Positions 1 through 64,000 are shown, counted from the stretch's first letter. The stretch is DNA of 64,000 nt from an uncultured Verrucomicrobiae bacterium (GCA_963754775.1 CAVWHM010000023.1:94481-158480); one strand, 5' to 3'. The notes: generated by a model not told the origin, from the sequence alone. Numbers and translations: made by a program.

Positions 1-1
1 A

Positions 2-938
2 AAGATCGTAGCGCAAGTCCAGAAAGTTGGCTGCGTCATTTGCGGCCAGACCGAACGCATGGTTCCGGCGGACAAAAAAATCTACGCGCTCCGCGACGCT
101 TCCGGCACCGTGCCCAGCATCCCACTCATCACCGCGTCCATCCTTTCAAAAAAGCTCGCCGAAAGTCTCGACGCGCTGGTGCTCGACGTGAAATTCGGCT
201 GCGCCGCGTTCATGCCAACCAGGGCCGATGCCCGCAAACTTGCCAAGGCTATGGTCGCGCTCGGCAACGAGTGCGGCGTGAACACCCGCGCGATTTTGAC
301 GGACATGAACACGCCGCTGGGCCGCGCCGCCGGCAATTGGTTGGAAGTGAAGGAAAGTGTGGCGGTGCTTGAGGCCGGTAGGGCTGACCTGCCGGTCAGC
401 CAGGCCGCGCAGCAGCGCGGCCCTACCGATTTGCTTGAACTCGTCATCGACTGCGCCGCGCATCTGCTCGTTCAAACCCGCAAATCGAAATCACTCGCCG
501 CCGCGCGCCAACAGGCCGGGGATTGTCTGAACTCCGGCTCCCCGCGCAAAAAATGGGACGAAATGCTCGTTGCTCAGGGCGCGGATCTGAAGGCGTTCAA
601 CAAAAAACTCGCGCCCGATTCCATCGCCCCGGACGTGGTTGAGTTGAGGGCGGGGAAATCCGGTTACATTTCCAAGATGCGACGCGCGGCTCATTGGCGA
701 AGTCATCCGCGACCTCGGCGGCGGCCGGCTCACGAAAGATGCCGGCATCAACTATGGCGTGGGCATTGACCAAATCGTCAAGCCCGGCGAGCGGGTGGAA
801 AAATCCGCGACGCTTTGCCGCGTTCACGCCGCTGATTCAAATCAGGCCAAAGCAGCCATCGCCTGCCTGAAGGCCGCCTTTGAAATTTCTGCGAGACCGC
901 AGGGCAAAACTTCGCTGGTCGCGGAAGTCATTCAGTAG
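2..938 (+). CDS. deoA: thymidine (pyrimidine-nucleoside) phosphorylase; 5' end outside window; one apparent frameshift near 680
   Basis: Translation from base 2 (KIVAQVQKVGCVICGQTERMVPADKKIYALRDASGTVPSIPLITASILSKK...) is thymidine-phosphorylase-like. After ...GYISKM (677-679) the family-typical tail DARLIGEVIRDLGGGRLTKDAGINYGVGID...VAEVIQ continues in the next frame to TAG at 936-938. Confidence 0.8.
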
Positions 939-940
939 AA

Positions 941-1004
941 CAGGCGTCCCGCCTGTCTCCTGATTTCACAAAACCAGAAAATATGGAGACAGGCAGGATG
1001 CCTG
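941..1004. repeat. GC-rich imperfect inverted repeat between convergent deoA and pyrF (GGCGTCCCGCC palindrome family); possible bidirectional terminator
   Basis: caggcgtcccgcctgtctcc (941-960) pairs with ggagacaggcaggatgcctg (985-1004), 18/20 complementary. The core aggcgtcccgcctg recurs at 30031-30044 inside uvrC. Confidence 0.6.
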
Positions 1005-1760
1005 TCCTACACTCAAAGACTCTAAAATTTTCTCCGCCGCCGCGCGCGGATTTTCCGCCGCATAAATCGGACGGCCAATCACCAGCCAGTTTGCGCCTGC
1101 GGCGACGGCTTCACGCGGCGACAGCGTGCGTTTCTGGTCGTCGGCCTTTTCCGCGCCGGTGCGGACGCCGGGTGTGACCAGTTGCATGGCGGGCGGGATC
1201 GCCTGCCGGAGTTTGGCAACTTCCAGCGGCGAACAGACCAGCCCACGCAATCCCGCTTTGGTGGCCACCGCGGCCAGGCGGCGCACCTGATAATCCACGT
1301 TCGCATCGAGGCCGATTTCCTTCAGCGCCCCGGCGTCGAGGCTCGTCAGCACCGTCACGCCCAAAACGAGTGGCGGACTGTGGCCAAGCCGCCACGCGGT
1401 TTCCTGCGCGGCCTGTTCGGCGGCCTTGAGCATTTCCAGGCCGCCGCTGGTGTGCACGGTGAGCATCTGCACGTCCAGCTGCACCGCCGCGGTGACGGAC
1501 TTGGCGACCGTGTTGGGGATGTCGTGAAATTTCAAATCCAGGAACACCATCGCGCCCCGCTCGCGAATCCGGCGCACGATGTCCGGTCCGGCGACGGTGA
1601 AAAGCTCGCCGCCGACCTTGAAACCGCCCGAAACCGGGGCCAGTAGTTCCACGAGTTTCAGCGCGGCCCCGGCCGTCGGCACATCCAGCGCAACAATGAT
1701 GGGATTGCGTTTATCAACCACAGACGCACACAAGTAAGCACAGTTTCCAGAAAAGTGCAT
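966..1760 (-). CDS. pyrF: orotidine 5'-phosphate decarboxylase
   Basis: 264-aa ORF with IIVALDVP...FKVGGELF...VFLDLKFHDIPNTV...PGVR motifs. The true start may be the internal GTG at 1721 or the TTG at 1733. Confidence 0.9.
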   Translation of the reverse strand: MHFSGNCAYLCASVVDKRNPIIVALDVPTAGAALKLVELLAPVSGGFKVGGELFTVAGPDIVRRIRERGAMVFLDLKFHDIPNTVAKSVTAAVQLDVQMLTVHTSGGLEMLKAAEQAAQETAWRLGHSPPLVLGVTVLTSLDAGALKEIGLDANVDYQVRRLAAVATKAGLRGLVCSPLEVAKLRQAIPPAMQLVTPGVRTGAEKADDQKRTLSPREAVAAGANWLVIGRPIYAAENPRAAAEKILESLSVGQASCLSPYFLVL

Positions 1761-1804
1761 CCGCGAATTTTGACTTTGCCATGAAAATTTTCTAGCCTGC
1801 CCGC

Positions 1805-3107
1805 ATGAAAGTCATCCGCCACACCGACGCGAATTTTGCCCGAAAGCTCAGCGAAGTGACCGCCGCCTCCAGCCTGTTTGATCCGGAAGTCGAGCAACGC
1901 ACCCGCGCCATCCTCGACGCCGTGCAGGTGCATGGCGATACCGCGCTGCTGGAGTTCACGGAGCGCTTCGACGGCGCGAAGCTCGCTGCCGACCGGCTGG
2001 CCGTCACGCAGGCGGAATTGTTCAATGCCTCGCTCGCCGCCGATGAATCGCTGCGCCAGGCCGTGGCCGAGGCGGAGAAAAACATCGCCGCTTTCGCCAG
2101 GAAATCATTGCGCAAAAATTGGCAGACGAAAAATTCGCACGGCGCAACCGTTGGTGAAAAATTTGATCCGTTCCAGCGCGTGGGGGTTTACATTCCCGGC
2201 GGCAAGGCGCCGCTGGCTTCCACCGCGCTGATGACCATCACGCTCGCGAAGGTGGCGGGTTGTCCGGAAATTGTCGCCTGCACGCCGTGCGGCCGGGATG
2301 GCGGAATCAATTCGGCGCTGCTGTTCGCCACGCGCGCGGCGGGCGCGACGGAGATTTACCGCGTCGGCGGGGCGCAGGCGATTGCGGCGATGGCTTACGG
2401 CACGAAGACGATTCGTCGTGTGCAAAAGATTTTCGGTCCCGGCAACGAGTACGTCGTCGCGGCCAAACGCTTGCTCGTAGGGCATGTCGCCATTGATTTG
2501 CTGCCCGGGCCGAGCGAAATACTGGTGCTGGCGGACGACACGGCCAACCCGAAATTTGTTGCCGCCGACATGCTGGCGCAGGCCGAACACGGCTCCGGCC
2601 ACGAACGCGTCTGGCTGGTGACAACCTCGGACAAAATATTAAAAGCCGTCGAAAGGGAAATCGCGGAGTCAATTGCCGAAACTCGCGCGGCGCGAATTTA
2701 TTCAACGCGCTTTGCAGAACAACGGCTGGCTGATTCAGGTGAAATCGCTCGAAGACGGCGTGGCGCTGGCAAACCGGCTGGCTCCGGAGCATTGCGAAGT
2801 GATGACGCGCAATCCGCGCAAGGTTTCCGAGGGCATTTTGACGGCAGGCGCGATTTTCCTCGGGCCGTGGTCGCCGACGGTGTTGGGCGATTACGTGGCC
2901 GGGCCGAGCCACACGCTGCCGACCGGCGGCGCGGGCGCGTCGTTTGCCGGCCTGACCGTGGACCAATTCCAACGCCGCACCAGCGTGGTGGAATACAACC
3001 GCGCCTCACTCAAGAAAGCATTGCCTGCCGTGAAAAAGTTTGCGGAACTGGAAGGCTTGGGCGCACATGGAAAAGCTGCGGAAGCGCGGTTGAAATCGTT
3101 CGCGTAA
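1805..3107 (+). CDS. hisD: histidinol dehydrogenase; one apparent frameshift near 2668
   Basis: The N-terminal 290 aa come from ORF 1805.. (...LLPGPSEILVLADD...AQAEHGSGHE...). The C-terminal part comes from ORF 2673..3107 (QLPKLARREFIQRAL...GPEHCEV...GDYVAGPSHTLPTGG...). The frames join around gcggag-t-caattg, where one extra base is implied. Confidence 0.85.
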
Positions 3108-3558
3108 ATGAAAGTTGCTGCTTACCATGCTAGATGCAAAGAGTGCCGGAAAGATTTTCCCTACCCTTGGCTGGGAGATTTTTCTTATGGCTCGTTTTTG
3201 TTTGCTGGCGAAAAAGGTGGAATTTTCGGGTACGTAAATGCTCTAAATCATCCGGTTTGGGATTTTCTGGAGTCTATATTGGTCAAACCGGGTTCGGGCA
3301 AACAAGCCGACTCGGATCATGCAGATCGGCTTCAAGCAGCGTTTGCACATTTCGCTGACCGAATCAATAGACCAAGAACTCTGTAACCATGATGTATGCC
3401 CTGTGTGCCGGTCGTCGCAAGTTGATTTATGGCCGACAGAATACACTGGCACCATTGAAGTCGATGAAGTCACCTATGCGAATTTTTTGTCCTTACCTGA
3501 ACCTGTTCGCAAGCAAGGCGTTTTGGAATTTGATCGCGTTGGAAGACTCGTTGTATGA
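3108..3558 (+). CDS. hypothetical small protein with two CxxC pairs (Zn-ribbon-like), low GC, wedged between hisD and hisC; one apparent frameshift near 3355-3362
   Basis: Its ATG at 3108 abuts the hisD TAA (3105-3107). Its end overlaps the hisC ATG (gtaTGAgt at 3555-3558). It has CKEC near the N-terminus and CPVC at about aa 95. ORFs 3108..3386 and 3319..3558 join as ...[21 protein letters not shown]. No family recognised. Confidence 0.5.
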
Positions 3559-4699
3559 GTTCAAGAGATTCTCAATTGGTTCGCCCGCTGGTGCGCGAGT
3601 TGCACCCTTACGTCTATGGCGAGCAGCCGAAGATCAAGGGGTTGATCAAGCTCAACACGAACGAGAATCCGTATCCGCCGTCGCCGAAGGTGCTGGCGGC
3701 GGTCAAGGCGGCGGCGGACGGGCGGCTGCGGCTGTATCCGAACCCGACGGCGCAGGCGTTGCGCGAAAAACTGGCGAAGCTGCATCGTTGTCACGCGGAC
3801 AACCTCATCGTCGGCAACGGCTCGGATGAATTGCTGGCGCTGGCGACGCGGGCGTTTGTGGAGCCGGTAGGGACGCGGTGCCCCGCGTCCGCGACCAAAA
3901 GGCTGCGCGGCAGCGCAGCCCTACCAAGCGGAACGGTCGTCCAATATTTCCCCCAAGCTATTCGCTCTATCCGGTGCTGGCGGACATTCATGGCGCGCGA
4001 AAAAATCCGGTGCCGCTCAAACCGGATTTCAGCCTGCCAAGCCTGGCCGAATTGAAACGGGGCGGAGTTTGGAGATTTGACGCCGCGCTGACTTATGTGA
4101 CAACGCCGAACGCGCCGAGCGGGCGCGGTTACAAAACGTCGGAACTGGAAAAACTATGTGCCGCGCAGAAGGGCGTAGTCATTCTCGACGAGGCTTACGT
4201 GGATTTCGCGGAGGAAAACGCGATGCGGCTGGCGTTGAAATATCCGCATGTGCTGGTGGCGCGGACGTTTTCCAAGGCGTATTCGCTGTGCTTCCAGCGC
4301 GTCGGCTATTTCGTCGGGCACCCCGAACTCATCGCGGCGTTGCACAAAATCCGCGACAGCTACAACGTGAACGGCCTCGGCCAGATCGCGGCGGAAGCGG
4401 CGCTGGGCGATTTGAAGTATTATCGCGCGAATTTCAAAAAAATCATCGCCGCGCGCGAGTGGCTGGCCCGCGAATTGACGAAGCTCGGTTTCCGGGTGTT
4501 TCCGAGCCGGACGAATTTCATTCTCGCGCAACCGCCGCGCTTCGCCGCGCACGAATGGCAGCACCAATTGCGCGAACGGAAAATCCTCGTCCGCTGGTTC
4601 AGTTTTCCGGAAGTGAAAAATTATTTGCGGATCACGATTGGCACGCCGGCGGAAGTGGAAGCGCTGGCAAGGGCCACGAGGAAAATTCTGTTCGGATGA
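3555..4699 (+). CDS. hisC: histidinol-phosphate aminotransferase carrying a 60-bp in-frame palindromic insert; one frameshift in a C5 run at 3950-3954
   Basis: [12 protein letters not shown]...GNGSDELL then ...[16 protein letters not shown]...[10 protein letters not shown]...[17 protein letters not shown] (PLP lysine motif). ORFs 3555..4055 and 3878..4699 join if the run ttccccca has one more C. Confidence 0.85.
3866..3925. repeat. intragenic nested-palindrome element (REP/MITE-like), exactly 20 codons, inside hisC
   Basis: Structure: GGTAGGG, then hairpin GGACGCGG-tgcc-CCGCGTCC, then gcgaccaaaag, then hairpin GCTGCGC-ggca-GCGCAGC, then CCCTACC. The outer 7-mers are reverse complements. It encodes [20 protein letters not shown], which interrupts the conserved RAFVEP / PPSYSLYP aminotransferase region. 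Confidence 0.75.
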
Positions 4700-4823
4700 A
4701 CCGCAGCCAATGGAAATTTCCGGCTCCAAAGCCCGTTCCCGGCGCGACGCCGAAAACGACAGACGGGACGCCCGCGCCACCCTTTTTGTTTCCCGCCGGT
4801 GCAATTTCTGCTAAGAAGCCGGC

Positions 4824-5639
4824 GTGTATCTGGAATACTACGGATTGAAACAGGCGCCGTTCGACATCACGCCGAACCCGCGTTTTCTGTTTCACAGCCG
4901 GCGGCACCGCGAGGCGTACAATCATCTGCTTTACGGCATCTGCGAGCGCAAGGGTTTCGTGCAGCTCACCGGCGAGGTCGGCGCGGGCAAGACGACGCTT
5001 TGCCGCGCGTTGCTCGAACAGCTCAACGGCCTGTTTTCCACCGCGCTCATCCTCAATCCGGTGCTGGACGCCGACGGACTGATGAAGGCCATTGCGACCG
5101 AATTCGGCCTCGATGTCCAGGGACGCGACCGGTTGGAAACCATCACCCTCATCGGCGAATTTCTGCTCAAGCAGGTCCAGCAAGGCAAGGAAACCGTGCT
5201 CATCATTGACGAGGCGCAGAATCTGACCGAGGAATTGCTCGAACAAATCCGCCTGCTCTCGAACATCGAAACCGATGATCGCAAGCTGATGCAAATCGTC
5301 CTGCTGGGACAGCCCGAATTGCGCGACCGCCTCAACAGCCACCGCCTGCGCCAGCTCCGCCAACGCATCACCGTGCGTTATCATCTCGCGCCGCTCACGC
5401 GGGTTGAGGTCGGCCAATACATCCAGCACCGGCTCGAACTCGCCGGCGCGCAGGGCGTGCCGTATTTCACGCAACCGGCCCTCTGGCGCGTTTTCGGTTA
5501 CAGCCACGGCATCCCCCGGCTCATCAACGCCGTCTGCGACAAGGCGTTGCTCGCCGGTTTTGTCGAACAAAGTGACCACATCACCTACCAAATGGTGGGC
5601 CGCGCCATTCGCGAACTCGAAGGAAACATCCACCTATGA
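4824..5639 (+). CDS. ExeA/GspA-like AAA ATPase (PEP-CTERM-locus type putative secretion ATPase)
   Basis: 271-aa intact ORF with P-loop GEVGAGKTT, DEAQ box (IIDEAQNL) and LLGQPELR. This matches the ExeA/GspA and TIGR03015-like description from memory. Confidence 0.75.
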   Translation: MYLEYYGLKQAPFDITPNPRFLFHSRRHREAYNHLLYGICERKGFVQLTGEVGAGKTTLCRALLEQLNGLFSTALILNPVLDADGLMKAIATEFGLDVQGRDRLETITLIGEFLLKQVQQGKETVLIIDEAQNLTEELLEQIRLLSNIETDDRKLMQIVLLGQPELRDRLNSHRLRQLRQRITVRYHLAPLTRVEVGQYIQHRLELAGAQGVPYFTQPALWRVFGYSHGIPRLINAVCDKALLAGFVEQSDHITYQMVGRAIRELEGNIHL

Positions 5640-6152
5640 GCCGCATCAACGACGCGCTCAAACGCGCCCAGCGGGCGCAGCAAAACAAATCAGCCGCCGC
5701 CCGGCACAAAAATGCCGGGGTTGCTGCCGGTCGAATCCAGGCCCGGCAACGTCATCGGCTGGATATTGCCGGGGGTGATTGGTTTTTTGATTGTGGCTGC
5801 GTGCCTTTTTATCGGAATGGCCCTGGTCACACGACACCGTGACAAAAGCGCGCCGTGAACCCAGGCTTTCGGCGACGCAACAGGTGATACCCGACAGCCC
5901 ATTCCCGCGCCCAACGTCCGCTCCACTTCCAGCACCCACCGCGCCACACACCCCCGCCGCCGCCGCCGCCGCCCGAACCGAAGTTGCAGGGCATTGTCTA
6001 TGCCGCGACGCGAGCCGTGGGCGATCGTGGACGGCAAGACCGTCCATGTCGGCGACTGGCTCGGCGAATTCCGCGTGAAGGAAATCTCGCAACACAACGT
6101 CACGCTGGAAAAGGCCGACGGCTCGCAGAAGAAATTGGGCTTGGACAAATAA
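5636..6152 (+). pseudogene. small membrane-anchored, Pro-rich protein downstream of the ExeA-like ATPase (possible GspB/ExeB-like partner); reading frame broken about 4 times
   Basis: The start shares ATGA with the upstream stop. Pieces in different frames: MSRINDALKRAQRAQQNKS; a TM helix IGWILPGVIGFLIVAACLFIGMALV; a Pro-rich linker; KLQGIVYAA; and the tail AIVDGKTVHVGDWLGEFRVKEISQHNVTLEKADGSQKKLGLDK ending at TAA 6150-6152. Confidence 0.35.
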
Positions 6153-6173
6153 AAATCCGCGTCATCATTTCGC

Positions 6174-6885
6174 GTGCGCTTCCTGAAGAAATTTCTTTCC
6201 ACGTCGCCAGCCACCGCCCGGGTCGCGCCGTTTGTGGTTTTTCTCGCGCTGACGTTTTGCCAGGGGCAATTCGGCGCGGCGTCGGCTTATTGGTTTTACT
6301 TCGCCAAAACGCTGGTTGGCGTGTGGCTGATATGGGAAATGCGCCCGTTCGTGGCGGAAATGCGCTGGGCCTTCAGTTGGGAAGCGGTCGTCGTCGGCAT
6401 GGGCATGTTTGCGATTTGGGTTGGCATTAGACCGCGAATGGACGACGCAAACCTCGCTATTGATGCAAAATCGGCGTTGCGCAAATTTGCCGGCAGCCGG
6501 CCAAGTTCCATGGAACCCGAACGCACAATTTGGCGAAAACTCGGCGCTCGCTTGGCTGATGATCGTCACGCGGATTCTTGGTTCGACATATGTCGTGCCG
6601 CCGCTGGAGGAGGTTTTTTACCGCTCGTTTCTCTATCGCTATATCGCCAAACCGGATTTCCTGTCCGTGCCGCTCAATCAATTTTTGCCGCTGCCATTTT
6701 TTGCGACTGCGGCCGTTCTTCGGCTTTTCCCACAACAATGGCTGGCGGGCATTTTGTGCGGCGCGGCATATCAATGGCTGGTGTTGCGCAAAAACCGGCT
6801 GGGTGACGCGATGACGGCGCACGCCATCACGAATTTCCTGCTGGGCGTGTGGATTGTCTGGAAACACGCGTGGCAGTTTTGGTGA
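6174..6885 (+). CDS. CPBP/CAAX-family intramembrane protease-related protein (PEP-CTERM-associated type); about 3 apparent frameshifts
   Basis: Contains PPLEEVFYRSFLYRYI (EExxxR motif), FFGFSH (in a third frame at about 6715-6735) followed by QQWLAGILCGAAYQWL, and AHAITNFLLGVW. ORFs 6174.., 6409.. and 6578.. are fragments of one protein. Confidence 0.7.
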
Positions 6886-6964
6886 TATTCTATTAATCGT
6901 CACCGTAATCTTGATCTCCGGTATCCGGCGATTGCGATCAAGATCGGGATTCCGACTGCGAATT

Positions 6965-8643
6965 TTATTTCGCCTCGATGTTGATGTTGTTGCGTTCGAG
7001 CGTGCTGCCTTCCTGCGCGGCCAAGATTGGCGAGCGCCTCGTTGTAATTGGCCAGCGCGCGGATTTCCGCTGAGCGAGCGGAGGTGAGGGTGTTTTGATA
7101 TTGCAGCACGTAAAGGTGGTGGCTTTGCCGACGGCATAGGTTTTCTGTTCGGCGTCCAGCGCGGCCTCGGCGTAAATGCGCGCCTGTCGCGTGGCGTCCA
7201 CTTTTTGATAATTGGATCGCGCCCACCATGGCGTTGTCAATCTCCACCATCACATTTTGTTCGAACTGTTTGAGCTGCAGCAAGATTTGCTGCAGCGTCG
7301 CCTTGTCGGATTTATATTGATTGCGCGGACCGACGTTGTTGAGCGGGATCGTCATTTGCGCGCCATAACTGTAAAACGGAGCGTTGCCCTCATGGAATTG
7401 CTCGAATGTGCCGCTGAATTCCTTTGACGCGCCATTAAAACCATAGGTGCCGATCAGATCCAGTTCCGGGAAAAAGTTGATTCCGGTAAAATTTCAACTG
7501 AATGCCCTGTTGCTCCACATTCAACTGCGCCTGCAAGAGGTCCGGCCGCTCGGTCATGCCCTTCCGCCAACTGTCCTGCAAATTAAAGGTTTGCACGGGC
7601 GCGGTGAGTGCCGCCTTCGGCTGGATGTCCATATCGTGCCATTGGTAATAGTTCGTATCCGCGAGCAGGCTATTTAAAGCGTTCTGATCGCTGACCAGCG
7701 TAAATTGCGCGGCAATCAGATTGGCCCGGCTCTGTGCCACCTGCGATTCATCCTGCTGGACGCTCAAGATGGCAAGCGTGCCGATTTGCACGCGCTGGTT
7801 GTCCTGATCAAGTTGCGTCTGGGCGAGCTCCAGCGCCTCCTGCTGCACCTTCACGTTTTCCAGCGCGTAAATGAGTTCGTAGTAGGCATTCTCAACGGCG
7901 GTAACGGAGGTGATGATTTGCTGCCGCAGGCCTTGTTCGGAGTATTTCAAGCGGTTCTTGGCGACACGAATGGTCAGCCGCGTGTTATCGATCCAGAAAT
8001 TTTTCAACAGCGGCTGTGTCAGAGTGACTCCGATAGTGCCAGCCGGTGCTGTCAGAGTGAACCGTGCCGGATGAGATATCGCTCCGCAATGTTGCCGCTA
8101 AAATCGTATTGCAATCCCCACGGCAGTGAACCGCCGATGCCCGAGTTAAAACCGTTTGCCTCGGTCATCCTGGCCGGGATCGGTTGGTCGAATACTGATT
8201 GAAGGTGCCGCCGGCTGACATGTCGTAACTGTGCTTGCCGGAAATGTTGAATGCCGGATCGTAACCGCTGTAGGCCGCGCGAAGTTGTAAAGTGAAATTT
8301 GCGGATTGTAGCGTTGAATTTGCACGTCGAGATTGTGCTGCAACGCCTCCTGAATGCAGTCCTGCAATGACATCGCGCGGCCATTGGCGTTGATCGTGCC
8401 GGCGGTCGGCATTGGTCCCGGGGACGGGGCTGGTGCGCTGGTCTCGGCCGGCGCGGTGGCCGCATTCGTGTCCGTTTGCGTGGCAACCGGGTTTGAATTT
8501 GTTTGGACGGCGACCGTATTGGCCTCCGGTTGGAGTGCCGGCGCGTTGGTCTCGGCTGGCACGGTGGCCGCATTCGTGTCCGTCTGCGCCCGCGCGGCCA
8601 GGGCCAGGGAAAAAACAAGCAAAAAAACACTGAAACGTTTCAT
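6965..8643 (-). pseudogene. TolC-family outer-membrane efflux protein; signal peptide present; at least 6 frame breaks
   Basis: MKRFSVFLLVFSLALAARAQ, then a Thr/Ala/Pro repeat, then AMSLQDCIQEALQHNLDVQIQRYNPQI. ORF 7435..8007 (RLKYSEQGLRQQIITSVTAVENAYYELIYALENVKVQQEALELAQTQL...) and ORFs 6900/6965.. are TolC-like coiled/beta repeats scattered over all three frames. Confidence 0.7.
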
Positions 8644-8719
8644 GGTGCTGTGCATGCTGTGCATGTTGCGGCTTCCGCCGCGATTCGTCAAACCTAAGAC
8701 GCGCCGGCGCGCCCGGAGG

Positions 8720-10081
8720 TAACCATATGGTTAATTCCGGGTCAGCTGGATTCCCGCCCGGAGCCGGCGACGTGGATGGCGGAACATCCTCGATGACCGC
8801 GTTCTTCTCCAGCAGATCAAGCGCCTTTTCGTGCAGGATTTGCTCGTAAAGTTCGGGCACGCCGTCGCGTTTCTGCAGATCCTTTAGGAATTTTTCGAGC
8901 GGAATCTGATACAACGCCGCCAGCGACTGCGCGCGTTTCAAAATTTCCTCCTGCGACACCTTGATTTCTTCCTTCTCCGCAATGCGCTGGATCAAAAACG
9001 ACAGCTTCACGCGCTCCTTCGCATTGTAGGTGGCCGCTGAATAGATTTGCTCCTTTTGCTGCTCAATCATCTCGCGGGTGATGCCGCGCTTGGTGTTTTG
9101 ACGCACGATGTCATAGACCGCGTTGCGCGTCTCCTGCGCGACCGCCGATTCGGGCAGATCAAAATTCACGCGGTCGAGCAGCCCGCGGATGACCTGCGTG
9201 CGGATGGCTTTGGCCTGCGAATAATTCAATTCGTTCTCCAGGTCCCGCCGCACGCCGTCGCGGAGTTTCTCCAGGTTTTCCGCGCCGTAAAGCCTGGCGA
9301 ACGCGTCGTCCACCGGCGGCAGGATTTTTTCCTTTATCTCAACGACTTCAATCTCAAAAACGCCCTTTTTGCCCGGCGAGTTCCTTCGTCACGAAATCGG
9401 CTGGGAAATCCACGCTGACCGCGCGCCGGTCGCCCGCCCTGGCGCCGGTCAGTTGCTCGGCAAAACCGGGCAGGAACGCCTCCGGCCCGATGTCCACCCA
9501 GAAATTTTTCTGCTCCGTCAGCCCCTTCGCCGTCGGCGCGGTGTCGGTGATGGGCTTGCCGTCGCACGTGCCGGTGTAATTCACCACCGCGATGTCGCCC
9601 GGGCTGCGCCTCGCGCGCGACCGTCTCGAACTTCGTGTGCTGCCGCCGGAGCAGTTCCACCGCGCGCTCCACGTCGGCCGTCCGTGACGGACTTGGCCTC
9701 GCGTTTGACCCGCAGCCCTTTGTAATCGGGCATTTGAAATTCCGGCGCGGTCTCGATGGTGGCGGCGAATTGCAGCGCCTGACCGCGGCCAAACTGGATT
9801 TCCTCGATATCCGGGTAGCCAACCACGGCGATTTTCTTTTCGTCCACCGCCTTGCGATACGCATCGCTGATGAGTTTGCGCTTGGCCTCGGCCTTGATGT
9901 CGGCCTCGTATTTTTTGGCGACCAACTCGCGCGGCGCCTTGCCTGGGCGGAACCCGGGCAGCGAGGCCTGTTTCTGGAAATCCTTCGTGACGGCGGCGAA
10001 GGCCTCGTCCACGGCCTTGGCGTCCACTTCCACCCGCAGCAATTTTTTGCACGGGGCCAGATTTTCAACGGTGACGTTCAC
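8720..10081 (-). CDS. tig: trigger factor; at least 3 apparent frameshifts; authentic stop not identifiable (3' limit approximate)
   Basis: N-domain: MNVTVENLAPCKKLLRVEVD...LPGFRPGKAPRELV. PPIase part: GDIAVVNYTGTCDGKPI...FLPGFAEQLTGARAGD. C-domain: VFEIEVVEIKEKILPPVDDAFARLYGAENLEKLRDGVRRDLE... These sit in three frames. The last frame runs without a stop into the TolC-like gene (ORF 8165..9313). Confidence 0.8.
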
Positions 10082-10186
10082 AATAATTCTCGCTGGTCAG
10101 CGAGCCGCGCAGCTTACGTGAATCGAGCCAATTCCGTCAACGGTTTTGATGGCTTGCCGGCGGGGTTTCCGCTTTGATGTTGCCGA

Positions 10187-10797
10187 ATGAAGCAAATCTT
10201 TTTCATCACCGGCACGGACACCGGCACCGGCAAAACGGTGCTGACCGCACTGCTGGCGCGGTTTTTACGCAAACGCGGCGTGAACGTGGCCGCGCTCAAA
10301 CCGGTTTGCTCCGGCGGTCGCGACGACGCCCGCATACTGCGTGTCGCGTCGGCCGGCGTGCTTTCCCTTGACGAAATCAATCCGTGGCATTTCTGCGCGC
10401 CCATCGCTCCATTGCTTGCCGCGCGCCGCGAACAGAAGCGCGTCAGGCTCGCCGAGGTGCTCGCGCACGTTCGCGCGATGCAAAAACGCTTTGACGTTTT
10501 GCTGATCGAAGGCGCGGGCGGTTTGCTGAGCCCGCTCGGCGAAAATTTTGATTCGCGCGACCTCCTCACCGCCTTGCCCGCGACGCCGATTGTCGTCTGC
10601 CCGAACCGGCTCGGCGCGGTGAATCAAATATTGCTGACCCTCGAAGCCCTGCCGAAAAGTTTTCGGCGCATGGCGCGCGTTGTTTTGATGTCACCGCCGA
10701 AGCCGGACGTGCCACCGCTACAAACACAAAACTGCTGGCGGAATTTTTTGACGCGAAGCGGATTTTCACGCTGCCGTGGCTGGGCAGAAAATTTTGA
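10187..10797 (+). CDS. bioD: dethiobiotin synthase; one apparent frameshift near 10706
   Basis: FITGTDTGTGKT, LKPVCSGG and LLIEGAGGLLSP motifs. The natural-looking tail ATATNTKLLAEFFDAKRIFTLPWLGRKF lies in another frame and ends at TGA 10795-10797. Confidence 0.8.
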
Positions 10798-10859
10798 CGG
10801 TGGAGCAAGCTCTCCGAAATCCGGCGGATGAGCCGGCCGCTCCGCGAGCTGTTCCGAAT

Positions 10860-12932
10860 TTAATTTTTCGCCGGCGCGTTGGTGAACAGGAACGATTCCC
10901 GCCACGGCTGGTGGTTTTTGTAGAGTTGCAGCCGTTGTTGGATGCCTTCGAGGTTTTTCATTTTAGCGGCGATGGCGAGATCAAGGGCATTTTGCGTGGC
11001 GTCCAGCGCGTTGGTGAAATCGCCGGTTTCCGCGCAGGCCATGCCCAGCGCGTCGAGCACGAACGGTTGCGCGCCGCCGGTCAGCGCGTTGGCCTTGGCC
11101 GCAAGCACGAGCGCGGTTTTCCCGTCGCGAATTTCAGGATTTTCGGCGGCGGCCAGCACATGGGCGGTGTAGGCGAGGATTTGAAAATTGTCCGGGTCAA
11201 TCCGCAGCGCCGCGTGGAACTGATCCATCGCTTCGGCATCGCGGCCTTGTTTCAGCAGCGTTTTGCCCATTTCAAAATGCGGCCAGGGATAGGTCGGGTC
11301 GAGCCGCGCCGCGTTGGCGAATTCATTCATGGCTTCGCTGAACCGGCCGAGTTCGGCGAGCACACTGCCGAGGCCGTCATGCAAAGACGGAAGTTCCGGA
11401 TTCAGCCGGACGGCTTCGTGATATTCGGCCAGCGCCTGTTCCGGTTTGCCCATTTTATCCAGCAGGTTGCCGAGGTTATTGTGGGTTTGGTAACGCTCCG
11501 GCGCGAGCTTCGCGGCAGTGCGGTATTCGGCCAGCGCTTCATCCAATTTCCCTTGCTGTTCCAGTGCCACGCCGAGATTGGCATGCGCGATGTCGTTGTC
11601 CCGGGTCACGGCGAGCGCATGGCGAAAGAGCGTTTCGCTATCACACCAGAAACGCAATTGATGCTCCATGGCCAAAAGGCAGCCGCCCAAAATTAAAACC
11701 GCAACAGCGGCCACGGCAATGGGAGGAAATTGAAAGCGCGCCGCCAATTCGCGGAAGCCGAACGTGACAGCGAGGAACAGGCCGATGGAAGGAATGTAAG
11801 CGTAGCGGTCGGCCAGCGCCGCGCCGCCAACCTGCACCAGCCCGATGACCGGCACGAGTGTGCCCAAAAACCACAGCCAGCCGACGAGCAAATACGGCCA
11901 GCGCCGCCGGGCCAGCCAGACAGCGAGGGAAAGGAAAATCAAAACCGCGACCGCGGCTGCGATGGCAAACACGGGAATCTTGTCTGGCATCGGATAAATG
12001 ACGGCGAGATCGGCCGGCCAGATCATTTTCAGCAGGTAGCGCACAGCGGCGACCGGCGCGTTTTCCAAGCGATAGCGCAACGAAACTTTTGCCAGCGAGA
12101 CCACGGCTTCTCCATGTCGCTGCGCGAGAAAAGTGACAATGCAGGAAATGAGGGTGAGCAGAAAGAACGGCCACTTCTCCAACGCCAATCGCAGAACCCC
12201 TGCCACCTGCCACTTGTCCGCCGCGCTGAAGCGCTGCGAAAGCGGGTCTCCGGTCACTCGCTTGAGCGGCCAGAAGTCGAGCAGCAACATTACAAACGGC
12301 AGCGTGACGAGCATCGGTTTGGACATCAAACCGAGCGCGAAGAAAATCAGTGCCAGCCAATAGAAAGGTGACACGTGACACGTGACACGTGACAAGTCGG
12401 GCACGGGCGCGGCTTCTTTGCCAGTCACCTGCCCCCTGCTTGCCGCGCTGAAGCGGAGCGAAAGCGGGTCACTTGCCACGGATTTTGCATAGCGCACATA
12501 AGCCAGCAGGGTCAGCAGCCCGAAGAACGTGCTCAACACGTCCTTGCGTTCCGAAATCCATGCGACGGATTCAACGTGCAGCGGGTGCCAAGCGAACAGC
12601 GCGGCAACGAACGCGCCTGGCCACAACGTATTCGTCAGTCGGCGCAGCAGCGTGAAAAGCAAAACCACATTGGCCGCATGGAACAGGACGTTGACCAGAT
12701 GCTGCGCGCCGGGGTTCAACCCGAACAGTTCGCAATCCAGCATGTGCGAAAGCCAGGTGAGCGGATGCCAGTTGCCCGCATGTGCGGTCGTGAAGGCCCA
12801 TTCGACGCCGGCCCAGGTCAGGCCGTTTTGGACAACCTGATTCCCGGTGACGTAATCGTCGTCGTCATAGACCAGGAAGTTGTGGCGGCATACCGGCAGA
12901 TAAACCAGCAGTGTGACCAGCGCGAGCAACAA
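10860..12932 (-). CDS. TMTC-like protein: N-terminal PMT_2/GT-C-type polytopic membrane domain plus C-terminal TPR repeats
   Basis: 690-aa intact ORF. It has the acidic first-loop motif NFLVYDDDDYVTGN, typical of PMT/TMTC-type mannosyltransferases, followed by many TM segments. The C-terminal half is TPR repeats (AIAHANLGVALEQQGKLDEALAEYRTA... and so on). It contains three in-frame repeat inserts (see 12199-12476). Confidence 0.7.
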   Translation of the reverse strand: MLLALVTLLVYLPVCRHNFLVYDDDDYVTGNQVVQNGLTWAGVEWAFTTAHAGNWHPLTWLSHMLDCELFGLNPGAQHLVNVLFHAANVVLLFTLLRRLTNTLWPGAFVAALFAWHPLHVESVAWISERKDVLSTFFGLLTLLAYVRYAKSVASDPLSLRFSAASRGQVTGKEAAPVPDLSRVTCHVSPFYWLALIFFALGLMSKPMLVTLPFVMLLLDFWPLKRVTGDPLSQRFSAADKWQVAGVLRLALEKWPFFLLTLISCIVTFLAQRHGEAVVSLAKVSLRYRLENAPVAAVRYLLKMIWPADLAVIYPMPDKIPVFAIAAAVAVLIFLSLAVWLARRRWPYLLVGWLWFLGTLVPVIGLVQVGGAALADRYAYIPSIGLFLAVTFGFRELAARFQFPPIAVAAVAVLILGGCLLAMEHQLRFWCDSETLFRHALAVTRDNDIAHANLGVALEQQGKLDEALAEYRTAAKLAPERYQTHNNLGNLLDKMGKPEQALAEYHEAVRLNPELPSLHDGLGSVLAELGRFSEAMNEFANAARLDPTYPWPHFEMGKTLLKQGRDAEAMDQFHAALRIDPDNFQILAYTAHVLAAAENPEIRDGKTALVLAAKANALTGGAQPFVLDALGMACAETGDFTNALDATQNALDLAIAAKMKNLEGIQQRLQLYKNHQPWRESFLFTNAPAKN
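12199..12476. repeat. cluster of intragenic repeats inside the TMTC-like gene: two copies of a roughly 57-bp element plus a (GTGACAC)n heptamer run
   Basis: Copy A is 12199-12257 and copy B is 12421-12476. They share the core gccgcgctgaagcgSWgcgaaagcgggtc (27/29) and encode DPLSQRFSAADKWQVAG and DPLSLRFSAASRGQVTG. The run gtgacacgtgacacgtgacacgtgacaag at 12367-12398 encodes SRVTCHVS. The ORF stays open. Confidence 0.7.
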
Positions 12933-13255
12933 ACCGATGAGGCGTGGACGGGCCTTCGCCGCGCCGACTGTCCGCCATAGCCTTGGCGACGGCGGAAGGG
13001 ATTGTGTTGGAAAGCCGCCCCGGCGCCTGCCGGGCAGGTTTCCTGGCTTTCGCGGTTCTGGCTTCGGCCACGCAGGCGGGACATCGGCTTTCTTTTAAGC
13101 CATTTTGCCCGCCCGGCAAGCGTAGAGAATTTTTTCCCGCAAAAAGGCTTGGCATTCCTCCGCGCGGCGATTAATAATTTGTCCGGCAGGTAGAGGCTCG
13201 ACCGCCTGCCGCTTGGCCGCTACATCGGTTCCTCACGACCAAGTTACCAGTCGTT

Positions 13256-13990
13256 ATGATGAGCGGATTTTCGTTTATCGTCGTGGGGGCCGCTTCGAAT
13301 CAGGCGGAACTCATCTACGTTTGGAAACAGGCGACGCCCGAAGGCAAGGCCGTCATCGCCTGTCTCTTCGTCTTTTCCATCATCGCGTGGTCGGTAATGA
13401 CGTCCAAGGCCCTGCAAATGCGCCGCGCCCGGAAGCTGAACCTGTATTTTTCCACGGAGTTTCGCGCCCAGAAATCCGTGCTGGAAATTTTCGACCGCAG
13501 CCTGCAGGTCGAAGGCTGCCCGCTGTTCATGGTTTATCAGGTGGGCTGCACGCAACTGGACGCGCGGTTGCGCGGTCCCGGCGGCGACCGGCGCAAGCAA
13601 CGCGTCACGCTCAAGAACATGGAACACGTCAAACGCGCCATCGAAAACGTCGTCGCGCAGGAATCGTTGAAACTGGAATCGGGTTTGATCTGGCTCGCCA
13701 TTGCCGTGAGCGGCGCGCCGTTCCTCGGTCTGCTCGGCACGGTTTGGGGCGTGATGAGCGCGTTCGGCGGCATTGCGCAGGCGCCGCAGGGCGCGGCCAC
13801 GCTCGCCGCGATGGCGCCCGGTGTGGCGGCGGCGCTCATCACCACCGTCGCGGGCCTGCTGGTGGCGATTCCCTCGATGTTCGGTTACAACTGGCTCGTG
13901 CACAATCTGCGCGTGTTCACCGTCGGCCTCGACAATTTTGCGCAGGAACTGGTTTCCAAAATGGAGGCGGAGTATCTGGAGGAAGAATGA
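13256..13990 (+). CDS. tolQ: MotA/TolQ/ExbB-family proton channel (TolQ by context)
   Basis: 244-aa ORF with GAPFLGLLGTVWGVMSAF and PGVAAALITTVAGLLVAIP, the TolQ/ExbB signatures. It is followed by tolR, tolA-like, tolB and pal. Confidence 0.8.
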   Translation: MMSGFSFIVVGAASNQAELIYVWKQATPEGKAVIACLFVFSIIAWSVMTSKALQMRRARKLNLYFSTEFRAQKSVLEIFDRSLQVEGCPLFMVYQVGCTQLDARLRGPGGDRRKQRVTLKNMEHVKRAIENVVAQESLKLESGLIWLAIAVSGAPFLGLLGTVWGVMSAFGGIAQAPQGAATLAAMAPGVAAALITTVAGLLVAIPSMFGYNWLVHNLRVFTVGLDNFAQELVSKMEAEYLEEE

Positions 13991-13995
13991 GAAAC

Positions 13996-14066
13996 GTGAC
14001 AAGTGATATGTGGCATGTGACACGGAATGTGACTTGTCTTGTCACCTGTCACCTGTCACTCGTCAC
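13996..14066. repeat. palindromic array of GTGAC / GTCAC units in the tolQ-tolR spacer
   Basis: GTGAC occurs at 13996, 14017 and 14029 (with GTGAT at 14003). Four GTCAC units at 7-bp spacing follow at 14041, 14048, 14055 and 14062. The two halves can pair as a long imperfect hairpin. Confidence 0.7.
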
Positions 14067-14075
14067 ATAAAAAAC

Positions 14076-14489
14076 ATGAGACGATTTTCACAACGCAGTT
14101 ATCTCGTGACGTTGAGCGAAATCAACATCACGCCGCTGCTCGACCTCGCGTTCGTGCTGCTCATCATCTTCGTCATCACCACGCCGCTGCTGGAGCAGAG
14201 CATCAACCTCAAGCTCCCGCGCGGCGGCCAGCCGGACAAATCGGTGAACAAACGCGACATCCGCACCGTCGAAATCAGCAACACGGGCGTTTATGCGCTC
14301 GACCGGCAGCGGATGCCGTTCAACGAATTGATGGCGCGGCTGGCGGCGGAATCCCGCTCGAACCCAAACCTTATTGTTTACATCCGCGCGGACGGGGACG
14401 GGCCTTACAAAAACGTTGCGGACTTGTTTGATGGCTGCCAGCGCTATGGCATCACGCGCTATTCGCTCCGCACCGAACCGGCGAAATGA
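14076..14489 (+). CDS. tolR: ExbD/TolR-family protein
   Basis: MRRFSQRSYLVTLSEINITPLLDLAFVLLIIFVI...IVYIRADGDGPYKNVADLFD. I take the internal ATG at 14076, because the upstream part of ORF 14010.. is encoded by the GTGAC repeat. Confidence 0.8.
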   Translation: MRRFSQRSYLVTLSEINITPLLDLAFVLLIIFVITTPLLEQSINLKLPRGGQPDKSVNKRDIRTVEISNTGVYALDRQRMPFNELMARLAAESRSNPNLIVYIRADGDGPYKNVADLFDGCQRYGITRYSLRTEPAK

Positions 14490-15300
14490 ACCGACTGCAA
14501 AAAAAATGCGCAATCGCGACGGCGGGCTTTCACCTGCTGCTGCTCGTAATTTTGATCGTCGGGCCTGGCTTCTTCGCGCCGAAACCCAAGGCCGACGACC
14601 TGCAGATTCTGGATGTCATCCCGGCCAACTTGATTGACGCGGCGTTCAACAGCGGTGTGCGCAACGCCCAGCCGCCCCCGCCGGCGGTTCAACCGGCACC
14701 GCAACCGCCCGCGCCGCAGCCCGTCGTCACGCCCCGCCCGCGCCGCCCAAAGTGGAGACGCCGGAACCCATCAAGCCGGTCGTGAAGGCGCTGACCCCGG
14801 AGCCGAAGCCCGCGGAAAAACCGAAAATTCAAATCAGCACACAATTGGTCACGCGCACTGCGTTGAAAAATCTGACCACGAATCCGACGGATGATTCGCG
14901 CCGGCAACAGCGGTTACGGCAGCAGGCGTTCCAAAATGCCGTTCGGAGTTTGCGAAACAATCTTACTTCCACCACGACAATTGACATGCCGGGCAACAGC
15001 AGCGTGGCTTACGCCAATTACGCCTCCGTGGTAAAGAGCGTTTATGAACAGGCGTGGGTGCCGCCGGACGACGCCCAAAACGACGATGCCAATGTCAAGG
15101 TCACCGTCACCATCGCCCGTGATGGTACGGTGAATTCCACCCGCATCCTTACGCCGTCGGGCGACGCGGGGGTGGATGCCTCCGTGCAGCGCACCCTGGA
15201 CCGCGTTACCTTCATCGCGCCGTTCCCGGAAGGTACAACGGAGCCGGAACGGACTTACACCATCAACTTCAACCTCAAAGCCAAACGATCGCTGGGATGA
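14486..15300 (+). CDS. tolA: TolA/TonB-like energy transducer (TM anchor, Pro-rich linker, TonB_C-like domain); one frameshift near 14745
   Basis: N-terminal TM (AIATAGFHLLLLVILIV), then a PPPPAVQPAPQPPAPQP linker. ORF 14752.. supplies the C-domain (YASVVKSVYEQAWVPP...VKVTVTIARDGTV...). Its start shares ATGA with the tolR stop. Confidence 0.65.
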
Positions 15301-16478
15301 AAAAAAATTGCCTTCAACTGATTAAGATTTGCCTGCCGGTTCTCCTTTTTGCCGCCGTGATTGCGCGCGGCCAGAACGAGATCACCATCGAACAAAACAT
15401 TACCGTCATGGGGATGACGAAACCAATTCCGGTTTCACTGGAAGGGTTCACCGGTGAAACTTTGGACGTTTTGAAATTCGATCTTTACGTGCAGGGTTTC
15501 AGCTTTGTCGGTCCCGACGCCGCGCAATACCTCATCAGCGGCAGCAACGCCGGCAACGTGCAGGGCCGGGTTACGGATCGCTTTGCCAAAAGTTCGCTGC
15601 TCGCGCGCAGTTATACCGGCGCGTCGTTGCGGCGGGAGGCGCACGCGTTCGCCGATGACATCGTACTGGCCATCACCGGCAAAAAAGGCATCGCGCAGAC
15701 GAAAATCGCGTTCAAGGACGAAGCCCCCGACGGCGCCGGCGAAATTTACGTTGCGGATTTCGACGGCCACAATCCGCAGGCCGTCACCCATGACGGCGAC
15801 ATCGTGGCCGCGCCCGCGTGGGTGCCCGGCCGGCTCGCGGTTTATTACACCTCCTACAAGCTCGGCAACCCGGACATTTTTTATCACGACCTCACCACCG
15901 GTCAGCGCCGCGCCATCGCGCGCTATTCCGGCTTGAACTCCAGCGCCGCCGTTTCGCCGGACGGCACGAAGGTGGCGATGATCCTGAGCAAAGGAGGCAG
16001 CCCGAATGTTTATGTCTGCAACGCCGACGGCACGGGCCTGAAAAAATTGACGGCCACGAGCGAAGATTCGTCGCCGTGCTGGTCGCCGGACGGACAGTGG
16101 ATTTGTTTCGCAACCAAGATCAACGCGCGGCGGTTGCTGGCCAAAGTGCCGGCGGGCGGCGGCGGGGTCCAAACCCTCAGAACCGTCGGCGTCTCGAATC
16201 CGACCGAACCCGACTGGTCGCCGGACGGCAAATGGATCGCGTTCACGTCGCAGATGGGCGAATTCGACGTGTGTGTTGTGCCCGCCAGCGGCGGCACGGT
16301 CACGGTCCTGGTGCCGGGCGAAGATCCGTCATGGGCGCCGAACTCCCGGACACTGATTTATGCGCGGCGCACGACTTCCTACCGGTATGTGCTGTCTTTG
16401 CTTGACGCCCCGACGAAACAAGTCAAAGATATCGCCCGAGTTTCGGGAAGTGATTCCCAACCCGCTTGGGCGAGGTGA
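15297..16478 (+). CDS. tolB: TolB-like periplasmic beta-propeller protein
   Basis: 393-aa intact ORF with a signal peptide and repeated PD40-type motifs (SPDGTKVAM, WSPDGQWICF, WSPDGKWIAF). Confidence 0.8.
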   Translation: MKKNCLQLIKICLPVLLFAAVIARGQNEITIEQNITVMGMTKPIPVSLEGFTGETLDVLKFDLYVQGFSFVGPDAAQYLISGSNAGNVQGRVTDRFAKSSLLARSYTGASLRREAHAFADDIVLAITGKKGIAQTKIAFKDEAPDGAGEIYVADFDGHNPQAVTHDGDIVAAPAWVPGRLAVYYTSYKLGNPDIFYHDLTTGQRRAIARYSGLNSSAAVSPDGTKVAMILSKGGSPNVYVCNADGTGLKKLTATSEDSSPCWSPDGQWICFATKINARRLLAKVPAGGGGVQTLRTVGVSNPTEPDWSPDGKWIAFTSQMGEFDVCVVPASGGTVTVLVPGEDPSWAPNSRTLIYARRTTSYRYVLSLLDAPTKQVKDIARVSGSDSQPAWAR

Positions 16479-16527
16479 TTTTGAATTTTTTAAGAACTTT
16501 TAACTGAAATTTAACCAAAGCTAAAAT

Positions 16528-17118
16528 ATGAAAACGACAAAACTGATTTTCCCACTGGTGCTCGCGCTGGCCGCCACTCTCGCCACGACGGGCTGCAAAC
16601 ACAAACCGGTTGGCGTTACGCAACTGCCCGGGCAAAAACCAATGGTCGGCGAAAATAACAATCCCCCCACTTTGCCGAATACTCAGCCCATCAATCCGGA
16701 AAACCAGCCTGGCGCTACGCCGCTGGCCAATCCGGACGTGTTCGACAACATGCTGGCCGACCGCGCAGCACTCGCGGCGTACACAATTCATTTCGCCTAT
16801 GACAGCTCCGCAATCCGGAGCAGCGAGAAGGCGAACCTGGCCTCGGTCGCCCAGCAATTGAGCGGCGATGCCAGCACCAAGCTGCTCATCGAGGGCAATT
16901 GCGACGAACGCGGCACCGAGGAATACAACCGGTCGCTCGGCGAACGCCGTGCGCTGGCGGCGCGCGAAGCGCTGGCCAAACTGGGCGTTGACCCGATGCG
17001 CGTCGAGACCCGGAGTTTCGGCAAGGACAAGCCGGTGGATCCAGGCCACGACGAATCCGGCTGGGCCAAGAACCGGCGCGACGATTTCGTGCTCCTGCAT
17101 CCGAAGCCAGGCTCGTAA
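16528..17118 (+). CDS. pal: peptidoglycan-associated lipoprotein (OmpA-family)
   Basis: Lipobox LATTGC. OmpA-like domain: IHFAYDSSAI...LIEGNCDERGTEEYNRSLGERRA...NRRDDFVLL. Confidence 0.85.
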   Translation: MKTTKLIFPLVLALAATLATTGCKHKPVGVTQLPGQKPMVGENNNPPTLPNTQPINPENQPGATPLANPDVFDNMLADRAALAAYTIHFAYDSSAIRSSEKANLASVAQQLSGDASTKLLIEGNCDERGTEEYNRSLGERRALAAREALAKLGVDPMRVETRSFGKDKPVDPGHDESGWAKNRRDDFVLLHPKPGS

Positions 17119-17127
17119 TCTTAATTT

Positions 17128-17195
17128 GGGAGGGACGCCGTGCCGGCGTCCCTGATTTGCCGAAAAGTTTGGGACGGCGGCACGCCGTCCCTCCC
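17128..17195. repeat. double GC-rich hairpin element after pal (same GGGACGCC family); possible terminator
   Basis: gggagGGACGCCGtgcCGGCGTCCc (17128-17152) and gGGACGGCGgcaCGCCGTCCctccc (17171-17195). Each is a hairpin, and the two are near reverse complements of each other. Confidence 0.6.
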
Positions 17196-17258
17196 GGCTT
17201 TTTGCCGCTTTACTATTTCCTGGAACGGGCGTAGCCTTGGTGAGGCTCGACAAAACTT

Positions 17259-17531
17259 ATGAATGCCATGTTAGCAGCTTTTCTCGGCGGATGGGATTGG
17301 GTCATCGTGGCTTTGGCCGTTCTGCTTTTGTTTGGCGCCAAACGCATCCCCGATTTGGCCCGCAGTCTGGGCCAGAGCATCAAGGAATTCAAGAAAGGGG
17401 CGCGCGAAGTGACGGATGAAATTCAAAACGCAGCGAATGAGCCGCCCGCCCCGCCGAACAAATCCGTGAAGAATGGCCAGTCGCAGCCCGGCCAAGCCGC
17501 TTCGCAGCCTTCCAACCCGCCGAAGTCCTGA
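17259..17531 (+). CDS. tatA: twin-arginine translocase TatA/E-family protein
   Basis: GGWDWVIVALAVLLLFGAKRIPDLARSLGQSIKEFKKG is the canonical TatA N-terminus. Confidence 0.85.
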   Translation: MNAMLAAFLGGWDWVIVALAVLLLFGAKRIPDLARSLGQSIKEFKKGAREVTDEIQNAANEPPAPPNKSVKNGQSQPGQAASQPSNPPKS

Positions 17532-17551
17532 ACGGCGGAGAATTTCTCGGC

Positions 17552-18559
17552 ATGGCCGGCGAAAATGAACCGGAACGTCCCGACAGGGCCGAAGGCGGCC
17601 CGGTCAAAACCTTTCTCGAACACCTCGAAGATTTCCGCTGGGTGCTCATCAAGAGCATCGTCGCGCTGTTTTTGGGAATGTTGATCTGTCTGTTTGCGGC
17701 CAACGACGTCGTCCGCATCGTCAAGTGGCCGTTGACGCATGCTTGGATTCATTACTCCGGCACCAACCAGATCGTCACCGTGAGCTTCGGCACGAACCGT
17801 CTCGGCAATTTTCCGCTCACGCCCGAACAGCAGCAATCGCTGGACCTCGGCACGAACCGTTTTGTGGCCGTTGAAGTCGAGCCGCTGGTTATTGGCACCA
17901 ACCGCGTGCTCGGCTGGCGGGTCAATCACGACCCGAATGTGGCCGACGACGCGCAGCGGGCCAGAATTGACTTGATCAACCTCAGTCCGGCGGGCGGATT
18001 CGTCGTCGCGTTCCAGGTCGCCCTGTATGGCGGCGCAGTGCTGGCGTCGCCGTTTATATTTTACTTCGTCGTTGCCTTCGCCTTCCCGGCGCTGAAATTG
18101 CGCGAAAGAAAATACGTTTATCGCGGCCTGGCCATCGGCATCGGTCTGTTCCTTGCGGGCGTGGCCTTTTGTTATTTCGCCCTGATGCCGGTGGCGCTGT
18201 CGGCGGCGCAACTGTATTCACAATGGCTTGGTTTCGGCGCGTTTCAATGGCGGGCGGAGGATTACATCAGCTTTGTCTGCAAGTTCATGCTCGGCATGGG
18301 GCTGGGCTTCGAACTGCCGGTGGTGATTTTGACGCTGGTGAAAATCGGCGTGCTCAGCTACCGCACGTTATCGAAGGCGCGGCGTTACATGATCATCATC
18401 AATTTGATACTCGGCGCGGTGCTCACCACGCCCGAACCGATCACGATGCTGGTCATGTTCGTGCCGTTGCAATTGCTTTACGAAATCACCGTCTGGATTG
18501 CGTGGTATTGGGACCGGAAAGAAAGAAAACGGGCTTTACATCCGGCGGATTCCGCGTAA
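17552..18559 (+). CDS. tatC: twin-arginine translocase subunit TatC with an enlarged first periplasmic loop
   Basis: FLEHLEDFRWVLIKSIVALFLG start plus 6 TM-like segments. At 335 aa it is longer than the roughly 250 aa I recall as typical, because of an insert of about 80 aa with four GTN(R/Q) repeats. Confidence 0.8.
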   Translation: MAGENEPERPDRAEGGPVKTFLEHLEDFRWVLIKSIVALFLGMLICLFAANDVVRIVKWPLTHAWIHYSGTNQIVTVSFGTNRLGNFPLTPEQQQSLDLGTNRFVAVEVEPLVIGTNRVLGWRVNHDPNVADDAQRARIDLINLSPAGGFVVAFQVALYGGAVLASPFIFYFVVAFAFPALKLRERKYVYRGLAIGIGLFLAGVAFCYFALMPVALSAAQLYSQWLGFGAFQWRAEDYISFVCKFMLGMGLGFELPVVILTLVKIGVLSYRTLSKARRYMIIINLILGAVLTTPEPITMLVMFVPLQLLYEITVWIAWYWDRKERKRALHPADSA

Positions 18560-18592
18560 ACTGTGTTTGTAAAAATAACAAATCGAGAATTT

Positions 18593-18805
18593 ATGCATAA
18601 AGCAATGCCCTTTCTCACTGTAGCCGCCCTTGCCACCTTGTTTGTGTCCGGTTGCGCCACACACGAACCAAAACTCGGAAGCGGCATAAAAAACTATTAC
18701 ATAGACACGGACACCTACTCCGGTTTCAGCAACGGCGAAGTCAACATCGTCGACGTTATATCGACCTTCGGTTTTGGTAGCCGGTTCAAAGTATTCGACA
18801 ATTGA
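18593..18805 (+). CDS. small hypothetical lipoprotein (low GC)
   Basis: MHKAMPFLTVAALATLFVSGC is a signal peptide with lipobox. No family recognised. Confidence 0.45.
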   Translation: MHKAMPFLTVAALATLFVSGCATHEPKLGSGIKNYYIDTDTYSGFSNGEVNIVDVISTFGFGSRFKVFDN

Positions 18806-18874
18806 CCGTGCCTGAATCCGCTTTCATCAACGCGCCAACCATCATCCGTTGGCGCGTTTTTCTTTTGTGAGACC

Positions 18875-19747
18875 ATGGCGCTCGAAAAGAAATCCCCCTG
18901 CAAGGTCAATTTGCTGCTGAATATCCTGGGCAAACGGCACGACGGTTTTCACGAACTTGAAACCGTTATGCAACCGGTCAACCTTTTTGACGAAATCCGT
19001 TTCGAACGCGGTGGAAATGGAATTCAGCTCACCTGCGATGAACCCGCCTTGCCGGTTGACTCCAAAAATCTCGTTCATCGGGCGGCGGATGCGTTCCGCC
19101 GGGCGGTGAAAATTTCGGACGGTATCCGCATCCGGCTGGGGAAAAAAATTCCGTTGGCCGCCGGACTCGGCGGGGGCAGCGGCAACGCCGCCACGACCTT
19201 GCTCGCGTTGAACGAACTGTTCGACCAACCGCTCTCAGCCGCAATCCTGACCAAACTGGCCGCGTCGCTCGGCTCGGACGTCCCGTTCTTCCTGCAAAAC
19301 CGGCCAGCGCTTGCCACCGGGCGGGGCGAGAAAATCCAGCCCTTGGATTTCTTTCCAGCGCTGCACGGCAAGGCCCTCCTGCTGATTCATCCCGGCTTCG
19401 GCATCTCGACGGTTTGGGCATATCAAGGCCTCGCGCGGTTTCCGGCGGCATTGAACGGCCGGCGTGGCCGCGCGGAAAAATTGGTTTCCTTGCTTCAGGC
19501 CGGGGATTTGCGGGCCGGCGGCGGCGAATTTTACAATGCCCTCGAGGCGCCTGCGTTCGAAAAATATCCCGTGCTCGCGCTGTTTCAGGAGTTCCTGCGC
19601 GCGAGCGGCGCGCTCGCCGCGCTCATGTCCGGCAGCGGTTCGACGACGTTTGCCATCGCCGAAAACCGGACAGCCGCCGAATCGTTGGTGGAAAAATTCA
19701 AATCAAAATTCGGGCAGAACTGCTGGACCGCGGTGGTGCCAATTTGA
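18875..19747 (+). CDS. ispE: 4-diphosphocytidyl-2-C-methyl-D-erythritol kinase
   Basis: KVNLLLNILGKRHDGFHELETVM and KKIPLAAGLGGGSGNAATTLLALN (GHMP kinase motif). Confidence 0.9.
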   Translation: MALEKKSPCKVNLLLNILGKRHDGFHELETVMQPVNLFDEIRFERGGNGIQLTCDEPALPVDSKNLVHRAADAFRRAVKISDGIRIRLGKKIPLAAGLGGGSGNAATTLLALNELFDQPLSAAILTKLAASLGSDVPFFLQNRPALATGRGEKIQPLDFFPALHGKALLLIHPGFGISTVWAYQGLARFPAALNGRRGRAEKLVSLLQAGDLRAGGGEFYNALEAPAFEKYPVLALFQEFLRASGALAALMSGSGSTTFAIAENRTAAESLVEKFKSKFGQNCWTAVVPI

Positions 19748-19753
19748 AGGCAG

Positions 19754-19828
19754 GGTCGCCTCGCCGAGGCGACCGGTGCAAATTTTTTCACTTCCCACCG
19801 ACGGACGCCGCGGCGCGGCGTCCCTACC
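19754..19828. repeat. two GC-rich hairpins between convergent ispE and murJ (second is a GGTAGGGACGC-family member)
   Basis: GGTCGCCTCgccGAGGCGACC at 19754-19773. GGACGCCGCGgcgCGGCGTCCctacc at 19803-19828. Confidence 0.6.
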
Positions 19829-21404
19829 TTGACTTTCTAAATCGCGCGCGCGCAAACTCCACCATCTCTTTTGCCGCCGGAATCTTGAACGCCAGCGCGG
19901 CCAGCCAGTACACCAGACCCGCAATTCCCGCCGGCACGAACACTGCCCCGATTTTCAATGCCACATTGCCGTGGCCCAGTGAGTTTTCCCACAACCGCCA
20001 GCTTTCATACGCGATGAGCCCGGCAATGATCGTCAGGGGCAGCAGCCACAAAAGATTCTGGCGTGGCAATTCCAGTTCGAGCTTGCCGAGCTTCTTCCGC
20101 AAGGCGAACAGCAGCAGTCCCACGTTGAAACACGAGGTCGCGGTGTTGGCGATACCGGGGCCGCCTTCGCGCAACGGGCCAAGCAGTACCGTGGCGGCGG
20201 CAAGATTGACGGCGAGGCAGACCAGGCTGATTTTCATCGGCGTCTTCGTATCACCGAGCGCATAAAAGGCGCGCGCCAGAATGTTCACGGTCGAAAACAT
20301 CACGAGTCCCGGCGCGAGACAAGTGAGCGCGTAGGCGACGCGGAGGGTGGATGCGCTGGTGAACCTGCCGTGTTCAAACAGCAGCCGCACGATCGGCTCG
20401 GCCAGCGTCACGAGCAACGCCGAGGCGATGAGATTCAAAAAAAACAGCGTGGACAGGCCGTGCCGCAGGGTGGCACGAAACTCGGGATAATTCCCGTCCG
20501 TCGCCAGTCCGGCGAGCGTCGGCAGCAGATAGGTCGCCAGCGAAATGCCGAAAATTCCCTGCGGGAGCTCCATGAGGCGCACCGCGCCGTTAAACGAAGA
20601 AACGATGCCGGTGCCCATGAAAAACGCGATCAATTGCACGAGCGCGACGTTGATTTGGAATGCTGCCACGCCGATCGTTCCGGGAATCATCTGGCGCACG
20701 ACGCGTTGAACGGTGGCATCGCGCCAGGGCGAAACCCAGCGGTAGCGGAAACCGTCGCGCCAGAGCGTGGGCAGTTGAAAGGCCGCCTGCGCCACGCCCG
20801 CCGCCAGCACGCCATACGCGAGCGCGAAAATTTGCACCGGCAATTTTTGTTCCTTCGGAAGCCCCACGCCGAATTTCGGCGCGAGCAGATAAACAGACGC
20901 AATCATCACGACATTGAGCATGGTGGCGCCCATGGCCGGGATGAAAAAATGGCCGCGCGCGTTGAGCATCCCCATCATCGCCGCCGCCAGACAGACGAGC
21001 AGCATGTAGGGGAACATCACGCGCAGCAGCCGCAGCATCAGCTCCCAGCGGGCGTCAAATTGATGCACAGCCAGGGCGATGGATATGCCGGTCATGACCA
21101 GCGCGATGACGACGCTCGCGGAAACAATGAGGCCGGAGATGACGGCATTGGCCGCGCGCCACATTTCCTTTTCGCCGTGGATTTTTTCCTTTTCCTTGAA
21201 AACCGGGATGAAGGCCGCCGTCAGCGCGCCTTCGCCGAGCAGACGGCGAAAAAGATTGGGGATCGTGAACGCATACTGAAACGCGTCGTTGACCCAGCCG
21301 ACGTTCATGAACGCCATGTAGGCCATCTCGCGCACCATGCCGAGCAGGCGGCTGACGAGAGTGGCGGCGGCCATGGCACCGGACGACTTGAGCATCTGCG
21401 ACAT
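19824..21404 (-). CDS. murJ: lipid II flippase MurJ/MviN
   Basis: SRLLGMVREMAYMAFMNVGWVNDAFQYAFTIPNLFRRLLGEGALTAAFIPVF plus 14 TM-like segments. I place the start at MSQML (21404), because the first 9 ORF codons are heptamer-repeat sequence. Confidence 0.85.
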   Translation of the reverse strand: MSQMLKSSGAMAAATLVSRLLGMVREMAYMAFMNVGWVNDAFQYAFTIPNLFRRLLGEGALTAAFIPVFKEKEKIHGEKEMWRAANAVISGLIVSASVVIALVMTGISIALAVHQFDARWELMLRLLRVMFPYMLLVCLAAAMMGMLNARGHFFIPAMGATMLNVVMIASVYLLAPKFGVGLPKEQKLPVQIFALAYGVLAAGVAQAAFQLPTLWRDGFRYRWVSPWRDATVQRVVRQMIPGTIGVAAFQINVALVQLIAFFMGTGIVSSFNGAVRLMELPQGIFGISLATYLLPTLAGLATDGNYPEFRATLRHGLSTLFFLNLIASALLVTLAEPIVRLLFEHGRFTSASTLRVAYALTCLAPGLVMFSTVNILARAFYALGDTKTPMKISLVCLAVNLAAATVLLGPLREGGPGIANTATSCFNVGLLLFALRKKLGKLELELPRQNLLWLLPLTIIAGLIAYESWRLWENSLGHGNVALKIGAVFVPAGIAGLVYWLAALAFKIPAAKEMVEFARARFRKSR

Positions 21405-21416
21405 CGCGCCAAGCTT

Positions 21417-21450
21417 AAGTTCAAAGTTCAAAGTTCAAAGTTCAAAGTTT
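21417..21450. repeat. tandem heptamer (AAGTTCA) x4.5 just upstream of murJ
   Basis: aagttca repeated at 21417, 21424, 21431 and 21438, with a partial copy at 21445. Confidence 0.8.
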
Positions 21451-21574
21451 TCCTATCGTGCCTCGTCGTCGTCCTGCATCCTCGTCATTTCGAATCGAGA
21501 AGGACCGAGGACGAGGAGGATTCAAACTCCAATTGGCAGTTGGCAATCGGAATCTGGCGATTTAATCTGCTCGC

Positions 21575-22972
21575 GTGAGCATTTATGAAGAACTGCAATG
21601 GCGTGACTTAATTGCCGATTGCACCAGTTCTAGAACGTAGACATTTTAGTCGAAAGTGGAAAAGTTTCGGACAAGGCTCGCCGGGCTTTGGCACCGAAAA
21701 GGAATCACGCTTTACTGCGGGTTCGACCCCACCGCCGACAGCCTGCACGTCGGCAACCTTGTGCCGCTGCTGGCACTGCGACGGTTTCAATTGCTCGGCC
21801 ATCATCCCATCGCCGTGGCCGGCGGTGCGACCGGCATGGTGGGTGATCCCAGCGGCAAGACACAGGAGCGCCAGTTGCTGACCAAGGAAATACTGGATCA
21901 CAACATCGCCAGCGTGAAAGTCCAGCTGGCGAAGCTGCTCGATTTTGAGACGAAACAAAATCCGGCGCGGCTGGTGGACAACGCCTCGTGGACGGCCAAC
22001 GTTTCGTTCCTCGATTTTCTGCGGGACATCGGCAAGCATTTTTCCGTCAACCAGATGGTCGCCAAGGAAAGTGTCCGCGCACGGATGGAGGACCGCGAGG
22101 TGGGCATCAGCTACACCGAATTCAGCTACATGCTGCTCCAGGCATTCGATTTCATGGTGTTGTGCCGCGACCACAACTGCGAATTGCAGATCGGTGGCAG
22201 CGACCAGTGGGGCAATATCACCGCCGGAATTGACCTCATCCGGAAAAAATTGGGCAAGACAGCCTACGGCCTGACGCTCCCGCTTATCACCAACGCCGAC
22301 GGCACAAAATTCGGCAAGACCGAAGCCGGCGCCATCTGGCTCGATCCGAAGAAAACCAGCGTTTACAAATTTTACCAGTTCTGGATCAACACCGATGACC
22401 GCGATGTCATCCGTTACCTGAAATATTTCACGTTTTTGTCGCAAGAAGAAATCGAGTCGCTGGAAAAGCAGCACGCGGAAAATCCCGGGGCGCGGGAGGC
22501 GCACAAGGCCTTGGCCAAAGCTGTGACGGAGGTAGTCCATGGTCCGAAAGCCACGGTTGAAGCAGTCAAGGCGAGCGAAGCGTTGTTCGGTGGGAGCTTG
22601 GACGAGATTAGTGAACAGACGTTCAACGATATGATAGGTTTCTCCGATGCTATGATGAGTTCGATGTTTGGGGAACGACCCAAGAACACGCCTTGGCTGC
22701 CGATTAGAAAATCGAGATTTCAGGGGCAAGGAACGTTATTGACCGATTTGTTAGTTATCGGTGGCTTAAGCGCGTCAAAGAGTGACGCACGCAGAAAAAT
22801 TCAAGAGGGTGCCATTTACGTCAACAATTTCCGAGAAACCAATTTGCAACGTTCGATAACGTTGAACGAGCTAAAGTTCGGTAAAAACCTTCTTCTTCGG
22901 AAGGGTAAAAAGAACTATATCTGCCTCGTTGCTATTGAAGACATTAAATTCGTTCGAGACGATCAAGGATAG
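21575..22972 (+). CDS. tyrS: tyrosyl-tRNA synthetase; N-terminal 30 codons broken by about 2 frameshifts; last roughly 115 codons low-GC and apparently foreign
   Basis: GTG 21575 gives VSIYEELQWRDLIADCT. ORF 21656.. has ITLYCGFDPTADSLHVGNL (HIGH), GGATGMVGDPSG and KFGKTEAGAIWL (KMSKS-like). The S4 tail ...ARRKIQEGAIYVNN...LLLRKGKKNY has visibly lower GC from about 22615. Confidence 0.85.
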
Positions 22973-25290
22973 CAAAGGCAAAAAAAATTACATTGTCTTG
23001 ACGGCGAGGTAGCAGCCGACGTGAGTCGGCTCTGACTTTTCTGGCTGAAATAATGAGCGGACTCACGTCCGCTGCTACAAATTTGGACTGCGCGGACATA
23101 TCATCGCACACCAAATCAATAAACCAAAACCAGCACCGCCGCGTCTTGGGCAGATTTGACCACCTCCTCAAACTTCCGGTCAGCCGTCCCCGGCGCTTTG
23201 ATCTTGTTTGCCACATCCGGCACAGATTCAAGAAAGCCCAAAAGAAAACTGCTTTTGACGGCGTAGTTCACGTTTTCCGGCAACGCGCCACTCTCGGCCA
23301 GTGCCGCCCGCGCGCTCAACTTGGCCGACACGATGCCCACCACGTTGCCATGCTCATCCACCAGCGCGCCGCCCGAATTTCCCGGTTGCACAGGCACGCT
23401 GATTTGAAAATAGCGCGGGTCGTCCGACGCGCCGGACAGTGACGCGATTTCCCCTTTGGCCAACTTGGGCGCGAACCCTTGCAACCCGATGTCGGGAAAA
23501 CCGACCGTGGCCACTGTGCCGCCCAGCTTCACCGTGCGACTTGCTGCAATCGGCAACGGAGAAAATTTCCCTTCCGCTTTGAGCAACGCGATGTCATTGG
23601 CCGCGTCCACGCTTACCACTTTGGCGGCGATCATTCCTGCGCTAGTGACCAAACGAATCTGCACGGCATCTTTAACAACATGGTTGTTCGTAATCAAATA
23701 ACCATCGTCCGTGATGAAAAATCCCGTGCCGGTGGCCGATGGCTGGGAATTCGCAATGTTGTTGCCAGAAACAGATGAACCCGATTCCGGCGTTTTGCGT
23801 GGTTTAAACTCACGCGCCAATTGCTGCGCTTCAGCAATTTGATCTCGTGTCATAAATAAATTTTCCGCGTCGTTAAGTAACCTTTTTGCATTTTCATTAC
23901 CTTGCGCTGCGGAAAGGTTTAACCATTTGCACGCTTCAACATAGTCCTTAACCACTCCGTCGCCTTTCAAATAGCGCGCTCCAAGAACCATTTGAGCGTT
24001 TGCGTTTCCTTGTTCTGCGGCCTTACGAAACCATTTCAGGGCTTCGATATCATCTTTAGTCACGCCATCGCCTCTGGTATAACAAACTCCAAGGTCGTTT
24101 TGGGCTGAAGCATCGCCTTGTTCCGCAGCTTTGCGCCACCATATTGCGGCTTCCACATAATCCTTTTCACGCTGTCGCCGTCGGCATAGCAGAAGCCTAG
24201 AATGTATTGCGCTTTGGTATAATTCTGATCGGCGGCTTTGCGATACCACTTCACGGCTTCCGTATAATTTGTCTCTACGCCTTCACCCTTGTAATAACAT
24301 ACACCAAGAGCTTATTCAGCTTTGGCGTTTCCCTGTTCAGCAGCCTTGCGAAACCATTTGGCGGCTTCAGAATAATCTTGATCACGCCCATTCCACGATA
24401 AAAAAGTGTGCCGAGGAATATTACGCTATTACATCGCCATTTACTGGTTAGAGGCATTGCAAGCTGCAAAATGTTCGCGATCCTGTTCTTTTTGGTGGGA
24501 AGACAATAGAACCGCGCATGCAATAAGCACGGAAGTGTCCAAGTTAACGAATTCGCTTTCATATTCACAAATTAGTAGGCTTCAAACAGCCTATGTTGCT
24601 CGGGTTTGTTGGTGTGGAAAACAAAGAATCCAAAACATCCATATAAAATCAACATCCAAACGCCCTCATCGCCGGTTTCATCAACGTGACGCCAACATTC
24701 AAATACACATTGCCCACGCTTCAAATACGGTTCCCGCATTATCTTCGTCGTAATTCTCAGTGGCTCAACAGAAGACTGCTGCCGAACGTAAACGGCTTCA
24801 AAAGTTGATTGTAGAAATCAAAGTCAGGATGCAGCGTAAATAGCAGACCTTTTGTAATTCTAATCATCCCATCTTTGAATTCCTGATCGTCAATCCCTGC
24901 TCGGATTAGTTCTGGTCGTTCCGACACAGCCTGCATTGTAACCGCCAGCTTCTCCACAAACTGCATTTGGCGCTCTCTTGCGAAAGTGCTACCGATGACC
25001 TTCTCGTCCAAAATTCTTTGCCCAACTTCATTTCGGTCAAACGGCATTGAAGCAACAATTCTAAGCCGCTCATCAAATCCAGAGTGTTTATTATTACACT
25101 CAAAACAACAAGGCACCTTAATCAAATCGTCTGGTCTTGGTTTTGGGAAAAGGCCCATTGGCGGTATGTGGTCTAGAGTAAGTTCATCAGATGGGTGTTT
25201 CTCGCCTGGTTTGAGATCGTATTCTCTCACCGGGACACCACACAAATAACAGTTTTGTTTCGGATTATTCAATATCTTACCGCGAGAATA
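22615..25290. mobile_element. low-GC insertion inside the 3' end of tyrS (substitute tyrS tail, Sel1-protease gene, HNH gene); boundaries approximate
   Basis: An abrupt GC drop at about 22615 returns to high GC at about 25290, where the displaced native tyrS tail begins. No integrase was found inside it. Confidence 0.5.
23116..24568 (-). pseudogene. secreted Sel1-repeat protein fused to a trypsin-like (S1/DegP-type) serine protease domain; 2 frameshifts plus an in-frame TAA
   Basis: About 5 Sel1 units (AAKWFRKAAEQGNAKAE, AVKWYRKAADQNYTKAQ, AAIWWRKAAEQGDASAQ, ALKWFRKAAEQGNANAQ...). The protease domain follows: GTGFFITDDGYLITNNHVV...NDIALLK...GNSGGALV. TAA at 24312-24314. Frame breaks near 24385 and 24170. 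Confidence 0.7.
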
Positions 25291-25302
25291 GTTGTTTCCC
25301 AC
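24757..25302 (-). CDS. HNH-family endonuclease-like protein
   Basis: CYLCGVP...LTLDHIPP...VPCCFECNNKHSG (CxxC ... DH ... CxxCN). The start is uncertain (GTG 25302 or ATG 25323). The ORF-track N-terminal extension is antisense to the tyrS remnant. Confidence 0.6.
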   Translation of the reverse strand: MGNNYSRGKILNNPKQNCYLCGVPVREYDLKPGEKHPSDELTLDHIPPMGLFPKPRPDDLIKVPCCFECNNKHSGFDERLRIVASMPFDRNEVGQRILDEKVIGSTFARERQMQFVEKLAVTMQAVSERPELIRAGIDDQEFKDGMIRITKGLLFTLHPDFDFYNQLLKPFTFGSSLLLSH

Positions 25303-25495
25303 CGACCGGCAAGTCTGGCGCATCCGCCCGTCCAAAGGCCAGGCACGAAAAGACATCGAAGGCGGCGGCGTGAACATCAACAACGTCCGCGAATCAAACT
25401 TCCAACGCGCGGTGACGGCGAGCGATTTGCTTTTTGGCCAGTATCTCCTGCTCCGCAAAGGCAAAAAAAATTACGTCGTCGTCAATGCGAAGTGA
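25290..25495 (+). pseudogene. tyrS: displaced native 3' end of tyrS (S4 domain fragment)
   Basis: High-GC fragment PSKGQARKDIEGGGVNINNVRESNFQRAVTASDLLFGQYLLLRKGKKNYVVVNAK*. By hand it aligns at about 27/51 identity with the current tyrS tail SKSDARRKIQEGAIYVNNFRETNLQRSITLNELKFGKNLLLRKGKKNYICL. It has no upstream catalytic domain. Confidence 0.75.
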
Positions 25496-25592
25496 TTGGC
25501 TGGCTACAGAATTTTGCGCCCCGGCTCGCCGATACTGGCAACGGTGCAAACTGCTTCGGCTGTCCTCGCACGACACTGCGTGTGGGTGTTCC

Positions 25593-27005
25593 TCAAATGA
25601 ACTTTTCCGGGTGCATTGACCGTAATGCCTCTGTGGCTTTCTCAACGGTGTCTTTGGCTTCGCCTAGACTCATGCCCGGCTGACTGGAACGGAGTTCTTG
25701 GATGGCGTCACTCGTTTGACCTTCATAAATCAACTCAGCAACCTCCTCATCAATGCCGAGAGCTTCTTCCTCTTCCGATTCGAGATCATTATCGCCAATA
25801 TCATCAGACGTCGCGTCGGCTCTTTCGAGGTCGAGATCAATAAATTTTTCATCCAGGTCAGCCATATCATACCGTTGCGTGTCGTAATTCGGCACCAGCC
25901 GGCTCAACAAAATATCCCGGATTCTTGATTGACGTTGTTTGGCTAGTTCTGCCCCCGGTTCGACTTTAGGATTCAATGCGGAACGCCATTGTTCGTCTGA
26001 TGGACGAGCCGACGGAGGCAAAAAGGCTCGTTCAATTGTTACACATTCCATCCGCAGAAACATCAGCATATTGAACATGTTTAATTCAAGAAATTTCCCC
26101 CCGTTCTCAGACGCTAGATAGGAATCAACCAAACGGGTTTTAATTTTCTTCCAATCCTCGGGATGTTTTTTTGACCAAATCTCAAAGGCTTCCGTTTCTC
26201 GATCCATTTCAGATTTCAAAACCGAAAGTTTGGCGGAAAGATCGGAAATTTTCGTCGACCGAGCGGCATCTGACATTTTTTTCGATTTTGTGAAGAAGAA
26301 TGCGGATACGACCAGACTCCCCAATAAAACCATTGCTTTTATGAAATTCTTGATTAGTTTCGCTTCGGCATCTGCTTTGGCCTGCTTCTCGGCTTGAGCT
26401 TCCTTAGCTTGAGCTTCCTTAGCTTGAGCTTCCCTAGCTTGAGCTTCGGCCTTTGCTTGAGCCTCGGCCTTTGCTTGGGCTTCGGCCTTTGCTTGGGCTT
26501 CGGCCTTTGCTTGGGCTTCGGCCTTTGCTTTTGCTTGAGCATCCATTTTTGCCTGAAAATCAGCTTTTGCCTTCAAGATTTGTTCAGTTGGCCGTTCATT
26601 TGCGAGCCGGGTTGCATAGTCCATCGCGTTAGTATCACCTTGCAAAGCCGCCTGCACATACCACTTATAGGCTTCCAAATCATCTCTTACTACGCCATAG
26701 CCACGTTCATAGCAGAACCCCATATAAAATTGTGCTCCTAAATAATTCTGTTCAGCAGCCATGCGAAACCACTTTACCGCTTCCACCTCGTCATTCACCA
26801 CGCCTTTGCCAAAAAGGTAGCAGAGACCTAGATTGTATTGAGCCTCTGCAGAATTGTTTGTGTTGGCCATGTTATACCAATGTACATACTGGGATCTGTC
26901 ATCGGCCTGAGCGTGAGGCTCTTCAGTTTGAGCCTGAGCGGTTATGCCAACACAAAGAATCGCCCGGAAGACTAGAATTCCAAATAATGCTCTTGTTACT
27001 TTCAT
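25593..27005 (-). CDS. secreted/membrane Sel1-repeat protein with (KAEAQA)n coiled-coil repeat, one TM segment, and an acidic C-terminal region ending in an L7/L12-C-like helix motif
   Basis: 470-aa intact ORF, low GC. Signal peptide, then 2-3 Sel1 units (AVKWFRMAAEQNYLGAQ, AYKWYVQAALQGDTNA), then the tandem KAEAQA block, then TM LGSLVVSAFFF. C-terminus: ...IYEGQTSDAIQELRSSQPGMSLGEAKDTVEKA. Confidence 0.55.
   Translation of the reverse strand: MKVTRALFGILVFRAILCVGITAQAQTEEPHAQADDRSQYVHWYNMANTNNSAEAQYNLGLCYLFGKGVVNDEVEAVKWFRMAAEQNYLGAQFYMGFCYERGYGVVRDDLEAYKWYVQAALQGDTNAMDYATRLANERPTEQILKAKADFQAKMDAQAKAKAEAQAKAEAQAKAEAQAKAEAQAKAEAQAREAQAKEAQAKEAQAEKQAKADAEAKLIKNFIKAMVLLGSLVVSAFFFTKSKKMSDAARSTKISDLSAKLSVLKSEMDRETEAFEIWSKKHPEDWKKIKTRLVDSYLASENGGKFLELNMFNMLMFLRMECVTIERAFLPPSARPSDEQWRSALNPKVEPGAELAKQRQSRIRDILLSRLVPNYDTQRYDMADLDEKFIDLDLERADATSDDIGDNDLESEEEEALGIDEEVAELIYEGQTSDAIQELRSSQPGMSLGEAKDTVEKATEALRSMHPEKFI
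26395..26545. repeat. coding tandem repeat (18-bp units) inside 25593..27005
   Basis: gcttgagcttccttagct x3, then gcttgSgcYtcggcctttgctt x4-5. Translated on the minus strand these give AKAEAQ and EAQAK repeats. Confidence 0.85.
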
Positions 27006-27012
27006 TTATTCC

Positions 27013-27665
27013 TCAACTAAAAAATATTTTTACACAAATATAAACCCAAAAAACGAAAAGCCCAACCACAACCAACGCCAAAAACCCGTTCAGTGAGCCT
27101 TTGACTTCTTCCAACTCTTTATTGGCCTTCTTGTATTCAACAGTCGCTTCCTGCAATCTTCGCCTAGGATTCTTTCCCTCAATCATGAATCTCTTTACAT
27201 CAGGGTCAGTTGCAAAAAAATTCCCGGCGAACTCAAAGAACTTGAAAACTTTGAGAATGCTTTTGAAGCGTAAATCGTTTTTTTTGCCTGCGTATCTTTT
27301 CTCGACCAGCGGCAACAGTTGCTCGATTAAATACTGCGCCTTTTCTTCTTCCTTTAACAGCGGGAGTGTCGTTAAAACCGTCTGTCGAAAATTAGTTATC
27401 CGTTGTTCTTCGGCCATTTGCTCTTGGCGCGCCGCCATTTCGAGTTGTTGGATTTCCAACAAGCGCTGATGTCGAGCCGTGGCTTCTGCTGCGGCACTCG
27501 CTTCGCGTCGCATCTTTTCAACCGCTTCAGCCGTCTGTGCTATGTTAACCGCGCTCGCCACCGCTGCGGCTGCGGCTACTCTTTGGGCGAATAGTTGCTT
27601 CTTCTGCAGTGCCACTTCTTCTTGCCTTCGTTCTTCTTGCGCTGTTTTTCGACGTGTTCATTCAT
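27013..27665 (-). CDS. hypothetical coiled-coil protein with C-terminal TM anchor (low GC)
   Basis: ORF 27013..27615 (ALQKKQLFAQRV...EIQQLEMAARQEQMAEEQ... then the tail LALVVVGLFVFWVYICVKIFF). An ATG at 27665 directly follows the upstream TGA (ttaTGAATGaat) but needs one frameshift to join. GTG 27615 is the alternative start. Confidence 0.45.
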
Positions 27666-28140
27666 AAGCCATGATCGGGTGATTTTGTTCCTCGTGTAGC
27701 TACTCTTCCACCAGTTCGAGACTGATTGTGTTGATTCTCCAAGAGCTTCATGGTTTGCCTTTCGGTGAGCTTCTTTATGCTTCCCCGTGCTGTAAGCTTC
27801 TTGACGAGACAGAAGTCTTGGATTTTAGCCAGCACTAGGCATCGACCACCAGGGGCATCCCTTGTTTTATATTTAACTTCGCACAACCCAACATACCCCT
27901 CGTTAATTTGGTAACAAAAGACGTGGTCTCGCTTCCTACTTCATCAAATAGTGCCTTACCACGCCCCTTATTGAAACCGCGTGCATATGCGTCAAAAAGT
28001 TGAAAAGGTTCTGGCATCGAGAGAAACGTCCGGAATATTCTGCTAGAAAGTATTTCATCCTTGCCTTCCATTTTGGCATTCCAACGGATTGCCCAGTAAT
28101 TTTTTGGTTTCATTTTTTGGCGAGAGTTCTTGTTGTTCAT
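27662..28140 (-). CDS. hypothetical protein (two ORF fragments, one frameshift near 27885), first gene of a low-GC three-gene operon
   Basis: ORF 27835..28140 (MNNKNSRQKMKPKNYWAIRWNAKMEG...FVTKL) continues as INEGYVGLCEVKYKTRDAPGGRCLVLAKIQDF... in ORF 27662..27886. No family recognised. Confidence 0.4.
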
Positions 28141-28156
28141 TTAAATTCGTTGGTTT

Positions 28157-29311
28157 TTATTCCAATTCTCCGCGGGCTTTGGCTTCCTCCCGCGCGCGGC
28201 GGACGCTTTCTTCATACAAACGGTCATATTTGACTTCCTGTGGGTTGGCGTCCCCTTGCCGGGGCAGGGAGTTGATATGCGGGAACTGGCCGTCGAAGGC
28301 CGGGTCAATCGCCAGAATCCGTTTTGCCGGCGGCGGATGGGTGGACAAAAAATCGAACCACGGGTCGTAAGCGGAATTGACGAAATACAGATGACTGGCG
28401 GTTTCCGCGTAAGGCGTGTCGAGCCGGCCGCCCTTGAAAAGCCCGCCAATTTTTTTGAATGCACCGGCGATGCCCGCCGGATTGCGGGTGAACTGGACTG
28501 CCGCCGCATCGGCCAGCCATTCGCGCTCCCGGCAAATCAGGCTCTTGATCAATCGGACGGAGGGCGCGGTGATGCCCCCGACGATTAAAAATAAAACGCC
28601 AATCGGCGCGGTCGGCAGAAAAACCGGCTTGGTTCCCGGGTCAAAAATGGATTCGCCGATTTCCGGGGCGCGGGTCGTCCCATGCACCAAAATGCGACCG
28701 ACAATCGTCGGCCAGAAAAGGCCGTGCGCCAGCGCCATCAACTTCATGTTCAGCCGCGTGTCCCCGTTCACCACGTGGCTGAATTCATGCGCGATGATGC
28801 CCTGCAATTCGTCACGGTTCAGCAATTTCAGCGCGCCGAACGTGACGCCGATGGCCACGTCATCGCGCGCATTGCCCGCGGCGAAGGCGTTGATGCCGCG
28901 CTCGCAGTCGAGCACGTAAACTTCCGGCACCGGCACCCCGGATGCGACGGCCATTTCCTCGACGACATCACGCAATCGTTTTTCGTCGAGGTTGGCGGAG
29001 GTTTCTTCCAATTTTCGTCCGCCGAGCAGTTCCGCGACCGCCGGGCCGCCGCCAGAGAGCAGGTGCATTTTATAAAGACAGCCGAGCGCGGTGGAAAACA
29101 AAGTGCCGGCCGCGACCCAGAAGGCGAGACGCGGATCCCAGATAAATTGAAAAAAAGTTGTGCTGGTTGCCAGCGCCGGCGAAAAAAATCGGATGGGCAA
29201 GGCCAGAATCAGATACGTCAGGACCACAAACGCGAACACCGCCAGTCCGAACAAGTACAGGAGCAGGCGCGTTCGCCTTTTGGCGTGGGCTTCCTGGTCA
29301 AAAAAATCCAT
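28157..29311 (-). CDS. M48-family zinc metallopeptidase (HtpX-like)
   Basis: MDFFDQEAHAKRRTRLLLYLFGLAVFAFVV start (29311), HEFSHVVNGD (HExxH), TM segments. The 82 codons upstream in ORF 28157..29557 are repeat-element sequence. Confidence 0.8.
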   Translation of the reverse strand: MDFFDQEAHAKRRTRLLLYLFGLAVFAFVVLTYLILALPIRFFSPALATSTTFFQFIWDPRLAFWVAAGTLFSTALGCLYKMHLLSGGGPAVAELLGGRKLEETSANLDEKRLRDVVEEMAVASGVPVPEVYVLDCERGINAFAAGNARDDVAIGVTFGALKLLNRDELQGIIAHEFSHVVNGDTRLNMKLMALAHGLFWPTIVGRILVHGTTRAPEIGESIFDPGTKPVFLPTAPIGVLFLIVGGITAPSVRLIKSLICREREWLADAAAVQFTRNPAGIAGAFKKIGGLFKGGRLDTPYAETASHLYFVNSAYDPWFDFLSTHPPPAKRILAIDPAFDGQFPHINSLPRQGDANPQEVKYDRLYEESVRRAREEAKARGELE

Positions 29312-29458
29312 GGGTTGCTCCCCGCTTGTAGCAAAAGGCGCTGCCGGGGAAAACACTTTTTGTTCCACGAACGCAAAATCGCGCCGGCGTGACGGTAAAA
29401 CAGGCCTGCCTGAAACTGCTTTGCGAAGGCATAGCACGGCCAAGCCACAACCAAATCT

Positions 29459-29559
29459 TTTTGGACTGCGGCGGGAAGCGAAGCGCCACGCCGCTTTGGA
29501 AGTTCTGTCCGCAGTCGAAAAGCGGTGTCGCCGCTGTGCTCTGCCACCGCAGTCCAAAA
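29459..29559. repeat. 101-bp MITE/REP-like element with 13-bp perfect terminal inverted repeats
   Basis: ttttggactgcgg (29459-29471) is the reverse complement of ccgcagtccaaaa (29547-29559). The interior has further short GC palindromes (gcggtgtcgccgc). Confidence 0.7.
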
Positions 29560-29578
29560 TCTTCGCAACCAGGCGGCG

Positions 29579-31135
29579 CTAACGAACCTCCGACCGCGCC
29601 TCGAGGAATTTTTTTAATTCCATCGCCGCCTTGCCGCCAAACCCGGGCACTTCGGCGATTTGTTCCAGCGTCGCGGTTCGCAATCGTTGTACCGAGCCGA
29701 ATTTTTTCAGCAACGCCTGCTTGCGCCGTTCGCCGATGCCGGGGAATTCGTCCAGCACGCTTTCCGAAATCCGCTTGATGCGGAGCTGCGCGTTGTAGGA
29801 GTTGGCCACGCGATGACATTCGTCGCGAATCCGCTGGAGCAATTTAACCGCCGGATGATCGAGGCCGGGCCGCAGCGGTTTGCTTTCGCGAGGCTGGTAA
29901 ATTTCCTCGAACTCCTTCGCCAGCCCGATGACTGGAATTTTTTCGAGGCCGAGCTTTTTCAATTCCGCGCACGCGGCATTCAACTGGCCTTTGCCGCCGT
30001 CAATCAGAATCAGGTCAGGCAATGTAGCGCAGGCGTCCCGCCTGCTTCCCGCCCAAGTTTCCCCACCCGGCTTTGGCAGGCGGGACGCCTGCGCTACATT
30101 TACTTCGCGCAAAAACCTTGAATACCGTCGCTTTACAACCTCCGCCATGCTCGCAAAGTCATCCTGCCCCTCGACGGTTTTGATTTTAAACCGGCGATAA
30201 TTCACGCGGTCGGGCCGGCCGTTTTTGAAGCTGACCAGCGACGCCACGGCGAACGTGCCGCTGATGTTGGAAATGTCGAAGCCTTCAATCCTTTGCGGCG
30301 GGTTTGGCAAATCGAGCACTCTTGCCAGTTCGGCCAAATCGTTTTCCGGGTTGATGGAAAAAGGCAGCGTGTAAGGCACGCGCTCGAATTTCCGTTCCTT
30401 CTTCGTTGTTTCCCCCAGGTCGCGGAGGAGGTCGCGCAAGTCGGCGGCTGTTTCGAAATCCTGCGCGCCGGCGGCCTTTTTCATCCGGGCTTCGAGCTGT
30501 TCCTTCATTTCGTGGCACTGGCCTTCGAGGAAATCACACGCGGCGCCGACCTGTTCCAGATATTGTTTGCGAGTGACGTTGCCAATGCACGGCGCGGTGC
30601 AGTGTTTCAGATGCGCGTAGAGACAATGTTTGTAGTCGCTTTCACCCGGTGTGAATGCGCGGCAGCCGCGCAGATTGAATTGCCGCCGGACGAGCGCCAG
30701 CGTGTTGCGCAGCGCGCCCGAATTCGAGAACGGCCCGAAGTAACGCGCGCCGTCGTCCTTCCGGAGCCGGGTGAACGTGAAATTCGGGATCGGGTCGTTT
30801 AGATTCACCTTGAGCATCAGAAATCGCTTGTCGTCGCGGAAACTGACGTTGTAACGCGGATGAAATTCCTTGATGAGCTTGCCTTCGAGCAGGAACGCCT
30901 CCGGTTCGCTGCGGACGACGTGAAAATCGAAATCGTAAATCGCCTCGACGAGCGCATTGAACTTCAAGTCCCAGCCCAGGCGGCGCGACGGATGGAAATA
31001 CTGGCTGACGCGTTTGCGCAGGTCGCGCGCCTTGCCGACGTAGATGACCGTGCCGAACCGGTCGCGCATGAGATAGACGCCCGGCTTGTGCGGCAGCGTG
31101 CTGACTTTTTTGCGGATGGCTTCGGTCGCAGGCAC
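29579..31135 (-). CDS. uvrC: excinuclease ABC subunit C, carrying an 81-nt in-frame palindromic insert
   Basis: GIY-YIG (PGVYLMRDRFGTVIYVGKARDLRKRVSQY), a UVR-like helix pair, the PDLILIDGGKGQL endonuclease region and a C-terminal (HhH)2 (FPGIGERRKQALLKKFGS...VPGFGGKAA). Confidence 0.85.
   Translation of the reverse strand: MPATEAIRKKVSTLPHKPGVYLMRDRFGTVIYVGKARDLRKRVSQYFHPSRRLGWDLKFNALVEAIYDFDFHVVRSEPEAFLLEGKLIKEFHPRYNVSFRDDKRFLMLKVNLNDPIPNFTFTRLRKDDGARYFGPFSNSGALRNTLALVRRQFNLRGCRAFTPGESDYKHCLYAHLKHCTAPCIGNVTRKQYLEQVGAACDFLEGQCHEMKEQLEARMKKAAGAQDFETAADLRDLLRDLGETTKKERKFERVPYTLPFSINPENDLAELARVLDLPNPPQRIEGFDISNISGTFAVASLVSFKNGRPDRVNYRRFKIKTVEGQDDFASMAEVVKRRYSRFLREVNVAQASRLPKPGGETWAGSRRDACATLPDLILIDGGKGQLNAACAELKKLGLEKIPVIGLAKEFEEIYQPRESKPLRPGLDHPAVKLLQRIRDECHRVANSYNAQLRIKRISESVLDEFPGIGERRKQALLKKFGSVQRLRTATLEQIAEVPGFGGKAAMELKKFLEARSEVR
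30021..30100. repeat. perfect 25-bp inverted repeat with 30-nt spacer inside uvrC
   Basis: aatgtagcgcaggcgtcccgcctgc (30021-30045) is the exact reverse complement of gcaggcgggacgcctgcgctacatt (30076-30100). It translates as NVAQASRLPKPGGETWAGSRRDACATL directly before the conserved PDLILIDGG. Confidence 0.85.
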
Positions 31136-31248
31136 ACCTGAATTTCATGCAAAGCCGGCAAGGCGCAAAGGAATTTTAACCGGAAATTTTCGCTTGCGCG
31201 CCGAAAAGAATCCGCGTATTGAGCAGCAAACCCAACGAAAGGAAACCT

Positions 31249-31653
31249 ATGGCAGACACCCAAAATCCACCGCCCGCCCAACCATCGCAACCCGCAACCC
31301 TCACGCCGCCTCCGGCGACCGGCGGCGAAGACAAAACGGTCGCAATCATAGCCTACCTCACGTTGATTGGGTTCATTGTGGCCATCGTCGTTCACATGAA
31401 CAAAAAGACGAAGCTGGGCGCGTTTCATCTCCGCCAGATGCTCGGTTTTTTACTGACCGGCATCGCCGTCGTGTTTTGTGAAATCATTCTCATCTTTATT
31501 CCCATCCTCGGTTGGCTGTGCATTGTAGCTCTATGGCTTTCGATGCTGGTGCTTTGGATTCTGGGACTGGTCGCGGCCATCAACGGCCAGATGAAACCCA
31601 TGCCGGTGGTCGGGCCGCTCTACCAGAAATGGTTCGGCACCACCTTTGACTGA
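31249..31653 (+). CDS. small 3-4 TM membrane protein (DUF4870-like)
   Basis: Pro-rich N-terminus, then AIIAYLTLIGFIVAIVVH...HLRQMLGFLL... hydrophobic segments. Family assignment is from memory and uncertain. Confidence 0.5.
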   Translation: MADTQNPPPAQPSQPATLTPPPATGGEDKTVAIIAYLTLIGFIVAIVVHMNKKTKLGAFHLRQMLGFLLTGIAVVFCEIILIFIPILGWLCIVALWLSMLVLWILGLVAAINGQMKPMPVVGPLYQKWFGTTFD

Positions 31654-31768
31654 TTGGCGGCACCCTGGGATTTGCGCAGTTCGAGCCGCGCACAAATAAA
31701 TCGTGCCCGCAGCTTTCAGGCTGCGCGCGGACGGATTCGTTGGGTCGGACGCAACCTGAAGGTTGCGG

Positions 31769-32422
31769 TTACACCTTCTTTCGCAAATGCCGGTGGACGA
31801 AGAAATAATAAAGTCCGCCGAGCACGAGCGCCGCGCCGCCGACCCAAAATACGACGCGGTGCATTTCACCTTTGGTGATGTCGGCGCCGATGTTGATGCC
31901 GAGCCAGCACAACACCGAACACCAGATCGTTGCGCCGAGCACCGTGAACAGGGAAAATAACCTGTAATCCATCCGCGCGATGCCGGTGGGGATGCCGACG
32001 AGTTGCCGCGCCCCCGGCAGCAGCCGCGCGACGAACACGCCCATCGAACCGTAGTGCGACATCCAGCGTTCGGCTTTTTCCAGTTTCTCTGGCGGAAACA
32101 AAACGAGCCGGCCATAACGCAAAGTGAGGGGCCGGCCGGCGTACCGCGCCAGCCAATACATGATCGTCGCGCCCAGCCACGAGCCGAACGCGCCGGTAAC
32201 GACGATGCCGATTTGCGCCGGCCAGCCGGACAAATGGAACTGGAAAAGATTCAAGCCGTCTCCCGACCACGCCAGATGCGCTGCGGGTGGAATGATGACC
32301 TCGCTCGGCAGCGGCAGAAAGGAGCTTTCCATCGTCATCAACAACACGATGAGCGGATAACCGCCGGTTTTGAGCGCGCCGAGGTACCACGTGATAATGG
32401 GTTTGAAAAAGGAATTGAGCAT
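31769..32422 (-). CDS. DedA/SNARE-associated family membrane protein
   Basis: ESSFLPLPSEVIIPPAA...GSWLGATIMYWLARYAGRP...ARLLPGARQLVGIPTGIARM. Confidence 0.8.
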   Translation of the reverse strand: MLNSFFKPIITWYLGALKTGGYPLIVLLMTMESSFLPLPSEVIIPPAAHLAWSGDGLNLFQFHLSGWPAQIGIVVTGAFGSWLGATIMYWLARYAGRPLTLRYGRLVLFPPEKLEKAERWMSHYGSMGVFVARLLPGARQLVGIPTGIARMDYRLFSLFTVLGATIWCSVLCWLGINIGADITKGEMHRVVFWVGGAALVLGGLYYFFVHRHLRKKV

Positions 32423-32513
32423 CGGGCTTTAAAAAATGAATCCGCTAATTACGCGAATTGGCGCGAATTGGAAAGTTGAATAAAAATTAGCGGTCATTCG
32501 CGAAATTCGCGGA

Positions 32514-33458
32514 TCAGGCTTTCAGGAAAAACCGCCGCTGTTTTTCGCTGATGGGCATCCCCAGTTTCTCCATCACTTGCAGCATGTCTTCCCAGACCTT
32601 GCGTTTCTCGCTCATGGCCTGGTTGCGCAGCAGATACGCCGGATGATACGTGGGCATGAGCGGGATGCCGCGATACGTCTTCCAGGTGCCGCGCAGTTTG
32701 GTGATGCCGATGGTCTTGCCCAGCAACCCTTCCACCGCCGTCGCGCCGAGGGCGACGATGACTTTGGGCCGGATCAAATCAATCTGCTCGTGCAGATACG
32801 GAATGCACGTGGCCATTTCGTCGCTCGTCGGTTTGCGGTTGCCGGCGGATTGGCCGGGCGTGTCCGGACGGCACTTCAAAATGTTGCCGATGTAAACGTC
32901 CGCGCGTTGCAGTCCCGTGGCCTGGATGATTTTCGTCAACAACTGGCCGGCCTTGCCGACGAACGGTTCGCCCTGCTCGTCTTCGTCCGCGCCCGGCGCC
33001 TCACCGATGAACATGAGTTGCGCGTCAATGCTTCCGACTCCAAACGCAACATTTTTGCGCGACGATGCCAGGTGCGGGCATTTAACGCAGGCCAGCGCCC
33101 GTTCGCGCAAGGCGGCGAACGCCGCAGCCTTCGCCTGCGGATCCAGCGGCGGGCTTTGAGTGGGAAGCCTTTCGCCCGGCAGCGTGAGCAGGTTCGCCTG
33201 CTCGGCGGCAGGCTGAGGAGCGCCGGTCTCCGACCCGGCGCGTTTGGGGAGTTCCGTTTGCGCCGGGCCGGAGGCCGGCGCTCCACTCGCGGGAGACTTG
33301 AAATTCGCGATTTGAGGTTTTCCCGCAACCGGCTGCGTCAGGGCACGGAGCGTTTCCGGCAAAACGGCGACGTGGCGCACGCCGCGCGATTTCAAATCTT
33401 CCAGATGTTGAATCGTCGCGTCGATCAGTTGTTCATAGGCGCCGGCCATGGGTGTCAT
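32514..33458 (-). CDS. family-4 uracil-DNA glycosylase with N-terminal extension
   Basis: CVKCPHL, FIGEAPGADEDEQGEPFVGKAGQLL and HPAYLLRN motifs. I place the start at MTPMAG (33458). Confidence 0.8.
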   Translation of the reverse strand: MTPMAGAYEQLIDATIQHLEDLKSRGVRHVAVLPETLRALTQPVAGKPQIANFKSPASGAPASGPAQTELPKRAGSETGAPQPAAEQANLLTLPGERLPTQSPPLDPQAKAAAFAALRERALACVKCPHLASSRKNVAFGVGSIDAQLMFIGEAPGADEDEQGEPFVGKAGQLLTKIIQATGLQRADVYIGNILKCRPDTPGQSAGNRKPTSDEMATCIPYLHEQIDLIRPKVIVALGATAVEGLLGKTIGITKLRGTWKTYRGIPLMPTYHPAYLLRNQAMSEKRKVWEDMLQVMEKLGMPISEKQRRFFLKA

Positions 33459-33493
33459 CGTAGCCCATGGCGCGGCGGCTGCACGAAAATTAT

Positions 33494-33599
33494 CCGGCGC
33501 GTCCGGCAGAACCCTGCCCGGCTCCCTCCGATTTGGTGCAATCCAAGGCTTGTTTCTTGTCGTCCTGATGTGCTGTGTTAATGTTCGTCCCCGACGACC
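33494..33599. repeat. leader of paralog P1: decayed copy of the tRNA-Arg 3' half plus flank
   Basis: ggcgcgtccggcag (33496-33509) is identical to the tRNA 3' end at 61563-61576 and 42082-42095. The rest aligns with the P2/P3 leaders (...ccctccgatttggtgcaatccaaggcttgtttcttgtcgtc...gttcgtccccgacgaccATG). Confidence 0.6.
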
Positions 33600-35690
33600 A
33601 TGAACTTGCGCAACAGCAAAGACTGGATGGCGCACTTTAAATTCAGTTCCCTCCGGACAAGGCTTCTGAATTGCCGCCGTGCGATGGGCAATGCCTTTGG
33701 CGCTTCCGCGGGCGGGACAAAACGGCGGCTTTTGTTTTTTGAGCTGTTCGTGGCGCTTTCACTGGGCGTGACCTACTACTTCCTCGTTGAAAATTTTGCC
33801 ATTGGCAGCCCGAACAACTATACCAACGGCTGGGTATTCACGTCGTGTTCGTTTCCGGGTTTTCATCTGGACAAACTCGGCGATGTCTGGAAAGGGCGGT
33901 TGTCGGGTCTGTTGTTGTCTGGCTGGCTGTTTGATTCCCTGGTTAAAGACAACAAGTTCGGCATTGAACAGTACGAAAGCCTTTTCGGGTTATATCAAAG
34001 TTTGTGGCTGTTTCTGTTGTTCCTGGCCGTCATTTTTGCCTTGCGCCATTCGCTGTTCATCAACCTTGGCATCTTCGCGGGGTTGATGTATGGTTTTACG
34101 CCCGCCTCCGGTCTGTATTTTTATCCGTGGGACCTGCCCGCCACGTTGTTCTTTACACTGGCCGTCCTGTTTTTCGAGCGCCGGCAAATGTGGCTGATGG
34201 CCGCGGCGATTTGCGCCGGGTGTTTCTTCAAGGAAACCGTCCTGGTCTGCGCCTTGCTGGTGCTGTTTGCCAGTCCCTGGAAATGGGGGAAGCGGGTGCT
34301 GGCCTTTGCCGGCATCGTCGCGGTGTATCTGCTGGGAAAGAAATTCCTATTGAGCCAGTTGCACTTCCACGTGGCCGCCTTTTCCATGAACAATGCGACG
34401 AGTCTGACCGGGTTGTTCCGGCCTGCGCTGCTGATTGACAATTTCAAAGCTCTCTTGTCGCCGACTCTCAACCACGCCATTTTTGTCAACGCGGGTACCC
34501 TGGTGGCGGTCCTGGCGCTGGGTTGGCGCAGACGGTTTCTGCCGTACATGGCGGTGATTGTCGTTTATCTGGGAGGACAATTTATGTATGGGGGGCTCAA
34601 TGAATTTAGAATTTTCATGCAGATCCTGCCCTTGAGCCTGATTATGTTGAGTGAGCGGTGGCAGGAATATGCGGGGTCAGGTGCGGCGGAGGCGTTGCCT
34701 GCGGGTTCTGCCCCGGCCTGGGCGTTGCGCGAAACGTTTCCGGTTCTTATGCCGCTGACGATTGTGTTGATCGGCCTGTCCACCGGCATCGCCGCCTGGC
34801 GCTATTATGACATCTGTGAAAACCTCCGGCTCGACGGCCGGGAGCCGTCTGAACTGGGCCGGCGCACTGTTGAACCGGAGGGGCACGTCAGTAATCTCAA
34901 TGTCGAGTATCAAGAATTACGCAGCGAGTATGTCAAAGATGAATTGGAACTGGCCAGGGTTTCTATTGATAACCAGCACCCTTCAGACGCAATAAATCAC
35001 TACGAACGGGTTCTCGAACAGGATACAAATTCAGTGGCCGCGATGAGCGGACTCGCCTGGTTGCGCGCCACAGCTTCCGACCTGCGCCTGCGCAACAACG
35101 GCGAGGCGCTGCGGCTGGCTGAACGGGCCTGTCAACTGACTCAAAACAAGGAAGCCTCTCTGGTCGGAATCCTGGCCGTCGCCTACGCTGAAGCCGGACG
35201 CCTCAGCAATGCAGTTGTCACCGCCCCAAAAGCCCACGCGCTGGCCCTGGCACAGGGGCAAAAAGATGTGTACGTCGAGGCCGAATTGGACCTGGCCAAG
35301 GGCTCCATTGATAACCAGCAGCCTTCAGATGCCATCAATCACTACCAACGGGTTCTCGCGGTGGATGCAGATTCAGTCGCCGCGATGAGCAGTCTCGCCT
35401 GGTTGCGAGCCACAGCTTCCGACCCGCGCCTGCGCAACGGCGACGAGGCGGTGCGGCTGGCTGAGCGGGCTTGTCAACTGACTCAAAGCAAGGAGGCCTC
35501 ACAGGTCGGAATCGCGGCTGCCGCCTACGCTGAAGCCGGACGCCTCAACGATGCTGTTGCCACCGCCCAAAAGGCCTATGCGCTGGCCCTGGCCCAGGGC
35601 CAAAAAGATGTTGCCACAAGAACTGAACAGTTGCTGAAATTGTATAAATCCGGGCAGCCTTACCACCAGGAAGCCAGGCCGGCCCCTTGA
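33600..35690 (+). CDS. paralog P1: uncharacterised polytopic membrane domain (about 400 aa) plus C-terminal TPR region (with internal 114-aa duplication)
   Basis: 696-aa intact ORF with conserved blocks LFLLFLAVIFALRHSLFINLGIFAGL, YFYPWDLPATLFFTLAVLFFERRQMWLMAAAICAGCFFKETVL and GGLNEFRIFMQILPLSLIMLSERW. The TPR tail ends in LLKLYKSGQPYHQEARPAP. Confidence 0.7.
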   Translation: MNLRNSKDWMAHFKFSSLRTRLLNCRRAMGNAFGASAGGTKRRLLFFELFVALSLGVTYYFLVENFAIGSPNNYTNGWVFTSCSFPGFHLDKLGDVWKGRLSGLLLSGWLFDSLVKDNKFGIEQYESLFGLYQSLWLFLLFLAVIFALRHSLFINLGIFAGLMYGFTPASGLYFYPWDLPATLFFTLAVLFFERRQMWLMAAAICAGCFFKETVLVCALLVLFASPWKWGKRVLAFAGIVAVYLLGKKFLLSQLHFHVAAFSMNNATSLTGLFRPALLIDNFKALLSPTLNHAIFVNAGTLVAVLALGWRRRFLPYMAVIVVYLGGQFMYGGLNEFRIFMQILPLSLIMLSERWQEYAGSGAAEALPAGSAPAWALRETFPVLMPLTIVLIGLSTGIAAWRYYDICENLRLDGREPSELGRRTVEPEGHVSNLNVEYQELRSEYVKDELELARVSIDNQHPSDAINHYERVLEQDTNSVAAMSGLAWLRATASDLRLRNNGEALRLAERACQLTQNKEASLVGILAVAYAEAGRLSNAVVTAPKAHALALAQGQKDVYVEAELDLAKGSIDNQQPSDAINHYQRVLAVDADSVAAMSSLAWLRATASDPRLRNGDEAVRLAERACQLTQSKEASQVGIAAAAYAEAGRLNDAVATAQKAYALALAQGQKDVATRTEQLLKLYKSGQPYHQEARPAP

Positions 35691-35718
35691 AACGCAAGCC
35701 AAGCAACCAGGAACTCTT

Positions 35719-36480
35719 ATGAATGAACCCGCGCGCAAAAATGATTTGAAGCTCTTATCCGTCGTCATGCCGGCGCGGGACGAGGAGGGTTGCATCGCCT
35801 CAACGGTTGAGCATCTGCATTTGGAGTTAAGCCTGCAAAAGGTTCCACACGAAATCGTGGTCGTGGACGATGGCAGCACGGATTCGACCTGGAAGATTTT
35901 GTGCGATTTGACCCGGAAAATTCCCGAGCTTGCGCCCATGCAAAATACCGGCTTGCACGGTTTTGGGCGCGCCATCATTGAGGGATTGAACCAGATGAAG
36001 GGCGACGCCGTCGTCATTATGATGGCCGACGAATCGGATGATTGCCGCGACGTGGTGCGTTACTGGAAATTGCTGAACGACGGCTGGGATTGTGTGTTCG
36101 GCAGCCGGTTCATCAAGGGCGGCGGAACGATTGATTATCCGCCGGTAAAACACGTCGTGAACCGGCTGGCAAATTTTTTCATCAAGGTGCTGTTCCACAT
36201 CCCGTTCAATGACACGACCAACGCGTTCAAGGCTTACCGGCGCGAAGTCATTGATGGCTGCCGTCCGCTGATCGCCCCGCACTTCAACCTCACCGTCGAA
36301 CTGCCGCTCAAGGCCATCGTGCGCGGCTTCACCTGGACGACGATGCCCGTCACCTGGAAAAACCGGCGCGCGGGCATGGCCAAATTGAAGATCAAGGAGA
36401 TGGGCAGCCGCTATTTCTTCATCTGTTGCTACGTCTGGCTGGAAAAGTATTTCAGCCGCGGTGATTACCGGAAAAAGTAG
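35719..36480 (+). CDS. family-2 glycosyltransferase (polyprenol-phosphate sugar transferase-like, DPM1/GtrB type)
   Basis: LSVVMPARDEEGCI, VVVDDGSTDST, MADESDD (DxD-like) and NAFKAYRREV. At 253 aa it is a soluble-size GT-A. Confidence 0.75.
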   Translation: MNEPARKNDLKLLSVVMPARDEEGCIASTVEHLHLELSLQKVPHEIVVVDDGSTDSTWKILCDLTRKIPELAPMQNTGLHGFGRAIIEGLNQMKGDAVVIMMADESDDCRDVVRYWKLLNDGWDCVFGSRFIKGGGTIDYPPVKHVVNRLANFFIKVLFHIPFNDTTNAFKAYRREVIDGCRPLIAPHFNLTVELPLKAIVRGFTWTTMPVTWKNRRAGMAKLKIKEMGSRYFFICCYVWLEKYFSRGDYRKK

Positions 36481-36605
36481 CCGGCGTTTCCCGCGAAAGA
36501 GCGGAAGTTTGAGAAGGTGATTCGGGCGGCGCGTGAGCACGTCCCGCCTTATTCGAAAAGTGGGCATTTCGATAATGCCGTCGCCAGCACCTCAAAAGCC
36601 GCTTA

Positions 36606-36716
36606 AAAATCCGACGCGTCCGGCGGAAACCAAACCTGCCGCCTCCCGATGTGGAGCAATCGAAGGCTTTTTCTTGTCGTCACTGTGCGCAGTGCTAAAG
36701 TTCATCCCCAACGACC
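36606..36716. repeat. leader of paralog P2 (decayed tRNA-Arg 3'-half-like repeat plus conserved 5' region)
   Basis: atccgacgcgtccggcggaaaccaaacctgccgcctcccgatgtggagcaatcgaaggctttttcttgtcgtcactgtg...ttcatccccaacgaccATG. It is nearly identical to 38485-38593. Confidence 0.65.
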
Positions 36717-38462
36717 ATGAATTTGCGCAACGGCGCAAGCTGGCTGGCGAACTTGAAACTCAATTCCCTCAAGACAAGGCTTCTGAGTGGCTGGGGCGCA
36801 CTAGGCGGCGTCTTTGGCCGCCGGAATGGCGGTTCATCATCGCTGCTGCTGTTTTTTGAGTTGTTCATGGTGCTTTCACTGAGCGTGTCCTACTTCTTCT
36901 TGGTCAGGACCTACATCACCCGTGGCGATCCTATGAACCGCTACGTGTTCACCGCAGGTTCGGAAAAGTTTTACTCACTGGACCTACCAACAATAAATGA
37001 CGCCTGGAAGGGTCGCCTGTCGGGCTTGTTGTTTTCCGGCGCGATGATTGATTTTGCAGTCAGGGAACACACCGTTACCAAAGAACAAATAGAGCGAGGC
37101 AATAATGTTTTTGGATTGTACCATGCTTTCTGGCTGCTGCTGTTGTTCCTTGCCGTCATTTTCGCCCTGCGCCATTCGCTGTTCATCAACCTCGGCATCT
37201 TCGCCGGACTGGTGTATAATTTTTCGCCCGCCGCCGGTCCGTATTTTTATCCGTGGGACCTCCCAGCCACGTTGTTTTTCACGCTGGCCGTCCTTTTTTT
37301 CGAGCGCCGGCAAATGTTCCTGATGGCGGCGGCGATTTGCGTCGGGTGTTTTTTCAAGGAAACGGTTCTGGCCTGTGCGGTGCTGGCGTTGTTCGCCAGT
37401 CATTGGAAGTGGTGGAAACGGGTTCTACTGTTTGCCGTTCTCGTCGCGGCGTATGTGGCGGGGAAAAATTTTCTGTTGAGCCAGTTGTCCCTCAACGTGT
37501 TTAGCTTTTCAATGGGGTATGCGTCGAATTTTGTTGAGTTGTTTCGGCATACGTTTCTCATTTACAACCTGAAGGTGCTGTTCTCGGCGACCATCAATCA
37601 TGTCATTTTTGCCAACGCTGGAACTTTGGTAGTGGTTCTTGTACTGGGCTGGCGCATGCGTTTTCTCCCCTACATGACGCTGATCTTCGTGTTCCTTGGT
37701 GGACAGCTCATCTACGGCGGGTTCAATGAATTTCGCATTTTCATGGACATCCTGCCCTTGAGCCTGATCCTGTTGAGCGAGCGGTGGCTGGAACATAGCG
37801 GGTCAGTTCCGGTCGGCGATGGATCTGCCGGATTTGCCCCGGCCTGGGCGGTGCGCAAAACTTTTCCAGTTCTGTTCCCGATGACCATCGTGTTGATTGT
37901 GCTCTCCATTGGAGTTGTGGCCCGGCAGTATTATATCATCTTCGAAGACCTCCAGCCTGCTCACCAAGCGCGGTCTGAACTCGGCAAATACAACATCGAA
38001 CTCCAACCAGGCGTCACTGATCCGGAATTGTTGCGAAAGGGGTATGCCGATGCCGAATTGGAACTGGCGAGTATTTCTGTGAGCAACCAGCAGCTTTCAG
38101 ACGCCATCAACCACTACCGCCGGGTGCTTGAATTGGACACGAATTCGGTCCCTGCCTTGAATAATCTTGCCTGGCTGCTGGCCACGGCTTCCGACCCTCA
38201 GTTGCGCAATGGCAAAGAGGCGGTACGCTTAGCCGAACGGGCTTGTCAATCAACTCAATATAAGCAGGCTTTTCTCATCAGAACCCTGGCCGCCGCTTAT
38301 GCCGAAGCCGGACGATTCGACGATGCCGTCGCCACTGCCCAAAAAGCCCGCACGCTGGCGCTGGCACAGGGACAGAAGGAGATTGCGGCACAAAACGAAC
38401 AGTTGCTGGAACTGTATAAATCCGGCCGGGCTTATCATCATGAGGCCAAGCTTGCCCCGTAA
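36717..38462 (+). CDS. paralog P2 of the membrane + TPR protein
   Basis: 581-aa intact ORF, collinear with P1 (same conserved blocks). Its tail is LLELYKSGRAYHHEAKLAP. Confidence 0.7.
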   Translation: MNLRNGASWLANLKLNSLKTRLLSGWGALGGVFGRRNGGSSSLLLFFELFMVLSLSVSYFFLVRTYITRGDPMNRYVFTAGSEKFYSLDLPTINDAWKGRLSGLLFSGAMIDFAVREHTVTKEQIERGNNVFGLYHAFWLLLLFLAVIFALRHSLFINLGIFAGLVYNFSPAAGPYFYPWDLPATLFFTLAVLFFERRQMFLMAAAICVGCFFKETVLACAVLALFASHWKWWKRVLLFAVLVAAYVAGKNFLLSQLSLNVFSFSMGYASNFVELFRHTFLIYNLKVLFSATINHVIFANAGTLVVVLVLGWRMRFLPYMTLIFVFLGGQLIYGGFNEFRIFMDILPLSLILLSERWLEHSGSVPVGDGSAGFAPAWAVRKTFPVLFPMTIVLIVLSIGVVARQYYIIFEDLQPAHQARSELGKYNIELQPGVTDPELLRKGYADAELELASISVSNQQLSDAINHYRRVLELDTNSVPALNNLAWLLATASDPQLRNGKEAVRLAERACQSTQYKQAFLIRTLAAAYAEAGRFDDAVATAQKARTLALAQGQKEIAAQNEQLLELYKSGRAYHHEAKLAP

Positions 38463-38484
38463 ACCGTCCCAATTGCCACGAGAA

Positions 38485-38593
38485 AATCCGACGCGTCCGG
38501 CGGAAACCAAACCCGCCACCTCCCGATGTGGAGCAATCGAAGGCTTTTTCTTGTCGTCACTGTGTGTGGTGCTAATGTTCATCCCCGACAACC
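38485..38593. repeat. leader of paralog P3 (decayed tRNA-Arg 3'-half-like repeat plus conserved 5' region)
   Basis: cgcgtccggc is identical to the tRNA 3' end. Over the next 33 nt I count 19 ungapped matches to the tRNA half. The following aatcgaaggctttttcttgtcgtc also parallels the sequence right of the 40394 repeat (aatcgagggtttgtttctccgcgt). Confidence 0.6.
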
Positions 38594-40368
38594 ATGAATT
38601 TGCGCATCGGCGCAAGCTGGCTGCCGAACTTGAAACTGAATTCCCTCAAGACAAGGCTTCTGAATTGCGGGGGCGCGCTGGGCCGCATTTTTAGCCGTCG
38701 GAATGGTGGCCCCTCATCCTGCTGCTGTTTTTTGAATTGTTCATGGTGCTTTCATCTGAGCGTGTCCTACTTCTTTCTGGTCAGAAACTACATCACCCGT
38801 GGCGATACCATGAACCGCTATGTGTTCAATGCCGGTTCGGAAAAGTTCTACCAACTGGACCAACCCATCATGGGTGCGCACTGGGACAGCCGCCTGTCGG
38901 GCTTGCTGTTTTCCGGCGCGATGATTGATTTTGCAGTCAGGGAACACACCCTTACCGGGGAACAAATACTGGAGCGATTCAACAATGTTTTCGGATTGTA
39001 CCATGCTTTCTGGCTGCTGCTGTTGTTCCTGGCCGTCACTTTCGCCTTGCGCCATTCGCTGTTCATCAACCTCGGCATCTTCGCGGGATTGATGTATAAT
39101 TTTTCGCCCATCTCCGGGCCGTATTTTTATCCATGGGACATGCCGGCGATGTTGTTTTTTACACTGGCCGTTCTGTTTTTTGAGCGCCGGCAAATGTGGC
39201 TGATGGCGGTCGTGACTTGCGCCGGGTGTTTTTTCAAGGAAACCGTTTTGGTCTGCGCCCTGCTGGTGCTGTTCGCCGGTCACTGGAAGTGGGGAAAGCG
39301 GATTCTAACCTTTGCCGGCATCGTCACCGTGTACGTGCTGGGGAAAAAACTTCTGCTGAGCCAGTTACACCTCCAGGCGGCGGCGCTCTCACTGGGAGAT
39401 GCGACGAATTTGCGGGGGTGGCTCGCCCCCGCGCTCCCCATGGAAAACCTCGTTGAAAATCTCAAGGTGCTTTTTTCACCGACGCTCAACAGCGTCATTT
39501 TCGCCAACGCGGGAACCCTGGCGGCGGTGCTGGTGCTGGGCTGGCGCAGGCGTTTCCTGCCTTACATGACGGTAATCCTGGCGTTCATCGCCGGGTTGGT
39601 TCTGCTTCCTCTGAAGCCTGCCCGGCATTACTGAAGTTCGCGTTTTCATGCAAATCCTGCCATTGAGCCTCATCCTCTTGAGTGAGCGCTGGCTGGAACA
39701 GGCCGGGTCAGTTCCTGCCGGCGAGGGATCTGCTGGATTTACCCCGGCCTGGGCGGTGCGCAAGACCTTTCCGGTTCTGCTCCCAATGACTATCCTGCTG
39801 ATTGCGCTCTCCACCGGAGTTGCCGCCTGGCAGTATCATATCATCTTTGAAGACCTCCAGCCCGGCCACCGGGCGCGGTCTGAACTTGGCAAATACAACA
39901 TCGGGCCCCAAGGACCTTATCAGCAACCAGGAATTCTTACGTTCGGAGAATTCCTTTGCTGAATTAAAACTGGGCATGATTTCCATGGAAAACGGGCAGG
40001 ATTCCGCCGCCATCAATCATTACCAACGGGTGCTTGAGTCGGACACAAATTCAGTCATCGCCCTGAACAATCTTGCCTGGTTGCTGGCCACGGCTTCCGA
40101 CTCCGGCTTGCGCAACGGCCAGGAGGCAGTGCGTCTGGCCGAACAGGCCTGTCAATTAACTCATTACCAGGATGCCGCTTTGATCGAAACCCTGGCCGCC
40201 GCTTACGCCGAAGCCGGTCGCTTCAACGATGCGGTCGCCACCGCCCAAAAGGTCCGCACCGTGGCGCTGGCGCACGGACAGAAAGAGATTGCGGCAAGAA
40301 ATGAACAGTCCCTGGAACTGTATAAATCCGGTCGGGCTTACCACCAGGAAGCCAGGCCTGCCCCGTAA
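38594..40368 (+). CDS. paralog P3 of the membrane + TPR protein; 2 apparent frameshifts (about 39620 and 39930)
   Basis: ORFs 38594..39634, 39648..39962 and 39802..40368 are collinear with P2. The tail is LELYKSGRAYHQEARPAP. Confidence 0.6.
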
Positions 40369-40393
40369 ACCGTCCCCGAAGCCACGAGAAATT

Positions 40394-40440
40394 CTGGCAA
40401 GTCCGGCAGGACTTGAACCTGCAATCTTCTGATCCGAAGT
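40394..40440 (-). repeat. 47-bp copy of the tRNA-Arg 3' half (old att remnant), 3 mismatches to the 42080 copy
   Basis: ctggcaagtccggcaggacttgaacctgcaatcttctgatccgaagt compared with ctggcgcgtccggcaggacttgaacctgcaaccttctgatccgaagt. Confidence 0.8.
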
Positions 40441-40710
40441 AATCGAGGGTTTGTTTCTCCGCGTTTCTGTGGAGTGCGAGAAATTGCATCAAACACTTGT
40501 AAATTCAGCTCTTTATGTGTTGTGTATTCTGCCAAAACCGGGCGAAACCAGTAGTAAAAGCCGGTGACGTGTTACTACTCGTGTTGCGAGTGCTGGGATG
40601 AGGCTTTGAATCACCCGTCGCCCGCCTCGGATGCGCACAGGAAATCTTCCGCACCGGACTCGCGGTTCAACCCGCCGGCTGTTCAAAAGTGTGGGCAGCG
40701 ATGCCGGGCG

Positions 40711-41847
40711 TCAGAGCGAATCGGCGAACTTCTGCATCGCCTCCTCCTGTTTCTCGATGCTTTCCACCAGGCGGAACTGCGTGCGGCAGCGGTCGAGGTT
40801 GTGCCGCGGCCGGTGCACGCGGAAGTAAGTGTCGCCGCTGAGGAAATCCGTCAGGAACCGGATGCCGATGGTGAAGGTGATGAGTTTGCCGGAAAAGGCG
40901 ATGAGCGCGCGCTCCGCCTTGGTCAGAAACGGCCCGGTCCCTTCGAGATAACCCCGGGCCAGCGCCTTGAACATCGGCATGCCCATCTGGACCTTCGACA
41001 GGTCGAGCTCGTCCTCCAGCGTTGGGCTGGTCGTGGTGCGAATCATGTCGCCGAAATCATAGAGCACGCAGCCCGGCATGACCGTGTCGAGGTCCACCAC
41101 GCACATGGCTTTGCCGGTCTCGATGTCGAGCATCACGTTGTTGAACTTGGTGTCATTGTGTGTGATGCGCTCCGGGATTTTGCCCTTGGCCAGGCCGTGA
41201 AGGATCACATCCACGATTTTCTCCTGTTTACAGGCAAACTGGATTTCGGCTTTGGCCTCGACCGCGCGGTTGAACTTGTCCTCCGCGACGGCCTTTTGCA
41301 GCGCCGCAAAGCGCCGGCGCGTGTCGTGAAAATGAGGAATCGTCTCCGCCAGGCGCTTGCCGGCCAGGTCCACCAGCAGGCTTTGGAACCGCCCGAAGGC
41401 CTTGCCCGCTTCATAGGCCTGGATCGGCGATTCCACCGTCTCGTAGGTGCGCGCGCGCTCGACAAACGCGAACGTGCGCCAGCATTCGCCGGCGGGCGAC
41501 GTGAAATACGTCCGGCCCTCGCGCGTCGGGATGACCGTGAGCGTGCGGCGCGACACGTCCCTCACACCATGCTCCGCCAGCTTGCGGCGCTGGTGGGAGG
41601 TAACGCGCTCGATGTTGTCCATCACCGCGTCCGGATGCTTGAACACCTTCGTGTTGAGCTTCTGGTGCACATAGCGCACGTGTACGCCGCCCTGGTTGTA
41701 GGCGGCGATGTAGGTTTCGTTGATGTGCCCAATCTTGCACGGCTCGGCGTGGAGCAGGTCGCCGTAGATCTGAAACTGCCGCGAGACTTCGAGAATTTGC
41801 GCTTCCTGGTAGTCGTCCATAAGGTCGGGGTCATTAAACACCAGCAC
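40711..41847 (-). CDS. APH-fold phosphotransferase, N-acetylhexosamine-1-kinase-like
   Basis: 378-aa intact ORF with KIGHINETY, ITHNDTKFNNVMLD (catalytic loop) and VVDLDTVMPG. The resemblance to NahK/LnpB-type kinases is from memory. Confidence 0.6.
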   Translation of the reverse strand: MLVFNDPDLMDDYQEAQILEVSRQFQIYGDLLHAEPCKIGHINETYIAAYNQGGVHVRYVHQKLNTKVFKHPDAVMDNIERVTSHQRRKLAEHGVRDVSRRTLTVIPTREGRTYFTSPAGECWRTFAFVERARTYETVESPIQAYEAGKAFGRFQSLLVDLAGKRLAETIPHFHDTRRRFAALQKAVAEDKFNRAVEAKAEIQFACKQEKIVDVILHGLAKGKIPERITHNDTKFNNVMLDIETGKAMCVVDLDTVMPGCVLYDFGDMIRTTTSPTLEDELDLSKVQMGMPMFKALARGYLEGTGPFLTKAERALIAFSGKLITFTIGIRFLTDFLSGDTYFRVHRPRHNLDRCRTQFRLVESIEKQEEAMQKFADSL

Positions 41848-42079
41848 AGCCAGAACTCAAGCAAATCGCCAGCCCGCACCGCTGCCGGATAGTCAGGGCG
41901 GGTTCACCGTTGTCTTGTCCTGTTCCTTCTTCCCTCTGTTGTTTCGGCGCGTGGCGTGGACAATATTTGCAGCCGTGCCAAAGTGGAGCGTTTCAAAACG
42001 CCGGCTGCTGCTTTTGGTACAACTCGCCGATTTTGCGAGTCGCTGAGGGGACAGAAAAACGCGAAAAACCCAATAAAAT

Positions 42080-42126
42080 CTGGCGCGTCCGGCAGGACTT
42101 GAACCTGCAACCTTCTGATCCGAAGT
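42080..42126 (-). repeat. 47-bp direct repeat equal to the 3' half of tRNA-Arg (distal att site of the integrative element)
   Basis: 46/47 identical to 61561-61607. The only difference is a/g at the base corresponding to tRNA position 39. Identity ends exactly after ccgaagt, in the anticodon loop. Confidence 0.9.
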
Positions 42127-42167
42127 TATTTCCTTGACAGTTTTGACGGGTTGCCTAAAATCGCCTC

Positions 42168-43670
42168 ATGCAGCGAGAAAAGCAAGCAAATATGCCTATG
42201 AAATCAATATCTTTGAGCAATCCGGCAAAACCCGCCGCAACCCCGGTTGCAACGGGTCGCAACCTGAAAAGTGGCAGCAAAGTGGCAGCATTTTCCGACG
42301 AGCACGAACCCGCAAAATGGGCGGGCCGTTGGTCGAATCTGGCCGCCGACCACGTGAAGCGATGGGAAAAGCGTCTCTACGTCCCGAAATCCGGCCACGA
42401 GGGGGATGTTGTTGAAGCCCGCCGACTCGCCGTGCGGATTCAACACCTGGGCAGGCGCGAAGAATTTCGGTTCGAGACTACGAACCGCCAGGCTGCCGCC
42501 ATTCAAGCACTGGAAGTGTTCCGTTTCCTCAAATCGAATGGCTGGCCGGCCACGCTCGCCAAATACAAGCCCGAAGTCGAAAAGGTGAAACTCAACACCA
42601 CGATTGGCGATTACCTCGTCGCCGTCCATGATACGAACCGCCTGCGCTCCCGCACTTTTTTGAACTATCAAAACGCGCTGCGAACCGTCGCCGCCGAAAT
42701 CTTCGCCGTGAAGCTGGACAAAGGCGCGTCGAAATTCGATTACCGGAGCGGCAACCGCGAGCAAAGCGGGCGCGCCACATGGATTGGGAAGATTGACGCG
42801 CACCGGCTGGGCGAACTCACGCTGGAAAAGGTCACGGATTGGAAGCGCAAACGCGTCGTCCGCGCCGGAAACTCGCCCGCTGCCATCGCCTCCGCCAAGC
42901 GCACGGTCAACTCTTACATACGCTGTGCCCGCTCACTGTTCGCCCCCGGCATCGTCCGCGAAGTGAAGGGGCTGACGCTGCCCGACACGCTGCCCTTTGT
43001 CGGCGTTGAACTCGAAGAAACCGGCTCGATGAAATACGTCAGCAAGATCAACGCGCAAACCCTCATCGCCGCCGCAAAGCGCGACCTCAAAACCAAAGAC
43101 CCGGAAGCCTACAAAGCTTTTCTGCTTGGTCTGTTCGCTGGCCTGCGAAAAGCCGAAATTGATTCGTTGGAATGGGGGATGATTGATTTTTCGGACAACA
43201 TCATCCGGCTGGAACAAACCGAATGGCTGCACCTGAAAACTGACGATTCCGCCGCCGAAATCACCGTTGACCCCGAAGTGCTGGTCGAACTTCGCGCCAT
43301 GATACCGGAGCCAACAGACAAGCCGGCACAATGGAAGCAATTTGTTCTCGTCGGCACTCGTCCGCCGCGTCCCGAATCACCCCGGCCCTATTACCGCTGC
43401 GAAGAAACGTTTGAGCGGTTGAACGCATGGCTGCGGAGCAAGGGCATCACCGCCAACAAACCGCTGCACGAACTGCGGAAGGAACTCGGCGCCCTGATTG
43501 CGACTGAGCAGGGCATATACGCCGCGAGCCGTTTTTTGCGGCATTCCGACATATCCACCACCGCGCGCCACTACGCCGACCACAAGGCACGCATCAGCGT
43601 CGGTTTAGGCAAATACCTCGACACGTCCATCGGTGTTCCCTCGCAGCGAGCCAAAGCCGCCGTCGCATGA
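42168..43670 (+). CDS. tyrosine recombinase / phage-type integrase
   Basis: 500-aa intact ORF with C-terminal catalytic signature GLRKAEI (R), HELRKELG (HxxR), FLRHSDISTT (H) and ARHYAD (Y). The true start is uncertain, because the arm-type repeat lies at codons 34-41. Confidence 0.85.
   Translation: MQREKQANMPMKSISLSNPAKPAATPVATGRNLKSGSKVAAFSDEHEPAKWAGRWSNLAADHVKRWEKRLYVPKSGHEGDVVEARRLAVRIQHLGRREEFRFETTNRQAAAIQALEVFRFLKSNGWPATLAKYKPEVEKVKLNTTIGDYLVAVHDTNRLRSRTFLNYQNALRTVAAEIFAVKLDKGASKFDYRSGNREQSGRATWIGKIDAHRLGELTLEKVTDWKRKRVVRAGNSPAAIASAKRTVNSYIRCARSLFAPGIVREVKGLTLPDTLPFVGVELEETGSMKYVSKINAQTLIAAAKRDLKTKDPEAYKAFLLGLFAGLRKAEIDSLEWGMIDFSDNIIRLEQTEWLHLKTDDSAAEITVDPEVLVELRAMIPEPTDKPAQWKQFVLVGTRPPRPESPRPYYRCEETFERLNAWLRSKGITANKPLHELRKELGALIATEQGIYAASRFLRHSDISTTARHYADHKARISVGLGKYLDTSIGVPSQRAKAAVA
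42267..42291 (+). promoter_or_regulatory. 25-bp repeat aaaaGTGGCAGCAaaGTGGCAGCAt (candidate arm-type integrase binding site), left copy
   Basis: Perfectly identical to 61465-61489 in the same orientation. Internally it holds two GTGGCAGCA direct repeats. Confidence 0.5.
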
Positions 43671-44128
43671 AGAAACAGGCTGCTCCAAATCAAAGTGCCT
43701 TGCGTCGGAATCTTCTGGAACGCATCCGCGAGGCTTCGTTCCCTGCCGATTTTGACAAGTTCCATTGGCGGGAGTTGGAAGACGCCGGGTTGCTGGGTGG
43801 CTTTGTGAATCAGGGCTTGGACGCAAAGACATTCCGGCTCTTCGTGTTGCTCGCCACACAAGCAAAGGAACTACGCAAACAGCGCGACCGGCTGGCTCGC
43901 CGCGTTGAACTCTTGGAGCACTACCATTCGCCCCAGTGGGATGCCGTTTGGGAAGAACCATGCCCTATCAAAGCGGCCGCGCTTCGGCGCGAAGCGGAGG
44001 CAGACGACGCTCGCATCAACGAGCAGCGCCGCAAACAACGCGATCCGCTCGCGGGCTTTTTGGAAATGTTGGGCAAGGTTAAACGGCGCGACTGGGAGTT
44101 TCGAGACAAACGGCGGCGTCATCGCTGA
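43667..44128 (+). CDS. hypothetical protein (island)
   Basis: 153-aa ORF sharing ATGA with the integrase stop. Basic, coiled-coil-like C-terminus. No family recognised. Confidence 0.45.
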   Translation: MKKQAAPNQSALRRNLLERIREASFPADFDKFHWRELEDAGLLGGFVNQGLDAKTFRLFVLLATQAKELRKQRDRLARRVELLEHYHSPQWDAVWEEPCPIKAAALRREAEADDARINEQRRKQRDPLAGFLEMLGKVKRRDWEFRDKRRRHR

Positions 44129-44155
44129 TTCCGAGCCGTCTTGTGGCACGAGCCA

Positions 44156-44596
44156 ATGTCCGTAATGGACTACCACGAAGCGACGGGGTTAAGCCGCCGC
44201 ACAATTCAGAACAGGCTCGACCGTCTTGGTGCCCGACCAATCGCCGGGCGCAAGCGGCCTAACGAGCCAGCGCGCTATGGTCCGGGAGCGAATCATGCAT
44301 TGCTGTGCGACTGGCTTATCCGATACGTCAAAAACCCGAATGCGCGCCGCGGATGGCTCGCTCGCACACTGGTTCACTGCCAACACGAGACGCCGACGCA
44401 TTATGCTCAATTGTGTGAATCCATCCGGCCAGTGTTGGAATCTTTGAGTATTCAAACGACGGCGCAACGCCAGCAATTCGTTCGTTACTTGGGGGAGTGC
44501 AAAGTGATACTCCATCCACCGCCACCGCCGCCGACTTTTTTGGAAGACCCTCTTTCCATCCTAGGCATAAGCGGCCTCCAGGTCGCGTCTCAATAA
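44156..44596 (+). CDS. hypothetical HTH-containing protein (island)
   Basis: MSVMDYHEATGLSRRTIQNRLDRLG is helix-turn-helix-like. The remainder is unrecognised. Confidence 0.45.
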   Translation: MSVMDYHEATGLSRRTIQNRLDRLGARPIAGRKRPNEPARYGPGANHALLCDWLIRYVKNPNARRGWLARTLVHCQHETPTHYAQLCESIRPVLESLSIQTTAQRQQFVRYLGECKVILHPPPPPPTFLEDPLSILGISGLQVASQ

Positions 44597-44808
44597 CGTC
44601 GGCTGGCACTGTCCATTTGGTCATGGGCTGTGGGAAAATCCGGGCTTCTCCAAGCTTGTTTTTTTCTTTTGAGAAACATTCCGGCCAATTTCCGTGGGAA
44701 AACCGTCCCTCTTTTTCGCTTTAGTGCGTCCGTGTGACTTACGTTGTGGCCGTCAACACTGCGTTGACCTTCGTTGTGTGCTGCAACGATGAGCCGGGGA
44801 ATAAACAG

Positions 44809-45057
44809 ATGATTGATCAAGTTGAACAGCCGGCAGCCGGCAGGCCTGCCGCGAGCAAAACCACCCGTGGGACAGACGGCAGCAAATTCTTCACGCCGCG
44901 CCAGGTGGCAGACCGCTGGGGTTGGCATGTGGAAAGTGTGCGCCGGGCCATTCGCCAAAGGCGGATTGAATCGGTCGTGCTTTCCCGCCGGCTGCTCGTG
45001 CCCGTTGAGGAGGTCGAGCGGCTTGAACGCGAAGGACGCATAGCCCGCGCTGCTTGA
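44809..45057 (+). CDS. excisionase-family / MerR-like HTH DNA-binding protein
   Basis: KFFTPRQVADRWGWHVESVRRAIRQRRIESVVLSRRLLVPVEEVERLE matches the excisionase-type helix-turn-helix pattern. Confidence 0.6.
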   Translation: MIDQVEQPAAGRPAASKTTRGTDGSKFFTPRQVADRWGWHVESVRRAIRQRRIESVVLSRRLLVPVEEVERLEREGRIARAA

Positions 45058-45119
45058 AAGCCGGTCGTCTTCACCGACCAAATCGGTGAAGACGACTGGC
45101 AAAGCAGGATTACCAGATT

Positions 45120-45764
45120 ATGAGTAACAGCGACACGGAGTCACAGAGTTACGGAGACACTGACGACACGCAGGACTCGAAGGACGTTCCGCCCCTTGCA
45201 ACGTCCGTAAAGACGCTGCAAGAGGCGGTCCAACTCTCCCTCAAGGATGGCCTGACTGACAAGTGCCTGTTCATCTTCGCACGTGCGCTCAAGTCTTTTG
45301 AAAGAACTCATAACCGCCCCCTGCCGCCAAAAGAGTTGGACGCAGCTTTCGCGCTTTGGTGGAGCGCGGCGACGCCGCTGCTGACGCCTGCTGACGACTT
45401 CGACGAATGGCGACTCGATTTCCTGGCCACGTTCTCAAAGACGAAGTCACCGCTCGGCTCGAACTCACTTCAGGAAGCCATACTTCGTGCCAAGGCCGGT
45501 CCAATGCCGCCTCAAGCCGAACGTTACACCAATCCCAAAATCAAGCTCCTGGTCGCCGTCTGCTGCCACCTACAACTGCTGCAAGGCGATAGCCCCTTTT
45601 TCCTCAGCGCCCGCGCCGCCGCAAAGGTCATGGAGATGAAGAATCCTGAGCAGGCAAGTGCCATATTGACCGGACTTGTGTTCGATGGTGTTTTAACCGA
45701 AGTGAAGAAGGGCACACGCGCCGGAAGGCGGGCCACCCGATTTCGGTTCAACTTCGGCGAGTGA
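45120..45764 (+). CDS. hypothetical protein (island), acidic N-terminus, possible winged-helix C-terminus
   Basis: 214-aa intact ORF. No family recognised. Confidence 0.4.
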   Translation: MSNSDTESQSYGDTDDTQDSKDVPPLATSVKTLQEAVQLSLKDGLTDKCLFIFARALKSFERTHNRPLPPKELDAAFALWWSAATPLLTPADDFDEWRLDFLATFSKTKSPLGSNSLQEAILRAKAGPMPPQAERYTNPKIKLLVAVCCHLQLLQGDSPFFLSARAAAKVMEMKNPEQASAILTGLVFDGVLTEVKKGTRAGRRATRFRFNFGE

Positions 45765-45955
45765 TCTTGTAGCGCACGCGGCAGCTCCGCGCCGCCGCGC
45801 CGGCACACGGCCCGCCCGTGCGCGAGACGCAGTGGCGGGATGGTGCCCGGATGCGCCTCGGCTCGATTCCGGCCCGAAACGCGCGGCACACGCAACCCGA
45901 CACAACCCATAGTGCAAGCAGGCTTGCTGGGCAGACCGCCTCCTTTTGAAATGAA

Positions 45956-46330
45956 TTTTTCCGCCAGCCAATGGGTTTTAAGTGCGGGTAGATAGACCTC
46001 CTGCCTGGGGCAATACCCGCTGCCCTTGTTTGAAGGGGGCCAGTTTTCCCCGGGCCCGCCTGCCTTTCTTTTTAACTGGCGCACTTTTCCCCGCCAGCGA
46101 ATCTCGCCGACAGCCAAACCCAGCCTGTCCTTTTGGAAAACTTTTCCGGGCGATCTAACCCGTGTCCGCCGTCGAACGCTCGCAAATGTCCGTTTTGAGC
46201 CTGCTGCTTTTATTAAGCCGTGCTACTTTTTTATACATGTATTTTTACTCGCGTACTTTTCTCAGAGCGCCGCTATTTCGGCCCGTTGCCGGTCCGTCCT
46301 TTTCAGAACTTGGATACTTTTCCCGGCTTC
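45956..46330. repeat. ORF-poor region with about 10 dispersed CTTTTCC / ACTTTTC motifs (iteron-like)
   Basis: tttttccgccagcc 45956; cagttttccccgggcc 46041; cacttttccccgccagcg 46082; gtccttttggaaaacttttccgggcg 46127-46152; tacttttttata 46224; cgtacttttctcag 46252; gtccttttcagaac 46296; gatacttttcccggc 46313. Confidence 0.5.
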
Positions 46331-46788
46331 ACCCCTCATGCTGACTTGATGCCGTCCTTGTTCGCAAAAAAACGGCCACCGTCAGCTAACGTTTGGCCGT
46401 CTTGCCTGCACCAGCCGACGGCTTACGGTAATTCACCGGCCCGGGTTCACGCAAAACGGTGGGTTTGGCCAGCGCGCTTTCGAGGATCAACACGCTGCCG
46501 TCACGGTAAGTCACCACGGCGCTGCCGTCCGCGAATCGTTGGCGTCGCGGCCGTGCTTCTGTCTTGCTGGTTCTCTGTGGTGGACGTGGCATTGTGCGTC
46601 AGGTGAATTTCGCTCCTTTCTGCCACTGGCGCAAGCTGGCTCGCCGGTCTCAAAAAAAATCGCGCGCGACGGCCCGGCGTCAGCCACCATACACTCACCC
46701 TCTCCGCCTCGAACGGGGAGAACCGGCAGTTGTCTAATGAATCATGCCCTTCACTTCGTCACAAACATGAAAAACAACGTATGGAGAA

Positions 46789-47077
46789 TTGAATATGAAA
46801 CTGAACATTAAAGCATTCGCGCTCACCTGCGGTATCCTCTGGGGGCTGGGGCTGTTTTTTCTTACCTGGTGGTTCATCGCATTTGACGGTTCCACCGGCC
46901 AACCCACACTCATTGGCAAGATATATCGTGGCTATACGGTTTCCCCAATCGGCAGCGTCATAGGGCTGGTATATGCCTTTTTCGACGCTTTGATCGGCGG
47001 CGCGATTATTTGCGTGGCTCTACAACAAAATAGCGGGTTGCACCGACGCCAAGCCGACAGGTGACAAAAGCGCCTGA
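46789..47077 (+). CDS. small 2-3 TM membrane protein (DUF5676-like from memory); one frameshift near 47005
   Basis: MKLNIKAFALTCGILWGLGLFFLTWWFIAFDG...YAFFDALIGGAI, then LFAWLYNKIAG... in the next frame, ending at TGA 47075-47077. Confidence 0.45.
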
Positions 47078-47123
47078 CCCGCTTCGAGCAATGCGGGATG
47101 GCACGGCAATCGTTCTGCACCCC

Positions 47124-47207
47124 TCAACTTTCAACTTTCAACCTTCAACCTGCTCAAATACACGCCGGATGAACTGAATTCCACACTCCGCATTCCGCAT
47201 TCCGCAT
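47124..47207. repeat. two short tandem heptamer arrays (TCAACTT x4 degenerate; TCCGCAT x3)
   Basis: tcaactt tcaactt tcaacct tcaacct at 47124-47151. tccgcat x3 at 47187-47207. Confidence 0.8.
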
Positions 47208-47303
47208 TCGGGATGGCCAGAGTTGCCCGACGGCCATGCCTCGATTTGAACACGGTTAGCAGTTAATTTTCAACTGCGACGTTCGCAGATTTGCATTGAA
47301 GTG

Positions 47304-47861
47304 CTAAGAAAGAATGAAGCCCAATCCTTTCAGGACGAGACGCGTGGTGGGGCGGCTTAGTCTCTCTCCCCTTCCGTGAAATCCTCGCAAGTCGCCAAAT
47401 GGATAAAACGCCGATAAAGTGAAGACATGGTCGTTGAACTCCCTAGCATAATCCAGAACATCAACGATGGCCTGTCTCATCATTGCATCCGTTGGTCTGC
47501 TGCCGTGCATGACTTTGTCGCGAACGGACTCTGCATCCTTTAATTTTTTTGCCGCGGACGGTTTAACAGACTGGCCGAACAGGGATTCAAACAAAGCCCT
47601 GAAACTATCCCGCGTGAGATGTTGTTTTTGTATTACTTGGCGGGCCATATCGGCATCGGCGTGATGAAGTTTGACGACGCCGCAGTAAAGAGTGTCTCGG
47701 TGCGCCAACTCTACTCGATAGAACAAATAAGCAAGGCAGACTTCAAGGGGCAATGTTGGCTGAATCAAATCCGAAAAATACGTGAAGTGCGGCTGTACAC
47801 CCGCCGGCAAATTCGCAAAATGATTCAACAAACTGTTCCGGTTTGGGAATGGATTAGGCAT
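47304..47861 (-). CDS. HEPN-like protein (Rx4H motif), last gene of the restriction operon
   Basis: The start ATG overlaps the res stop (TAATG at 47859-47863). 185 aa, low GC, predicted all-helical. AESVRDKVMHG fits the HEPN Rx4-6H signature. Confidence 0.5.
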   Translation of the reverse strand: MPNPFPNRNSLLNHFANLPAGVQPHFTYFSDLIQPTLPLEVCLAYLFYRVELAHRDTLYCGVVKLHHADADMARQVIQKQHLTRDSFRALFESLFGQSVKPSAAKKLKDAESVRDKVMHGSRPTDAMMRQAIVDVLDYAREFNDHVFTLSAFYPFGDLRGFHGRGERLSRPTTRLVLKGLGFILS

Positions 47862-50559
47862 TACTCGTATTTCCCGCTGGTCTTCTTCCTGATCGCTTCC
47901 AAATCTTTCCCCTCCGGCATCACGAACAGGCATTTCCCGCCGCTGCGACCTTCCCACACCGCGCCGACGGCGCGCTTTTCCTCCGCGTCAGCAAATAAAT
48001 GTTCGCCCTTGTATTCCACGACCAGTTCGCGTCCGTCATTCAGTTGGCAAAGGAAGTCGGGATAAAACCAATTCTTCGAGGTTTGCAGCCGGAACGAAGT
48101 CGCCTTGTTCGCAAGATTCCGCACCCAAAACTTCACTTCCGGCAAACCGTCGAGGAACTGCGCGCATTGAAATTCCTCTTTCAGTTTGCCGCTCGGCGTC
48201 GTTTCCAGCAGTTCGCCGGGCTTTGGGCCGAAGTAATGATTCTTGAACTGGAAACCGCCTTCATAGAGCCAGCTCGGCTCATAGCTCATCGTCTTGAAAT
48301 TGATCGACGCGCTCGTCGCTGACGGTCAGGGCGGAATCCGGCAAAAGAAATTGCTGGAACGCCGCCTTCCGTTCGCTGTCGCGGTGCTGCTGGATCCGTT
48401 CCTCGACTTCTTCCCGCAAGCGGAAGCGGTCCAGCGCCAGCACGCTCATGTCGGCGATTCCAAACTTCGCCATCAGGCCGCGAATCACCTTTCGCAAAAA
48501 CTCCGCCGATTCGCCGGCGGGAATGTCCTGATGGTCAATGTGCCGGTCGAGCCAGCCGACCAAATCTTCCAGCTGTCCAATCGCCCGAACCACCCAGCGC
48601 GATCACTTGTTGGTGCAACGTCGCCACGAAATCACTGTCCGGCTTGTCCTGCAACATGCTCGTCTGCACTTCGCCTTTCGCGCCCACGTCCACCAGATCC
48701 CGCCTTGCCTGCTGGCCGCTTCAGCGGGTTGTAGCCGTCAGCCAGCGAGGCGTCCTTCGCGCTCAATTTCCACGGATGCTCCAAGCAGAAACGTGCTCTC
48801 GAACTCAAACAACATTCCATTCTCGCGCACGCAAAGCAGCGGCACGATGAAATCAATCTGCTTTTCGTAAGGCGACGGCTCGCGTGTTTTGCCGCTTCCG
48901 CCAAACGCCTTGTCCATCTCGCGCACCAGTTCGACCGCTTCGGCAACTTTCGCTTTTGCTTCCGGCGTCTTCACGCAACTCGCCAGCTTCTCCGCTTCAA
49001 CCTTGTCGAGCGGGACGAGCACGGTGATTGCGCCGCTGGCCGTATCAATCCGCGCCTTGCCCGCCAGTGCCGTCACTTGTGCTTGCGCCACCGTCGCGTC
49101 AATGTCCGCTGGCGACACCTGCACCGTCTTGGGTTGCGCGCCGAGTGGCAGCGCGCCTTGCGAAACGGGAATGATAATCCGTTCCGCTTCCGCTCGCGTG
49201 AATCCGTTGCTTTCCAGCGCCTCCCGCAACTCGTTCAAAACTTCCGGCAACGAATCCGAAACGGAAAACGCATACGCGCAATTCAAGTCGGGATGCTGTT
49301 TCGCCTGCGCGTTCGGCAGGCGGAGAATGCGCCCGACGATTTGCTCAATCGCCGTGGCCGAGCGCGTCTCCTTCAAGCTGCAAAGCACATAGGCAAACGG
49401 ACAATCCCAGCCCTCGCGCAACTTTCTGCACCGTGATAATGAAACGCACCGCCGGCTCTTTCGACGATTTGATTTCTTCCGCGCTCGGCAATTCGTCGTT
49501 GCGTGCCAACCGAAATTTTCACTTGGTCTTTGGCGATGCCAAACTCGTTCGCCAACCGCTCGCGCAACGGCTCGCACGCATCCACCCGCTCCGCCTGAAT
49601 CAGCATGATCGGGCGCAAATACTCGCCGGTCTTTTGCGCCTCGGCGATTGCGATTTTTTCCAAGTCGCCGCGCAACGTGATGGCTTCGGACAGCAATTGA
49701 TCGCGCTGGCTTGGATGCCGGGTGATTACGCGCAACGGCAGCTTCACCATGTCCGCCGCCTTCAATTCCGCCGCTGAAACATGATGCAGCACATTCGACG
49801 GCGCTGCGCCGGTGCGCGCGGGCGTGGCGGTGAATTCCACGATGCACGACGGCAAAACATTTCCCAGCGTGGCAAAGCGACAAATCCGTGCGCGCGTTGT
49901 GCGCCTCGTCAACGATGACGATGGGGCGGCGCAACCGCAGCATGTTGACCAGCGACGGTTTTGGTTTTCCATCCGCGCCCGGCAGCAAATCCGCCAGCCG
50001 GTCGGCGGGCACGTTCAGCAAATGTTCCGAAAAACTTCCGTTCTGGTCATAAACTTTCCGCCCGGTCGTGTCTTCCACGCGAAATGCCTGAATCGTGGAA
50101 ACAATGACAACCGTTTGCCCGTCCACCGTTGCACGCGGAAGCCGCAACGCTTCTTCAATCGTCACCACTTCCACCGAACCGCACGCCAGTTCCAATGCGC
50201 GGCGATACGGATGGCGCGGGTCACGCAACGCATCGGCGGTCTGGTCGAGAATCGTGTTGCTCGGCACGAGCCATAGCACTACCGCGCGTTCGGCGCGCAT
50301 GAAATCCGTCATGGCCAGTCCCGCCGCGTGACACGCCAGCAACGTTTTTCCGCCGCCTGTCGGCACGCGCAGGCAGACATAAGGCATCTGCGGTTTCATC
50401 CCAGCCGCGTTCACCGGAATGTAAGGTATGAGCCGTTCCGAAAGTGCGCGCCGTGATTTCGCGGAAAGCCGGGTCAGGATTCTGCTCGCGCGCCGCGATG
50501 CGGAAGAAATCCCGCAGCGAATCCAGCACCCGCGTTTGATAATCTTTCAGCGTTATCAT
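47861..50559 (-). pseudogene. res: type III restriction enzyme Res subunit (SF2 helicase plus C-terminal PD-(D/E)xK nuclease); about 5 frame breaks
   Basis: Motif I is RVPTGGGKT and motif II is IVIVDEAHNA. The C-terminal fragment 47861..48289 has FYPDFLCQLNDGRELVVEYKG. The N-terminus MITLKDYQTRVLDSL starts at 50559. Fragments lie in several frames (ORFs 50221.., 48738.., 49373.., 48279.., 47861..). Confidence 0.75.
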
Positions 50560-52174
50560 GACACTTTGATTTCGTAAGGCGTTTGCCGGACGATGATGCG
50601 CTCCGCCTGCAACCGGTCGCGGCCCAGCAGACAACCGGCGCAGTAAATCACTTTCTGCCCGTCAAACTTGGGCAACTGCGCGAGCACGCTGCGCGTCAAA
50701 ATATTTCCGCCGTTCGCGCTCTTGTCGCCCAGAATGCCGTTGAACAAAAGATAAATGCCGACGCCGCGACACTCGCCAATCAATGGCGATTTCAGCACGC
50801 GCTCGCGCGGCAACGGCTCGCCGGTTTCGGTGAAATAAACGTGCCGCGCCAAATCCGCGAAGCGCACGGATGGTTTGATTTGCCCGTGCTCGTCAAACAA
50901 CGGCTCGCCGAGTTCGCAGAAGCGGAAGCCACCGCCCAAGCCTTCGACTTTCTCGCCTTTGGCGTTGGTGTAACCTTGGGCGACGCGCTTGACGCGCTCG
51001 GCGGTGATGTCGCGCGCGATTTTGGGTTCCATTTCCACGAGGATGAAACGGCGGTTGCCGCCGTCCGCTTTGTTCAAATTCAAAACTGCGTGGCCGGTCG
51101 TGCCGCTGCCGGCGAATGAATCCAGAATCAAATCGCTGGGTCTGCTGGCAATTTGAAGAATCGCTGTTCAATAAGTTTCGTTGGCTTTGGAGTGTCGAAA
51201 GTCTGTCGCTGTCCGAAAATGTCTTCGAGTTCTTCGTCTGGCGTCATCGTTGTCTCCGACATCTTCGCCGAGACCAAATGTGATTCTGCGACTCAGCCCT
51301 TCCTGACATCGATTCAAGATAAGTTTTTCTGAGCGACTTGTCGTCTCATTTGCCCGAAATACAATTTCATCCTGTCTGAATCCATTTCTGCCATTGGCTC
51401 ACTTACTCCAACGCCATTCCTTTGCGGGCGGCATCTAAATGATTTTGCCAGACGGCGTCGCCAAGTCATAAATGAGGTTCGGTCTGTACAGGGCATTGCC
51501 GAACGTCGCCAGACTCGTCCACGGCCCGATCGGGATCATTGTCGGGATTCGTGTAATTCGGCATTGTGTCTCTTCTTTGCCGCGGAATATCGCGCGAATG
51601 CAAATACTTCGTACTTTGGCATAAGCAAGAACGTAATCGTGGTCGATTGAAATTTTTCGCGATGCCTTTGGTTCGAACGTCTGTTTTGCCAAAGAATTGT
51701 CGCACAAATTGTTTTCCCGCCAAAAATTTCATCCATAGCAATGCATGGCGTGTTCAATTTCGTTATCATCAATGCTGAAATAAAAATTGCTCCGTCTTCG
51801 CGCAGGAATTGCCGGAGCAACGCGAGGCGCGGATACATCATGCAGAGCCATTTGTCGTGGCGGGAGAGGTCTTCGGCTTCCTTGCCCACGGCTTTGCCGA
51901 GCCATTCGCGGATGAGCGGGCTGTTGACGTTGTCGTTGTAAATCCAGCCTTCGTTGCCGGTGTTGTAAGGCGGGTCAATGTAGATGCACTTGACCTGGCC
52001 GGCGTAGTAAGGCAGCAGCGCCTTGAGCGCGACCAGATTGTCGCCCTGCACGATGAGATTGCCGCTGCCGGGATCGCCACAGGCCAGTTCCGGCACGTCC
52101 TTGAGCAGATGAAACGGAACCTGGTGGTGATGGTTCACCACGGCATCCTTCCCAATCCAGTTCAGCGTCGGCAT
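50556..52174 (-). pseudogene. mod: type III-like (beta-class) DNA methyltransferase Mod; middle (target-recognition) part broken by several frameshifts
   Basis: The N-terminal part has IYIDPPYNTG (motif IV) and the C-terminal part has ILDSFAGSGTTGHAV (motif I), so the order is IV...I. The stop overlaps the res start (ATGA at 50556-50559). The 51130-51540 segment is readable only in pieces. Confidence 0.7.
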
Positions 52175-52182
52175 GGCGGTGG

Positions 52183-53196
52183 TTACTCGGTTTCGTCCAG
52201 TGGCTCCGGCACGTAAACACGTTTCAGCGGGAGCAGGGCTTTGTAGCGCGAGTCGAATTGCTCGTAGTGTTGGAGAATGAGCGTGACCAATTCGTCGCCG
52301 TCAATCAACCGCAAGTTGCTTTTGTTGCGAGCAAAGGCTTTGGCTTGGGTCGTGAAAGTTCCAAGCGTGACCACCAACCCGAATTCGGAACGCTCGACCT
52401 TGCCGTTGAGTTGTGACACGACAGGTTCGCCGATAGTTCCTTCAGCGCTTTTGACCTGCACTTTGACGAGCGGCGGCTCGAAACCAAGTTCGTCTTTGTG
52501 CGCAATAATATCCACGCCGCCGTCCGGCCCTTCGGGTGAAAGTCTGGTGCGATAACCCATCGTCGCCAAAAGGTGCGCGACAAACTCCGCGAGCGCATGG
52601 CCTTTCAACTCTTGGGCCAGCAACTTGACGATGTAATCGCGGGTTGTTTGTTCGATGTCTTCCGCGACGTAGGAAACGGAATCGTCCTGCTTCGGCGGTT
52701 GTGCCGTGGGCTGGCCTGTGAGGGCGGCAAGGAATTCGTCGGCAAACTGCCGGACTTGGAAGAAGCTCAACGCAGAGCCGATTTCGTAAAGCGCGCCCTG
52801 CGAGAAATGGGTGCGGGGAATTGCTTTTAGCCATTTTACCGGCCTCTGCCGCGGATAACCCGGCTGGGGTTTAGTGTCGTGTTTGGCCGGGCCGGTGATT
52901 TCCCCGATATGAACCAAACGGTCGCTCTTGGATGGATAAATGACGAGGTCGCCAGTCTTTACTTCGTGAACGAAACGGAAAAGCTGGCCGGCAGCATTGC
53001 GAATAAAGCCCTCCGGGCGAGTGGGGTAGCACTCTTTTACGCGGGACTTAAAGGCTTCACGGTCGGCGGGCAACTTTGTGACATCCCCGACTTCTACAAA
53101 GCCAAGCGCAATAACGTTGTGCGTGAGGAAAAGTTGGTCGGCATCACCCGTTTTCCCGGCGTGGATGCCCCAAAGGGTAGAAGGTTGCTTGCTCAT
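52183..53196 (-). CDS. Mrr-type restriction endonuclease (C-terminal Mrr_cat-like domain) with an unassigned roughly 150-aa N-terminal domain
   Basis: 337-aa intact ORF. The C-terminal part is GPDGGVDIIAHKDELGFEPPLVKVQVKSAEG...VVTLGTFT (D...QxK core). It ends 8 nt before the mod ATG. Confidence 0.7.
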   Translation of the reverse strand: MSKQPSTLWGIHAGKTGDADQLFLTHNVIALGFVEVGDVTKLPADREAFKSRVKECYPTRPEGFIRNAAGQLFRFVHEVKTGDLVIYPSKSDRLVHIGEITGPAKHDTKPQPGYPRQRPVKWLKAIPRTHFSQGALYEIGSALSFFQVRQFADEFLAALTGQPTAQPPKQDDSVSYVAEDIEQTTRDYIVKLLAQELKGHALAEFVAHLLATMGYRTRLSPEGPDGGVDIIAHKDELGFEPPLVKVQVKSAEGTIGEPVVSQLNGKVERSEFGLVVTLGTFTTQAKAFARNKSNLRLIDGDELVTLILQHYEQFDSRYKALLPLKRVYVPEPLDETE

Positions 53197-53265
53197 GCAG
53201 ATTGGCTGGCATCGTAGTCAACGCAAGTCTCAACGGAAAGGAAAACTAGCGGCTCGCACGATTGC

Positions 53266-53790
53266 TCATAACAACCCTGTAGGCGGCAATTGCCCCGTAT
53301 AAACGATTTCGATGCTGACGACTTGAGGGTTCAAAATCACAACGCCGCCGTCGGTTCGTCGGCTGGGAAAGTAAATGCCGCTCGCGTTGTCCATCGTTCC
53401 CAAAGTTTGAAGGCACTCGACTACGAATTGAGACTTGAAATACTGCCCGGTCTGGAGGTCGCGGTCGTTGTAGATGGCAGTCAGGAACGGTTCTGGCAGT
53501 TTGCTCATGTTCCAGACCGGCGTCTCTTGGCGTAGTTTTGACCACTCGTAAATGGGTGTTCCCGATGGTCTCGTTTCGGCAACAGCCACTTTGAATGTGT
53601 CGCCGTACCAGTTGCCGCTATCGCCGGGCAGCTTGAAGCTTCCTCCTCCCGTCGAGACGAACCCGGTCCAATACTTCTGCGCGTCCCCAGTCACAGCTCT
53701 ACACATTGGCTGTCCCGCCGGCATATTGTCCAACAGACTGTTTCCGCTGGCCATGAGCCAGCCCGATATTTGTGAATAATAATTTTCCAT
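53266..53790 (-). CDS. hypothetical protein (174 aa, lower GC) upstream of the Mrr-like gene
   Basis: Intact ORF. No motif recognised. Confidence 0.35.
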   Translation of the reverse strand: MENYYSQISGWLMASGNSLLDNMPAGQPMCRAVTGDAQKYWTGFVSTGGGSFKLPGDSGNWYGDTFKVAVAETRPSGTPIYEWSKLRQETPVWNMSKLPEPFLTAIYNDRDLQTGQYFKSQFVVECLQTLGTMDNASGIYFPSRRTDGGVVILNPQVVSIEIVYTGQLPPTGLL

Positions 53791-53869
53791 ATACCATCAT
53801 TTACACGCACAGCAGACGGAATTTGTGGTCTAACGCAACTTTTTCTCAAATTTTGTTTTTCACATTTGA

Positions 53870-56800
53870 CTAGATTATGTGTAGGGCCGGAAGGTCTTTC
53901 GGACTGCCCGTTCTAGTTCTTGGTTTCCCCGCCCGCAACACTCGCAACGAAAATCCCCGCCCATTCTCGAACGGCTCGACCGTCGCCGTGACTTCCAGCA
54001 CCGGATACCGCACCGTCGCCAGTCCGTAGCTTTTGTAGGTCTGCGCGAATAATTCCGTTTCCACCATGCCCGTCCAGTCCGCCAGCGTCAGGAATTTCAT
54101 CGGCTCGCCGGTGATCTGGTGATGCGTGCGCTGCTCCACCACCAGCCCGCACGTCACCACCGTCTCGCCGACGTGTTCGCCCAGCCGCGCCACGGGGCAA
54201 TAGGTGTCCCAAGCCACGTCGTCAAATAATTCCAGCGGATGCCCGCTCACCGCGTAGCCGAACAATTCCGTCTCGGCCTCCAGTCGTTCACGGCGCGTTG
54301 GTTCGCGCAGCAAGGCCGGATTCGCGCGAAGAAATCCGAAACCGGATTCGTGCGCGCCGTCAAAATCAAATTCCAAATTCCGTGCCCGGTTTCTGCCTCG
54401 CTGCCACTGCTCTGATGCAGTTGCTGCGCCTCCCAAAACTGCCGCGTGCGCGTCTGGCCAAATTCATCAAAGCCGCCCGCGCGAATCATCGCCTCCAATT
54501 CTTCCGGCGACGGCTTTACGCGGCGATGAAAGTCGGCCAGCGAAGCGAACGCTCCGCGCTCGCGCTCGGCCAGCAGCCGTTTGCTGGTGCGGTCGGTCAG
54601 TCCTTTGGCGCGGGTCAGCGGCACACGGATCGCATTGCCATGCGACCGCGAACTGCGGGCCCGGTTCGTTGACGGTCGGCGGCAGGAATTTCAACCCGAG
54701 CCGGTAGCTTTCCAGCACATAAACCAGCGGGTCATAAAAGCCTTTGCCGTTGGTCAGCACGGCCGCCATGAACTCCGCCGGGTAATTGCGCTTGAGCCAG
54801 GCCGATTGATACGCCTCGACGCCATAGGCCGTGGAATGCGCCTTGCAAAAGGCGTAGCCGGCAAAGCCCGCGACCAGTCCCCACACTTCCTCAATCTTTT
54901 CCGGCGCGTGTCCGCGCGCCCGCGCCGACGCGAAGAATTCCTCCTGAATCTCCGCGATGACGGCGCGCTTCTGTTTGTTCAACGCCCGGCGCAACACGTC
55001 CGCCCGGCCCGGCGGCAAGCCGGCAAACGCCTCGCAGATTTGCAGAATGTGCTCCTCATAAACCACCAGCCCGAACGTGTCGCGCAACACGGGTTCCAGC
55101 GACGGATGCGGATACGTCACCGGCTCCAGCCCCTGATAGCGCCGCGTGAACGCCAGCTTCTTGCCTTCGTTGGCCGCGCCGGGCCGGATGACGCTCACGA
55201 TGGCGATGAGCGTGTCAATGTCCCGCACGTTGCACTGGCGGCACAGGCCGGTCATGGCCGGGCTTTCGATGTGATGCACCGCCCGCGCCGCCGCCGGAAA
55301 TCATTTCCCAAACCTGCGGGTCCTGCCACGGCTCCAGCGCGTTCAAGTCCACGGTGATGCCGCGCTTGGCCAGCGACGCCTTCACGTCGCGCATCGCCGC
55401 CAGCCCGCCTTGCGCCAGCACGTCAATTTTCACCAGGCCGATGGCTTCCACGGCGTCCATGTCGAAATGCGTGGTGGGATAGCCTTTGTTGGAAATGAAC
55501 GTCGGCGTCAGTTCGTGCATCGGCTGGCGCGACAGCACCACGCCGCACGGGTGCATCTTGGGATAGCGCGGAAAGCCGTCGAGAAACTCCGCCATGTCCA
55601 GCGCGGTCTTGAACGGTTCTTCGTTCAACGGCAGGTCGCGGTTTTCGGGACTGGCGGCGAGCAGTTCGCGCAACTTCGCCCCGCCGCTCGGCGTGGGTTC
55701 GTCCGGCACCCAGCCGCCGCCGAAGCTCCACGGAAAATGTTCGGTGAACCGGCGCACTTCGCGTTCGGCCACGCCCAGCACCTTCGCCACGTCCGCAAAC
55801 GCGCTGCGGGCCTGAAACGTCGAGAAGCCGCCCACCACGGCGCAATGCTCCCGGCCATATTTGGCGAAGATGAGGTCCACCACGTCGTCTTTCCGGTCAT
55901 GCGGAAAATCAATGTCAATGTCCGGCAGCTTGTTCAGCGCCATGCGTTCCTCGTTCAGAAAGCGCCGGAAATAGAGGCCGAAGCGGATGGGGCAGACATC
56001 GGAAATGCCGAGGCAATAGCACACGAGCGAGTCCGCCGCGCTGCCGCGCGTGATCCATTCGATGCCGTGCGCGCGGCAATCTTGCAGGATGTTCCAGACG
56101 ACCAGAAAGTATTCCTCGTAGCCGACGGCGCTGATGATGCGCAATTCCTGTTCGATTTGCGGGCGCATGGTTGCGAGTGCGATCGCCGTAGCGCCGCGCG
56201 CGCCGTCCACACGAGCTGGTGAAGAAATTCGCGCGGCGTGGAACCGTCCGGCGGCACGAACGCGGGAAACTGCGGCTTGCCGAACGGCATTTCAAAATTG
56301 CAGCGTTCGGCGATTTCCAGCGAGTGCGCCAGCCATTCGGGATGTTCTTTGCACGCCGCCGCCATTTCTGCCGGCGTGCGAAAATGAAACCGTCCGTCCG
56401 TTGCGTTTGGACGGATGTTCCTGGCGGAGCAACGTCAGCGTGCGGATGGATTGCACGATGTCGTATTTCATCCGGTCGTCCGGCGCTGGCGTAATGAATC
56501 GCCGGACAGGCGACGACGGGAAAGTCCTAGCTCCGCACCCGGTAGGGACGCGCTGCCGCGCGTCCGGCCGATGAGGTGCTCTCGTCTGTGCCATCTGATA
56601 AAAACGTCCGGGAAACAGTTCGGCCAGCCGCAAGTCCGGGCTGACGGCAATCAAGCCGTCGGTGAATCCGTCCAGACGTTCAAACGCGATAGGGCGGCGC
56701 TGCTGCGCCGCAACCGCGCCTTCCTCGTTGCTCTTTCTCGGCTTGGCGCGACAACAGCCGATTCAAATTGTGATAGCCGCGCGCGGATTCGACAAAGAGC

Positions 56801-56915
56801 AAAAGCGGAGTTGTCCTTGGTGGCCGTTGCAAGGACCAATTCCGTTCCGAAAATCGGTTTGATGCCTGCGCGCTTCGCCGCCTGCGCAAACTCCACCGCG
56901 CCGTGCAGACCTGCC
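53870..56915 (-). pseudogene. dnaE2: DnaE-type DNA polymerase III alpha, probably error-prone DnaE2 (ImuC); at least 6 frame breaks and the extreme N-terminus missing
   Basis: PHP region: GLHGAVEFAQAAKRAGIKPIFGTEL. Palm/fingers: DIDIDFPHDRKDDV, KIDVLAQGGLA, VSVIRPGAANEGK, GYAFCKAHSTAYG. C-terminal OB fragment: 53870..54436. Total size is about 1,030 codons, and an adjacent Y-family fragment argues for dnaE2. Confidence 0.7.
56541..56565. repeat. GGTAGGGACGC-family hairpin inside the dnaE2 remnant
   Basis: ggtaGGGACGCGctgcCGCGCGTCC. Compare hisC 3866-3890 (ggtaGGGACGCGgtgccCCGCGTCC). Confidence 0.65.
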
Positions 56916-57005
56916 CGATTTGAGCCAGTCCTGCTGCGTTCAATCGCACGGCGGTTTTCGGTCCAATGCCCGGCAACCACTTATTCGGCAGGGAGTGAAG
57001 AAATT
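56915..57005 (-). pseudogene. fragment of a Y-family polymerase (ImuB/DinB-like HhH segment) fused to the dnaE2 remnant
   Basis: QEKQFLHSLPNKWLPGIGPKTAVRLNAAGLAQIGQ matches the LP...LPGIG.KT...L...GI.T.G motif. It is truncated on both sides. Confidence 0.5.
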
Positions 57006-57007
57006 GC

Positions 57008-58229
57008 TTTTCCTGTCCGCCCCGGCAGCAGAGTTGCTGAAGGATTGGCGCACGGGTCAAAACACCCAACATTCAATGACGGCGCTGTTGCGGCAGTCTC
57101 TCTACAGCCGGTTGGCCGGTTACGAGGACACCAACGATGCCGAGCGGCTGGCGGTCGATCCGGCGATGCGGCAGGTGGTGGGCGGGCGGGCGACCGAACA
57201 CACGGCGGCTTCGACCAGCCAGATGGGACGTTTCGAGACCGAAGTGTTGACCCAGCCGAAGAACCTGAACGCCTTGACGAAGTTGTCCGGGACCTGGATC
57301 GACCGGCTGCGGGAACACAGACGCCATGCGGGAACTGGTCTTGGACATGGACAGTTCCGTGAGCGAAACCTACGGCGAACAGGAAGGCACGGCCTACAAC
57401 GGACATTTTGCCTGCACCTGCTATCATCCATTGTTTTGCTTCAACCAGTTTGGCGACGTGGAAGGCGCGCTGCTGCGCGAGGGCAACGTGCACAGTGCCA
57501 AGGATTGGCGGGCAGTGCTGGAACCGGTGGTGGCCCGCTATCCTGCTCGCAAGCTTCGGCGTTATTTTCGGGCGGACGCCGCCTTTGCCCAGCCGGAACT
57601 CTATGAGTATCTGGAAGCCGAAGGATTTGAATATGCCATCCGCCTGCCCGCCAACGATGTATTGCTGCGGGAGATTGAGCCAATGCTGACCCGGCCAGTG
57701 GGCCGTCCGTCCAATACGCCGGTGGTCCGGTATGCCGGCTTTTTGTACCAGGCCAAGAGCTGGAATCGGTCCCGGCGGGTGGTTGCCAAGGTCGAATGGC
57801 ACAGAGGCGAACTGTTCCCCCGCATCGGGTTCATCGTGACCAACCTGACCCGGCCCGGCCAAAACGAGTGGTGCGGTTTTACAACCAGCGGGGAACGGCG
57901 GAGCAATGGATCAAGGAAGGCAAGAATGCGGTCAAATGGACGCGGCTGTCGTGCCATGATTTCGTGGACAATCAGGTGCGGCTGCACCTGTTCGTGCTGG
58001 CCTACAACCTGGGCAACTTTCTGCGGCAGGCGGTGCTGCCGCGGGTCAGTAAGGCACTGGACATTAACGACGCTGCGGGAGAAATTGATCAAGATCGGAG
58101 CCAAGGTGGTGCGTCATTCCCGGAAGATTGTCTTTCCAGATGGCAGAGGTGGCGGTTCCGCGAGCGTTGTTCCGGTCCATTCTTCAGGCAATAGACCGCT
58201 TGCGCCTGCCCGCCAGGGCCAGCGGATGA
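57008..58229 (+). mobile_element. IS1380-family-like transposase gene, 5'-truncated with at least 4 frameshifts (IS remnant)
   Basis: LKDWRTGQNTQHSMTALLRQSLYSRLAGYEDTNDAERLAVDPAMR, then LDMDSSVSETYGEQEGTAYNGHF, VVRFYNQRGTAEQWIKEGKNAVKWTRLSC, LREKLIKIGAKVVRHSRKIVF and QMAEVAVPRALFRSIL. Family call is from memory of DDE_Tnp_1_4-type proteins. No inverted repeats identified. Confidence 0.6.
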
Positions 58230-58514
58230 ATGAAAATTGAATGAAAGCAACCATCCACACAGGTGAAGTGTCGTCGCCTCCGGCTCAACCGGCTGGCTGG
58301 GGCCGGAAAATCTGGCGGCGGCTCCGAAAAACACGTTTTGGGCGTGCGAAAAGGCTTGCACAGACAAGCGTTGGGAGGATAATCGCCAAAGCGACCGGAG
58401 AAACTCAATTGGCACCATGAACATCAAGTCAAATGGGAAATCCCGGATTGACGCGTTGCCGTTCAGGAATCAAGATAACCCACGATTCCCAAAGCTCTAA
58501 ACGACCCAAAAACT

Positions 58515-59439
58515 ATGAAAAAATTACTCATCTCCACTGTCATTCTCCTCACTGCGGCAGCTATTGCCAATGCCCAACTCTCCGGCCTCGTCTACAATTC
58601 GGGGACGGGCAATTGGGAGTATCGCGCCCTAAACCCAATTTCAGGCGCAACCACCCTGCTGAATGCCTTTGCGATGCCCGATGGCTTTGATTCTTTTTTC
58701 GACCGATCCTTCCGGCGGCTCTGCTTATGTGCAGTCCGGCAGCACCCTTTACGACCTCAACCTTGCCTCCGGGGCCATTTTGAATACGCCAACTCTGGAC
58801 ACGATGATCGCCGGCTATGGCGTCGGTAACGGCGGGTTGGTCGGCCTCGACTATAACTCGGGCACCGGCAATTGGGAGTATCGTGACATTAATCCAGTTA
58901 CCGGCGGCACAACCTTGTTGAATTCTTTCACTTTGCCCGATGGGTATGAAAGTAGTTCTTTTTTGACCGATCCTGCCACCAGCTCTGCTTATCTGCAGTC
59001 CGGCAGCACCCTTTACGACCTCAACCTTGCCTCCGGGGCCATTTTGAATACGCCAACTCTGGACACGATGATCGCCGGCTATGGCGTCGGTAACGGCGGG
59101 TTGGTCGGCCTCGACTATAACTCGGGCACCGGCAATTGGGAGTATCGTGACATTAATCCAGTTACCGGCGGCACAACCTTGTTGAATTCTTTCACTTTGC
59201 CCGATGGGTATGAAAGTAGTTCTTTTTTGACATATCCATCCACCGGTTCCGCTTACTTTTTGTCAGGCAATACGCTCTACGACTTGAATCTTGCTTCCGG
59301 TGCCATTTTGAACACTTCAATACCGGACCAGACGATGCAGGCAATCGGAATAGACCCGGTTCCGGAGCCGTCCCCATTGGCATTGGCCGCTTTGGGCGGA
59401 CTGGCCTTTTTGCTGCGCTTGCGCAAAAAATCAGCTTGA
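58515..59439 (+). CDS. PEP-CTERM-anchored secreted repeat protein (three 88-aa repeats); one frameshift near 58700
   Basis: Signal peptide MKKLLISTVILLTAAAIANA. Repeat unit: NSGTGNWEYR..NP..G.TTLLN.F..PDG...S. C-terminal VPEPSPLALAALGGLAFLLRLRKK is the PEP-CTERM sorting signal. Confidence 0.75.
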
Positions 59440-59619
59440 GGCTGAGCAGTTTTTAGTGTCCAACCAACGGGAAGAAGGCGGGCGCCACAGCCACAACACA
59501 GCCACCCCCAGCCCCGCCAGCACAACGCTGGACGGCTCCGGTACCAGGACGATTTGCGATCAAACCGCTTCGTGAGGCTTCTTCAATTCCGCTCTATCCG
59601 CATGTCGTTCACCACCGAG

Positions 59620-59833
59620 TTCCAGACGGACGCGAGCGTGGTGACAACGTCAACGAAGTCGAAGCCGAGAGAATTGCTGCGCTTATCTGCGCTGCAATTG
59701 AGCAACCAGAATTTGAGAAGAACGATGAAGGGAAAGCGACAAGTTTCGGGGTCGTATCATTGGTTGGTGATAAGCAAGCCCTGAAAATTGATGCCATCTT
59801 GCGCCATCGAATCGAACTGGCGGAATACAACTA
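59620..59833 (+). pseudogene. possible fragment of an SF1 (Upf1/DNA2-like) helicase gene
   Basis: NVNEVEAERIAALICAAIEQPEFEKNDEGKATSFGVVSLVGDKQALKIDAILRHRIELAEYN* resembles the region between helicase motifs in AAA_12-type proteins. No flanking helicase sequence is present. Confidence 0.3.
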
Positions 59834-59895
59834 AATACCTTGCGACAAGCGGTTCAGCAGGCTGATAGGTGACGGTTGACAGGGTTACGGCTATA

Positions 59896-60834
59896 TCAAT
59901 CTGCGTTAAGCATCGCCTCAATCGTTTCGAGCGCATTTCCTTCAAGCCGATTGTTCACGTAGATGAACGTCTCTCGCCCCGGCCCGGCCTTTTTACCATC
60001 CGCGATTAATGTCTTGCCGGCCTCACGCGCCTGCGGGTTCGGTTCCTTCACCTTGTCGTAGGGCTGGAATGTCTTCACCGCTTCCTCGTATTTGCGTCCG
60101 GGCTTCAGGAGAAAACGCGCGACCATCAGATTCGGATTCGTGCGGCTGCCGGGCAACGCCATTTGTTCGTTCACGGCTGGCATGGCATCCCATGAATTGA
60201 AAATGTGTGTGACACCGTGCCGGGCCAGACAGCCAAAGTATTCAGGGGTCAGCCAGTGCTTGTTGCGCATCTCAATCGCGTAAGGCCAGCCCTTCGGCAG
60301 CTTGCCGAGAAACGTGTCAAGGTCGGCCACAAAATCGCGTCCGTGTTCGTAGTCGCTCGGCCAGAACCTTGAGAACTCAAACATCAGCACGCCGATCTTG
60401 TCCCGAATTTCCTCACACGGATTAAGAAATGCGCCTGCAAACAACTCCGCGTTGAGAAAATTCGGGTTCGGCTGTCCTGCCTTCGCGCCGAAGCGCGCCA
60501 GGTTCGGAAACTTCTTGATCGTCACCGCGTCAGTCACCTTGAAACCAAATCGAAAATCATCGGGCACGGCGTCGGCCAATTTTTGCAGATATTCGGGGCG
60601 CGGGAAATCGTAATACGCCGCGTCCACGCTGACCGTCTTGAAAACCTCCGCGTATTCGCTCAAACAATCCCGCTCAAACCGGGTCTTGGCGACTTTGCCG
60701 CGATACTCGTAACGCGCAGGCGTGTAGAGTTGACCGAACCAGCCTTCATATTTCCAACTCGACGTGCCGATGAACACGCCACTGGCGGCAAGCGCCGCCG
60801 CCGTTTTTTTCATCTGGTCACGGTCAAAGGCCAT
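59896..60834 (-). CDS. DUF72-family protein
   Basis: FIGTSSWKYEGW...SVDAAYYDFP...FRFGFKV...VLMFEF...YAIEMRNKHW...FIYVNN pattern. I place the start at MAFDRD (60834). Confidence 0.65.
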   Translation of the reverse strand: MAFDRDQMKKTAAALAASGVFIGTSSWKYEGWFGQLYTPARYEYRGKVAKTRFERDCLSEYAEVFKTVSVDAAYYDFPRPEYLQKLADAVPDDFRFGFKVTDAVTIKKFPNLARFGAKAGQPNPNFLNAELFAGAFLNPCEEIRDKIGVLMFEFSRFWPSDYEHGRDFVADLDTFLGKLPKGWPYAIEMRNKHWLTPEYFGCLARHGVTHIFNSWDAMPAVNEQMALPGSRTNPNLMVARFLLKPGRKYEEAVKTFQPYDKVKEPNPQAREAGKTLIADGKKAGPGRETFIYVNNRLEGNALETIEAMLNAD

Positions 60835-60990
60835 GTTCCGAAATTGTAGGTTCCCCCGCGTCGTGTCAACGTCTGCCGAACACCAATTGGCCCTTTTGCC
60901 ACAAATTTCCGCGCAGACGAATCCATCGGGCACCTTCGACTCGCCCGCCGCGAGCTACCCCCCCCCCGCCCCCTCACCTTTCTGTTCCGG

Positions 60991-61302
60991 TCAAAGCGCC
61001 AGCAATATCGCTTCCTGCTCCTGCCACGGCACCGGTTCCGGCGGGTGGTCTGACATCGCCGGGCCATCGGAGGGCGCGAGCACTTCTGACATGGCAATGT
61101 CGAACGCTTCGTCTTCACCGAGTCCGCGCTCCTGCTTCAACTTGTCCACCAGTCGTAGCGCCTGTTGCATCTTCTTCTCAAGATGATTCCTCAGCTTGCC
61201 CTCGCGGTGAAGTTGCCGGACCAACTCCGGTTGGTTCTCAAACATCCATTCAAGGTGGACTCGTTCCCGGCTGTCAGGGAAGCTGTCTGGTTCCGCACTC
61301 AT
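60991..61302 (-). CDS. small hypothetical protein, TnpV-like by loose resemblance
   Basis: MSAEPDSFPDSRERVHLEWMFENQPELVRQLHREGKLRNHLEKKMQQALRLVDKLKQERGLGEDEAFDIAMSEVLAP. Resemblance is judged from memory only. Confidence 0.3.
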   Translation of the reverse strand: MSAEPDSFPDSRERVHLEWMFENQPELVRQLHREGKLRNHLEKKMQQALRLVDKLKQERGLGEDEAFDIAMSEVLAPSDGPAMSDHPPEPVPWQEQEAILLAL

Positions 61303-61464
61303 CGTCGTTTTGTCCACGGTGCGAAACAACAACAGGCAAGTCAACGGCACAGCACAGGCTTGTCAGCCGGCGCGAAGAAAGAGTCGCTGGAACACTCCGC
61401 AACTCACTGTTCGCGCGCTCGCGCGGGCGAATTGGACTGCCGGCGCGACGGGAACGGGGACTTA

Positions 61465-61489
61465 AAAAGTGGCAGCAAAGTGGCAGCAT
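61465..61489 (+). promoter_or_regulatory. 25-bp repeat aaaaGTGGCAGCAaaGTGGCAGCAt, right copy (candidate arm-type site), 72 bp inside the tRNA-proximal junction
   Basis: Perfect match to 42267-42291. The flanks are also similar (gcRacggg...ctKaaaag). Confidence 0.5.
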
Positions 61490-61561
61490 GAAGATTTTTT
61501 TGCGTTAAAACGAAGAAACACATAAACACACAAAAGCATTGCAAACACTGAACAAAATAGC

Positions 61562-61638
61562 TGGCGCGTCCGGCAGGACTTGAACCTGCAACCTTCTGGT
61601 CCGAAGTCAGAAGCTCTATCCAATTGAGCTACGGACGC
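61562..61638 (-). tRNA. tRNA-Arg (anticodon UCG), 77 nt with encoded CCA
   Basis: Manual fold of the reverse complement: acceptor GCGUCCG/CGGACGC; D arm GCUC-AAUUGGAUA-GAGC; anticodon arm UCUGA-CUUCGGA-CCAGA (A31/C39 mismatch); variable loop AGGUU; T arm GCAGG-UUCAAGU-CCUGC; discriminator G; CCA. Confidence 0.85.
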
Positions 61639-61733
61639 CTCCTTCCATTCTGCCGATTTTCCGGCGGCATTAAAAGCGGATTGTGCGCGCCGGTTGACTT
61701 GGCGAACGGGTTTGTTAGCGTGGCGCAACACGC

Positions 61734-63287
61734 ATGGCAAAAAAGCCGTTTGAACGTCTCATTAAAATTTTGACCGGCATTCACACCGGCGCGGAAGGCG
61801 AATTCAGCCGGCTCGAACGCTTCGCGCATTTTTGGGCGCTGGCGGTCAGAAGTTTTGTGCGCAACCGCTGTCCCGTCCGCGCGGCGGCGCTGTCCTACAC
61901 CTCGCTGCTCGCACTTATTCCGCTGCTGGCGGTGGCGATCAGCGTTACCAGCAGCCTGCTCAAAAGCGAAGGCGAGGAAAAAATTTACGAGGCGATTGAC
62001 AAACTCGTCTCCGATATCATGCCACCCGCCGGGTCGAATACGAATGCCGCCTCCTTTTCGCTGAATCTCAGGCACGGCACGCCGGCGGCGCTGACCCCGG
62101 CGAATTCCGAAACGGCTGGAACCCCGGCCGGCTCCGTTGCGGAAACCAACATGTTGGTGGCCGCCACCGGCCCCGAGGATCGTGTGGCCAACGCACAAAA
62201 AGAGGCGGCCCGGAGCATTCGTGATTTCATCCAGAAAACCCGCAGCGGCACGCTCGGAGTGGCCGGGACGGTCCTGCTGATCTTCGTGGTTTTCTCCTTG
62301 CTTGGCCGGATTGAGGAAACCATGAATGACGTCTGGGGCGTCACCCGCAGCCGGAACTGGCTGACCCGGATCGAGCACTACTGGTTTGCCATCGGATTGG
62401 TGCCAACGTTGCTGGTCGCCGGCCTGATTCTCGCCTCGGGCCCGCAGTTCGCCGGCGTGCGGCAGTTTGTCGAATCCATGCCGCTGGCGAGCAGGGTAAT
62501 CTTCAACTTCCTCCCGCTGGTCCTGCTGTGGCTGGCCTTCGCGTCCTTCTATAAAATCATGCCGAACACCCGGGTCTGCTTCAATGCGGCGCTGGTCGGC
62601 GGTGTCGTCGGCGGTTCACTCTGGTACCTGAACAACGTCTTTGGCTTCCTTTACGTTTCCCGCGTTGTTTCCAACAGCAAAATTTACGGCAGCCTCGGCC
62701 TGGTGCCCGTGTTCATGATCGGGCTTTATTTTTCGTGGCTGATTTTGCTGTTCGGCGCGCAGGTCGCCTATGCGTTTCAGAACCGGTCGGTCTATTTGCA
62801 GGACAAACTCGCGGAAAATGTGAATCAACGCGGACGCGAATTCATCGCGTTGCGGCTGATGACGGGCATCGGGCAACGGTTCCAACACGGCCTGCCGCCG
62901 GCCACCATCCAGGAAATTTCCACCGAACTGGGCATTCCCAGCAGGCTGGTCCAACAAATTTTGCAGACCCTGCTTGCCGCGCGGCTCGTCACCGAAGTCG
63001 GCGGCACAGAGGGCGCTTACGTGCCCGCGCGACCGCTTGAATCCATCAACGCCTACCAGATTCTCCACGCCCTGCGCACGGGCACCGGACAGGAATTGCC
63101 GATGCGCGACGAACCGGCGCGTGCGGAAGTCTATGGCGAGTTCGCCCGCATCGAGGAAGCCGAGCGTCAGGCCGCGTCGTCGGTGACGATGCTGGCGCTG
63201 GTCAATCGCGCCCGGGCGCGGCCGGAAATTGCCGCGCCGCCGGGATTGAAGGCCGTCCAGCCGCGCGGCCCCGCCGTTCAGGGGTAA
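61734..63287 (+). CDS. YihY/BrkB-family membrane protein with C-terminal winged-helix-like extension
   Basis: AAALSYTSLLALIPLLAV, GVAGTVLLIFVVFSLLGRIE and FYKIMPN... with 6 TM segments. The C-terminal 150 aa (PPATIQEISTELGIPSRLVQQILQTLLAARLV) look Rrf2/wHTH-like. Confidence 0.7.
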   Translation: MAKKPFERLIKILTGIHTGAEGEFSRLERFAHFWALAVRSFVRNRCPVRAAALSYTSLLALIPLLAVAISVTSSLLKSEGEEKIYEAIDKLVSDIMPPAGSNTNAASFSLNLRHGTPAALTPANSETAGTPAGSVAETNMLVAATGPEDRVANAQKEAARSIRDFIQKTRSGTLGVAGTVLLIFVVFSLLGRIEETMNDVWGVTRSRNWLTRIEHYWFAIGLVPTLLVAGLILASGPQFAGVRQFVESMPLASRVIFNFLPLVLLWLAFASFYKIMPNTRVCFNAALVGGVVGGSLWYLNNVFGFLYVSRVVSNSKIYGSLGLVPVFMIGLYFSWLILLFGAQVAYAFQNRSVYLQDKLAENVNQRGREFIALRLMTGIGQRFQHGLPPATIQEISTELGIPSRLVQQILQTLLAARLVTEVGGTEGAYVPARPLESINAYQILHALRTGTGQELPMRDEPARAEVYGEFARIEEAERQAASSVTMLALVNRARARPEIAAPPGLKAVQPRGPAVQG

Positions 63288-63290
63288 ATC

Positions 63291-64000
63291 TCAAAGTTTC
63301 GCAATAAACCGTTTGAGTCGGTTCATCGCTTCCTTGAGATTGTCCATGCTGGTCGCGTAGGCGCAGCGGATGAAGCCTTCGCCACATTCGCCAAACGCCG
63401 TGCCCGGCACCGCCGCCACTTTTTCCTCGTGCAGAAATTTCATGGCAAAGTCTTTCGACTTCATCCCAAACTTCGCCACGCTGGGAAAGGCGTAAAACGC
63501 GCCCAGCGGGCGGTGGCATTCGATGCCCATGTCGGCAAATGCGGCGGCGATGAAATTCCGGCGGCGACGGTATTCATCCACCATCTCGCCGATGTCCGTA
63601 TCCGGGCGGGCGAGCGCTTCGATCGCGGCTTTCTGTCCCATGGAAGAGGCGCAGAGCATCGTGTATTGGTGGATTTTCATCATCGCCTCGACGAGTTCCG
63701 CCGGGCCGCAGGCGTAGCCGAGGCGGTAACCGGTCATCGCCCACGCCTTCGAGAAACCATGCAGGAAAATCGTGCGATCGCGCATCCCCGGCAGGCTCAC
63801 GATGCTCGTATGCGGTGAATCGTAGGTCAGTTCGCCGTAAATTTCGTCGGTGACGACGATGAGGTCGTGCTCGCGGGCGAACGCGGCGATGTCCTCCAAA
63901 TCCTGCCGGCCCATGACCGCGCCGGTGGGATTATTCGGGAAATTCAGCATCAGCACCTTCGTCTTCGGCGTGACCTTCGCCTCCAGCATCGCGCGCGTGA
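63291..64000 (-). CDS. class I/II PLP-dependent aminotransferase (aspartate-aminotransferase-like); N-terminus outside window
   Basis: LNFPNNPTGAV and GFSKAWAMTGYRLGY (PLP-lysine motif). The ORF runs off the right edge. Confidence 0.8.
   Translation of the reverse strand, partial: TRAMLEAKVTPKTKVLMLNFPNNPTGAVMGRQDLEDIAAFAREHDLIVVTDEIYGELTYDSPHTSIVSLPGMRDRTIFLHGFSKAWAMTGYRLGYACGPAELVEAMMKIHQYTMLCASSMGQKAAIEALARPDTDIGEMVDEYRRRRNFIAAAFADMGIECHRPLGAFYAFPSVAKFGMKSKDFAMKFLHEEKVAAVPGTAFGECGEGFIRCAYATSMDNLKEAMNRLKRFIAKL

Follow-up and report, generated by a model that had tools for sequence, protein, structure and literature searches.

A tyrosine-integrase genomic island, very probably inserted in a tRNA-Arg(UCG) gene, at a layered hotspot in an uncultured Verrucomicrobiae bacterium

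How did a second copy of the 3' half of a tRNA-Arg gene come to lie 19.4 kb from the intact gene in the genome of an uncultured Verrucomicrobiae bacterium (GCA_963754775.1, CAVWHM010000023.1:94481-158480)? Both copies fall within the 64,000-nt stretch of DNA analyzed here (the window), whose positions are counted from its first letter. The original prediction, made from the sequence alone, was that the tRNA and a 46/47-identical copy bracket an element inserted in tRNA-Arg(UCG) by a tyrosine integrase. ARAGORN, Rfam and repeat comparison bear out the bracket: a single tRNA, tRNA-Arg(tcg), is found in the whole window (Table 1), and a 20-mer from the distal block occurs three times in the window versus never in 100 shuffles. 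We consider it very probable that 42127-61560 is a genomic island inserted by tyrosine-integrase recombination between attP and the tRNA-Arg(UCG) gene, a reading borne out by empty sites, fragment-integrase linkage and complete relatives.

Table 1. Features of the element and its surroundings in the window
Feature	Coordinates	Strand	Evidence or remark
14-nt tRNA 3'-end remnant	33496-33509	-	At intact-tRNA position of empty-site relatives
Third, older tRNA 3'-half copy	40394-40440	-	44/47 identical to 42080 copy
Segment between third and second copies	40441-41933		APH-family ORF; no integrase
Native-type flank ("trailer") left of distal repeat	41934-42079		Homologues in relatives
Displaced tRNA 3' half, tRNA-distal att site of the 19.4-kb element	42080-42126	-	46/47 match to 61561-61607
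Sigma-70-like promoter into integrase	42134-42161	+	Promoter scan; TTGACA-16-TAAAAT, 11/12 matches
Tyrosine integrase	42168-43670	+	PF00589 E 1.3e-9; phrog_1 integrase E 1.1e-21
Distal-arm tandem repeat, 2x GTGGCAGCAAA, putative arm-type integrase site	42268-42290	+	Exact 23-mer
Integrase-adjoining conserved gene, no assigned function	43667-44596	+	In-frame stop at 44126-44128
Small HTH_17/excisionase-like protein	44734-45057	+	PF12728, phrog_66
Res (Type III restriction subunit) pseudogene	47861-50414	-	One in-frame stop and one frameshift
Mod (Type III methyltransferase) pseudogene, frameshift-split	50556-52174	-	PADLOC MTase_III PDLC03644
Mrr-like nuclease, PADLOC PDC-S02 family, apparently intact	52183-53196	-	PF04471 E 4.9e-27
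dnaE2-like DNA polymerase III alpha pseudogene	53870-56980	-	At least 4 fragments: PHP, NTPase, finger and C-terminal regions
DDE transposase, N-terminally truncated (IS fragment)	57326-58240	+	PF13701 E 8.9e-60
PEP-CTERM protein with 264-nt tandem repeats (families D1-D3)	58663-59439	+	PF07589
DUF72 gene, tRNA-proximal element end	59896-60933	-	PF01904 E 8e-32
Proximal-arm tandem repeat, 2x GTGGCAGCAAA, putative arm-type integrase site	61466-61488	+	72 nt from core
tRNA-proximal att site (tRNA positions 31-76)	61562-61607		Within intact tRNA-Arg(UCG)
Intact tRNA-Arg(UCG)	61562-61638	-	ARAGORN; Rfam tRNA 66.8 bits

The identity between the two copies stops after ...ccgaagt, as had been predicted, and takes in the anticodon loop (positions 32-38) together with position 31, so that it ends one base into the anticodon stem and not, as proposed, strictly in the loop. 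The lone mismatch is an A at 42118 versus a G at 61599, which corresponds to tRNA position 39. Here the intact tRNA carries C (leaving an A31/C39 mismatch), an allele unique to the window, while U39 is present in 63/63 orthologous tRNAs of related loci. U39, the allele of every relative, is also what the distal copy carries, and in 26 loci, L008 among them, the tRNA matches its tRNA part (42081-42126) without a difference. Distal U39 beside a unique C39 in the rebuilt tRNA fits an element-derived 3' half, and fits a crossover inside the final 8 nt of identity; alternatively, C39 could be a later point mutation.

The prediction had proposed looking for an empty tRNA-Arg site, and comparison with about 90 related loci reveals the site unoccupied in ten of them. 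A homologue of the native-type flank lies directly 3' of an intact tRNA and is followed by BrkB in L014, L030, L038, L043 and L076; in L016, a homologue of window 21058-35687 runs directly into the tRNA and then BrkB; in L028, L037, L070 and L074, a UDG gene lies ~45-55 nt from the tRNA. The same flank is found left of a displaced fragment in L002, L006, L090, L091 and L084. In L008, the closest relative, whose BrkB is 98% identical, the site is neither empty nor occupied by this element, a point against the proposed integration. A tRNA 3' fragment stands just ahead of an integrase homologue (53-94% identity) in 13/13 related loci with upstream sequence, and 11 of these fragments are tRNA-Arg(UCG) and end ...ccgaagt. 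Complete elements with the layout of the window, both ends present, occur in L002 (7.4 kb) and L003 (8.0 kb), which share with it only the integrase, the HTH gene and the two arms.

A complete tyrosine recombinase had been placed 42 bp inside the distal repeat, in agreement with the PF00589 and phrog_1 matches and the catalytic residues. The ORF begins 42 nt past the repeat, although its true start is likely M11 at 42198, and encodes the set R-K-H-R-H-Y (R327, K357, H434, R437, H459, Y469), invariant in 8 homologues and likewise in a set of 42; dN/dS is 0.16-0.17 versus L001 and L002. When an AF2 model (mean pLDDT 74.6) is compared with the PDB, full-length lambda Int (1z1b, E 1.4e-6) and Tn1549 Int come out as the closest folds, the lambda match covering ~440 columns at a TM of only 0.27-0.38. 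The model has a beta-hairpin (residues 88-101) and a helix (107-124) preceding helical and catalytic domains, and the integrase may be a lambda-type three-domain enzyme. It is reminiscent of lambda Int and Tn1549/Tn916 Int in its fold match, its R-K-H-R-H-Y set and the repeats placed outside the core on each att arm, and of lambda-type systems in the small HTH protein encoded nearby. However, it is only 12-17% identical to these integrases and ~130-140 residues longer than lambda Int, and its putative arm sites, unlike lambda-type arms, consist of plain 11-bp units in tandem pairs, with one pair inside the integrase coding region. NCBIfam yields a single match, to XerA, at 16 bits, far under the cut-off of 220, and the clade has no PDB sequence relative and no named family. 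A CTTGACAG motif 6 nt past the core is kept in L002, L003, L093 and L094.

The tRNA-distal position of the integrase, described in the prediction as unusual, turns out to be the standard build of the family (window, L002, L003), and it has no mechanistic meaning; in the circular form the integrase adjoins attP either way. A P4-like integrase island was considered and rejected: there is no DUF4102 match in Pfam, and the integrase is tRNA-distal in all three of these elements.

The integrase is followed by a conserved gene whose translated interval holds exactly one stop codon; its product is 76% identical over 283 aa to an uninterrupted 307-aa ORF of L090 and L091. The excisionase-type HTH predicted ~1 kb further in is indeed present, ~1.06 kb beyond the stop of the integrase gene. 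It matches PF12728 at E 1.4e-4, under the Pfam cut-off, and phrog_66 ("excisionase and transcriptional regulator") at E 1.1e-5, and homologues in L001, L002, L088, L089 and L092 mark it as a conserved core gene of the family; it is likely the excision factor.

The original prediction overlooked a 23-nt repeat at both element ends. The exact 23-mer is restricted in the window to the two arms (0 occurrences expected) and consists of an 11-bp unit in a tandem pair, at similar distances from the core; the distal pair falls within the 5' coding region of the integrase. The 190-bp arm 61370-61560 is found again beside the tRNA in L002, L026 and L015, and L002 has the same 2x GTGGCAGCAAA pair. The repeat sequence varies with integrase clade: L003 carries 2x GGGGACAGAAA at each of its two ends, while L004 and L007 carry CCGGACAGAMA repeats instead. 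We infer that these tandem repeats are putative arm-type sites bound by the integrase.

The integration we propose would proceed as follows. The attP of the element would carry a copy of tRNA positions 31-76, and strands would be exchanged in the anticodon-loop segment, the presumed crossover position. The element copy would thereby restore the 3' half of the tRNA, displacing the native one by 19.4 kb, to beside the integrase gene. The integrase would bind the core and the tandem 11-bp sites on both arms, and the small HTH protein would act as excision factor. An attP junction was not found in IMG/VR.

Phage HP1 and similar elements recombine in the tRNA anticodon loop and supply a replacement for the 3' part of the tRNA. 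The window element would be like HP1 in its presumed crossover segment at the anticodon loop and its element-supplied tRNA 3' part, and is unlike it in having no phage genes, another target tRNA and another integrase lineage. It also resembles the "A" attP class of the Islander database (Williams, 2002; Hudson et al., 2015, PMC4383910), in which an intact tDNA and a same-orientation displaced 3' fragment flank a non-Xer tyrosine integrase; the identity block likewise spans the anticodon loop to the tRNA 3' end. The Islander signature is present in the window as a cognate fragment on the 3' side of the tRNA, a PF00589 integrase that is neither Xer nor integron-type, and empty relatives. Among the 3919 tDNA islands of that database, 2083 have an anticodon-centred attP (Hudson et al., 2015, PMC4383910), which makes this a common kind of island. 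The window element differs in having a host in the phylum Verrucomicrobia and an integrase clade with no PDB relative or named family.

The prediction described an Mrr/Mod/Res/HEPN operon, imuB-dnaE2 remnants, an IS fragment and a PEP-CTERM protein as cargo. The Mrr-like gene, Mod and Res (both disrupted), dnaE fragments, IS fragment and PEP-CTERM gene are found; imuB and HEPN, sought among the ORFs of the element, could not be confirmed. Comparison of PADLOC profiles with ORFs, from whose coordinates the Res frames were taken, finds no uninterrupted Type III mod or res gene. The REase_III profile is split between ORF 48738-50414 (positions 56-241) and ORF 47861-48289 (757-875), and PDLC03644 between ORF 51536-52174 (positions 1-182) and ORF 50556-51131 (348-541), in differing frames. 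The Mrr-like gene matches PDLC04819 at E 1.6e-136 over profile positions 3-331 of 334, and the transposase covers only positions 138-411 of 435 in PF13701. The GC content of the element is 57.4% versus 59-61% in the flanks; this is no compositional anomaly, which speaks against the island reading.

Defense islands associated with integrases, like other mobile-element hotspots, carry restriction systems. The family described here is like them in often having restriction or defense cargo, in the window a Type III restriction-modification (R-M) system and the Mrr-like PDC-S02 gene; it is unlike them in that the window Type III genes are inactivated and only the Mrr-like gene looks intact. Such cargo is also found in L090 and L091 (Res and methylase), L094 (Eco57I-like, PLD, SNF2) and P0059, which makes a large cargo nothing out of the ordinary in this family. 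This tempers the idea that the 19.4 kb are composite, a family core of integrase, HTH gene and arms to which R-M/Mrr genes, dnaE2, the IS and an exchanged DUF72 end were later added; the absence of any internal att copy or second integrase between 42127 and 61560 tempers it too. In its favor, the complete relatives are far smaller and share just that core, and the truncated IS abuts the truncated dnaE2. Furthermore, the dnaE C-terminal remnant and the DNA that directly follows the L006 integrase share 89.5% identity, while the two integrases are only ~54% identical, and in L008 an 86% identical DUF72 homologue lies directly beside the tRNA without the arm, so part of the "cargo" may have come by recombination between islands. 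We see an even chance that the element is composite; such a history would refine the main explanation and is compatible with it.

This copy is larger than the complete relatives and is decaying: the att sites, arm sites, integrase and HTH gene are intact, and the integrase-adjoining gene, Type III R-M genes, dnaE2 and IS are broken. Is it then a fixed fossil, integrated as proposed, of which only remnants are kept and which can no longer excise or transfer? The nonsense codon in a conserved gene and the stop codons and frameshifts, both kinds among Res, Mod, dnaE2 and the transposase, suggest so, and the search for genes of replication, transfer or packaging found none in the element; relatives differ here, with a DUF3631 (L003) or an AAA_25 (L092) protein. 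Against this, the full-length integrase keeps every catalytic residue, has a low dN/dS and lies behind a near-consensus promoter; the att cores differ by one base, the arm repeats are identical, and the Xis-like gene is intact and conserved. We place the fossil state slightly below an even chance.

It is very unlikely that we are dealing with a prophage or with a conjugative or mobilizable element (ICE or IME). The integrase and HTH protein of the element do have matches among the phage-derived integrase and excisionase families of PHROG, but scanning the ORFs with Pfam, PHROGs and NCBIfam revealed no capsid, terminase, tail, relaxase, T4SS or coupling-protein domain. The integrase family also has no relative in IMG/VR, and in GenBank phages it matches integrases only, at no more than 30% identity.

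The original prediction also overlooked the older copy at 40394-40440 and the remnant at 33496-33509. Of the three substitutions in the former that no relative has, two fall in the acceptor stem; the latter, 14 nt long, is shared by L084. The segment between the third and second copies encodes an APH-family phosphotransferase (ORF 40711-41847, minus strand; PF01636 E 5.9e-14) and has no homologue in any related locus. Two older tRNA remnants left of the native-type flank are not predicted by a simple tandem-insertion model, and to that extent count against the main explanation. Three full fragment copies and one remnant therefore point to a layered hotspot and not to a single insertion. Islander lists 125 tandem arrays, with several fragments at one tDNA (PMC4383910); here none of the older layers includes its own integrase, so they would not count as such an array. 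Three to four partial copies in one region, with no integrase between copies 3 and 2, could recall leftovers of tRNA duplication or independent pseudogenes unrelated to the integrase, but this is scarcely credible given that every full copy in the window stops at tRNA position 31, that the window holds no tRNA 5' half, that fragment and integrase are coupled in all 13 loci across varied chromosomal contexts, and that relatives have empty sites.

The integrated island remains our preferred reading, and it is a member of a Verrucomicrobia family of small elements that have a conserved core of integrase and Xis-like HTH gene and often bear restriction or defense cargo. It shares its site with family members in related genomes and is otherwise an ordinary integrase-driven island. 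More tentatively, and with the balance tilting against it, the integrase may stand for a lineage of small integrative elements that is specific to Verrucomicrobia and still active. The distinguishing traits of this lineage may be a per-clade 11-bp arm-site "code" partly inside the integrase coding region, retargeting among tRNA genes (Arg-UCG, Arg-ACG, Leu-UAA-like), and a tRNA-Arg anticodon loop also used by an unrelated integrase inserting from the 5' side. Provided that this copy or related ones are active, the pair of integrase and attP could be turned into a site-specific integration tool for a phylum with almost no genetic tools.

Our analysis confirms both the observation and its main interpretation, an integrase-driven island in tRNA-Arg(UCG), here spanning 19.4 kb (42127-61560). 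As originally predicted, the element is bracketed by a tRNA gene and a displaced repeat of its 3' half: tRNA-Arg(tcg), on the minus strand at 61562-61638, is the sole tRNA of the window (ARAGORN, Rfam), the distal block at 42080-42126 matches the proximal one at 61561-61607 at 46 of 47 positions, and a 20-mer of the distal block occurs three times in the window but in none of 100 shuffles. The shared block comprises tRNA positions 31-76 and one base past the 3' end. Identity therefore stops one base beyond the 5' edge of the anticodon loop, not within the loop as had been proposed, although the attachment site does belong to the "anticodon-centred" class.

Relatives carry the empty tRNA-Arg site anticipated for such an insertion. 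A metagenome scan with the BrkB/Rrf2 neighbour of the tRNA gave 80 loci, about 60 of which keep the tRNA-Arg/BrkB pair; an exact-match query with the BrkB protein returned no record. A homologue of 41934-42079, the flank left of the distal repeat, lies directly 3' of the intact tRNA in loci L014, L030, L038, L043 and L076; synteny with 21058-35687 runs straight to the tRNA and BrkB in L016; and the UDG gene is found about 45-55 nt from the tRNA in L028, L037, L070 and L074. Occupied sites were also recovered, a genome scan with the integrase giving seven Verrucomicrobia MAG loci. In L002, where the integrase is 92% identical and the right flank 95% identical to the window, the tRNA fragment is followed 41 nt on by the integrase and another 7.4 kb on by an intact tRNA-Arg; L003 (integrase 56% identical) has the same layout across 8.0 kb.

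The complete tyrosine recombinase predicted inside the distal repeat is borne out, with R327, K357, H434, R437, H459 and Y469 invariant in alignments with 7 and with 41 homologues. M11 is likewise invariant, so that the likely start is at 42198. An AlphaFold model (mean pLDDT 74.6) comprises an N-terminal beta-hairpin and helix, a helical domain and a catalytic domain; the closest folds in the PDB are those of full-length lambda Int, Tn1549 Int and XerA, and PDB sequence searches with the integrase and its profile gave no match. A dN/dS of 0.16-0.17 indicates purifying selection. Between the window and L002, dS is 0.26 for the integrase and 0.17 for BrkB, values compatible with vertical inheritance and independent acquisition alike. 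The expected HTH protein, excisionase-like, is also present and is conserved in L001, L002, L088, L089 and L092. Between the two, the gene at 43667-44596 contains an in-frame stop (44126-44128), whereas its counterpart in L090 and L091, at 76% identity, is an uninterrupted ORF of 307 aa. The integration module is intact, while this gene and most of the cargo are broken.

The integrase does lie at the tRNA-distal end, but this is not the anomaly it was first taken for. The window, L002 and L003 all have it at that end, directed into the element, and in all other family members it immediately follows the displaced tRNA fragment. Once circularized, the element would have the gene start 42 nt from the attP core regardless of side; the location is therefore characteristic of the family and no mechanistic oddity. 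Islander sets no required side for the integrase (PMC4383910), and a literature search on integrase position relative to the tRNA yielded nothing useful.

A protein database search returned 673 integrase homologues (E < 1e-5), the few with source names being from Verrucomicrobia; IMG/VR gave no match to the integrase protein, to its alignment or to a pattern for the att junction. In every locus with upstream sequence, a tRNA 3' fragment lies just before the integrase homologue. Eleven of these fragments are Arg(UCG) and end in ...ccgaagt. Two distant members (60-63% identity) sit beside other tRNA fragments, Leu(UAA)-like in L093 (about 9885-9930) and Arg(ACG)-like in L094 (about 9810-9857), and in both a CTTGACAG motif is conserved 6 nt past the core. 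Target switching has occurred within the family. A different small element occupies the 5' side of tRNA-Arg in L002 (17414-19167) and L049 (8428-9874), where a duplicate of the tRNA 5' half, starting at the anticodon loop, delimits it; the L002 element carries a resolvase fragment and a tyrosine integrase of 395 aa that has SAM-like domains. Two unrelated integrases therefore exploit the anticodon loop of tRNA-Arg from opposite sides. Islands with 5' fragments are rare in Islander (159/3919; PMC4383910).

A 23-nt sequence absent from the original prediction, AAAGTGGCAGCAAAGTGGCAGCA, made of two GTGGCAGCAAA units, has just two copies in the window, at 42268-42290 and at 61466-61488; they are internal to the element and separated from the core by 141 and 72 nt, respectively. 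In the window, L002 and L003 alike, each arm bears tandem 11-bp repeats of this kind at a similar distance, and their sequence differs by integrase clade (GTGGCAGCAAA; GGGGACAGAAA in L003; CCGGACAGAMA in L004 and L007). Mainly because of this co-variation, we regard them as candidate arm-type integrase sites. The tRNA-proximal arm (61370-61560), repeat pair included, also lies next to the tRNA in L002, L026 and L015. The data fit a classical reaction in which the integrase would recombine attP with attB. The sole mismatch between the att copies, A at 42118 versus G at 61599, falls on tRNA position 39: here the distal copy has U39, like 63/63 orthologous tRNAs in relatives, whereas the rebuilt tRNA-Arg(UCG) of the window has C39, unique against the 63 orthologues and mismatched with A31 at the base of the anticodon stem. 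C39 may have been introduced with the island's replacement 3' half. If so, strand exchange would have fallen in the terminal 8 nt of the block, in the anticodon loop; a later point mutation would give the same picture.

Features of the element and its left flank
Feature	Position	Strand	Remarks
APH-family phosphotransferase ORF	40711-41847		in the 1.6 kb between tRNA fragments 40394-40440 and 42080-42126
Near-consensus promoter	42134-42161		TTGACA-16-TAAAAT
Tyrosine integrase ORF	42168-43670		PF00589; phrog_1 integrase
HTH_17/excisionase-like ORF	44734-45057		Pfam below cut-off; phrog_66 E 1.1e-5
Type III Res gene	47861-50414	minus	in-frame stop and frameshift
Type III Mod gene	50556-52174	minus	frameshifted
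Mrr-like PDC-S02 gene	52183-53196	minus	apparently intact
RES-like ORF	53266-53790	minus	doubtful; E 0.004
dnaE2-like fragments	53870-56980	minus	
DDE transposase			N-terminally truncated; further cargo
PEP-CTERM protein gene			repeat-rich; further cargo
DUF72 gene			further cargo

The cargo is accessory, as proposed, with the Mrr-like gene, Mod and Res (both disrupted), dnaE2-like fragments, the truncated transposase and the PEP-CTERM protein all recovered; the suggested imuB and HEPN genes were not upheld. Minus-strand ORFs at 56292-58427 had no IMS/ImuB match, one having only a weak PHP match, which belongs to dnaE, and the ORF at 47304-47957 had no match in Pfam, NCBIfam or PADLOC, its visible R-x4-H motif not being counted as evidence. 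We likewise rejected a RES domain in the RES-like ORF, whose match is below cut-off and which has no PADLOC match. Among the element ORFs scanned, no phage or conjugation genes were found. Since nonsense codons are present beside frameshifts, the disruptions are more likely to reflect real decay than indel sequencing error. The PEP-CTERM protein gene contains, at 58583-59336, three tandem repeats with a unit of 264 nt and identities reaching 98%. Elsewhere in the family, large defence-type cargo includes Eco57I/N6_Mtase, PLD-SNF2 helicase and SMC-like genes (L094, 11445-20340), ResIII and a methylase alongside HigBA (L090, 12631-17710) and a type IIG-like enzyme (P0059, another integrase-homologue locus). 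It seems that these islands usually carry defence genes.

Two further tRNA remnants escaped the original prediction. A third copy of the segment (40394-40440), with the same terminal base as the others, differs by three substitutions, of which two fall in the acceptor stem without compensation; as none is present in the 63 orthologous tRNAs, we consider it an older, decaying fragment. The 1.6 kb separating it from the distal repeat contains no integrase, the phosphotransferase ORF there having been ruled out as a second one. A 14-nt remnant of the tRNA 3' end (33496-33509) occupies the place of the intact tRNA relative to the UDG gene in L028. After it come three TPR paralogues (33600-35690, 36717-38462 and a split 38594-40368) as well as a GT2 glycosyltransferase, a stretch (33496-40393) that ranges across relatives from absent (L028, L030) to a single TPR gene (L016, L084). 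This stretch represents older variable layers of the same hotspot. Both older remnants are to the left of the native-type flank (41934-42079), an order not expected if the newest island were simply the one nearest the tRNA. In the nearest relative, L008 (BrkB dS 0.07), a DUF72 gene adjoins the tRNA, with neither an empty site nor the arm. In addition, a 267-nt piece of the dnaE C-terminal remnant (53918-54184) is 89.5% identical to L006 11465-11731, where it abuts the stop codon of an integrase only about 54% identical to that of the window, which suggests recent module exchange among family members. Together, these three observations point to recombination and turnover between islands at the hotspot. 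Farther left, tyrS and an M48 peptidase gene flank a low-GC block (22473-28151; 47.9% versus about 59%) with genes for Sel1-repeat and trypsin-like peptidase proteins, which in L016 is replaced by some 1.2 kb of unrelated sequence. The block shows no obvious integrase and was probably also gained by horizontal transfer.

The element adds to a kind of island catalogued in thousands (3919 in Islander, 3760 with 3' fragments and 2083 anticodon-centred; PMC4383910), from a host phylum that is under-studied. It reveals no new mechanism and is of use mainly as a clean example with well-defined boundaries. It resolves to the single base a hotspot for mobile elements in Verrucomicrobia from soil and peat, delimits a family of integrases whose target is known and which numbers several hundred members or more, and supplies attP, attB and putative arm-site sequences in testable form. 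To our knowledge, the mobile elements of these bacteria have barely been described. The case shows that such islands can keep their integration module while their defence cargo decays.

Follow-up and report, generated by a model that had tools for sequence, protein, structure and literature searches.

What does a compact cluster represent in which a type III restriction-modification (R-M) pair is flanked by two further putative nuclease genes: a fixed and undescribed defence system, a decaying R-M locus that has kept its accessory nucleases, or a mosaic of separately acquired parts? The cluster lies within the window, the whole stretch of 64,000 nucleotides analysed here from an uncultured Verrucomicrobiae bacterium. 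Our analysis favours the mosaic: the cluster is likely to be a composite defence operon, probably the cargo of an island, with a type III core, two R-M-associated accessory genes, and frame breaks that are errors of the sequence.

Organization of the four-gene cluster

Four co-oriented genes are tightly packed on the minus strand; in the order in which that strand is read they are:

52183..53196, minus strand: Mrr-like endonuclease, PADLOC candidate PDC-S02; 337 aa, intact (Pfam, PADLOC, Foldseek)
50556..52174, minus strand: type III mod, N6/N4 DNA methyltransferase; frame-broken as assembled (PADLOC MTase_III)
47861..50559, minus strand: type III res, SF2 helicase with C-terminal PD-ExK nuclease; nine frame segments (PADLOC REase_III)
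47304..47861, minus strand: small all-α protein, probable HEPN-like Rx4H protein; 185 aa, intact (no Pfam, NCBIfam or PADLOC match at threshold)

Read on the minus strand, the spacing and junctions given in a preliminary description of the locus proved correct throughout. The Mrr-like TAA and the mod ATG (52174) are eight nucleotides apart; mod ends and res begins within ATGA (50556–50559), and res ends and the small ORF begins within TAATG (47859–47863). The packing is operon-like, and the genes form one apparent operon. Both flanking ORFs, already described as intact, align over their full length with homologues; mod and res are each distributed over several frames.

The central genes resemble a standard type III R-M pair

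The mod product matches PADLOC MTase_III (PDLC03644) in two parts (1.3e-82 over profile positions 1–182 and 2e-62 over 348–541) as well as Pfam N6_N4_Mtase, and its ORF translations contain IDPPYNTG (motif IV, DPPY) and DSFAGSGTTG (FAGSGT; the AdoMet motif FxGxG). Likewise, successive N-terminal, middle and C-terminal fragments of res match REase_III (PDLC03650; 1.9e-52, 2.6e-19 and 5.4e-26) and Pfam ResIII, and the repaired 896-aa Res (see below) carries PTGGGKT and DEAH, typical of SF2 helicases, together with a C-terminal PD-ExK site (PDF...EYK). The catalytic motifs of both genes are all intact, mod lies directly upstream of res on the same strand, and their ATGA overlap is also found in an intact relative (L032). 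The PADLOC matches bear out the earlier assignment to a type III-like methyltransferase and helicase-nuclease, and profiles and motifs identify mod and res as a standard type III R-M pair. EcoP15I/EcoP1I-type systems share the order of a Mod (N6_N4_Mtase, DPPY and FxGxG) before a Res (SF2 motifs I and II, PD-ExK) with overlapping stop and start. However, the canonical system consists of two genes, whereas the unit in the window has one extra gene on each side, and its mod and res are frameshifted as assembled, which we judge to be an artefact.

The upstream gene encodes an Mrr-like nuclease with a predicted reader domain

The Mrr-like protein matches Pfam Mrr_cat over residues 195–307 (4.9e-27), a C-terminal PD-QxK nuclease in which D229, Q247 and K249 are invariant, and PADLOC PDC-S02 over its full length (1.6e-136). 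Its N-terminal domain is PUA/YTH/EVE-like and corresponds to Pfam DUF8426 in precomputed annotation; more than 6000 homologues, 65–85% identical and distributed across phyla, carry PF28530 with PF04471. Foldseek searches with the AF2 model (pLDDT around 90 for the N-terminal domain) returned MspJI (1.4e-6), AspBHI (3.5e-4), YTHDF2 (∼3e-3, probability 1.0) and the EVE-like structure 2gbs (6.6e-3). These matches agree with the modification-dependent-type nuclease proposed at first, and the model predicts a PUA/YTH-like reader domain followed by an Mrr nuclease, as in MspJI and AspBHI. The same succession of an N-terminal PUA/YTH/EVE-like domain and a C-terminal PD-(D/E)XK (Mrr_cat) domain is seen in PDC-S02 and in the PUA/EVE–nuclease fusions (Lutz et al., 2019; PMC6765204).

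The neighbourhood of this family differs from that of the fusions. In 20 of 50 loci (Pfam count) the next gene downstream encodes a methylase of type I or type III, and the Mrr-like gene was found 6–56 nt upstream of, and on the same strand as, type III Mod in five loci and HsdM in at least 17. As PUA–nuclease fusions are reported to lie rarely near DNA methylases (<6%; PMC6765204), so tight a link is unusual, and the protein may have a role other than plain type IV restriction. A modification-dependent enzyme is expected neither to need a cognate methylase nor to be linked to one, and in these 20 loci PDC-S02 departs from that pattern; the methylase, however, belongs to a complete R-M module and is therefore not necessarily cognate to the Mrr-like enzyme.

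The 185-aa protein is a probable HEPN protein

Homologues of the small protein (88 at 90% clustering, 328 representatives at 50% clustering) are nearly all 100–250 aa long, most of them ∼185 aa, and the shorter ones look like fragments. No Pfam annotation or extra domain is present among the members listed, and the protein belongs to an unannotated stand-alone family. Across 56 diverse homologues, Y45, E51, R114, H119, G120, P154, L158 and G160 are invariant, as are the Rx4H motif (VRDKVMHG in the window, R114 to H119) and a C-terminal P-F-G-D-L-R-G-F-x-G motif; D115 is conserved in at least 90%. The invariant glutamate is part of E51-x3-R55 in the clade of the window and of E-x3-N-R in other members. 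In the AF2 model (pLDDT 94.8) R114–H119 lies at the end of helix 101–118, after which come a loop and helix 125–150; short helices (70–79 and 84–95) are placed between long helix 39–66 and helix 101–118, as judged from secondary structure.

HEPN proteins are defined by Rx4-6H with a polar residue after the arginine, located at a helix-end/loop position (Anantharaman et al., 2013; PMC3710099). The small protein has this motif with its polar residue and the conserved upstream acidic residue, typically Ex3[KR]; moreover, judged by the AF2 secondary structure, the motif would fall where core helix 3 ends and the next loop begins, and the all-α bundle would have its insert after helix 2 and before helix 3. 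In profile searches HEPN_Swt1 (PF18731) gave sub-threshold matches in 19 of the 56 members (best E 0.0016; ∼13–15 bits for the members listed against a gathering threshold of 27.5 bits), covering the helix that bears Rx4H (profile ∼57–107 of 115). It was the sole family to recur in the relaxed scans. RiboL-PSP, Apea, DUF3644, Csm6 and CARF_HEPN each appeared in a single weak match, and RT-HEPN also appeared weakly (Pfam/PADLOC). No significant HEPN match was obtained for any of the 56 members with Pfam or PADLOC profiles, the window copy itself matched no HEPN profile, and Foldseek with the model found nothing in PDB or BFVD. The HEPN identity proposed in the preliminary description is weakly supported, by an Rx4H that is invariant and placed as in HEPNs, and the protein is a probable HEPN. 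Within the superfamily it would resemble the Abi2/Swt1 clade, which is described as embedded in R-M operons, although with all scores below the gathering threshold it is at most a putative member.

Of the ∼26 genomic contexts, five are R-M-linked: the gene lies in type III operons in the window and in L001, in type I operons between HsdM and HsdS (L014) or after HsdS (L027), and next to an NmeDI_C protein (L026). In others it lies beside NACHT, DEAD/MZB or RT/TA genes, it adjoins integrases in L004 and L112, and about 16 of the 26 show no defence gene in a tblastn screen. We consider it unlikely, but worth weighing, that the protein is some other helical traveller of islands (a regulator, an R-M adaptor or an anti-defence/addiction factor) whose Rx4H is coincidental. 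The many contexts devoid of defence genes fit such a protein, as do searches by profile and structure, in which no HEPN matched significantly, and the C-terminal motif, which has no HEPN counterpart. Coincidence, however, would have to explain why R114 and H119 are invariant together with an upstream glutamate and followed by a polar residue, why they occupy the very position that defines HEPNs, and why the weak matches fall disproportionately on HEPN models, which argues for the HEPN assignment.

As a probable HEPN, the protein has precedents, since a link to R-M operons is described for at least 16 HEPN clades (Anantharaman et al., 2013; PMC3710099). With these and with PrrC–EcoprrI, an anticodon nuclease in a type Ic R-M locus, it shares a small Rx4H gene co-directional inside R-M operons of several types, and the proposed logic would be that of an RNase restrained by the R-M complex as a second line of defence. 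[quoted passage not shown]

Proposed mode of action

Our analysis shows the identities and motifs of the genes, their packing, the pairs of neighbours that recur and the error-like character of the indels; the specificities of the enzymes, an RNase activity and any interplay of the parts are inferred. Mod would methylate an asymmetric site of its own; unmethylated DNA would be cut by Res, whose SF2 motor is driven by ATP and whose nuclease is of the PD-ExK type. To this core two independently mobile accessory genes would have been joined. The Mrr-like enzyme would most likely cut DNA carrying foreign base modifications, most simply modified cytosines by analogy with MspJI and AspBHI. Type III Mod enzymes are usually adenine methylases, and if this one is too, a cytosine-modification target would create no conflict with the adjacent methylase. 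Such a layer would cover phages that escape classical restriction through DNA modification. Classical R-M and modification-dependent restriction genes are also clustered in the ‘immigration control region’ of E. coli K-12 (hsdRMS-mrr-mcrBC), where unmodified and modified invaders are likewise both covered. The window differs in that 8 nt separate its Mrr-type gene from the methylase gene downstream, both within one apparent operon, and in that a PUA-like N-terminal domain is present where K-12 Mrr has an Mrr_N winged helix. The small protein would most likely be a metal-independent RNase of the HEPN type that serves as a back-up effector in the manner of abortive infection, a role proposed for many R-M-embedded HEPN clades and shown for PrrC with EcoprrI.

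A more ambitious form of this scheme, which we hold to be doubtful, makes both accessories dedicated R-M partners instead of chance neighbours, a minimal HEPN guard and a DUF8426-Mrr coupled to the methylase. Were it true, the 185-aa family would be stand-alone HEPN RNases that dock on type I, II and III R-M complexes and fire when these are disabled, PrrC-like guards without the ATPase domain. DUF8426-Mrr would act as a PUA-like reader nuclease in functional coupling with an adjacent adenine methylase, breaking the rule that PUA–nuclease fusions avoid methylases, and the window would hold a three-layer operon with both partners on one type III core.

Origin of the frame breaks

Two further ORFs on the minus strand lie immediately upstream of the cluster:

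53870..56980, minus strand: dnaE, DNA polymerase III alpha; at least five frames, successive fragments matching NCBIfam PRK05673 324–602, 609–818 and 933–1049
53266..53790, minus strand: 174-aa ORF between dnaE and the Mrr-like gene, without a Pfam or NCBIfam match; inside a block 100% identical to contig L030

Compared with the intact L032 gene (90% nucleotide identity), res is disrupted by eight single-base insertions, at 50431, 49877, 49501, 49426, 48782, 48696, 48574 and 48308, and by nothing else, neither nonsense codon nor deletion. Removal of these eight bases yields an uninterrupted 896-aa Res that is 95.9% identical to L032 Res over 893 aa without a gap. Tblastn with the intact L032 Mod (537 aa) finds the N-terminal 160 aa and the C-terminal 191 aa of mod each in a single frame; in the central target-recognition region (∼51130–51800), which is low in GC and rich in homopolymers, the frame switches so often and at such short intervals that the sequence is scrambled.

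The preliminary description held that only the two classical R-M genes were broken, which is true inside the cluster and misleading beyond it: dnaE, as a control, shows frameshifts outside the R-M genes, and hisD, a class I/II aminotransferase, trigger factor (tig), an OEP efflux protein and a DDE transposase in the window are frameshifted too. A sister-strain contig (L030) lacks the res insertions at 49877 and 49426 and has private ones at 49692, 49624, 49576 and 49197; private indels relative to L030 also occur in dnaE. Furthermore, codon position 3 accounts for 80–97% of the substitutions between window and L030 in res, mod and dnaE, a sign of purifying selection. Because housekeeping genes are broken alike, each assembly has private indels, substitutions favour third positions and removal of eight bases repairs Res, the breaks in mod and res point to indel errors of a noisy, strain-mixed metagenome assembly, probably from long reads, and all four genes are probably intact in the organism.

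Two observations count against errors: the eight res insertions all lie outside homopolymers, unlike the classic nanopore signature, and the one at 49501 is common to window and L030. Moreover, at a uniform rate of 8 indels per 2.7 kb, as in res, the Mrr-like and small ORFs (1.57 kb together) should contain ∼4.7 breaks, and none is seen (P(0) ∼0.01). The quality of the sequence must therefore be uneven, the alternative explanation of the frame breaks that was offered at the outset and the one that our results bear out. It is visible in the Mrr block (∼52000–53800), which matches an independent ENA contig at 100% identity and a Logan contig at 99.9%, with flanks that diverge by ∼5%; the cause of the unevenness we can only infer. 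Genuine decay, with mod and res as real pseudogenes and two accessory nucleases kept under selection, would account for breaks confined within the cluster to mod and res, for that improbable zero, for the shared insertion and for the badly scrambled centre of mod. We regard it as very unlikely, given that dnaE, tig and hisD are broken equally often, that res damage amounts to eight insertions in a gene whose product shares 96% identity with that of an intact homologue (90% at the nucleotide level), and that substitutions sit at third positions and indels differ between the two assemblies.

Recurrence of the four-gene arrangement

Among 80 Mrr-like loci and ∼26 small-protein contexts, the window alone has all four genes, so the fixed Mrr, type III and HEPN set envisaged earlier is not supported, although linkage of each accessory to R-M genes does recur at the frequencies given above. 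Subsets are repeated (Mrr-Mod-Res in L032, L036 and L041; Mod-Res-small protein in L001), and each accessory associates independently with R-M modules. That the four parts form a fixed, interdependent and undescribed defence system is highly improbable despite the tight packing, the overlapping stops and starts and the recurring three-gene subsets, since L041 has a different 329-aa gene and a second Mrr_cat gene after Res, L001 has no upstream Mrr-like gene, L032 (the closest Mod/Res relative) has no start overlapping the Res stop, and both accessories are commoner with type I systems or alone. Furthermore, the small proteins of the window and L001 are 80% identical and the adjacent Res proteins just ∼33%, which indicates module shuffling.

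Island context

Two plus-strand features lie on the other side of the cluster:

42168–43670, plus strand: tyrosine integrase (Pfam Phage_integrase, 1.3e-9)
44734–45057, plus strand: HTH_17 excisionase-like ORF (Pfam HTH_17, 1.4e-4)

The segment 42168..45057, which also contains small ORFs, probably forms the end of an integrative island that carries the R-M cluster as cargo.

Organization of the cluster

Reading of the minus strand bore out the four co-oriented genes and the close junctions claimed in the preliminary description.

Features of the cluster
52183-53196, minus strand: Mrr-like ORF, 337 aa; its TAA lies 8 nt ahead of the mod ATG at 52174
50556-50559, minus strand: mod/res junction, stop and start overlapping as ATGA
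47304-47861, minus strand: small ORF, 185 aa; its start overlaps the res stop as TAATG

The coding sequence of mod and res is spread across several reading frames, and the ORFs on either side match their homologues over the full length. The small ORF contains an R-x4-H motif, VRDKVMHG. A scan for promoters and terminators in the cluster gave background level only.

Origin of the frame breaks in mod and res

An intact Mrr-Mod-Res module is present on the metagenome contig L032, where an Mrr-like gene (product 88% identical) is followed, after an 8-nt gap, by a 537-aa Mod and, through an ATGA overlap, by an 895-aa Res. On alignment of the window res with this contig (90% nucleotide identity), the frame differences consisted only of eight single-base insertions, at 50431, 49877, 49501, 49426, 48782, 48696, 48574 and 48308, none of them in a homopolymer run. 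Deletion of these eight bases restored an uninterrupted 896-aa ORF, whose product retains all helicase and nuclease motifs and aligns without gaps to the L032 Res with 95.9% identity over 893 residues. Beyond the eight insertions, no nonsense codons, deletions or amino-acid erosion were found in res relative to L032.

An independent ENA contig (L030, with a Flye-style record name) represents a sister strain with ~94% identity to the window. Some of the window insertions are missing from it, and it carries private extra bases of similar style in res and dnaE. The error signature in res is unusual, resembling insertion-biased long-read noise more than homopolymer deletions. Substitutions between the window and L030 fall overwhelmingly at third codon positions (counts by codon position in five res/mod/dnaE segments of 30:3:0, 16:4:1, 18:4:0, 35:1:0 and 57:16:7), so res, mod and dnaE are under purifying selection. 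The worst stretch is the low-GC, homopolymer-rich target-recognition region of mod (~51130-51800), which is scrambled in both noisy assemblies.

Coding frames were tracked across the window with a codon-usage HMM, and candidate switches were then checked with Pfam. The HMM is crude, since it missed the small ORF and cannot tell gene boundaries from frameshifts, and it served only for the choice of segments. Frame breaks were found well outside the R-M genes, including in dnaE, the gene directly upstream of the cluster, and in the transposase gene that adjoins the dnaE start, directly upstream of it.

Frameshifted genes outside the R-M pair
53870-56980: dnaE; successive fragments match the DNA polymerase III alpha model at 324-602, 609-818 and 933-1049
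1799-3101: hisD (histidinol dehydrogenase); Pfam profile 9-272 in one frame, 275-411 in another
3389-4693: class I/II aminotransferase; Pfam profile 2-90 and 151-360 in differing frames
6968-8020: OEP/TolC-like efflux gene, split across frames
8729-10084: trigger factor (tig); Trigger_N, FKBP_C and Trigger_C in alternating frames
56981-58131: DDE_Tnp_1_4 transposase in three frames; profile 32-131 and 137-314 in differing frames

The entire window is indel-rich; nonetheless, it contains several unbroken ORFs of 1.5-2.1 kb.

Damage confined to insertions, private indels that differ between assemblies and equal damage in essential genes together point, at the sequence level, to assembly indel noise as the source of the frame breaks. 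The preliminary description had regarded only the two R-M genes as broken. That mod and res are split between full-length neighbours holds, but the restriction to these genes does not, dnaE, hisD and tig being frameshifted too. The observation is a real one, of which the most striking element, the selective R-M breakage, is almost certainly an artefact.

The supported explanation is the uneven sequence quality that had been offered as an alternative, as seen in the contrast between a clean block of ~1.8 kb (~51990-53850) and its divergent flanks. The block matches L030 at 100% identity, the one exception being an indel near 53.7 kb, and it is 99.9% identical to a Logan contig (L031) that ends nearly exactly at the block edges; on both sides, the flanks diverge from L030 by ~5%, mainly at third codon positions. 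The block holds the mod start, the Mrr-like gene, a 174-aa ORF and the dnaE-proximal spacer, and the Mrr-like gene is clean because it lies inside it. Likewise, the small ORF sequence is confirmed by an independent Logan contig. The sequence pattern suggests either that the block was recently recombined or transferred among co-existing strains, or that strain coverage was collapsed. The 174-aa ORF (53266-53790), located between dnaE and the Mrr-like gene, is unannotated, has no match in Pfam or NCBIfam and is absent upstream of the L032 Mrr-like gene.

Selective decay of the R-M core with retention of intact accessory nucleases, the other explanation proposed, accounts for the split mod and res but is made unlikely by the broken housekeeping genes, the private indels and the purifying selection; this correction is the main value of the analysis. 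A reading of dnaE as a dispensable, decayed paralogue was ruled out, as hisD and tig are broken as well. With eight indels in one gene, none of them in a repeat or homopolymer, programmed frameshifting and phase variation were also rejected as explanations for mod and res.

The type III pair and the Mrr-like protein

Profile searches agreed with the proposed type III identity of Mod and Res. PADLOC MTase_III matched Mod (1.3e-82 and 2e-62), REase_III matched consecutive Res fragments (1.9e-52, 2.6e-19 and 5.4e-26), and Pfam returned N6_N4_Mtase and ResIII. Judged by these profiles, the two proteins make up a standard type III pair.

The assignment of the Mrr-like protein as a modification-dependent-type nuclease was upheld by an Mrr_cat domain (Pfam, 4.9e-27), by an end-to-end match to the PADLOC candidate defence family PDC-S02 (1.6e-136) and by Foldseek matches of its AlphaFold model to MspJI (1.4e-6) and AspBHI (3.5e-4). 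The family, annotated as DUF8426 plus Mrr_cat, is unusually conserved, with >6000 matches at 65-85% identity across phyla. The N-terminal domain, modelled with a pLDDT of ~90, gave Foldseek matches to YTH m6A-reader domains (probability 1.0) and to an EVE-like protein. The protein has the same reader-plus-nuclease architecture as type IV/IIM enzymes (PMC6765204), and on the basis of the model PDC-S02 appears to be a family of PUA/YTH-like reader nucleases.

Neighbourhoods were examined for the 80 best Mrr-like metagenome loci, 50 of which had at least 1.5 kb of downstream sequence. A DNA methylase gene follows immediately in 20 of these 50 (14 N6_Mtase/HsdM and 6 N6_N4_Mtase). By tblastn, a gap of 6-56 nt separates the Mrr-like gene from the co-oriented methylase gene downstream, which is HsdM in at least 17 loci and a type III Mod in 5; the order HsdM-HsdS-Mrr occurs in a few loci. 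Whereas PUA-nuclease fusions are reported to avoid methylases, with <6% having methylase genes within 3 kb (PMC6765204), members of the Mrr-like family habitually come first in R-M operons, and this position directly upstream of type I or III methylase genes contrasts with the published neighbourhood statistics. At one locus (L041, 5912-13550), a PDC-S02-type Mrr-like gene is followed, in this order, by Mod, Res, an unannotated 329-aa protein and an Mrr_cat protein of 353 aa that bears a Top1-type zinc ribbon, so that two different Mrr_cat proteins bracket the type III R-M genes.

The 185-aa small protein

The small protein gave no at-threshold match in Pfam, NCBIfam or PADLOC. Its family is compact (88 clusters at 90% identity, 328 representatives at 50%), and nearly all members are stand-alone proteins of ~185 aa without annotation. 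Across 56 aligned members, no variation occurs at Y45, E51, R114, H119, G120, P154, L158 or G160, and D115 is nearly invariant. The AlphaFold model is all-helical (pLDDT 94.8). It places R114-H119 at the end of helix 101-118, running into the loop ahead of helix 125-150, and E51 in a long helix (39-66) separated from helix 101-118 by two short helices. In the published definition of the HEPN domain (PMC3710099), helix 3 ends in an Rx4-6H motif whose R is followed by a polar residue, an acidic residue lies upstream, frequently within Ex3[KR], and helices 2 and 3 are separated by an insert; the small protein shows these defining features.

Under relaxed thresholds, Pfam HEPN_Swt1 matched 19 of the 56 members, with a best E of 0.0016 and every match covering the motif helix, and there were stray matches to RiboL-PSP, Apea and DUF3644; relaxed PADLOC gave weak matches only, half of them to HEPN-containing models. 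Foldseek against PDB and BFVD returned only noise, a PDB sequence profile search one chance match (E 0.85), and a profile search of 5.8 billion proteins only same-family proteins without Pfam annotation. From the motif, the helix placement and the weak HEPN matches, we consider the small protein a probable rather than an established HEPN-like protein. The HEPN-like assignment made earlier agrees with the motif and the predicted helix placement, and the profile matches that favour it are sub-threshold.

The small ORF (~51% GC) is atypical in composition, and the window-trained codon-usage model failed to call it coding; these sequence features are consistent with a foreign origin. No match to the protein was found by tblastn in PLSDB plasmids or INPHARED phages, and an IMG/VR scan gave a single locus.

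Neighbourhoods of the small protein

About 26 distinct contexts of the small protein were examined.

Contexts of small-protein homologues (identity to the window copy)
L001: 80%; after a type III Mod-Res pair
L027: 73%; after a type I HsdS
L014: 49%; between HsdM and HsdS, with HsdR downstream
L026: 74%; after an NmeDI_C protein
Other contexts: beside a NACHT NTPase, a giant DEAD/MZB/S24 protein, integrases, or an RT/TumE/toxin-antitoxin island

The L001 Res is only ~33% identical to the window Res, and no Mrr-like gene lies upstream. Some 16 of the ~26 contexts had no recognisable defence neighbour, and all-against-all neighbour clustering of 17 GTDB loci revealed no conserved partner. Among the Mrr-like loci and small-protein contexts examined, the window alone has all four genes, and the suggested fixed four-gene system is not supported. 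The cluster is a mosaic of a type III core and two accessories, each independently linked to several R-M types.

For one small-protein homologue (P0029), comparison of contigs L120, L121 and L125 with L122-L124 showed a 460-aa reverse transcriptase (RVT_1) encoded upstream in some and absent in others, and TumE, HVO_A0114 and DUF4160/DUF2442 toxin-antitoxin-like genes lie downstream; the locus looks like a variable defence/TA hotspot.

Proposed mechanism

Domain identities, motifs, gene packing and recurrent neighbourhoods were observed directly; from them we infer a possible three-layer defence. The type III enzyme would restrict unmethylated DNA, and the PUA-Mrr enzyme would restrict DNA with foreign modifications. 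Cytosine modifications may be its target, as they would be compatible with an adjacent adenine methylase and are what its nearest structural counterparts recognise. The small Rx4H protein, by analogy, would be a putative RNase back-up once DNA-level defence fails, a role proposed for at least 16 R-M-linked HEPN clades and shown for PrrC with EcoprrI (PMC3710099).

With the frame breaks set aside, the cluster is an ordinary type III R-M system flanked by the known defence candidate PDC-S02 and a member of a new, unannotated, restriction-linked family that is probably HEPN-like. This family, with its HEPN-type Rx4H motif, turns up repeatedly in R-M operons of types I and III as well as in other defence or mobile islands; it is a candidate new restriction-linked RNase. 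Both follow-up ideas, the candidate RNase and the PDC-S02 gene order, fit known layered-defence concepts and open no new category.

Island context

Beyond the small ORF, an apparently non-coding stretch of ~1.5 kb (45760-47300) is followed by an integrase region, which also contains several small unannotated ORFs (within 42168-45764).

Features of the integrase region
42168-43670: tyrosine integrase, 500 aa
44734-45057: HTH_17 excisionase-like ORF

The presence of the integrase and the excisionase-like ORF near the small ORF suggests that an integrative island, with dnaE at its boundary, carries the cluster as cargo. Elsewhere in the window, 23000-28000 has 46-50% GC, compared with ~58% in the remainder, and encodes proteins with Sel1 repeats, including one fusion to a trypsin-like peptidase; this stretch is probably a separately acquired island.
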